Origin: Malacoraja senta
Lineage: Eukaryota
Length of the DNA: 39,121 nucleotides
Reading direction: 5' to 3'
Assembly: GCA_038087875.1 (NCBI GenBank)
Contig: JAXLNO010004702.1
Location: 1 to 39,121 of the forward strand
In this document: in pieces, positions 1 to 39,121 of the stretch
How the letters are laid out: each line of letters starts with the position of its first letter
Numbering within the stretch: the stretch's first letter is position 1
The notes under the pieces: model-generated
Seen by the model: only the letters and a program-made list of their open reading frames with translations
Database searches by the model: none
What the model was told of the DNA's origin: nothing
Translations under genes and position numbers: made by a program

Positions 1-1125
1 CAGAATCATGGACTACACTCAAATAACTTTTTCAGATATTTACAAATTAGAGATTATGTTAAATCCAATACACAAGTTTATAGGACTAGGGAACCAGAAA
101 TTCTTGATGAATGTTTGAATACGCATCCTAACACTGAAAAATTAATAGCTTATATTTATAACATTCTCCTAAATAATGAGGAACCACCGATGGAACTATA
201 TATACATAAATGGGAAAATGAGTTAGGTTATCCTATTACGAAAGATATTTGGGACGAAAGTTTACAACATATACATCAATGTTCGTTAAATGCCAGACAT
301 GCTTTAATACAATTTAAAGTCTTACACAGATTACATTATTCCAAAATAAAACTAAATAGAATTTTCCCACATATTTCTCCTATATGTGATAAATGGCTGC
401 ACCTAGAGGCCAATTTAACACATACCTTTGCAAATTGTATAAAAATTAAAAATTACTGGACATATTTTTCAAATAATCTCTGAAGTTGTTAATACCAAAT
501 TGGCTCCAGACTCAAAATTAATAATACTTGGGATATCAGAACAAAGTTTAACACTCACAACAAGCCAAAGAAACTTCCTTGACTACAGTATAATAACTGG
601 GAAAAAAATAATATTAAAATTCTGGAAAGGCCCTACAACCCCCACAATTAAAATGTGGATTGTGGAAATGTCGGAGACCCTACATCTAGAAAGAATTAGA
701 CTTGTCTTAATGGACAAGCAAGAACTTTTTGTTAAAATATGGGCTCCATTCATTGCCTATTTGAAGGGATAGAGTGGCCCAGCGCGAAAGCCCGACTGAA
801 GCTTGAACTCAGGATTAGATGTAATTATATTTCATAACCTACGAACTTATCTCCTATGACGTATTATAAGTTATTCATTCCACCTCTTTTTCTTTTTTGA
901 TATTGTAATTCTTCTTTCTCTCTTTTCTTTCTTCTTTCTCTCTATTTTTCTTTTTCTATCTATATAAAAAAAAAAACACTAGAAGCAGAAATAACTGACA
1001 ATTGACAAATTTAATAATGTATGAGTGATTGATGTATATGAAAAGTTTTTTCTTCTATTATAATATGTTACTCTACATTGTAATATGTTTGCTTCTAATA
1101 AAAATTTATATCACAAAAAAAAAAA
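1..1125 (+). mobile_element. 3' end of a degenerate L1 LINE (ORF2 C-terminus, 3'UTR, polyA)
   Basis: ORFs 115-483 and 500-772 resemble the L1 ORF2 C-terminus (WENELG...SLNARHALIQFKVLHR...CDK, PTIKMW), broken by a stop/frameshift near 481. AATAAA at 1097-1102 and an A-tract at 1115-1125. Confidence 0.9.
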
Positions 1126-2963
1126 TGTTTATCTGATAGCACAGATGGCGCTGCAAGCTACTATGGCCAGTATAATGGTTTACAAAGTAAAATTGCTGAT
1201 GTGGCTGATCAACATGTTCATATACAATACAATACAATACGGTTTTATTCGTCACATTGCACATAAAGTGCAAGTGAAATGGTGCTATGCCCATTTCTTG
1301 AATTTGGTGATAACTGAAACAACAAATGTTGTGAGCCTGCAGTTTATTTTTTCAATTTGCTCCAGAATAGAGCAACTTTTGTGAAAGCATCATACAAGAG
1401 AATGGCTGTATGGATAGAAGTTGTTGGAAAACATCTAGGATAAGAAAAAAATGAAACGATTAAAGCTAATTGGTGAGACCAGATGGTCAGGAAAATCCAA
1501 TGCAGCAACAACTATATTTGGAAGTTTTGATGATGCCGCTGCCAGTACTTTCGTAAATCTATTGACATGATTATCAATGATACAAGATTCAGAAAAGTTT
1601 GATGCAAAAACAAAACATGAAGCAAATGTTTTACTTCAAAGTCTTCTAAAGTTTGAAACCATATTGACAGCATTTATTTACTTGTATATATTTGAAACTA
1701 CAACCCCGTTATCAAGTTATCTACAGACAAGTGGGTTAGATATGTTTACTGCATGGAGTTTGGTAGATTCAGCTACAACAAAGTTGAAGGAACAGACAAG
1801 AACATTTAATAACGTTCACAGCAAGGCTTTGGAATATGTAAAGAAATGTAATGACAGGATTTCACAGATGAATATGGATGAAAATCAAACATTGGAAATT
1901 ATTGCGTTGGAAACAGCATTGCCAGTTAAGAGGCAGAGGAAGAAGAAAATAATGGCAGATGAGCTTATTGATGATAAAAGAAATTCCTCAGATTCTCTAG
2001 CTGATTTTTGAGTAAATGTGTTTAACCCAATAATGGATCGCATTGTCCAGTCACTAGAATCACGCTTTGTACAACACAAACAGTTGTATAAAGATTTGTC
2101 CTGCTTGGACCCAGCAAAGTTTAAAACTATTGCAGAGAAGGGCCTTGAAGATGAAGCATTGGAAGGTATTATTAAGCTGTTTCCACAAATCAGCAAAGAT
2201 CAAGTAATATTGGAATTGTTTTCTTTTGCTTCAAACTTTGATGTATTAAAGTTGCTTAATGATGGTGAGAATATGGATTCCAGTTGCAACAATTGTAAAA
2301 TGTGCAGCACTTGCCCATCGAGTGTACTAAACACTCTGGCATCCAACAGACTTCATGACAAGGCATATGATAACCTTTATCAACTTTATAAAGTCATCTG
2401 CACACTATCAGTTACTCAAGTCCAATGTGAGAGGACATTTTCAAAGCTAAAGATCATAAAGACAAGGTTAAGAAATTCGCTGTCTGAGGAGAATTTGGAA
2501 TCATACATGTTGCTAACCATTGAAAAGGAATTGTTAGATGAATTGGATGCAGAAGCAATTATTGGCAGATTCGCACAATCATCTAGCGAACACAAACGAT
2601 TGCTCTTAATATAGTGGACTGCATGCAATGCTCTATTGTGCTTTTCAACTATCTGTTAATGTGTAAATTGTGCAGTAAATTATTTTAAAATATCAACCAA
2701 TTACTTAAAATTAAAAAAAAAAAAAATTATAACATTCTGTATTTACATTCGGTATCTACTGCCAGTAATATGTACAGTACATGTACACTGTAATTACTAA
2801 GAACCATTTTTTTCACAAAAATTTTAAATTGTACCCTTTTTTCCATATGTATTTTTTGAAAATATTATTTATTCGTTATGAAAATTAAATGATAGCATTG
2901 TAGTTGTGGGTGGGCCCCGTTTGTCTCCTGGCAACCAATATTTTTAGACCCAGTCCGCCACTG
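1126..2963 (+). mobile_element. hAT DNA transposon remnant (C-terminal half of transposase plus right end)
   Basis: Translation gives DGA...HVHI/WCYAHFLNL, ETRW and the hAT dimerisation motif CERTFSKLKIIKTRLRNSL. Several stops and frameshifts (1441, 1567, 2009). Ends with CAGTCCGCCACTG at 2951-2963, the reverse complement of a CAGTGGCGG-type hAT terminus. Confidence 0.85.
1225..1279 (-). mobile_element. 55-bp retroelement 3' tail inserted in the hAT transposase
   Basis: Separates the codons for HI and WC. The reverse complement has AATAAA followed by a (TATTG)n tail. Confidence 0.65.
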
Positions 2964-3708
2964 CTTGCGGCACTCCACTCGCCACTTACTGCCATTCTGA
3001 AAAGGACCCGTTCACTCCTACTCTTTGCTTCCGGTCTGCCAACCAATTTTCTATCCATGTCAACACCTTACCCCCAATACCATGAGCTCTAATTTTAGTC
3101 ACCAGTGTCCCGTGCGGGACCTTATCAAATGCTTTCTGAAAGTCCAGGTACACTACATCCACTGGCACCCCTTCATCCATTTTACTTGTCACATCCTCAA
3201 AAAATTCCAGAAGATTAGTCAAGCATGATTTCCCTTTCATAAATCCATGTTGACGGACTAATCCTTTTACTGCTATCCAAATGCCCCATTATTACCTCTT
3301 TAATAATTGACTCCAGCATCTTTCCCACCACCGAAGTCAGGCTAACTGGTCTGTAATTCCCTGTTTTCTCTCTCGCTCCTTTCTTGAAAAGTGGGATAAC
3401 ATTAGCTATCCTCCAATCCACAGGAACTGATCCTGAATCTATTGAACATTGGAAAATGATCACCAATGCATCCACTATTTCTAGAGCCACCTCCCTGAGG
3501 ACCCTGGGATGCAGACCATCAGGTCCAGGGGATTTATCATCCTTCAGTCCCATTAGCCTACCCAATACTATTTCTCGCCTAATGAAAATTTCTTTCAGTT
3601 CCTCTACCCCCTTAGATCCTCTGTACTCCAGTACAGCTGGGAGATTGTTTGTGTCTTCCTTAGTGAAGACAGATCCGAAGTACCTATTCAACTCTTCTGC
3701 CATTTCCT
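2964..3708 (-). mobile_element. CR1 LINE reverse-transcriptase fragment
   Basis: ORFs 3215-3703 and 2986-3240 carry KSPGPDGLHP, NYRPVSLTS and VYLDFQKAFDKVPH. The sequence breaks at ASGVPQ, at the hAT junction. Confidence 0.92.
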
Positions 3709-3719
3709 GACAGGTATCT

Positions 3720-4230
3720 GACAGGTATATTTTTCACACAAAGTGTGGTAGGTGTATGGAACAAGCTGCCAGAGGAGGTACAGACAGGGACTATCGCAAA
3801 ATTTAAGAAACACTTAAACAGGTATATGGATAGGACATGTTCGGAGAGATATGGATCAAATGTGGACAGGAGGGACTAGTGTAGATGGGACATGCTGGGC
3901 CGAAGGGCCTGTTTCCACACTGTATCTCTCTATGACTATCTATCTTTCCCTCTCAAACCCATTCTCCTGCCTTCTCCCCATTACCTCTGACACCTGTATC
4001 AATCAAGAATCTATCAATCTCCTCCTGAAAAGTGTCCATTGACTTGACCTCCACAGCTGTCTGTGGCAATGAATTCCACAGTTCACCACCTTCTGACTTA
4101 AGAAAATCCTGCTCATCTTCTTCCTAAAGGAATGTATTTTAATTCTGAGGCTGTGGCCACTGGTTCTAGACTCTCCCACTAGTGGAAACATCCTCTCCAC
4201 ATCCACTCCATCCAGGTTTTTACCAGGCTG
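3720..4230. mobile_element. Two CR1 3' fragments (3720-3930 +, ~3955-4230 -)
   Basis: CR1 C-terminal coding remnants (VGVWNKLPEEV; FPLVGESRTSGHSLRIK) and CR1-type 3'UTR. Confidence 0.7.
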
Positions 4231-4434
4231 GGACAGACGGCAACAGCTTCACACCGTGTCCCAAAGCTTGTGTCCTGTCCTGCTTCACCCAGGCAGCAGA
4301 GACGTTATAGGAGAGGGCAAGCACCGTCACAAAGTAGCTCACGATGGTTTGGGTAACATTCAGGAATGTCTATGCATGTCACATCATGAATATAACTGAA
4401 GAAGGGTCTTGACCCGAAATATAATCTATACCTT

Positions 4435-4680
4435 TTCTCCAGAGATGCTGCCTGACCCAGTGATTTGCTCCAGCACTCTGTGAAATGTCACCTATCCATG
4501 TTCTCCGCAGATGCTGCCTGACTCACTGAGTTACTCCAGCGCTCTGTGACATGTCACCTATCCATGTTCTCCAGAGATGCTGCCTGACCCAATGAGTTAC
4601 TCCAGCACTCTGTGACATGTCACCTATCCATGTTCTCCACAGTTGCTGCCTGACCCGCTGAGTTATTCCAGCACTTTGTG
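4435..4680 (+). repeat. 66-bp minisatellite, ~3.7 copies, derived from a Penelope-like terminal repeat
   Basis: Units start TTCTCC at 4435, 4501, 4567 and 4633. Each has AGATGCTGCCTGACCC..GAGTTACTCCAGC, and the full units end ATGTCACCTATCCATG. Confidence 0.9.
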
Positions 4681-4829
4681 TCTATTTTCCCTTCAGCCAT
4701 GTGCCCAAGCCCACTCTCCCCTCTCCTTTCCTATGTTCCTTTCCACCCATAAACCTATCTCTACCTTTACATTTCACTCCTCTTTCAAATCTGCTCTACT
4801 TATCTACATGCATTTTTCTTCTTAACTTT

Positions 4830-5077
4830 TTAGTCATAGAATGATGCAGTGTGGAAACAGGCCCTTCAGCCCAACTTGCCCACACCGACCAACATGTCCC
4901 ATCTAAACTAGTCCCACTCACACGCGTCTGGCCCATATCCATGTAAACCTCTCCTATCCATGTACGTGTCCAAATGTCTCTTAAACATTAGGATAGTCCC
5001 AGCCTTAACTACCTCCTCTGGCAGCTTGTTCCATATACCCACCACCCTTTGTGTGAAAAAGCTACCTCTCAGATTCC
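4830..5077 (-). mobile_element. CR1 3' fragment
   Basis: Minus-strand ORF has FFTQRVVGIWNKLPEEVVKAG...FKRHLD, followed by a CR1/SINE-type 3' end. Confidence 0.75.
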
Positions 5078-5329
5078 TGTTAATTTCTGAAATATTGGTC
5101 ATGAATTTGATGCAAAAATGCTCCAAAATAAGGCTCAGAATGCATCAGAGAGCATCTAAAACCCCTGGACCCTGGCATCGAGGGACTTCACACTTCACGC
5201 TCGTGATGTGCACAGCGCGCACATTATTTCACATTACAATCATGCACAGCGCGCACATTATTTCACATTACAATCTTTTTGTGATCCTGTCATGCCACCC
5301 CCCTTTTTGAAAAGCTTCGTACGGGACTG
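5078..5329. mobile_element. Truncated hAT-like DNA transposon end with an internal 34-bp tandem duplication (5209-5275)
   Basis: Interrupts the CR1 fragment and ends ...TACGGGACTG (reverse complement CAGTCCCGTA). TGCACAGCGCGCACATTATTTCACATTACAATC occurs twice. No partner terminus found. Confidence 0.45.
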
Positions 5330-5639
5330 AGTTAGGAAGGCATGTTGGTGCTTTACAGGTCATCAGCCACTGTGTAGCACTGGGAGATGGTACTGATGAG
5401 TACAGTTTAGTCCTGGCACAGCAGTGTGTACTGATAGGGACAGATCTATCACTGCATAACAGAGAATGCTGGAGAAACTCAAGAGGTCAGGCAGCATCTG
5501 TGGAGGGAATGGACAGACAACATTTTTAGTTGGGACTATTCTTCACACTGATTGTAGTATGGGGGAAGAAAGCTGGAAAAGAAAGCTGCCGTCCAAAAAC
5601 GAAAACTTGAATAAGCCCTTGATATAAGCCTGGCCGATT

Positions 5640-6135
5640 GTTTCACTGAACACCTTCACTCATTCCGCCTGGACCTACCTGATCTCCCGGTTCCCAAACA
5701 CTTTACTTCCCCTTCCCATTCCCACACTGACCTTTCAGTCCTGGGCCTCCTCTTTTGTCAGAGTGAGGCCAAACGCAAATTAGAGGAACAGCATCTCATA
5801 TTTCACTTGGGCAGCTTACAACCAGTGGTATGAATATTGAGTTCTCTGACTTCGTAATCCCTGCATTCCCTCTCTCTCCATCCCTCCCCCACCCAAGTCG
5901 TACCAGCTTCAAAGTCCCTTCTCACCTAACAAACAGCTAACAATGGCCTGTTTTCTTTATCATCATTACTTTTGTGCAAATCTTTCATTGATTTGATCTA
6001 TAGCTCTCTACATCACCGTCTATATCTCCCGTTTCCCTTTCCCCAGTCTGAAGAAGGGTCTCAAACCGAAATGTCACCTTTTCTCCAGAGATGCTATCTG
6101 ACCAGGTGAGTTACTCCAGCTTTTTGTGTCTATCT
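5640..6135 (+). mobile_element. Penelope-like element 3' fragment (GIY-YIG endonuclease remnant plus terminal repeat)
   Basis: Homologous to the 26455-26710 segment (DLPV..HF...SVLGLL..QSEAKRKLEEQHLIF). Followed by CTGAAGAAGGGTCTCAAACCGAAATGTCACC at 6048. Confidence 0.75.
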
Positions 6136-6499
6136 TCAGTGTAAGCTGTAGCTTGCAAAAGGGTGGTTAATAAATATTATGTGAATGCTGCAGTGGGATT
6201 AAACAATGTCGATAATTGATGCGTAACTGACAGGAAGCAAAACTTTTTGTAAAATATCTCCTTTGTTCTGGAGGTGCATAACAATGTTGTCACTGCCCCT
6301 GTAGCATCTGGTGCCCTCTTGTGGTCAAAGTTACAGTAATCTGGCGGTTGCTGTCCACAGATATTTTATTACAAATTTGGAACAACAAAATTGATGCTGA
6401 GTCTCATCCCGGAATGTCAATAATTTCCTCCCTCCCCACAGATGCTGCTCGACCGCTGAGTTCCCCTAGGCTCCAGCAGTTTGTTTGTTGCTCCAGATT

Positions 6500-6725
6500 A
6501 TGAGAGGCGTAGACAGTCAGAACCATTTCACCAGTTTGGAAATGCTCAACTTTAGAGGCCAGAGTTAGAAAGTGAAAAGGGGAAGGTTTAATGGAGAAGT
6601 AGAGGGCATGTTTCTTTATACAGTGGGCGGGCGGGGGGGGGGGGTGGAACGCACTGTATGGGTGGTGGTAGTACAGATATGATAGTAGGATTTAAGAGAC
6701 TTTCAGATAGGCACATGGAAGTGCG
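6500..6725 (+). mobile_element. CR1 3' fragment
   Basis: GTAGACAGTCAGAACC...AGAGG....TTAGAAAGTGAAAAGGGGAAGGTTTAATGG-type CR1 C-terminal sequence. Confidence 0.6.
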
Positions 6726-6896
6726 GGGAATAATAATGAATTTTATTTATGGGCGCCTTATACCGAGGTCTCAAGGACACCTTACAGAGATTTATGGTTA
6801 ACATATAATCAGAATTAAAAAAATAAGTTATAAAGGCCAATACACAAATCAGGGACAGAATTCCTTCCAAAAACACAAAAAAGAAAATCAGACCAT

Positions 6897-7208
6897 TTTG
6901 TTTAGTTTTAGAGATACAGCGCTGAAATAGTCCCTTCATCCTACTGAGTCCGCGCCGACCAGCGATCCCCATAAACCAGCACCATCCGACACAGGTGAGA
7001 CAATTTACCATTGTTTTTACCGAAGGACAATAACTTACAAACCTGTATGTCTTTGGAGTGTGGGAGGAAATCAGAGCTCCCGGAGAAATCCCATGTGATC
7101 ACGGGGAGAACGTACAAACACCTTACTGACAGCACCCGTTGTCAGGATCGAACCCGGGTCTCTGGCGCTGTAAGACAGCAGCTCCACCTCTGCGCCATTG
7201 TGCCACCC
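6897..7208 (-). mobile_element. tRNA-derived V-SINE (HE1-like)
   Basis: Minus strand shows a tRNA-like head (GGTGGCACAATGGCGCAG...GGTTCGATCCTG), the V-domain GTTCTCCCCGTG...TTTCCTCCCAC and a CTAAA-rich tail. About 10 related copies occur in the window. Confidence 0.85.
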
Positions 7209-7231
7209 CTAAATATGTTCACTATTCTATT

Positions 7232-7885
7232 GCAGAATCTCCAATCTCTCCCTCAATGTCAGCAAGGTGAATTTGAAGGAGCTAGTTATCGACTGCTGGA
7301 AGGAAGATGGTGTACAAGCCATAAGCTTCTGGGATGCACCGCAGCGGCAGAAGCAAATGACCACGGATCGCCCCACGGAACCCAACACGAATCGAGCAGG
7401 CGGCCGCCGAGAACGAACATGGACTCGGCCGGTCGCCTGCAGCCATATGTGGCGGCAGGTTTGGTTCGCCGGTGTGAAGAGCAACCCGGTGGAAGCTGCT
7501 GAGCTTGGCCCCGAAACCCGGAGAGTCGTGGAGGAGGGAGCCGCTGCCGCCGACGGACGCAAGGAATGGGCCGCTAAGAGAGGGACTGAGGTATTACCTC
7601 CAGGAGAGGAGTTGCCTCCCGGGACACAGAGCCAGTTGGGCGAGGAGAGGGACGTCTGTTGGCTGGCCGAGCTGGTCGAGGGTGACGGAGGAGGCCCCCC
7701 TGGCAATAGCCTGGGGTTTAACTGAGCTTACGTGGATCGGGGGCGCTCCAGTAAATCCAACATACGGACCGGACATTGGACTTTTTCTTTTTCTTTTGTA
7801 AATACTGCCAAATTACGGCGACGGGAGCAAGAATTTCACTGTGCAGTGCATAAGTGACAATAAAGAATCATTGAAACATTGAAGT
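7232..7885 (+). mobile_element. Rex/Babar (L2-group)-like fragment joined to a GC-rich repeat with retro-type tail
   Basis: Translation NLSLNVSKVNLKELVID resembles the NxLxLNxxKTKExxxD motif. Tail TTTCACTGT...TGACAATAAAGAATCATTGAAACATTGAA at ~7835-7882. Confidence 0.55.
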
Positions 7886-7984
7886 CAGAATCAATACTGT
7901 AGAAGTGCGAGTGCTGAAGTGGGAATGGTGAAGAACTTCAAATTCCTCGGCATGAACAACCTGTTGCATTTTAGTCACTGGGGC

Positions 7985-8480
7985 AGAACTTTTAAAAGAA
8001 TGGACGTTTAACAATCCATCTGCAGCAATATAGAAACAGAGAAAGCAGGTGCAGGAGTAGAAAATTATGGCCTTCAAGCCAGCACCGTCATTCAATATGA
8101 TCATGGCTGAGCATCCAGAATCAATACCCTGTTCCTGCTTTCTCCCCATATCCCTTGATTCTGTAGCCCTAAGATCTAACTCTCTCTTGAAGACATCGAG
8201 TGAATTGGCCTCCACTGCCTTCTGTGGCAGAGAATTCCACAGATTCACAACTATCTGGGTGAAAGCGTTTTTCTTCATCTCATTCCTAAATGGCCTACCC
8301 TTTACTCGTAAACTGTGACTCCTGGTTCTGGACTCCCCCCAATATCGGGAACATTTTTCCTGCATCTAACTGTCCAATCCCTTAAGAATTTTATATGCGT
8401 CTATAAGATCCCATCTCATCCTAAATTCCAGTGAATATAAGCCCAGTCAGTCCATTCTTTCATCATATGTTAGTCCCGCC
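7985..8480 (-). mobile_element. CR1 3' fragment
   Basis: ORF 7868-8365 has GESRTRSHSLRVKGRPFRNEMKKNAFTQIVVNLWNSLPQKAVEA. Confidence 0.85.
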
Positions 8481-8699
8481 ATACCGGCAAAAGAAATATT
8501 TTACTTTTTTATTGAACAATATCCTTGATTTTTTTGCTTTAAAAAAAAACATTCTGTTCCAGTCCCACCACAGAGATTTTTTGCTATATAATTCTTTGGC
8601 TCCTTTCCGCCTTCAATCAATTGAAAGCCAGAGTGGTAAAGACACTATTCATAGCATTGAGTATAAGAGTCAGGAAGTCATATGCTGCTTTATGGAACT

Positions 8700-8975
8700 T
8701 CAAAGATAGACACAAAATGCTGGAGTAACTCAGTGGGACAGGCAGCATCTCTGGATAGAAGGAATGGCTGACATTTCTGGTTGAGTCCCTTCAGGCTGAA
8801 GAGGAAAGGGAGACATGGAGATAAGGAAGTGTAAGGTATGAAAGAATGACATCAAATGAGATGTAGTTCAAGGAAAATGTAGAATAGATCATTATTAGCC
8901 AGGAGTAGGTGTGAACGAAGCATACATAGATAATTTTTAATCAGGGGGACAGTCAGACTGGTCGGAGAATAGAAC
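8700..8975 (-). mobile_element. Penelope-like terminal fragment
   Basis: GACACAAAATGCTGGAGTAACTCAG..GGCAGCATCTCTGG, plus sequence shared with 38845-39121. Confidence 0.6.
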
Positions 8976-9019
8976 TTCAGATAGGCCACTTTTAGAATAT
9001 TATCGGCATTTCTGGTTGC

Positions 9020-9285
9020 CCCAATGCAGGATGAATTTGGAAGCATGGAATTTGTGTAGAGGTGGTTTGCCAGAATGATGCACAGATTAGATATTAGCTG
9101 GAAGGAGAGGTTGGACAGACTTAGATTGTAATCGCTAGAATGCTGGAGGTTGATAAAAGTATATAAAACTATGAGAGGCATAGATGGGATAGAGAGTCAG
9201 AATCTTTTCCACAGGGTGTAAATATAAAGTAATGGAGAGTATAGTTTTCAGGTGAGTGGGACATGGTGTAAAGGGCCATGTATTA
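9020..9285 (+). mobile_element. CR1 3' fragment
   Basis: GAAGGAGAGGTTGGACAGACT...TGATAAAAGTATATAAAACTATGAGAGGCATAGAT-type CR1 sequence. Confidence 0.65.
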
Positions 9286-10010
9286 ACAGAAGGCTCAATG
9301 AGAGATTTCTGCACTGATGTTGAGACTGAGCTGCACATTTACACCTAGACACAACTTTAAACTGAGCTCATGTCTCTCCTCCCAGCTGAAAAAAAAGACG
9401 CATGGTATTACCTCAAATAAGGGCTGGGAAATTATTACACATGCATTGTCCAATTTTTATTACTTAAGCAATAACAGTAAAGTGGACTAAAGACAGACAC
9501 AAAAATGTTAGATAGAGCTCTAGAGGCTGGTGGAATCAAGGGATATGGGGAGAAGGCAGGCATTGATTGGGGACGATCAGCCATGATCACCATGAATGGC
9601 AGTGCTGGCTCGAAGGGCCGAAGGGCCTCCTCATGCACCTATTTTCTATGCTTATAAAAAGATGGAGTAACTCAGCAGGTCAGGCACTTCTGGGAAAAAG
9701 GAAAAGGTGACGATTTGTGTTGAGACCCTTCCCGAAATGTCACCTATTCCTTTCCCCCAGAAATGCTGCCTGACCCGCTGAGTTACTCCAGCTTTTTGCA
9801 TCTGCCTACAGTAAAACAAGCATCTGCAGTTCCTTCCTACACAGTAAAGTAGACTATCTGGTTTATCTAACACTGCAGTTTGTGGAATTGACTGCATTCT
9901 GAATTGTAAAATCATTATACTTTGAGAAACATCTATTCGGCTGTAAGATGCTATGTGAAATATGGTTTTGTAATTGTTGTCCTTAAAACACCAATATAAT
10001 CCCTACCATA

Positions 10011-10112
10011 AAACCCAATCCGTAAACTGTATTCACTGGTAATTAGTGACGAGAACAAGTGGTCTCATTCCCATTGGATCTGGTTATCAGGTTTGTGTAT
10101 ACATGGACCAAT
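10011..10112 (+). promoter_or_regulatory. MHC-type S-X-Y promoter module plus CCAAT box
   Basis: S-like AAACCC 10011-10016; RFX-half-site-like GGTAAT 10038-10043; X2/CRE half-site TGACG 10047-10051; 21-nt spacer; Y box ATTGG 10073-10077 in context TCCCATTGG; CCAAT 10108-10112. Lies about 100-200 nt upstream of the leader ATG. Order and spacing resemble class I SXY modules. Confidence 0.7.
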
Positions 10113-10156
10113 AATTACCTTCACACCAGAGTTCTGTTAAAAACGTACAAGAGATT

Positions 10157-10213
10157 ATGTTACTGTTGCTGCATTTACTCTGCTGGTTAAATAGTGCTGT
10201 GGGCGGCTGTTAA
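10157..10213 (+). other. Upstream ORF MLLLLHLLCWLNSAVGGC*, ending 2 nt before the main ATG
   Basis: ATG at 10157, TAA at 10211-10213, then AC, then ATG at 10216. Out of frame with the main CDS. Confidence 0.6.
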
Positions 10214-10215
10214 AC

Positions 10216-10267
10216 ATGCTTCTTTTTACCTTACTGAACACTTACGGTGTGGCCACTGTCTCCTCTG
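10216..10267 (+). CDS. MHC class I-like exon 1 (signal peptide MLLFTLLNTYGVATVSS-D)
   Basis: 17 codons plus 1 nt, then the strong donor G|GTAAGC at 10268. Phase 1 joins AT of exon 2 to give Asp1. Lies directly downstream of the SXY module. Confidence 0.8.
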
Positions 10268-10570
10268 GTAAGCAATACTGCTTCAACCTGTGAACTTTGA
10301 GGAAACAACAAAACTGATTATATTTACTGTTGCACAGTGCCTGTGTTTGCCCTGGGTTCATTGTCTTGGATGTATTAATTGAATGATTGAATTGAATGTA
10401 TTAATAATTTTGGGTAACGGTCTTTCCTTAGTTGTAAAGGCTCCTGTGGGAAGTTATATATACTATGGTTACCTTGGCAATCCATTGAACAGAAGAACTG
10501 AATACATGTAAATAATGAACATAGAACATAGTACAATACAGCACAGGAGCAGGTCCTTCAGTCCTTCAGT

Positions 10571-10598
10571 CTGAAGAAGGGTCTCGACCCGAAACGTC
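10571..10598 (+). ncRNA. Minimal type-I hammerhead ribozyme motif in a Penelope-like terminal repeat (best copy)
   Basis: CTGAAGA core, extra A, helix II GGGT-CTCG-ACCC, GAAAC, GTC cleavage triplet. Helix III is the palindromic ACGT. Helix I is only ~2 bp (GT/AC). Confidence 0.6.
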
Positions 10599-10659
10599 AC
10601 CCGTTCCTTTTCTCCAGAGATGCTGCCTGACCCGCTGTTACCTCAGCATTTTGTCTACC

Positions 10660-11060
10660 TTCGGCCCACAATGTCTGTGCCGAACAAACTAAACTAATCT
10701 CCTCTACCTGTATGTGATCTGTATCCGGCCATTCCCTGCCTATCTATGTACCTATCTAAAAGCCTCTGAAATGTAACTGTTATATCTGCCACCATCACCA
10801 CAACCACCACTGGCAGCGCGTTACAGATGTCCACCACCCTCCACATAAAACAACTTGCTCCGCTCATCTCCTTTGAACATTGCTTCTCCAACCTTAAAGT
10901 GATGTTCTCTGGTCTTCAACATTTCCACCCTGGGAAAAAGGTTCTGGCTGTCCACTCTGTCTGTGCCTCTCACCATGTTGTGCACTTTCATCAGGTCTCC
11001 CTTCAACGTCCAGTATACAAGAGAAAACAATCCATGTTTGTCCAATCTGTCCTTGCACTA
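10660..11060 (-). mobile_element. CR1 3' fragment
   Basis: Minus ORFs contain LKGDLMKVHNMVRGTDRVDSQNLFPRVEMLKTREH. Confidence 0.75.
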
Positions 11061-11699
11061 ATGCCTCAGACAGAATTCAGGTGATGTGCACTTTCAATAA
11101 AGAAGTGACTTCTGCATTAGTAGGTGTTCCACCTCTCCAAGATTTCCTCAGCTGGTGTTAGACACCCACATGATGGTAAAATTCAGCCTGCATTAAATGA
11201 CCAATCAATGTTGTGTTAATGTTGTTGCCATCTTGTTGTTTGTTGCATGCTTCCTGTCCTGCAGACCCTATCCATTACCCCATCACCACTTCCCCAGAAG
11301 ACGATAATGAGATTTAAGAAGCTTGAGGATAGGCACGTGGATATGCAGGGAATTGAGGGATATGAATCATCTACAAGCATGAAGAGTTTAGTTGAACTTG
11401 ACATCATGTTCGGCACAGACATTGTGGCCGAACTCCAGCCCATTACACCCTTAATGAACAAAAATCTATCAATCTCAATCTGGAAATTTTCAAGTGGGCA
11501 ACATATTCAACAGATTACAGAATCGAGAACCAGAGGACATAGGTTTAAATTGAGGGGGGAAAGATTGAATGGGAATCTGATGAGCAATTTCTTCCCACAC
11601 AATGGTACCTTTCTAACTATTCTGACATTCGTCAAGGCTTGGAGATTACAAACCTACTCGTCCTGAAAGTTTCATCCCATTGTTATCAAATGAAAGTAA

Positions 11700-12640
11700 A
11701 TATAATGGTGTTAAAGAAGGAACTGCAGATGCTGGAAAATCGAAGGTACACAAAAATGCTGGAGAAACTCAGCGGGTGCAGCAGCATCTATGGAGCGAAG
11801 GAAATAGGCAACGTTTCGGGCCGAAACCATATAATGGTGATGGCCATGTTGAAATAATAACATATAAAACAAAAATCCTCGGCTGTGGAGTGTTTTGCGA
11901 AGCCACATGGATTTTATCGTTACTGTATTCCACTCTTAGCCGTCTTATGTTTCTCCTGGTAACACTGAAACAGACACTTCTAACTCTGCCCTCGGGGCCC
12001 CTTCTCACTTCACTTAAACACATGAACTTTGACACTGTCTGGTGTGCTGCATGTAATCTTTATCACAGAACAAATACTGCTTATGCATGTGGAAACAAGA
12101 AACTGCACATGCTGGTTAATACACATAAAATACTGGAGTAATTCAGCAGGTCAGGCAGTATGTCTGGAGAACATGGTTAGGTGATGTTTCAGTTGACACA
12201 AGTGTAGGAAGGAAGTGCAGATGTGTAAGAAGGAACTGCAGAAGCTGATTTAAACCGAAGATAGACAATAAAGCTGGAGTAACTCAGCGGCACAGGCAGC
12301 ATCCCTAGAGAGAAGGTATGGGTGACGTTTCGGGTCGAGACCCTTCTTCTGACTGCTGATGCAGATGCTGGTTTACACCGAAGATAGATACAAAAGGCTG
12401 GAGTAACTCAGCAAGTCAGGCAGCATCGCTGGAGAAAAGGAATAGGTGGAGTTTCAGGTCAAGACACTGCATCAGACAGAGTCGGGGGTGCATATATTTC
12501 ATTGTACTTTGTCATATCTCTCGGTTCTCTGTCCCCTGACTCTCATTCTGAAGAAGGGTCTCGACACGAAACGTCACCTTTTCCTTTTCTCCGGAGATGC
12601 TGCCTGACCCACTGAGTTACTCCAGTATTTTGTGTCGAGT
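11700..12640. mobile_element. Cluster of Penelope-like terminal repeat fragments in both orientations
   Basis: Repeated AAGGAACTGCAGATGCTGG / GCTGGAGTAACTCAGC..GGCAGCATC blocks. Hammerhead-like motifs at 12324-12351 (-) and 12548-12575 (+). Confidence 0.7.
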
Positions 12641-13012
12641 TTCAATTTAGGCCCTGTTTATCTCAGTCTCCACCACCCCCCCCCCATCTCTATGAGCTGT
12701 GTTGCAGCTGCCTATGAGGACCTGGACTCAATCCTGATCTCTTACAACCTGGCTTTTTTTTCCCCCTGCAAACGTGTGTTTGCTATGGTTATTCCAGTTT
12801 CCCCGCACGTCCCCAAAATGCCGGGCTGAAAGGTAAATTGGCCAGTGTGAATTGGTCATGCATATGTATTAGAATTGGTGGAGGGGATGAGGGAGGTGTT
12901 AATGGGAGATTGGCAAATATTAAAAGGGTTAGCGTACCACAGGTATAAATAGGTGTTTGATGGTCACCACGAACTTGGTGGGCTAAAGGGCCTTTTATGT
13001 GCTGTACCCAGT

Positions 13013-13144
13013 GGACATAAGTTTAAGATGAGGGGGGAATGATTTAATAGGAACCTGAGGCATAGCATTGTTACACAAAGGGTGGTGGGTGTACTGAATG
13101 AACTGCCGGAGAAGGTAGTTCAGGCGCGTACTATCACGACATTT
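13013..13144 (+). mobile_element. Left part of the CR1 fragment split by the L1 (continues at 19753-~20000)
   Basis: GGTGGTGGGTGTACTGAATGAACTGCCGGAGAAGGTAG joins across the TSD to GACATTTAAGAATCATTTAATCAGGTACATGGATAGG. Confidence 0.8.
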
Positions 13145-13555
13145 TTTTTTAATTTTTTTTTTTAAATAATTTTTTTAATAGAAGTACGGTAGATTACAGT
13201 AATGTACAACACGTATATATTAATACATTTTTTGTACCGCTTCACTTTTTTAAACTTTAAGAAAGAAAAAGAAAGAAGTAAGAAAAGTGAAGAAAGTGCG
13301 CAAAGGTTGTGAAGTGCAAAAGAGTGTTGGGAAAAGAAAGCCCCTTAGAAAAGAAGTTAGAGAAGGAAGTAAAGTTAGAAAATAGACCCTAGAAAAGAAA
13401 GAGAAAGAAAGAAGGAACAATCGCTCTATTATAACTCTTATAACATACTTCATAGAGAAGGAACTACCAACCAAGTCTGTTTTTGTTTTACCTCCCATTA
13501 CCAGGTCCAGATACCTTTTATTTATTTATTTGTTTTTCTAAATTACTATTGCACC

Positions 13556-16500
13556 TCATGCTTGTAATAGGTCCAAAAACGTAGACCACGTCTTTTGAAA
13601 TTGGTCTACTTTGCCTACTAGGAGGAATCTCATCTCTTCCAGATGTAATGTTTCCAACATATTTGATGTCCACATTTTTATTGTTGGTGTGGGCGCATTT
13701 TTCCAGAATTTAAGTATAAGCTTTTTTCCCATTATTAGCCCATAATTGAGTAAATTCTTCTGATACACGTTTAATTCAGGAATACCTTCCGATATTCCAA
13801 AAATAATCCATTCTGGTTTTGGTACCAGTTTTATTTTGATTAATTTTGAAAAAATATCAAATATTTCAAACCAGAATTTTTGGATTTTTGTACAAAAAAC
13901 AAAATAATGTGCTATGGTAGCTTCTTGACATATACATTTATCACAGATTGGTGAGACGTTAGGAAAGATTTTATTTAGTTTGGTTTTTGAATAATATAAT
14001 CTATGTAATGTTTTAAATTGGATAAGCGTATGTCGTACGTTGATCGAGCATTTATGCACCTGTAATAAATGATTATCCCAACTCTCTTTTGAAATTTTTA
14101 TACCTAGATCTTGTTCCCAATCTCTTCTAATTCCATCTGTTGTGGGTATTTCTATGTTTAAGATGATATTATATAAGTATGATATTAAATTAACTGATTC
14201 CGCCTTTGTCTTCATTGCTTCATCTAGTAAGTCGGAAGGCATATTATAATAATCTTTTGTGTGTGTTTTCAAATAGTCACAGATTTGTAGATATTTAAAA
14301 TATTGATTCTTTTTCAAATTATATTTCAGTTGTAGTTGTTGAAATGATAGTAATTTTTCTAATTCATACAGATCTTCGAGCGTTTTGATTCCCATTCTTT
14401 CCCATTGTATAAATGATTTATCTATGATTGAAGGTTTAAACGATGGGTTATTGACTATTGGTATTAAGAGAGATAGGTTTCTTAATTTTAGATTCTGTTT
14501 TATTTGCTTCCATGTTCTAATAGTGGTATATATGATTGGATTTTTATTATAATTTTTATTATTCAAATTTATTGGAGAGAGAATAATCGCTCCTATATTA
14601 TTCGGGGAGCAATCCCCTTTTTCCATTATAATCCAGTCCACCTGCTGGGCAGAATTGTCCAGCAGGTGAATCATATTTTTAATATTTACTGCCCAGTTAT
14701 AATACATAAAGTTAGGGAGCGCTAGACCCCCCAACTCTTTTCGTTTGTTAAGGTGTGTTCTTTGTATTCTGTGGGATTTGTAATCCCATATAAAATTTGT
14801 AATGTCTGAGTCCAGTTTTTTGAAAAACTTTTTTGGGAGATATATAGGTATTGATTGAAATAGGTAAAGGATTTGTGGTAAGAAAATCATTTTTATAGCA
14901 TTTATCCTACCTATTAAGGACATCGGAAGTGTTTTCCAAAATTTAATCAAATTATTTAATTTCTTAAGTAGGGGATTATAATTAGCTTTAAACATATCAT
15001 GGTAATTTCTAGTAATCTCAATTCCTAAATATTTGAATTTTTCCATAGCTATTTTAAAAGGGAATTTCCTGAGATGTGTTGAGTCTTTTGGTTTAATCGA
15101 CATAATTTCACTTTTGTTCCAATTTATTCTATATCCTGAAAAGGATCCAAAGTCCTCAATTAAGTTTAATATATTTGGTATACTAATTTGTGGTTTTGTG
15201 ATGTACAGTAGTACATCATCAGCATATAGGGATAGTTTGTTGTTTGAATATTTTGTGTTATAACCGTGAATATTCGAGTGTGTTCTTATTTTTTCAGCAA
15301 GGGGTTCAATTACCAAAGCAAATAACAGCGGTGATAGTGAACATCCTTGTCTGTTGCCCCTAGATAATTCGAATTTTGAAGATAATATATTATTAGTTAG
15401 TATTCTAGCCGTAGGTTTGTTATATAGTAGTTTTATCCATGCAATAAAGTTTTCTCCCAATTGGAATTTTTGCAATACTTTGATCATATAGTCCCATTCT
15501 ACTTGATCAAACGCTTTTTCTGCGTCCAGTGAGATGATAGCTAACTCTTGGTCATAAGATTTATGTGAATGCATTATGTTAAGCAAACGTCTCAAATTAT
15601 TAAATGAGTGTCTCTTAGGTATAAATCCTGTTTGATCCTCATGTATTAGTCTACTAACATACTTGCTTAATCTATTGGCTAATGTTTTTGCTATTATTTT
15701 CTGATCCGTATTTAACAAAGCAATAGCTCTATATGATCCTGGTTCTTCTATATTTTTATCTTTTTTAAGTATTAATATGATCGTTGATTCCGCTAGTGTT
15801 TCAGGTAGGTTTTGCACTTTATAAGCATATGTATAATTTTTTTGTAATCGTGGAGTAACTATATCATAAAAAGATTTATAAAATTCATTACTGAATCCGT
15901 CTGGTCCTGGTGTTTTTCCATTTTTTAGTGTTTTTATTGTGTCTTCTATCTCCTTAGAAGTAATTTGTGCTCCCAGTTCCTCTTGTTCCCTGCGTTCTAA
16001 TTGTGGTAGATTACAATTATCTAAAAATTCTGAGATTTTATTATTGTCTATTGACGTTTTAGATGTGTATAGATTCTGGTAAAATTGAGCAAATCTTTTA
16101 TTAATATCCTTGGGTAGTGTTAATACTTCCCCTCTATCTGATTTAATCTTTAATATTGCATTCTCTTTTTCCCGTTTTTTAAGTTGTCGTGCTAGAAGTT
16201 TGTGGGGTTTGTCCCCGAATTCGAAGTGTTCTTGTTTTGTGATTTGAAATAATGTTATAACTTTCTCTGACAGTAATTTATTTAACTGAAATTTCAGTAG
16301 TAGTATTTTATTATGTTTATCCATAGTTGGGTCTTTAGCATTATCTATATCTAACTGTTTTATTTGATCTTCTAAGTATCTTTGTTCATTCTTATTCTTT
16401 TTATTTTGATAAGCTTGAAATGAAATAATGACTCCTCTTATAAATGCTTTGAAGGATTCCCATAATAACGTGGGGGATATCTCTGGTGTATCATTTAACT

Positions 16501-17347
16501 CAAAAAATAGATCCATCTGTTTTTTTAGATAGATACTCCCTTGAGGGTCTTTTAAAATTTGTGAGTTAAACCTCCAGAACGGTTTATTCATAGACATTCC
16601 TTCTAGTTTTAGAACAAAAGTTAACGGAGAATGATCTGAGATCGTATTAATATGATATTTAGGATTCAGAGATTGCGGAATTAATTTTGTATCCACAAGA
16701 AAATAGTCTATCCGTGAATATGTTTTATGCACCATTGAATAAAACGAGTAATCCCTTCCCGTCGGGTTTGCAATCCTCCATACATCTGTTATATTTGTGT
16801 TTTCCATATATGTGTGTAAGAGTTCACTGGTTTTAGATTTCGTCTGACCTTTTTGTTTTTGCATCGATTTATCTAAATAAGGATCTAAAACACAATTAAA
16901 ATCTCCTCCGATTATAACATTTTGATAATTAGATTCTGCAATTATATTCAGAATTTTATTAAAAAATTGAGGGTTATCAAAGTTGGGCGCATATATGTTT
17001 ACCAGCGTAATTGGCATATTATTGATCTCCCCTGCTACTATAAGATATCTCCCTTCCTTATCTAAAATAGTGTTCTTTGATTTAAATGGAATTCCTTTAC
17101 GAATAATAATTGCAGTACCTCTAGATTTGGAGGTAAATGAAGAGTGAAATGTTTGGCCTATCCAGTTCGCCCTCAGTCTTGTCTGATCTTGCTGTTTAAG
17201 ATGTGTTTCCTGTAGAAACGCAATGTCCGTGTTGTATGATTTCAACTGAGCTAGTATCTTGCCCCTTTTAATAGGTTCATTAATCCCCCTTATATTCCAA
17301 CTACATAATGTGATTCCTCCTATTTTCTTTTGATTGTCGTCATGCAT
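13556..17347 (-). CDS. L1 ORF2p (APE endonuclease, reverse transcriptase, C-terminal Cys/His domain), 1263 aa
   Basis: SWNIRG, LQETH, GGDFN, SDHSP, PGPDG, LDAEKAFD, RQGCSLSP, YADD, KYLG, CDKC..H....C; no interruptions. Confidence 0.97.
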   Translation of the reverse strand: MHDDNQKKIGGITLCSWNIRGINEPIKRGKILAQLKSYNTDIAFLQETHLKQQDQTRLRANWIGQTFHSSFTSKSRGTAIIIRKGIPFKSKNTILDKEGRYLIVAGEINNMPITLVNIYAPNFDNPQFFNKILNIIAESNYQNVIIGGDFNCVLDPYLDKSMQKQKGQTKSKTSELLHTYMENTNITDVWRIANPTGRDYSFYSMVHKTYSRIDYFLVDTKLIPQSLNPKYHINTISDHSPLTFVLKLEGMSMNKPFWRFNSQILKDPQGSIYLKKQMDLFFELNDTPEISPTLLWESFKAFIRGVIISFQAYQNKKNKNEQRYLEDQIKQLDIDNAKDPTMDKHNKILLLKFQLNKLLSEKVITLFQITKQEHFEFGDKPHKLLARQLKKREKENAILKIKSDRGEVLTLPKDINKRFAQFYQNLYTSKTSIDNNKISEFLDNCNLPQLERREQEELGAQITSKEIEDTIKTLKNGKTPGPDGFSNEFYKSFYDIVTPRLQKNYTYAYKVQNLPETLAESTIILILKKDKNIEEPGSYRAIALLNTDQKIIAKTLANRLSKYVSRLIHEDQTGFIPKRHSFNNLRRLLNIMHSHKSYDQELAIISLDAEKAFDQVEWDYMIKVLQKFQLGENFIAWIKLLYNKPTARILTNNILSSKFELSRGNRQGCSLSPLLFALVIEPLAEKIRTHSNIHGYNTKYSNNKLSLYADDVLLYITKPQISIPNILNLIEDFGSFSGYRINWNKSEIMSIKPKDSTHLRKFPFKIAMEKFKYLGIEITRNYHDMFKANYNPLLKKLNNLIKFWKTLPMSLIGRINAIKMIFLPQILYLFQSIPIYLPKKFFKKLDSDITNFIWDYKSHRIQRTHLNKRKELGGLALPNFMYYNWAVNIKNMIHLLDNSAQQVDWIIMEKGDCSPNNIGAIILSPINLNNKNYNKNPIIYTTIRTWKQIKQNLKLRNLSLLIPIVNNPSFKPSIIDKSFIQWERMGIKTLEDLYELEKLLSFQQLQLKYNLKKNQYFKYLQICDYLKTHTKDYYNMPSDLLDEAMKTKAESVNLISYLYNIILNIEIPTTDGIRRDWEQDLGIKISKESWDNHLLQVHKCSINVRHTLIQFKTLHRLYYSKTKLNKIFPNVSPICDKCICQEATIAHYFVFCTKIQKFWFEIFDIFSKLIKIKLVPKPEWIIFGISEGIPELNVYQKNLLNYGLIMGKKLILKFWKNAPTPTIKMWTSNMLETLHLEEMRFLLVGKVDQFQKTWSTFLDLLQA

Positions 17348-17744
17348 TTTTACCAGTTTTAATGACCTTAATTATTATGGTGCGTTCATACCTCCGGACT
17401 CTGGTTATTTTGGGAGTATTTCTATTATAGACTTCCTTGGTAGTTCTCCTGCGCGATTGTCCTTGAAGAAAAAACACACAGATGTGACATATTGTGATTA
17501 AAAAAAATATATATAAATCAAATAAATTTACGGTGTCTAAAATTTCAACACCGTAGTGAGTGGCCCACTCGTCTGTGGGGTACGACATCCATAACGCTTC
17601 CGGCGTAGTTGGTATAAAGTTAGCCCCGCTGTATTTATTACCCAAAATCTATGGGGTCATTACCGTTTCCAATTCAGTTCTATTTCACCCAGTTACAATT
17701 TATATATATGTCAAATGTATTCGATTCCATATCCTACTCACTCT

Positions 17745-18335
17745 TTATCTCTTAACTATTTTAAAATGAATTTAGTATTGTTAAAGTGAGCGGTTTACTG
17801 AGTGGATTAACCGGAGTCAGGTTCCTGGAATTGTGCCAGGTGCCTGATCTCCTCTCCTCTCCACGAGCTGCGAACATATGTGATAACTGCTGTCTGCGTT
17901 ATGACGCAGGCACCACAGTTTTATCAGTTTCAAATATTATTTCTATATTAGTATTGTTAATTATTAATTATGATTAATTCTCAGCATTTTGTAAAACTAT
18001 ATAAGCCGTATATATTTTTCATACCAACCTCGAGTGTATATTATCTCTTAACTATTTTAAATTGGTTTTAATATTGTTAAAAATGAGCTGTTCGCTGGAA
18101 GGGTTAACGGGAGTCTGGCTCCTGGAGTTATGCCAGGTACCCGGTCTCCCCCTCCCTCCACTCTCGAGCTGCATAGCACTTGCTGTTATCTGCTAAACAG
18201 AGCAGGCTGCACATTTTGTATCTATTTCAATTGCTATTTCTATATTAGTATTGTTAATTATTAATTATTATTAGTTCTGTTTTTTCAGTTTTTTATAAAC
18301 AATACAAGCCATGTGATGTTTTTCACTCTCAGCCC
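17745..18335. repeat. Diverged 296-bp tandem duplication in the L1 inter-ORF spacer
   Basis: TTATCTCTTAACTATTTTAAA at 17745 and 18041, and TTTCTATATTAGTATTGTTAATTATTAATTA in both units. Confidence 0.85.
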
Positions 18336-18563
18336 AGCAGTTCGTCCCGTGTTATCAGGTTTTCCTCGTTTGAGCACGTAGTGTCCTTGAATTACATAGC
18401 ACAATGTTCCAGCGAAGATAATAATGTCTAGCCACGTCTCACTAAGAATCTGTTGCTTGAAGTCAAATAAAAAATAAAAAATCAGTGTTCAGTTAATTCA
18501 CTTTCCTTGTGATACTCTTGTTGGGAGAATAAGCAAGTTCGTTTGTTCATGTCGTCTTGGTTT

Positions 18564-19559
18564 TCAATCTCCAGTTGATGCAGCCTTAGTCGCGATTTCT
18601 TGAGCGTATTTGAGAGATTCATTCGAATTAGTGAATGTTTTTGACACTCCCTCAAAGGTAATACGCATTCTAGCCGGATAGAACACTCCACACAAAACTC
18701 CCTTAACACCATAAAGAACTTCTCTGGTCTGTGAGAACTTTCTTCTCTTTTGCTCAATCTCATAAGGGTAGTCCCGTAGGAGTTTAATAGTATCACCTCT
18801 GTACATCATCTTCTCTCCGTGGTTGATTTTTTTCATCAGCGCTTCCATTGTTGAGATATCCCGAGGTTTAATTATGATCTGTCGTGGGTAGGCATGTTCT
18901 CCTTGAGATCTTGATTTAAATCTGGGGAGTCGATGTGCTACTTCAATTACAGGTACTTCTGGTAGCTTCAGTACGTGTTTAATTAGGTTGGCAGCGAACT
19001 CACAAACATTGTCCCCCTCAGCTCCCTCTTTTACACCACGTATTCTTATATTTTGACGTCTTGAGCGAGCTTCTAGGTCAACACATTTATTCGAAACCTT
19101 TGTGACTTGGTTCTTGAGACTATCTATTTCTGACTTCATAGTCTGCATCTCTCCAGCCATCACTTCCACAGCAGCTTCCAAATCTTTCACTGCAGATGCA
19201 TTTGCAGCCACAGTTTCGTGCACAGCCTCAAACATCTTTGTGGTCTCTTCTGCCAGCTTTTCAATTTTTATCGATAATCCTTTTTCCACACCTTCAATTC
19301 TTTTTTGGAGAGCCTCAATACCCTCAAGTATTTTATCATTACCGGCCATCAATTTACTGTTCCCAGCTTCCATATCATTTTTGATATCTCTTACCGAGTT
19401 TCTTAAGTCCTCCATTTCGGCTTTCTCTTTTGCAGATCGAGTAGCCATTCCAGAGACCTCTCCAGAGGTCAGTTCTGAAGTTTCTTGCTGTTCCAGAGTC
19501 TTCAGCAGATGTTTTGAGATTTTCCTCTGTGGGCTCTGACCTGGAGATGTACTTTTCAT
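18564..19559 (-). CDS. L1 ORF1p (coiled coil, RRM, CTD), 331 aa
   Basis: Heptad-rich N-terminal half, then DLEARSRRQNIRIRGVKEG, AHRL, PRQIII and FYPARMRI. Confidence 0.95.
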   Translation of the reverse strand: MKSTSPGQSPQRKISKHLLKTLEQQETSELTSGEVSGMATRSAKEKAEMEDLRNSVRDIKNDMEAGNSKLMAGNDKILEGIEALQKRIEGVEKGLSIKIEKLAEETTKMFEAVHETVAANASAVKDLEAAVEVMAGEMQTMKSEIDSLKNQVTKVSNKCVDLEARSRRQNIRIRGVKEGAEGDNVCEFAANLIKHVLKLPEVPVIEVAHRLPRFKSRSQGEHAYPRQIIIKPRDISTMEALMKKINHGEKMMYRGDTIKLLRDYPYEIEQKRRKFSQTREVLYGVKGVLCGVFYPARMRITFEGVSKTFTNSNESLKYAQEIATKAASTGD

Positions 19560-19752
19560 TTAAAATGACTTTCCCTCCGTTAAAATCGCGGCGCTTACTG
19601 ATGACGTCATCAGCACCGCGACATGAAGCTCCGGTAAGTTTTTAAAAACGGTCCCGACCTCCAGACCCGATTTTAACGCGAAAAAACGCGTTTTTTTCAG
19701 CGGAGCTAAAAAGTTTGCGACTGCTAACAGAGCATGACGCAACCGGAAGATC
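19560..19752 (-). promoter_or_regulatory. L1 5'UTR / internal promoter, CpG-rich
   Basis: 193 nt with many CpGs. 16-bp palindromes CTGATGACGTCATCAG (19598-19613, containing the CRE TGACGTCA) and AAAAAACGCGTTTTTT (19681-19696). ETS-like CTTCCGG at the 5' end. Confidence 0.7.
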
Positions 19753-20317
19753 ACTATCACGACATTTAAGAATCATTTAATCAGGTACATGGATAGGATA
19801 GGCTTATAAGGATATGGGCCTCAGTCAGCTGTAGAGCCCACATCAATGGATATTTCTCAGGTGGAGATTAACAGATTCTTGATCAGTATGGGTTTCAAGG
19901 GTTATGGGGTGCAGGCAGGAGAATGTGGTTGATAGGGAGAGATAGCTCAGCCATGATTGAATGGCCGATGGGCTGAATGGCCTAATTATTCTCCTAGAAC
20001 TTATGTACTGATGAAATACAGGCAGTGTAGATGAGGCATGTTGGTTGGTGTGGCAAGTTGAGCCATAGGCCCTGCTTCCCTGCTGTATGACTCTTTGACT
20101 TTACCTCTCTATGATTCTATAAAGTCTCCTTGACATTGTCCAGTTTCTTAATATAATAAAATATTCTTCAAATTTTGGAATATTGTAACTAGTAGAACCT
20201 ATCGACATGATAGACAATAATAGATCTTTGAAGATGGGAAACAATCCAGTAGGATCATTCAATACCTCGACCATAATTGGTGGAGTAGGTATCAGAGCCC
20301 ATCATGCCAACTCTTGA

Positions 20318-20630
20318 AGAAGGCTCAGTGGTGCAGCGGTAGACTTACTCGATTACAGCACCATAGACCCAGGTTGGATCCTGATTACGGATGCTGTCTG
20401 TACGGAGTTTGTCCATTCTCCCCATTACCGTGTGGGTTTTTCCCGAGATGTTCGGATTCTTCCCACATTCCAAAGACGTATAGGTTTGTAGGTTAATTGG
20501 CTTGGTCTAGAATGTAAATTGTCCCTAGTGTGTGTAGGCTAGTGTTATTGTGTGGGGGTTGCTGGTCAGTGTGGACTCGCACGAAGGGCCTGTTTCCATG
20601 CTGTATCTCTAAGCTAAAAACTAAACTAAA
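20318..20630 (+). mobile_element. V-SINE (HE1-like)
   Basis: tRNA-like head GGCTCAGTGGTGCAGCGGTAG, V-domain and CTAAA tail. Confidence 0.85.
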
Positions 20631-20820
20631 GGCTCCTGACCCAAATTGTCACCTGATCATTGATGCTGCCTGCCCCACTGAGTTCATCCAGCACTTGCAT
20701 CTGCAGGTCCTTGTGACTCCCTTATTCAAAGTTATTGTATTGTTATCAGTTTTAGCATTAATAACTTAGTTATTTTCAGTGAATGATACAATCATACTTA
20801 TTTTTGTTTATGCATTGCAG

Positions 20821-21081
20821 ATTTACACCATCTTGCATTTTACTACCTGTTGAACCATGGATTGAATGAGCTGCCTGAGTACAGTATGGTAGCAATGCTG
20901 GATGACGTCCAGATAGCATATTTTGACAGCACACTAGAGCGGGCTGTTCCCAGACAGCGATGGATGGCCCAGTCTTTCCCGCAGGATCACTGGGATTCAA
21001 TGGCCATCACAGTTGCAGGTTTTCATGGGATTGTCAGAGGAAATGCTGAGATAGTCTACCAACAGCAACATGGTATCTCGA
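20821..21081 (+). CDS. MHC class I-like exon 2 (alpha1)
   Basis: ttgcag|ATTTACAC...TCGA|gtaagt; 261 nt, phase 1-1. Encodes DLHHLAFYY...LPEYSMVAMLDDVQIAYFDS...VPRQRWM...HWD, a typical class I alpha1. Confidence 0.93.
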
Positions 21082-21179
21082 GTAAGTGTCGTGAGCGGAC
21101 CTGGGGTAGACACTCAGTGATGACACAGATGGATTTTGTTTTAGTTTTATTGTTGACACATGATTCTCTGATACACTTT

Positions 21180-21760
21180 TTTTGCGTTAGTCAATCACAT
21201 CAAAGAAAACTATTCATAAATACAATCAAACCAAACTCGTACAATAGGTAGAGCAAAGAGTGCAGAATGTAGTTCTCAGCATTGTAATGTACCAGTGCCA
21301 GAGACAAAGTCCAGTGTCTACAATGGGGTTGAGGTGAACCCTAGCATAAGGGAGGACTGTTCAGAAACCTGATAACATAGGGGAGGAAACAGTTACTGAG
21401 TCTGGTGGTGCACGCTTTAATGCTTACGTACCTTCTGCAGGAAGAAGGAGTGACCAGAACGGGACAAATCTTTGATTATGTTGTCTGCTTTCCTGAACCA
21501 GTTGAAATACAGATGGATTCACTGGTGGGGAATCATGTTTGTGTGATCGATTGTGCTACATCTCCACCTCTCTGCAATTTCCAGCGGTCTTGGGCAGAAC
21601 TCTTTCCAAACTAAGTTGTGATGCAACCTGTCAGTATGCTTTCTATGGCACATTTGTAGAAGTTTGTAAGAGTCATTGGAGATGCCGCATTTCCTTAGTC
21701 TCCTGAGGCAGTAGGGGAACCAGAAACTCTCAACCTTTTTCACTTCAGCACCATTGATGC
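21180..21760 (-). mobile_element. Rex/Babar-like LINE 3' fragment
   Basis: Minus translation YCLRRLRKCGIS...YKLLQM resembles the LYFLRRLRKFG motif, frameshifted. Confidence 0.65.
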
Positions 21761-22825
21761 TGTTTCAGACATTTACTCCATAACATTTTGATAGAGACAC
21801 GGCCCATCGTCTATATTTAATGTGTCCTAACTGCTGAACACACAGTCATAACAGTTGGCTGGTGATAGTCTCTTTATGGGTTAAGCATTTGATATTCAAC
21901 ACCAGTAATAAGTGGAAGGATTGGATCATCTGTTTTGTTGGGCTGGAATGAGGGAGAAACCATTAGTTTATTTATAGCCTGATCATCTAGAGATGGGATC
22001 TTGATTTAAGCTGGTTGATGGTGACTATGAGGTATTCCCTCAGTAATAATATTGTGTTAATCCAGCATCCCCTCAATATTGGCAACAATCCTCAGAGGGT
22101 GTAGCAATCCCACACAGTGCAACAGCCTTGATGTACTTCCCATCTGCATTGCCTTAACCTTCAGACTGACCTGTTGGCTCTGTAGCATTGCCCATCTGAC
22201 AATGCACTTCTTCCTCTGTTCTTTATGTACGACAGTGCAGAATCTGAGTTCCACCCTTCTGACACAGCAGAACTCCTTTAGTGTTACATCCGCAACAGTA
22301 AAGCTCCCCCCCATAACACTTGAGGTTAGTCCATGCACTCAGTATATAGACCAAGGGTCATTGAGTTACACATCATGGAAACCGGCCCTTCTGCTCACTG
22401 AATCCACATTGATCATCCATTGTGCTAAGATGGAGTCACAGCAAACTGCAGATGCTGCCAATCTGAATTTAAAACAAACAGGAGGAACTCAACGAGTCAG
22501 GCAGCATGCTGTGGAAAAATGGACAGAAAACATATGAGACCAGGACCATTTAGAGTGATGGGGTAGAGTGGAGAAAGCTGGAAAAGAAAAGTAGTCTGTG
22601 TAGGATAGTGTTAATATGCGGGGACCACTGGTCGGTGCGGACTCGGTGGGCCGAAGGGCCTGTTTCCGCGCTGTATCTCTGAGCTAAACCTGCTCCTGTG
22701 CTGTACAGCTCCATGTTGTGTTCTGTTATGCCTGTTTGTACCATGCTGAGAACTGATTTGTAAATTGCCTCTCCCTTCCATCCACTCTCCCCAACACAAA
22801 TCCTCCACCCCTACCTCAGCCCCAG

Positions 22826-23101
22826 CTGTTTGCTTTGTGCAGGGTTTCTGCGGCTGTGAAGTGGACAGTGACAATTCCACTGATGGGTTTGTCAGACTGG
22901 GTTATGATGGGGAGGATGCCTGTGCTTTTGACAAGGACAGAATGCGCTGGATTGCACTACGTCCAGATTTCCAGATGCTAGCAGATCGGTGGAACGTCAA
23001 CACCTTCATGAACAAGTATTTTAAAGATCTCCTGGAGAAGAACTGTGTGAAGTGGCTGCGGATATATCTGGAGTGTGGACAAGAAGCACTACAGAGGAGA
23101 G
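22826..23101 (+). CDS. MHC class I-like exon 3 (alpha2)
   Basis: ccccag|CTGTTTGC...AGAG|gtacac; 276 nt, phase 1-1. Encodes VCFVQGFCGCEV...GYDGED..AFD...RW...RWN...CVKWLRIYLECG with canonical C101/C164. Confidence 0.93.
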
Positions 23102-23199
23102 GTACACGACGTAGGCACTCTGACTGATGGGCCAGAGGATATCCTCTGGATAGATCAGGTGGGAAATATCATGCACTTCAGGCTGTCACTTGAGTAATT

Positions 23200-23492
23200 A
23201 TTTAGTTTAGTTTAGAGATACAGCGCGGAAACCCACCGAGACCGCACCGAGCAGCCATGCCCGCACACTAACACTATCCTACACACACTAGGGACAATTT
23301 GCATTTATACCAATCCAATTAACCTACAAATTTGTACGTCTTTCGAGTGTGAGGGGAAACCGAAGATCTCGGATAAAACCCACGCAGGTCACAGGGAGAA
23401 CGTACAAACTCTGTAAAGACAAGCACCCGTAGTTAGTAACAAACCCAGGTCTCTGGCGCTGTAAGGCAGTAGCTCGACCGCTTCGCCACCCT
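23200..23492 (-). mobile_element. V-SINE (HE1-like)
   Basis: Same family as 6897-7208, with a TTTAG-type tail at the left. Confidence 0.8.
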
Positions 23493-24305
23493 GTTCTACA
23501 ACGTGGGTATCAGTAAATTGTCTGGCAACGTGCCTCTTAGATGGAACCAGTGGGTAGGAAGTGCAAGTGAAAGATAAATATTGTACCAGTGTCCTTTATC
23601 CACAGTCATATAGATATTCAGGAAATGGAGGAATATGTATCTTGGTCTTATGTTTAGCACCGACCTTGTGGCCTGAAGGGTCTGTTGCTGAACTGATCAG
23701 AAACCCAATCAGATTCTCTATTTGCCTCTATTACTCCTTGGGATGGTGACATTCAATTTCCAACAGTTCTCTATTTGAAGAACTTCTTCCTCCCATTCCC
23801 TCTTGGAATATTTAGTGTTATTATTCAGCAGAGATTCATGAACAGGTAGAAGCAATCATGTCTACAGTATCAATCCCAATGGTGAGTTATACTCCTCCAT
23901 TGGGCCTGCATTCCCCTTTCATCTGTGCTGTCAGTTAAAGCCTGGAGCTAAGATAAGGAGCATGTCAGTGATATTAAAGCTAAATGTTTTGTTGTTTTGC
24001 CAGAAATGCAAAATGAAAAGAGAAAAGGCTGTAAACTTTGTGCAAGATAGAACTGCAGATGATGGTTTACACTGAAGATAGAAGATGTTGGTGTAACTCA
24101 GTGGGTCAGATAGCATCTCTGGGCATTCCTTCTCTCCAGAATGCTGCCTGACCTGCTGAGTTATTCCAGCATTTTGGGTCTAGGCTGAAAACTTAGTTCA
24201 GCCAGAGAAAAAACTCTGATTGGGAAAGTGGTGAGTTGCAGTGATCTTACAATTGAAGGCTTTTGTTCATGTCTTCACTGATTCTGACTCTTCTTACACT
24301 TGCAG

Positions 24306-24578
24306 AAACCCCTGAGGTGTTTATTGGGATTAAACGCGATGGGTCGCAATCACTGAGACTCTCCTGCCTTGTCACAGGCTTCTAGCCACGGGCCATCGAT
24401 GTAACGTGGCTGAGAGATGGTGAGGGGGTCCATGAGTCTGAATCCAGTGATCTGTTGCCCAATTGGGATGGGACTTACCAGCTGAAGAATACAATTCAAC
24501 TGAATAGAGAAGATGTGGCAAAATTCTCCTGTTACATCGAACATGCAACTCTGCTGCAGGGAGTCAATGTTCCACAGG
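24306..24578 (+). CDS. MHC class I-like exon 4 (alpha3, C1-set Ig) with in-frame TAG at 24383-24385
   Basis: ttgcag|AAACCCCT...CAGG|gtaagt; 273 nt, phase 1-1. Encodes ETPEVF...LSCLVTGF*PRAIDVTWLRDG...LLPNWDGTYQL...FSCYIEH. Confidence 0.92.
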
Positions 24579-24679
24579 GTAAGTGGCAAGTCAATGAGGC
24601 TGATCACTTGAGACCATAAACCTCCTGGACTGAGATAACAGTCTCAACTCACACTCTTAACTAAGCTGTGGATTTAGAC

Positions 24680-25305
24680 TTTAGGCTTTAGAGATATGCT
24701 GCAGATACAGGCCCCTCAGCTCACTGAGTCCTCGCTGAATAGTGATCAACCCATACATTTACACTAACCTACACAGTACGGACAATTTACAATTTTACCT
24801 AAGCCAAGTAACCTACAAACCTGTATGTCTTTGTAGTGTGGGAGGAAACCAACGCAGTCACAGGGAGAACATAAAATGTCCTTGCAGACAGCACCTGTAG
24901 TCAGGATCAAACCCAGGTCTCTGGTGCAGTAAGGCAGCAGCTCTACCGCTACGCCACTGTGCCACCCATTATTAATTTGTGGTTATCTAATTGCTCATAA
25001 TTATTGATAGTCAATGGAATGTGGTTTTAGTTTAAGAGATACAACGCAGAAACCGGCCCTTCAGCCCACCGAGTCTGCGTCAACCAGCGATCCCTGCACA
25101 CTTACATTATCTTACTTATTAGGGGACAATTTACAATTATACCAAGCCAATTAACCTACAAACCTGTATGTCTTTGGACTGAGTGAGGAAACCGGAGATC
25201 CAGGCAAAACCCACGCAAGTCCCGGGGAGAAGGTACAAAACTCTGTACAGACGGGACCCGTAGTCAGAATTGAACCGGGTCTCTGGCGCTGAAAGGCAGC
25301 AGTTC
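24680..25305 (-). mobile_element. Two tandem V-SINE copies (24680-24966 and 25022-25305)
   Basis: Both carry CCTACAAACCTGTATGTCTTTG...GAGGAAACC and CCGGGTCTCTGG.GC.G motifs. Confidence 0.8.
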
Positions 25306-25772
25306 CACCGAGTGGGCAAAGCAGAGCCAAATGGAATACAGTGTAGCAAGTGTCTGGTTTTACATTTTGGCAGTCGGAATAAAGACATAGACTATTTTCT
25401 AAATGGGGAGAGAATTGAGAAACCTGAGCTACAAAGTGGGAGTACTAGTGCAGGATTCCCAAATAGTTCATTTGCAGATTGAGTCAGTGGTAAGTAAGGC
25501 AAATGCAATGCCAGCATTCATTTCGGGGGGCGTAGAATATAAAAACAATGATATAATGCTGAGGATTTATCGGGCACTGGTGAAGACACATTTGGAATAT
25601 TGTGAGCAGTTTTGGGCTCCATATTAGAAAGGATGTGCTGGCTTTGGAGAGGGTCGAGAGGATGTATGTCCTGGGGATGATTGATTTAACGTATGAGGAG
25701 TGTTTGAAGTCTCTGTGCCTGTGCTCATGGGATTTAGAAGGATGAGGTGGGAATCTCATTGAAACCTACCAG
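25306..25772 (+). mobile_element. CR1 fragment split by the hAT insertion (continues at 29291-~29650)
   Basis: Encodes KANAMPAFISGGVEYKNNDIMLRIYRALVKTHLEYCEQFWAPY. GAAACCTACCAG joins to ATAATGAAATGCCTGG across the insertion. Confidence 0.85.
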
Positions 25773-26454
25773 CAGGGCCGGATTTAGATGAAGAGAGGCC
25801 CTAAGCTGTTCCACTTGTGAGGCCCCCCCCCAATCCCCCACCCCCACGACCAGAGGAAGATGGTCCACCAGATTGACACCGATTTGCAGCCGAGCGTGGC
25901 CAATGAGATAAGGGGCTGGAAAGCTGGGCTTTATTTATTTATTTATTGCCACTGCTAGTGTCGAGTTATTGGCTTAAAACACTATTATTCTGAAATGGAG
26001 GGCAAGGAAAATTACTGAAGTGTTGTTTAGAGACTACAGTGCGTTGTGACAGCATATGTAAGAAAGGCCTATGACAGTGTCAAAAATATTATACACCTTG
26101 CAGGGCTCTCACTTAATTTCTTTTCTCTGTTGTCAGCCGGGCAACCTTGGTAGCTTTTTAAGTTGCCAAATGACAGTTTAGGTGGTTATTTAAGATGGCT
26201 TGCATGACACGTGCGATAATGTGCTCGGACGACCAGTCAGAATTATGCTCAATGAAGCATTCACATATTATTTCTGCTTCAAATAAAGCCACAAACTAAA
26301 CATATTCACCAATCAGGACATGATATATACCACAATGACATGCAGCACAATTATAATACTGTATCTTAACTCTTTTTACACGTTGCAATGAATGCAATTT
26401 CTATTATTTCTTTCCACTTCCAAAAAAAAATGTGGTTGGATTATTCAGCGTATG

Positions 26455-27080
26455 ATCAACCTCGGTGAGACCAAGTGCAGGCTTGGCGATTGCTTCGCAC
26501 AACACCTCCACTCAGTTCGCAATAACCAACCTGATCTCCCGGTGGCTCAGCACTTCAACTCCCCCTCCCATTCCGAATCTGACCTTTCTGTCCTGGGCCT
26601 CCTCCATGGCCAGAGTGAGGCCCACCGCATATTGGAGGGGCAGCACCTCATATTTGCTTGGGTAGTTTACACCCCAGCGCTATGCACATAGGCTTCTCTA
26701 ATTTCAGGTAGTCCTTGCTTTCTCCCTCCTTCCCCTCCCATTCCCAGCTCTCCCACAGCCTACTGTCTCCGTCTCTTCCTTTATTTTTCATGTCATTCCC
26801 CCCCCCCCCCCGACATCAATCTGAAGAAGGGTCTCGACCCGAAACATCGTCTATTCCTTCGCTCCACAGGTGCTGCCTCACCCGCTGATTTTCTACAGCT
26901 TTTTTGTCTACCAATGGGATCCCACAACTGGCCACATCTTCCCATCTCCTCCCCTGTTGGCTTTCCATAGAGACCGCTCCCTCCGTAACTCCCTGGTCAA
27001 TTCGTCCCTTCCCACCCAAACCACCCCCTCTCCTGGCACTTTCCATTGCAACTGCAGGAAATGCTACACTTGGCGTTTTA
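26455..27080 (+). mobile_element. Penelope-like fragments (GIY-YIG remnant, terminal repeat with hammerhead-like motif, ORF piece)
   Basis: LGETKCRLGDCFAQHLHSVRNNQPDLPVAQHFNSPSH; CTGAAGAAGGGTCTCGACCCGAAAC at 26821; DPTTGHIFPSPPLLAFHRDRSLRNSLV. Confidence 0.8.
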
Positions 27081-28925
27081 ATTAAGTTCAAGACAATGGG
27101 GCTGTACATTGGCCATAAGGTTGCTGCCTAAAAGTGCCAGAGACCTGGAATTGATCCTGAATATGGGTGTTGTCTGTTTGGAGTTTGCTCCTTTTCACTT
27201 TGATCGCATGGGTTTTCTTCGGGTGCTCTTGTTTCCTTCCACATTCCAAAGGTGTGCAGGAACCTATTTCAGAACCAACCCTAAACGTAATATTTCCCTT
27301 TTGTCCAGAGATTCTGTCTGACCTGTTGAGTTACTCCAGCTTTGTGTGTCTATCTTCAGTTTAAACCAGCATCTGCAGTTCCTTCCTACACACACGATAC
27401 TATACGATAGAACTTTATTAATCCCAGGAGGGAAATTGTGTGTGTGTGCGTGTGGGTATATATACTATGCACACACACACACACACACATATATATATAC
27501 AATACAATTACAATACAATTTTATTTGTCTTTTGGACAAATTTGTCATTTGGACCCCGTTGAGGTCTAAACGAAATGTCGTTTCTGCAGCCATACATTAC
27601 AAAACGAAGAAGACCCGAGACACAACACAATTTACACATATATCCATCACAGCGCTGTGATGGAAGGCAAAAAAACGTATCTCTCCACTGCACTCCCCCC
27701 CCCACCCCCCCGATGTCAGAGTCAAAGTCAAAGCCCCCGGCGGGCGATGGTGATTATCCCGCGGCCATTAAAGCCACGCCGGTTAATGCAGGGTCGCGCA
27801 CCGCGTCTTGGTGTTAGAGCCCCGGCGCGCGCTCGCAAAGTCCGGCGGCCATTCCAAGCCGCGCGGGGCGGTGATGTAAAGCCCCCCTCCAGGTGCTCTT
27901 CAACCCCGCAACTCGGGCGGGAGAAGTCGCCGCTGCGGATGCCCCGAAAAGCGGTGTCCCACCAGGGGACCCACGGGCTTCCGGTGTTGCCGTCCGCCAG
28001 ACCCGCGGTTGTAGCCTCCGAATCTCCGGGGGTCGGGTAGCAGCAGCGATTGTCTCCACCACAGCTATAAATATACACCGTTTTGTTTTCTCGTTTATAA
28101 CATTGTTTACAGAGTACTATGTTTACATATTCTGTTGTGCTGCTGCAAGTAAGGATTTCATTGTTCTAACTGGGACGTGAGAGAATAAACTCTTGACTCT
28201 TGACTTACTTCGCTAATGTGTGGGAAAGAACTAGTGTACGGGTGATCAATAGTCGGCGTGGACTCGGAGGGCTGAAGGGCCTGTTTCCACGCTGTATCTT
28301 CAAATTAAGCTAAAGACACTAAAACCAGAGGGAGTCTAAAGAAGTGTTTCTACCCGAAACGTCACCCAATTTCTTCTATCCTGAGTTGCTGGCTGCTCCA
28401 TGGAGTTCCCCCGCACAATTAAAGCATGGAATAGTCTTCACCCTACCATAGTTACCCAACCAGACGCAACTAAATTTAAGGTACCTCTTTTTTCCCCAAG
28501 AACCCTTTTTTGCTTAAGTCCAAGTCAAGAGTCAAGAGAGTTTTATTGTCATGTGTCCCAGATAGGACAATGAAATTCTTGCTTGCTGCAGCACAACATA
28601 ATATGTGAACATAATACAGAACAGGAGATAAAAGTTCAGTGTGTTTATATACCATAGACCATATATATACACAATAAATAAACAGATAAAATGCAATAGG
28701 CTGTTATTGTTCAGCCCTCTACCACCTCCAGTTTAAATTCCTTTTAGAATATTTATGGAGGATCAGGAAACCAGAAGCGAGAGTTACTCCAGGGAGATAC
28801 TCCTGATCCAGGGTCAGGGAGTGATTCTGTGTTAGTTTTCAGCGGTTGCGGCGAGGCAGCAATGGCGGCCAAATCTCCCACAATTCAAAGCGAGGGAGAA
28901 AGTGCCCAGCGCCGACCAGTTGCCG

Positions 28926-29030
28926 TGGCAGTGCGCATGCGCAGGGCGGCCGATGACGTGCGGGCTGTGGTTGTGCGCATGTGCAGGGGAGGACGTGCTG
29001 GCTGTCGCAGTGCGCATGTACAAGGCGGCC
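28926..29030. promoter_or_regulatory. Three ~40-bp tandem units each with an NRF1-type site, in a CpG-rich subterminal region of the hAT element
   Basis: TGCGCATGCGCA 28932-28943, TGCGCATGTGCA 28974-28985, TGCGCATGTACA 29011-29022, with GACGTG between them. Confidence 0.55.
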
Positions 29031-30630
29031 GGCCGTGCCGGCGGATGAGGAGCGAGCGGAGAACGGAGACCCGGACACGGAGAGTGACAGACGGAGATAG
29101 AGATAGAGAGGGGGGCCGCCCCGCCCAGAGTTGAACGGCTGGTGTCCTGCCTTGGCCGGAGGCCCCCTATATTTCAGGGCCCCAGGCTTCAGCCTATGAA
29201 GCCTAGTGGTAAATCCGGCTCTGCGAGCCCCTCCTAGATCTCCAGGCCCTAAACTGAAGCTTGTCCATCTTATATGTAAATCCGGCCCTGCCTACCAGAT
29301 AATGAAATGCCTGGTTAGTTGATGGGAAAGGAAGTTTTCAGTAATGGGAGAGTCTAGCACAGCCTCACAATAAAAATACCTACCTTCAATATGGAGATGA
29401 GGAGGAATCTCTTTAGTCACAGGGTGGTGAATCTGTGGAATTCATTGATACAAACAGCTGTGTGGGTCAAGTCATTGCATATTTTTCAAGCAGAGATTGA
29501 TAGGTTCTTGATGAGTACGGGTGACAAAGGTTACAGGGAGAAGGCTAGAGAATGGGATTTAGCGGTAAAAAAATAGATCTGCTATGACTGAATGGTGGAG
29601 TAGACTCAATGGACTTGAAAGGCATAATTCCGCTCCAATATCTTATGGTCAAAATTATTCTTATGTCACCCTTAACTCACCCATCCAAATGTAGGAACAG
29701 TGGAAGCAAGATAGGCTGATCCTGGACAAGGTCTCTTATCTTCTTCCTTGGGCATCTAGCTAATTTTCTGATAGTAGCTAGTTACACAAAAGATGTCTGG
29801 TGCCATATTATCAGGCTGAAGTAGCAGCACCTGTTCTGGAGCTGACTTATTTGTTCCAGACAAGACCTCTGCAAAGATCTTCACACCAGGGCCAAGCTGA
29901 CATGGTTAAGATTGCTGGTCAGTACAAATAGACAGTAGTGTTAATGTCTGTGTGTGCCTATGTGTGTGTGAGACAGTGAGGGGGAGAGAGAGAGAAAGAG
30001 AGAGCATGTGTATGTGAGAAAATTAAACTCAGATATCATTGAAATATCAGCAAAGATTAAAACCTTTGAAGTTTTATCAACTATAAATGGGTTCACTCTT
30101 ATTTGCTATAATAACAATCAACATAAGAAAATGGCCTTGTTGACCTCTACACTGTAAATAGTCATATATTTCTGACGTACTTGATTCTTTAAATTCTTAA
30201 TTAAATGCTGCAGATAAAATCTCAATACCTCAATGCTAATATGAACTTAATGATTTTTCATTGATCATTTTAAGCACATCCATCCTCTGTATAAATACTT
30301 AAATCTAAAACGTTATTACTTTTTAATTAGATATGAACAGTGCTACTTTAATTTAGATAATAAAATCATTATAATGTTGTTATTGATCACTAAATGTTTA
30401 AAATGCACTATACAGTGGCTTGCAAAAGTTTTCATACCCCTTGAACTTTTCCACATTTTGTCACGTTACAACCACAAACGTAAATGTATTTTATTGGGAT
30501 TTTATGTGATAGACCAACACAAAGTGGTGCATAATTGTGAAGTGGAAGGAAAATGATACATGGTTTTCAAATTTTGTTACAAATAAAAAACTGAAAAGTG
30601 TCGCGTGCAAAAGTATTCAGCCCCCCTGAG

Positions 30631-31652
30631 TCAATACTTTGTAGAACCACCTTTCGCTGCAATTACAGCTGCAAGTCTTTTGGGGTATATCTCTACCAGC
30701 TTTGCACATCTAGAGACTGAAATTTTTGCCCATTCTTCTTTGCAAAATAGCTCAAGCTCAGTCAGATTGGATGGAGAGCATCTGTGAACAGCAATTTTCA
30801 AGTCTTGCCAGAGATTCTCAATTGGATTTAGGTCTGGACTTTGACTGGGCCATTCTAACACATGAATACGCTTTGATCTAAACCATTCCATTGTACCTCT
30901 GGCTGTATGTTTAGGGTCGTTGTCCTGCTGGAAGGTGAACTTCCGCCCCGGTCTCAAGTCTTTTGCAGACTCTAACAGGTTTTCTTCCAAGATTGCCCTG
31001 TATTTGGCTCCATCCATCTTCCCCCATCAACTCTGACCAGCTTCCCTGTCCCTGCTGAAGAAAAGCATCCCCACAGCATAATGCTGCCACCACCATGTTT
31101 CACAGTGGGGATGGTGTGTTCAGGGTGATGTGCAGTGTTAGGTTTCCGCCACACATAGCGTTTTGCATTTAGGCCAAAAACTTCAATTTTGGTCTCATCT
31201 GACCAGAGCACCTTCCTCCACATGTTTGCTGTGTCCCCCACATGGCTTGTGGCAAACTGCAAACGGGACTTCTTATGGGCTTTTTTCAACAATGGCTTTC
31301 TTCTTGCCACTCTTCCATAAAGGCCCGATTTGTGGAGTGCACGACTAATAGTTTTCCTGTGGACAGATTCTCCCACCTGAGCTGTGGATCTCTGCAGCTC
31401 CTCCAGAGTTACCATGGGCCTCTTGGCTGCTTCTCTGATCAATGCTCTCCTTGCCCGGCCTGTCAGTTTAGGTGGACGGCCATGTCTTGGTAGGTTTGCA
31501 GTTGTGCCATACTCTTTCCATTTTCGGATGATGGATTGAACAGTGCTCCGTGAGATGTTCAAAGCTTGGGATATTTATTTATAACCTAACCCTGTTTTAA
31601 ACTTCTCCACAACTTTATCCCTGACCTGTCTGGTGTGTTCCTTTGGCTTCAT
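30631..31652 (-). pseudogene. Tc1 transposase (DD34E), inactivated
   Basis: ATG at 31652 (MKPKEHTRQVRDKVVE). [15 protein letters not shown] and [11 protein letters not shown] are present. TAA at 31575-31577 and a frameshift in a G-run near 31020. Confidence 0.92.
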
Positions 31653-31733
31653 GATGTTGTTTGTTCACTAATGTTCTCTAACAAACCTCTGAGGCCTTCA
31701 CAGAACAGCTGTATTTATACTGAGATTAGATTA

Positions 31734-32086
31734 ATAATAATAATAATAATAATGGATGGGATTTATATAGCGCCTTTCTAATACTCGGCGCTTTACATCG
31801 CATTATTCATTCACTCCTCAGTCACACTCAGTGGTGGTGAGCTACTTCTGTAGCCACAGCTGCCCTGGGGCAGACTGACGGAAGCGTGGCTGCTAATCTG
31901 CGCCTACGGCCCCTCCGACCACCACCAATCACTCACACACATTCACACACATTCACACGCAGGCAAAGGTGGGTGAAGTGTCTTGCCCAAGGACACAACG
32001 ACAGTATGCACTCCAAGCGGGATTCGAACCGGCTACCTTCCGGTTGCCAGCCGAACACTTAGCCCATTGCGCCATCTGTCGTCCCG
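31734..32086 (-). mobile_element. tRNA-derived CORE-type SINE (AFC-like) with L2-type 3' stem-loop tail, nested in the Tc1
   Basis: Head has A/B boxes (TGGCGCAATGG, GGTTCGAATCC). CORE-like GTGTCCTTGGGCAAGACACTTCACCC. Tail TGTAAAGCGCC..GAAAGGCGCTATATAAAT plus (ATT)n. TSD AGATTA at 31728-31733 and 32087-32092 (or GAGATTA). Confidence 0.85.
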
Positions 32087-32403
32087 AGATTACACACAAG
32101 TGGACTCTATTTACTAATAAGGTGACTTCTGAAGGCAATTGGTTGCACTGGATTTTATTTAGGGGTATCAGAGTAAAGGGGGCTGAATATTTTCGCACGT
32201 GACACTTTTCAGTTTTTTATTTGTAAAAAAATTTGAAAACCATGTATAATTTTCCTTCCACTTCACAATTATGTGCCACTTTATGTTGGTCTATCACATA
32301 AAATCCCAATAAAATACATTTACGCTTGTGGTTGTAACGTGACAAAATGTGGAAAAGTTCAAGGGGTATGAATACTTTTGCAAGCCACTGTATATGCCAA
32401 CAG

Positions 32404-32537
32404 AGAGGGCAGTGAAAGAAGATATGAAGATTAGGATCGTGACTGGAGCTGTAATTGTTCCTCTCATTCTCCTGGGGATCATCCTTGGAATTGGTTGCTG
32501 GAAGAAGAGGAAAAAGAGAAAACCTTTCAATGAACAG
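32404..32537 (+). CDS. MHC class I-like exon 5 (connecting peptide, TM, basic stop-transfer); may read through to TGA at 32624
   Basis: ccaacag|AGAGG; phase 1 continues the frame ERAVKEDMKIR-IVTGAVIVPLILLGIILGIGCW-KKRKKRKPFNEQ. Candidate donor CAG|GTACCA at 32538. Confidence 0.8.
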
Positions 32538-32591
32538 GTACCAGCTGACAACAGCAGAGACCAGGAGAGGACCATGAAGCACAATCAGCTT

Positions 32592-33075
32592 CCTTTGGGA
32601 TGCAGAGGAGGTCTACCGGAATGATGCCTGGATTAGTGGGGTATTAGCCACAGGGAGAAGTTGGACAGACTGGACAGTTGGATTGTTTTCTCTGGAATGT
32701 CGGGGATTGAGGGGAGACCTGACAGTAATATATCAAACTGGGAGGAGTAGAGATAGGGTAGACCATCAGACTTTTTACCCAGGAAGGAAATATCAAATAA
32801 GAGCAGGTATTGCTTTACAATGAGTGGCAAAGTTAAAAAAAGATGTGCAGGACAAGTGTTTTACGCCAAGGGTGGTGAGTGACTGGAATGTGCTGCTGGA
32901 GGTGGTGGTGGAAGCAGATATGATAGTGGCATTTAAGAGACTTTTAGATAGGCACATGTATATGCAGGGAATGGATGGATATGGATTATGTGCAAGCAGA
33001 TAACAATTGGTCTTGGCATCATGTTCGGCACAAACATTGTGGGTCAAAGGGCCTGTTCTTGTGCTGTACTGTTCT
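32592..33075 (+). mobile_element. CR1 3' fragment
   Basis: GATGCAGAGGAGGTCTACCGGAATGATGCCTGGATT...GAGAAGTTGGACAGACTGG corresponds to the CR1 RVQRRFTRMxPGL region. Confidence 0.75.
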
Positions 33076-33517
33076 ATGCTCTTTATTGTATCAATGCTGA
33101 CTGATGACTTTACATTCAGCCATTAATTTTTCAAATGCTGTCTTCACTGCAGTTACCCTGTGATTCCAAAGTCATACATTGCGCCACATTTTGGAATAAA
33201 AGGTCGCCTATTTGATTGATTGATACTTTATTATCACATGTGACATGTCACAGTGAAATTCTTTGCTTTGCATAACATACACAAGGTATACATACACAAG
33301 TCACCATGTATAGGGTGTCGACACAGTTACAAAGTAATCATTACAGTCCCCAATGGTCCCACTTTGTTCTCGGCAGCCCCTCCATGTTGGGTTCACCTGT
33401 GTTATCCGCGCCCCCTCCCCCCCCAACCCCGGGACCCTCTTTGTTATCTTTGTTCTCGGCAGTCCTCCCATGTTGGGTCCCTCTTTAAAATAGTTACGAA
33501 GAAGATTTATTTTCCAG

Positions 33518-33564
33518 GAGGTGTATGATTTGCCTGAACTTTCTATTCCAGCTGTGAAGACAAG
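33518..33564 (+). CDS. Probable cytoplasmic exon 6 (EVYDLPELSIPAVKT)
   Basis: ttattttccag|GAGGTG...ACAAG|gtgaat; 47 nt. Entry phase 0 matches the donor at 32537, the frame is open, and no repeat is recognised in the exon. Confidence 0.55.
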
Positions 33565-34284
33565 GTGAATGAATATTTTCTAGGTTGAGATATAGAGAAT
33601 TTTAGATCAGAAATGAATCAAAAATTGCAGGAATTATGCAGTAAACTGATCAAAATCAGATTGGACATAATGTTATTGAATGATGCAGTCTGTTCAAGGG
33701 GGCTTACAGCTGATTACTAATCTTATTTTATATAAAACATAAAAATGTTCATCTCAGGAAGAGGCCCTTTGGCCCACAATGTCTGTGGTGAACATGATGA
33801 GATGCTAAACTGATCCCATCCAACTGCAACATGATCCATATCCCTCTATTTCCTGCAGATCAGTTTGTCGATCTAAAAGCCTCTCAAACATCATATACAT
33901 ATCTTGCCAGAGATAGACACAAAAAGTTGGAGAAACTCACCGGGTCAGTCAGCATCTCTGGATACAAGGCATAGGTGACATTTCAGGATGAGACCCTTGT
34001 TCAGACTCCAGAAATGCTGTTTGACCCGCTGAGTCACTCCAGCTTTTTGAGCCTATCTTCGGGTTAAACCTGCATCTGCAGTTCGTTCCTAGTTATTTTG
34101 CCACTTCTCTTTGTCACATACTGTAACCTGCATTCCTTGTTCACATACCTGATGGTGTAGTGGAGAAGTAATTGCCTTTGCATTTAATGCTTCACTCAGT
34201 GCTTCAAGTATTTGATGGGCAAGTCAACAAGGATCTTTGTTTTCAATACGAACCACGCTCTACACCACAGCTTAGATAATATTG

Positions 34285-34535
34285 CTTAGTTTAGTTGAGT
34301 GATACAGCATGGATGCTGAGCCATCAGCTCATCGAGTTGATACCAACCATCCAACACACCAGTTCTGTTATCCCTCTTTCACATCCTCTTTCCATACACT
34401 AGGGCAATTTTACAAAAGCCAACTCACCTACAAACCTGTACATCACTGAGATGTGCGAGGAAACCGGAGCACCGGGAGAAATCCCACGTGGTCACAGGGA
34501 GAACATGCAAACTCCACATAGACAACATCCCAGTA
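34285..34535 (-). mobile_element. V-SINE, degenerate
   Basis: GAGGAAACCGGAGCACCGGGAGAAATCCCACGTGGTCACAGGGAGAACATGCAAACTCC is the reverse V-domain. Confidence 0.7.
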
Positions 34536-34824
34536 CCATGTCCAGTGAATATTTATGGAACATGGTAACGTATGGGGGCTGCGTTTTGTTGACCTGACAG
34601 AGCACTGGGAACAATACTCATTATCAAAGCTGTGGTGTAATAGCTGTGGAAGTGTTTTATGTGCAACAGACTGAGAATTGCATTGTATATCCACCAGTGT
34701 CATTTCTGAATTATGAGCATTTAATAAAATACTTTTGAATGAGTTTTACCATGACGTTCGCATGCTACACTGACCTATATACTTGTTTTGTCATTGTTAA
34801 TACTACAGACAGCTATTTACTCAA

Positions 34825-35235
34825 TCATAAGTTCATAAGATCATGTGATAGGAACAGAATTAGGCCATTCGTCCCATCAATCATGGCTGATCTATCCTAT
34901 CCTCCAAACCACATTTTCCTACCTTCTCCCCATAACCCCCGACACCCGTTCTATTCAAGAATCTATCTATCTCTGCCATAAAAAAAATATCCATTGACGG
35001 CCTCCACAGCCTTCTGTGGCAGAATTCCACAGATTCACCACCCTCTGAATAAAGAAATTCCTCCTCATCTCCTTCCTAAAGGAGTGTACTTTAATTGTGA
35101 GGCTTTGCCCTCTGGTGAGATGCTGACACTAGTGGAAACATCCTCTCAACATCCACTCTATCCAGGCCTTTCACTATCAGGTAAGTTTCAATGAGGTTTC
35201 CCTCATCCTTCTAAACTCCAGCGAGTAGAGGCCTA
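34825..35235 (-). mobile_element. CR1 3' fragment
   Basis: Homologous to 7985-8480 (GGCCTCCACAGCCTTCTGTGGCAGAATTCCACAGATTCACC). Confidence 0.75.
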
Positions 35236-36112
35236 GTGCCGTCAAATGCTCATTTGAACAGAATAACAACAACTTTACTCTTCATATAACCAATTGTCAA
35301 AACTCACACCTCCACATTCAGGGACAGTCTCTTCCCAATTGTTATCAGGTAACTGAAACCATCCTACCAACAACCAGGGTGCAGTCTTGAACTACTGTCT
35401 CCTGCATTGGAGATCCTCGGACAATCTTTGATCGGACTTTACTGCCTTTATCTTGCACCAAACGTTATTGACGTTATTCCCTTTATCATATATCTGTACA
35501 CTATGGATGGCTCGATTGTAATCATGCATTGTCTTTCCACTGACTGGTTAGCACATTTAGTTTAGTTTAGTTTAGAGATACAGGGCAGAAACAGGGTCCG
35601 CACCAATTCCCGCACACTAACACTATCCTACACACACTTGGAACAGGTTTACATTTATACCAACCCAATTAACCTACATACCCATAGTCAAGATCAAACC
35701 CGGCTGTGTGGCACATAAGGCAGCAACTCCAGTGTTGCATCACCATGTTGCCCTTATTGTTGTAGGATGTGCAGGGAATGGAGGTATATTATGTGCCGGC
35801 AGATAGGAGTTGGTCTTGGCATCATGTTCAACACAGACATTGTGGGCCAAAGGGCCTGTTCCTGTGTTGTACTGATCTATTGTGGTGATTGTGAAAACAC
35901 ATAATAATTACTTGATTGCTGATATCTTAAGTGTATTTACTAGGTACATTAAATATTCAGACAAAACTAAATTCCATTCCCGAGTCATCTAATTCCCACA
36001 CCCTAGTCAGCATGAAACATCAACTTTCTTGATGTACTGATATTTATTTTCTGTTAATATTTAACTGTGAGTTTAATGTTACACCAAATGATAATTGGCT
36101 TGTTTCCATCAG

Positions 36113-36149
36113 TTTTTGCAATCTGGACGACCCTGAATTTATTGCTTAG
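36113..36149 (+). CDS. Candidate terminal exon 7 (S-FCNLDDPEFIA*); alternative acceptor at 36149 gives R-CEIHRKD*
   Basis: ggcttgtttccatcag| acceptor in a non-repetitive island, compatible with the phase 2 donor at 33564. No polyA signal seen downstream. Confidence 0.3.
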
Positions 36150-36399
36150 GTGTGAGATTCATCGCAAGGACTGAGATGAGGCAGAAACCTGACTGTTACA
36201 GACTTTTTGGAGGGGTTTGCAAGATTTTGACCCAACACCTCTGAAGGCAAGACAATATATTTACAAGCAGCCTCAACCGCACCTCAGACAGTGCCATCCA
36301 GGCACTCGTCACTGTCTGTGAAAAAACATGCCCTGCACATTTCCTTTAAACATTCATCTTAAAACTATGCCCTCTTGTATTTAATGTTTCCATCCATGT

Positions 36400-36728
36400 T
36401 GAGTTTAGTTTATTTTAGTTTAGAGATACAGCGTGGAAACAGGCCCTTCGGCCCACCGAGTCCGCACCGACTAGTGATCCCTGCGCATTAGCACTATCCT
36501 ACACACACTCGGGACGATTTACACATACACCAAGCCAATTAATCTACATATCTGTACATCTTTGGAGTGTGGGAGGAAACCGAAGATCTCGGAGAAAACC
36601 CATGCTGTCATGGAGAGAACGTACAAACTCCACACGTACAGCACCCGTGGTCGGGATCGAACCTGGGTCTCCCACGCTGCAAGCGCTGTAAAGCAGCAAC
36701 TCTACCGCTGCGCCACAGTGACTGCCCC
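36400..36728 (-). mobile_element. V-SINE, full length
   Basis: Head GGGGCAGTCACTGTGGCGCAGCGGTAGAGTTGCTGC on the minus strand, V-domain and CTAAA tail. Confidence 0.88.
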
Positions 36729-37235
36729 TGTTCTGACTATCTATCCTATCTATACCTCTCATAGTTTTATGTACTTCTATCCGGTGTCCCATCAAACTCC
36801 GGCATTGTAGCGGAAGCAATCCATGTCTGTCCATATGTTTCATGTAGCCAACACACCCTAGTTGAGGCATCATTCTTGTAAACCTCTGCACCCTTTCCAA
36901 TGCCTCTACATCCTTTATGTAATGGGTCAACAAAAACTACACATAATACTCCAAATGTGGACTACCCAGCCCTATAAAACTGTATTATGACTTCCTGTCT
37001 CTAGAAACCCAAGATTCAACCCCAAGATCTCTCTGTAGATTAATGCTGTTAAGGGTCTTGCCAATAACTGTATACTTTTCCTTTACATTCGACCACTCAA
37101 AGTGTAACATACTTGCTCAAAATGAACTCCATTTGCAATTTTCTGCCCATTTCTGTATCTGATGTATTTCCCATTGTACACTTGGGCAGCCTTCTTCACT
37201 GTTCGCAACTCCATCAATGTTGGTGGCGCCTGCAA
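36729..37235 (-). mobile_element. CR1 fragment
   Basis: Minus ORF has IKDVEALERVQRFTRMMPQL...IEVHKTMRGIDRIDSQN, interrupted by the SINE. Confidence 0.7.
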
Positions 37236-37337
37236 ACTAACTAACCAACCCAACCACTGGGTGGCGCCAGCAATGGCTGTCTCGCCAACAGTATGTCTGT
37301 CCCTTCCTTCTTTGTGTTTTAACAGTTTGTGTTAAAT

Positions 37338-37400
37338 CAGGGGTTGGCAACCTACGGCCCAGATCCGGTCTGTAACTCGAAATCATCCGGCACGCAGGCG
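37338..37400 (+). mobile_element. hAT/Charlie-type terminus, orphan
   Basis: CAGGGGTTGGCAACCTACGGCCC; no partner TIR in the window. Confidence 0.45.
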
Positions 37401-37438
37401 TAATACAAAACACACACAACACTTATCCGAGAGTAGTT

Positions 37439-37440
<2 letters not shown>

Positions 37441-37484
<44 letters not shown>
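37441..37484. repeat. (CA)22 microsatellite
   Basis: Perfect CA run. Confidence 0.97.
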
Positions 37485-37485
<1 letters not shown>

Positions 37486-37516
37486 CCAATTCCATATCAC
37501 AATACCTGTCGACTCA

Positions 37517-37832
37517 AGGGCCTGTCCCACTGTACGAGCTAATTCAAGAGTTCTCCCGAGTTTCCCATGATTCGAACTCGGAGAATTACAGTAATAGCCG
37601 CTCGTAGGTACTCGGGGCTCTCGTGGACATTTTTCAACACGTTTAAAAATCTTCACGAGTCTTCACGAGCTTACCGCGTTTCCTGAGTACATGCCGTTAG
37701 CATTACGAGCCACTAAGAGACGTCCCGAGCTCCGACGTACCCGCTACGTACATTCTACGTACTTACCACGAGTTTGATTTTTTTAAAACTCGGGAGAGCT
37801 CTTGAATTACCTCGTACAGTGGGACAGGCCCT
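37517..37832. mobile_element. 316-bp MITE with ~47-bp TIRs, PIF/Harbinger-like
   Basis: AGGGCCTGTCCCACTGTACGAGCTAATTCAAGAGTTCTCCCGAGTTT and its inverse ending GGGACAGGCCCT. Flanks TCA/TAA are an imperfect TWA-type TSD. Confidence 0.8.
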
Positions 37833-37839
37833 TAAATCT

Positions 37840-38070
37840 TTCTCCCCGTCCCTACCCTTCCACCCCCTCTTCCATCCTCCCGACCACCCGAAGTGAAAGC
37901 GCCCCCCCCCCCACCTCGGTGCTGCGGCTTGTGTGAAACTGCAGCGGGATGAGAGCGACTTCGACAACGCTGTGCTGGAGCGGTTTCTTCGGGAGCCCAG
38001 CGGTGGACGGGCTGGAGGAAAACAAAGCATCAGCGAGGTCGGTGAGCAATTCCGCTCCGGCCACAGTGTT
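37840..38070 (+). other. CpG-rich non-repeat island with candidate exon 37945-38041
   Basis: High CpG density, IRF-like AAGTGAAAG near 37892, ctgcag| acceptor, G|GTGAGC donor at 38042, open frame RDESDFDNAVLERFLREPSGG. Confidence 0.3.
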
Positions 38071-38214
38071 GCACTTTAGTCGTATTTGTCCCGGGGGTAA
38101 TTGTCTTTTTGTTACGATTTTTTAAAACTATAATGAATTAATTATTAACTATGGTGACAGATGTGGCCCTCCATCCACTCACAGACATGGGTCCTGGCTC
38201 CTATGCAGAACAAG

Positions 38215-38820
38215 GATGCTGACCCATGTGTTAAATGTATGTTTTTAGTGTTCTTTAGCTTGTTTTACGTGGGGTGGGGTGTGGGGTTGGGGGAAACCTT
38301 TTCTAATATCTTACCTCGATGGAGATGCGATTTTTTTCTGTATCGTATCTCGGTCCGCACTGCAGCCTAACATCCAGGAGTTGCCGTCCTTTGGTGAAGG
38401 CCGACTTTTGACAGCTCCACCACGGGAGCCTGCGGAGTTACCATCACGCAGCTCACAATCTCTTTGCCAGGGATCGACCTCGGAGCTCCAACTGTGGGTG
38501 CTTGCGGACTTAACATCACGGAGCTCGCGGTCTCTGGTCAGAGACCGACCTCGGGAGCTCCAAGCCGCAGGTGCTTTGACCACCCCAACACAGGAGCTTC
38601 TATCGCCCTGACACAGGTGCTTCAACTGCCCCGACCGCGGGAGAATAAAAAGAAAGAAGATTGGACTTTTTTGCCTTCCATCACAGTGAGTAATGTGGGA
38701 ATCTGCCGTGGTGGATGTTTATGTTAACTTTTATGTCATTGTGTCTTGTTGCTTGTCTTGGGCCAGGGGTGGGATCCAGTACAGGCAACGCCAACAACTT
38801 TAATGACAATCAAAATAAGA
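38215..38820 (+). mobile_element. GC-rich interspersed repeat with retro-type tail
   Basis: Internally repeated GACCTCGGGAGCTCC motifs, TTCCATCACAG shared with the repeat at ~27640, tail ATGACAATCAAAATAAG. Confidence 0.5.
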
Positions 38821-38844
38821 ATGCAAGGAAACATCAAGAGATCC

Positions 38845-39121
38845 AATCAGAACATAGACACAACATGCTGGAGTAACTCGTCGGGACAGGCAGCATTTCT
38901 GAAGAGAAGGAATGGGTGACATTTTGGGTCGAGACCCTTCTTCAGGCTGATGTCAGGGGAATGGGAGGTCGATAGATAAGGAAGTGTATAGATAAGGACG
39001 TGTAAGATGTGAAAACAGGACAAAGGGAATGGAGATCAAGGAAAATGTAGCAGCAAAGGAAAGAGATAAAGAAGGGAGACTCTCGGAAAAGATTGACAAG
39101 GGGGGAGATCTGCTACATAGT
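38845..39121 (-). mobile_element. Penelope-like terminal fragment with a mutated hammerhead-like motif
   Basis: Reverse strand CCTGAAGAAGGGTCTCGACCCAAAATGTCACCC (~38914-38946) and GCTGGAGTAACTC..GGCAGCAT. Confidence 0.7.

What the first reader, a model, noticed from the sequence alone, without database searches (positions are those of the whole stretch)
10216..33564. Highly divergent nonclassical MHC class I-like gene with a rebuilt, apolar groove
Seen: five phase-compatible exons give a class I heavy chain. By manual alignment (HLA-A2 numbering) the peptide-terminus anchors read Y7F, Y59H, Y/R84Q, T143L, K146R, Y159L and Y123A, with only W147 and Y171 kept. The N86 glycan site is lost (H) and an NST sequon appears in alpha2 (DNSTD). 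The alpha1 helix SMAITVAGFHGIVRGNAEIV is small and apolar. Established: loss of these residues marks nonclassical class I, CD1/EPCR bind lipids in apolar grooves, and several nonclassical lineages are known in cartilaginous fish. Inference: a non-peptide (possibly lipid) presenting molecule whose lineage I cannot assign.
Basis: partly seen in the sequence, partly recalled or inferred. Interest (0 to 1): 0.75.

Follow-up and report, generated by a model that had tools for sequence, protein, structure and literature searches.

The report
Dead skate copy, UGA-sister class I
This is a real MHC class I-like gene of a skate with a greasy groove that has lost its peptide anchors, but this copy is switched off by a stop codon. 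It belongs to an old shark-and-ray gene lineage next to the lipid-type "UGA" gene, so it is not a lineage of its own.

Summary
Five GT-AG, phase-1 exons (leader, alpha1, alpha2, alpha3, TM/tail) give a 363-codon class I heavy chain.

Two things change the reading.

1. The gene carries one in-frame TAG at 24383-24385, replacing the Tyr of the alpha3 GFYP motif. The TAG is also in contigs of two independent runs that differ from the assembly at five other sites. So it is a real lesion: this copy is a pseudogene or null allele.

2. The lineage can be assigned. The gene nests (100/100) in a lineage found in every shark and ray genome that yielded a hit, usually as one copy, which NCBI auto-names "MR1-like". 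That lineage is sister (95/95) to UGA, whose structure is PDB 9CH4, at about 39% identity. It lies about 42 kb upstream of UGA in sawfish and little skate.

In skates the lineage has at least three diverged copies, and two of them are broken.

Across the lineage the helices are more apolar than in UGA or classical class I, and alpha1/alpha2 are more conserved than alpha3. This fits an invariant, non-peptide, probably lipid-like ligand, which is inferred rather than shown.

Earlier notes of this scan already reported the same lineage, intact and dead, on other pieces of this genome. No RNA data were found.

The parts
10216..10267 (+). Leader exon (ATG..G|gtaagc, ends in phase 1)
   Evidence: The sequence was read. 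The peptide MLLFTLLNTYGVATVSS aligns with the leaders of the Pristiophorus and Heptranchias orthologues. It is 90% identical to L001.
20821..21084 (+). Alpha1 exon (264 nt)
   Evidence: Pfam MHC_I. The best PDB match is 9CH4 (UGA), E 1.5e-22. It is 96.6% identical to the L. erinacea copy L001.
22820..23101 (+). Alpha2 exon (282 nt), with the Cys101-Cys164 pair, the DNST sequon and an extra Cys at HLA-equivalent position 99
   Evidence: Pfam MHC_I, E 6.9e-16. PDB hits. Splice sites. Alignments.
24306..24578 (+). Alpha3 (C1-set Ig) exon, 273 nt, interrupted by a stop
   Evidence: The exon runs from cag|AA.. to CAGG|gtaagt.
24383..24385 (+). In-frame TAG replacing the Tyr (TAC) of the GFYP motif
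   Evidence: L001 has TAC here, and every orthologue has Y; the contigs of runs X1 and X2 across 24234-24614 differ from the window only at 24337, so they also carry TAG.
32404..32624 (+). Transmembrane and cytoplasmic-tail exon, ending in TGA
   Evidence: Acceptor acag|AG in phase 1. The peptide ERAVKEDMKIRIVTGAVIVPLILLG.. aligns with P0001 and with the Pristis tail.
30409..32394 (-). Tc1/mariner insertion in intron 4. It has 224-nt inverted ends and a frameshifted transposase, and it ends about 10 nt before the TM exon.
   Evidence: Inverted repeat found. Transposase ORFs. The element is absent from L001: the window breakpoints 30412/32388 join directly there.

Best explanation
The window holds one copy of an old nonclassical MHC class I heavy-chain gene of sharks and rays. 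The lineage is the tandem neighbour and sister of UGA, and NCBI's pipeline labels it "MR1-like".

Inferred function of intact relatives: a beta2m-associated, single-pass membrane protein. Its groove has lost the peptide-terminus anchors, is lined by small and apolar residues, and is held almost constant between species. It therefore most likely displays one invariant non-peptide, lipid-like ligand to an innate-like lymphocyte receptor.

Shown for this copy: it cannot do that. A TAC->TAG change ends translation inside alpha3, before the second Ig cysteine and 193 nt upstream of the last exon junction.

Inferred consequences: the mRNA would be a target of nonsense-mediated decay, and any product would lack a folded alpha3, the membrane anchor and beta2m binding.

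This is a recently disabled duplicate, or a null allele, within a skate-specific expansion of the lineage.
For: Gene and lesion:
- Exon structure, domains and the single stop.
- The stop is not an assembly slip. Runs X1 and X2 carry TAG while differing from the assembly at five fixed sites within 4 kb, and in X1 the whole depth over the stop comes from one TAG-bearing contig.

Lineage:
- 12 orthologues at 54-72% identity, one full-length per species except Pristiophorus (which also has a partial second protein, P0181), then a drop to 36% or less.
- Careful ML tree: window+P0001 100/100, lineage 100/100, UGA lineage 100/100, the two as sisters 95/95, and a batoid/shark split inside both.
- 9CH4 is titled "shark nonclassical MHC class I, UGA". 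It is roughly 90% identical, read off the printed alignment, to the lineage-B protein of Stegostoma, but only 37-39% identical to the model of lineage A.

Synteny:
- The lineage-A gene lies about 42 kb upstream of UGA on the same strand in Pristis. There it sits inside the MHC-Ib cluster between BRD2/B2M and COL11A2/RXRB.
- The same arrangement is found on L. erinacea scaffold 384.

Groove:
- The anchors are lost.
- Mean hydropathy of the alpha1/alpha2 helices is +0.38/-0.32, against -0.37/-0.97 in UGA and -0.50/-1.07 in UAA-like sequences.
- 43-46% of alpha1/alpha2 columns are invariant, against 29% in alpha3.

Duplication in skates:
- The window, L001 and L003 are colinear and mostly 84-92% identical, introns included.
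- L003 has a stop at the Cys164 codon and no alpha1 or TM exon.
- dN/dS between window and L001 is 0.50, against 0.22 to Pristis.
Against: - No RNA run was found, so neither silence nor nonsense-mediated decay is shown.
- Apart from the stop, the copy is barely decayed. The only other window-specific change at a lineage-invariant column (Asp->Asn at 23041) is contradicted by all reads. The stop is therefore young and could still be segregating.
- The contigs used drop rare variants, so a minority TAC allele cannot be excluded.
- The substitution counts per branch (4 synonymous / 11 non-synonymous against 4/8) are too small to show relaxed constraint on this copy specifically.
- The ligand is pure inference. 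No groove volume could be measured, because the tools return no coordinates. The report that UGA binds lipid is a personal communication cited in a review (PMC12562908).
Confidence: 0.8

Rival explanations
1. The gene is functional in the species. The TAG would then be an assembly error or a rare null allele carried by the sequenced animal.
For: The rest of the reading frame is clean. Every splice site is intact and only the stop hits an invariant residue. One other assembly base (23041) disagrees with all reads.
Against: Two runs from other samples, which differ from the assembly at five sites, both carry TAG. In X1 no alternative contig covers the site. A Tc1 element has also landed about 10 nt from the TM acceptor.
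Confidence: 0.12
2. The lineage binds no lipid. Either its small-residue helices close the groove, making a ligand-less recognition or transport molecule like FcRn, HFE or ZAG, or it holds a small metabolite as MR1 does.
For: - The alpha1 helix is rich in Ala, Gly, Ser and Thr, which can let helices pack together.
- Alpha2 alone scores best against MR1 (E 1.9e-16).
- A Cys invariant across the lineage at floor position 99 could hold a ligand covalently.
Against: - MR1's Schiff-base Lys43 aligns with Ala.
- Over the whole chain, unfused MR1 scores no better than carp or shark classical class I (142 against 144 and 139 bits).
- The nearest relative is UGA, which is reported as lipid-binding.
Confidence: 0.3
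3. The gene founds a new, unassignable class I lineage, or is a divergent classical UAA gene.
For: No name for the lineage was found in the papers available.
Against: It nests with 100/100 support among 12 annotated orthologues. It lies far from the UAA-type P0187, whose best PDB hit is 6LUP at 335 bits. The anchors are not restored by any alignment.
Confidence: 0.03

Closest known systems
UGA, shark and ray nonclassical MHC class I (PDB 9CH4)
   Same: - Sister clade, 95/95, and tandem neighbour on the chromosome.
- Shared motifs AGFHG(I/L)(V/I)(K/R)G in the alpha1 helix and MNxYFKxLLEKDC in the alpha2 helix.
- Same losses of R84, T143 and Y159.
- Best structural and sequence match in the PDB.
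   Different: - Only 37-39% identical, and both genes coexist in each species.
- UGA keeps Y7, Y59, K146 and the N86 glycan site. This lineage has F7, H59 and R146, no N86 site, a DNST sequon in alpha2 and a Cys at position 99.
- Its helices are more apolar and its alpha1/alpha2 far more conserved.
Leucoraja erinacea XP_055486430.1, "MR1-like, partial" (P0001, locus L001)
   Same: - 92% amino-acid identity over alpha1-alpha3.
- The loci are colinear at 88-92% DNA identity, with the same exon structure.
   Different: P0001 has TAC (Tyr) where the window has TAG. It lacks the Tc1 element and the LINE insertion. It is a diverged duplicate or an orthologue, not the same locus.
Classical class I UAA (PDB 6LUP) and UDA
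   Same: Same fold, same exon plan, both disulfides, W147 and Y171.
   Different: Six of the eight termini anchors are replaced. The gene lies in a separate clade. UDA is described as keeping 8 of 9 anchors; this is my recollection of Almeida et al. 2020, a paper that is not held.
MR1 and CD1 of tetrapods
   Same: A monomorphic-looking, conserved, non-peptide type groove. His at position 59 and the WMA..DHW stretch resemble MR1.
   Different: There is no Lys43 and no special whole-chain similarity to MR1. The only CD1 sequence tried (lemur CD1b) sat on a very long branch outside the clade. Orthology was not tested.

Membership tests
MHC class I heavy chain | Alpha1/alpha2 MHC_I domain plus a C1-set alpha3 domain | tested here: met
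   Pfam PF00129 (E 6.9e-16 on alpha2, 1.8e-5 on alpha1) and PF07654 (E 6.5e-9). The AF2 model of the near-identical P0001 has pLDDT 86 and matches class I chains at Z 25-27.
MHC class I heavy chain | One domain per exon, with phase-1 junctions, Cys101-Cys164 and the alpha3 Cys pair | tested here: met
   All junctions are GT-AG in phase 1. The landmarks GCE..EKNC and LSCLV..FSCYI are present.
MHC class I heavy chain | Intact open reading frame | tested here: not met
   TAG at 24383-24385, confirmed in runs X1 and X2.
Classical peptide-presenting class I (UAA type) | Conserved peptide-terminus anchors Y7, Y59, Y/R84, T143, K146, W147, Y159, Y171 | tested here: not met
   The window has F, H, Q, L, R, W, L, Y, so only 2 of 8 are kept. 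The same pattern holds across the whole lineage.
UGA lineage (9CH4) | Falls inside the clade of 9CH4-type sequences | tested here: not met
   It is sister to that clade, not inside it. Both clades have 100/100 support. Identity to 9CH4 is 37-39% for lineage A, against roughly 90% for a true UGA orthologue.
UGA-sister lineage ("MR1-like" of NCBI) | Clusters with the one-per-species orthologue set and shares its invariant residues | tested here: met
   100/100 support. Of 105 columns invariant in the non-skate orthologues, the window departs alone only at the stop and at one base that the reads dispute.
UGA-sister lineage ("MR1-like" of NCBI) | Position directly upstream of UGA in the MHC-Ib cluster | not testable with these tools
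   The window ends 6.5 kb after the gene and holds no other class I exon. The arrangement is met in Pristis and on L. erinacea scaffold 384.
MR1 | Lys43 forming a Schiff base with the ligand | tested here: not met
   The HMMER alignment to MR1 places Ala opposite Lys43.
CD1 / lipid-presenting class I | Deep hydrophobic pockets holding acyl chains | not testable with these tools
   Only helix hydropathy could be measured. No coordinates are returned, so pocket volume is unknown.

The most novel reading that the evidence does not exclude
The UGA-sister lineage is a third, still unnamed antigen-presenting lineage of cartilaginous fish. It would have its own invariant ligand, held in an unusually apolar groove whose floor carries a free cysteine at position 99 that is invariant across the lineage (possibly a covalent ligand hook). 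Skates alone have turned this otherwise mostly one-per-species gene into a small birth-and-death family, of which this window is a freshly killed member.
Probability: 0.2. Interest if true: 0.65.

Novelty: new member of a known kind. Interest (0 to 1): 0.35.

Why it matters
CD1-like, non-peptide presentation in cartilaginous fish bears on whether lipid or metabolite presentation is as old as peptide presentation. The lineage this gene belongs to is conserved across sharks and rays, and its binding domains are more conserved than its Ig domain. That makes its intact members good targets for ligand hunting. This particular copy adds only two points. First, skates have duplicated the gene and are losing copies. 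Second, the stop is recent. The lineage is already annotated in public genomes, and other windows of this same scan have already flagged it.

Tried and rejected
- Literature. Searches for 9CH4, UFA/UGA, UHA and CD1-like shark genes found no primary paper. The two J Immunol papers on UDA and UEA are not held.
- RNA evidence. Both run searches returned only runs that cover introns and exons evenly, so expression could not be tested.
- Special kinship with MR1. I considered this because alpha2 and whole-chain phmmer rank MR1 high. I rejected it as unsupported: the high scores come from beta2m-fused chains, unfused MR1 equals carp and shark classical class I, and Lys43 is absent.
- Tree with MR1, CD1 or PROCR. 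No MR1 sequence was available by reference, so this tree was left out rather than typing sequences in.
- Species of the window. It could not be fixed. The public L. erinacea copies L001 and L003 are each about 10-12% diverged from the window, and run organisms are coded.
- Other genes in the window. A search for other class I exons found none.
- Protein atlas. The search gave only a generic class I result.
- 8GM8. Its title was not retrieved, so calling the third lineage (P0021) UFA rests on earlier notes only.
Full report
**What is there.** The + strand between 10.2 and 32.6 kb carries five exons with GT-AG borders, all joined in phase 1:
- leader 10216-10267
- alpha1 20821-21084
- alpha2 22820-23101
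- alpha3 24306-24578
- TM plus tail 32404-32624

Spliced, they give 1092 nt in frame. Pfam finds MHC_I on alpha1 (E 1.8e-5) and alpha2 (E 6.9e-16), and C1-set on alpha3 (E 6.5e-9). The tails of the orthologues align with simple read-through of the TM exon to the TGA at 32622-32624.

I aligned the gene with a shark classical-type protein (P0187, best PDB hit 6LUP at 335 bits) and a carp U-lineage protein.
- The substitutions Y7F, Y59H, R84Q, T143L, K146R, Y159L and Y123A are reproduced exactly, with W147 and Y171 kept.
- The 86-88 sequon is gone.

The HLA numbering rests on conserved landmarks and on my own knowledge of HLA-A2.

**The stop.** There is exactly one in-frame stop, TAG at 24383-24385. 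It stands where every relative has the Tyr of GFYP, and the closest public copy has TAC.
- Contigs of two runs from other samples (X1, X2) cover introns and exons evenly. They differ from the window at five fixed positions within 4 kb.
- Across 24234-24614 they differ only at 24337, so they also carry TAG.
- In X1 the whole depth over the stop comes from that one contig.

The stop is therefore real and not private to the assembled haplotype. It lies 193 nt upstream of the last exon junction. By the usual rule this would trigger nonsense-mediated decay, which is an inference. Any product would lack the second Ig cysteine, the TM segment and beta2m binding. A Tc1 element (224-nt inverted ends at 30409-30632 and 32171-32394, transposase frameshifted) ends about 10 nt before the TM exon and is absent from the sister copy. 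It may disturb the branch point, but that is untested. No RNA run was found.

**Which lineage.**
- An all-against-all HMMER search with alpha1 gave one 95% hit, L. erinacea XP_055486430.1 (\"MR1-like, partial\").
- Searching with that protein gave, in 11 further shark and ray species, one full-length orthologue each at 54-72% identity. Pristiophorus has a partial second protein as well. The species are Pristis, Mobula, Hypanus, Pristiophorus, Heptranchias, Scyliorhinus, Stegostoma, Hemiscyllium, Mustelus, Cetorhinus and Chiloscyllium. After them identity drops to 36% or less.
- In a careful ML tree of 53 proteins, the window pairs with the L. erinacea protein (100/100) inside a batoid subclade (99/98) of this lineage (100/100).
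- A second lineage of 19 shark and ray proteins is also 100/100, and the two are sisters (95/95). Both show the shark/batoid split, so the duplication predates that split.
- The second lineage is UGA. PDB 9CH4 is titled \"shark nonclassical MHC class I, UGA\". It is roughly 90% identical to the Stegostoma member of that lineage, whereas lineage-A proteins match it at 37-39%.
- A third type (P0021) matches PDB 8GM8. Earlier notes call it UFA, but I did not verify that name.

**Synteny.** In the sawfish the orthologue (LOC127585976) lies in the MHC-Ib cluster between BRD2/B2M and COL11A2/RXRB. [quoted passage not shown] That first one encodes the UGA protein P0262, and Pristis has three UGA-lineage proteins in all (supplement of PMC10751288). 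On L. erinacea scaffold 384 the same order and spacing hold. The window itself holds no other class I exon.

**Skate-specific duplication.**
- The window and locus L001 are colinear from 10.1 to 39 kb at 88-92% identity in introns and 93-96% in exons.
- A third L. erinacea locus (L003) is 84-90% identical. It has a stop at the Cys164 codon and no alpha1 or TM exon within 10 kb, although it is annotated as a protein.
- Run X1 also holds minor contigs about 7% diverged from the window, so one animal carries more than one copy.
- dN/dS between the window and L001 is 0.50 over the ectodomain, against 0.22 for either versus sawfish. Polarised counts are 4 synonymous / 11 non-synonymous on the window branch and 4/8 on the other. 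These are too few to separate the branches.
- Among 105 columns invariant in the non-skate orthologues, the window departs alone only at the stop and at Asp->Asn (23041). All four runs read G there, which restores Asp.

So the inactivation is young.

**What the lineage probably does (inference).**
- Mean Kyte-Doolittle hydropathy of the alpha1 and alpha2 helices is +0.38 and -0.32 in this lineage. It is -0.37 and -0.97 in UGA, and -0.50 and -1.07 in UAA-like proteins. There are also fewer charged residues.
- 43% of alpha1 and 46% of alpha2 columns are invariant across 13 sequences, against 29% of alpha3. UGA shows the opposite pattern.
- A Cys at HLA-equivalent floor position 99 is invariant, and in sharks it has no conserved partner.

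This is the signature of a monomorphic molecule with one conserved ligand or receptor. Because the sister UGA is reported (as a personal communication in PMC12562908) to bind CD1d-type lipids, a lipid-like ligand is the most likely reading. A closed groove or a small metabolite remains possible. MR1's Lys43 aligns with Ala, and unfused MR1 scores no better than fish classical class I, so the \"MR1-like\" label is automatic naming only. Groove volume could not be measured.

**Verdict.** This is a correct gene call and a correct residue analysis, applied to a dead copy of a lineage that is already annotated. Earlier notes of this scan had already described the same UGA-sister lineage, both intact and disabled, on other pieces of this genome. 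I checked independently the name UGA, the sister relationship and the stop.

Noticed in passing
window 13556-19559 (- strand), intron 1: A LINE with an uninterrupted 1263-aa endonuclease/reverse-transcriptase ORF (13556-17347) and an upstream 331-aa coiled-coil, ORF1-like ORF (18564-19559). The homologous intron of L001 lacks it, so it may be a young, possibly still active element.
   Followed up: partly
window 30409-32394: A Tc1/mariner copy with 224-nt inverted ends (94% complementary) and a transposase split by a frameshift. It is inserted about 10 nt upstream of the TM exon acceptor and is absent from L001.
   Followed up: partly
window 23041: The assembly has A here (Asn in EKNC). All four runs laid, including two of the same organism, read G (Asp), which is the lineage-invariant residue. 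This is either an assembly error or a rare allele.
   Followed up: partly
L003 11716-11994 (L. erinacea JAMYXN010000412.1): A third skate copy has a stop at the Cys164 codon of alpha2 and no alpha1 or TM exon nearby. It is nevertheless annotated as a 263-aa protein (P0182), so the public model is probably a pseudogene artefact.
   Followed up: partly
L001 about 12983-13020; window 23102-23140: The public model P0001 inserts 12 residues (GTRPRHSDWWNG) between alpha2 and alpha3 by using a downstream donor, although the canonical donor is intact. No orthologue has the insert, and in the window that extension contains a TGA.
   Followed up: partly
window 22846-22851 (Cys codon at HLA-equivalent position 99): The motif xCGCE carries a cysteine two residues before the disulfide Cys101. 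It is invariant in all 13 members of the lineage and absent from UGA (which has F). It should point into the groove floor.
   Followed up: partly
window 22576-22709, 23112-23513, 24050-24183: Intron stretches with summed contig depth 1,000 to 10,000 times that of their neighbours in three runs of two coded organisms (X1-X3), and about 100 times in the shallow run X6. These are very high-copy interspersed repeats shared among the organisms sampled.
   Followed up: no
proteins P0152, P0155, P0267 (L. erinacea LOC129716032): Public isoforms fuse the skate UGA gene to a downstream GPR139-like receptor. These are probably read-through gene models rather than real proteins.
   Followed up: no
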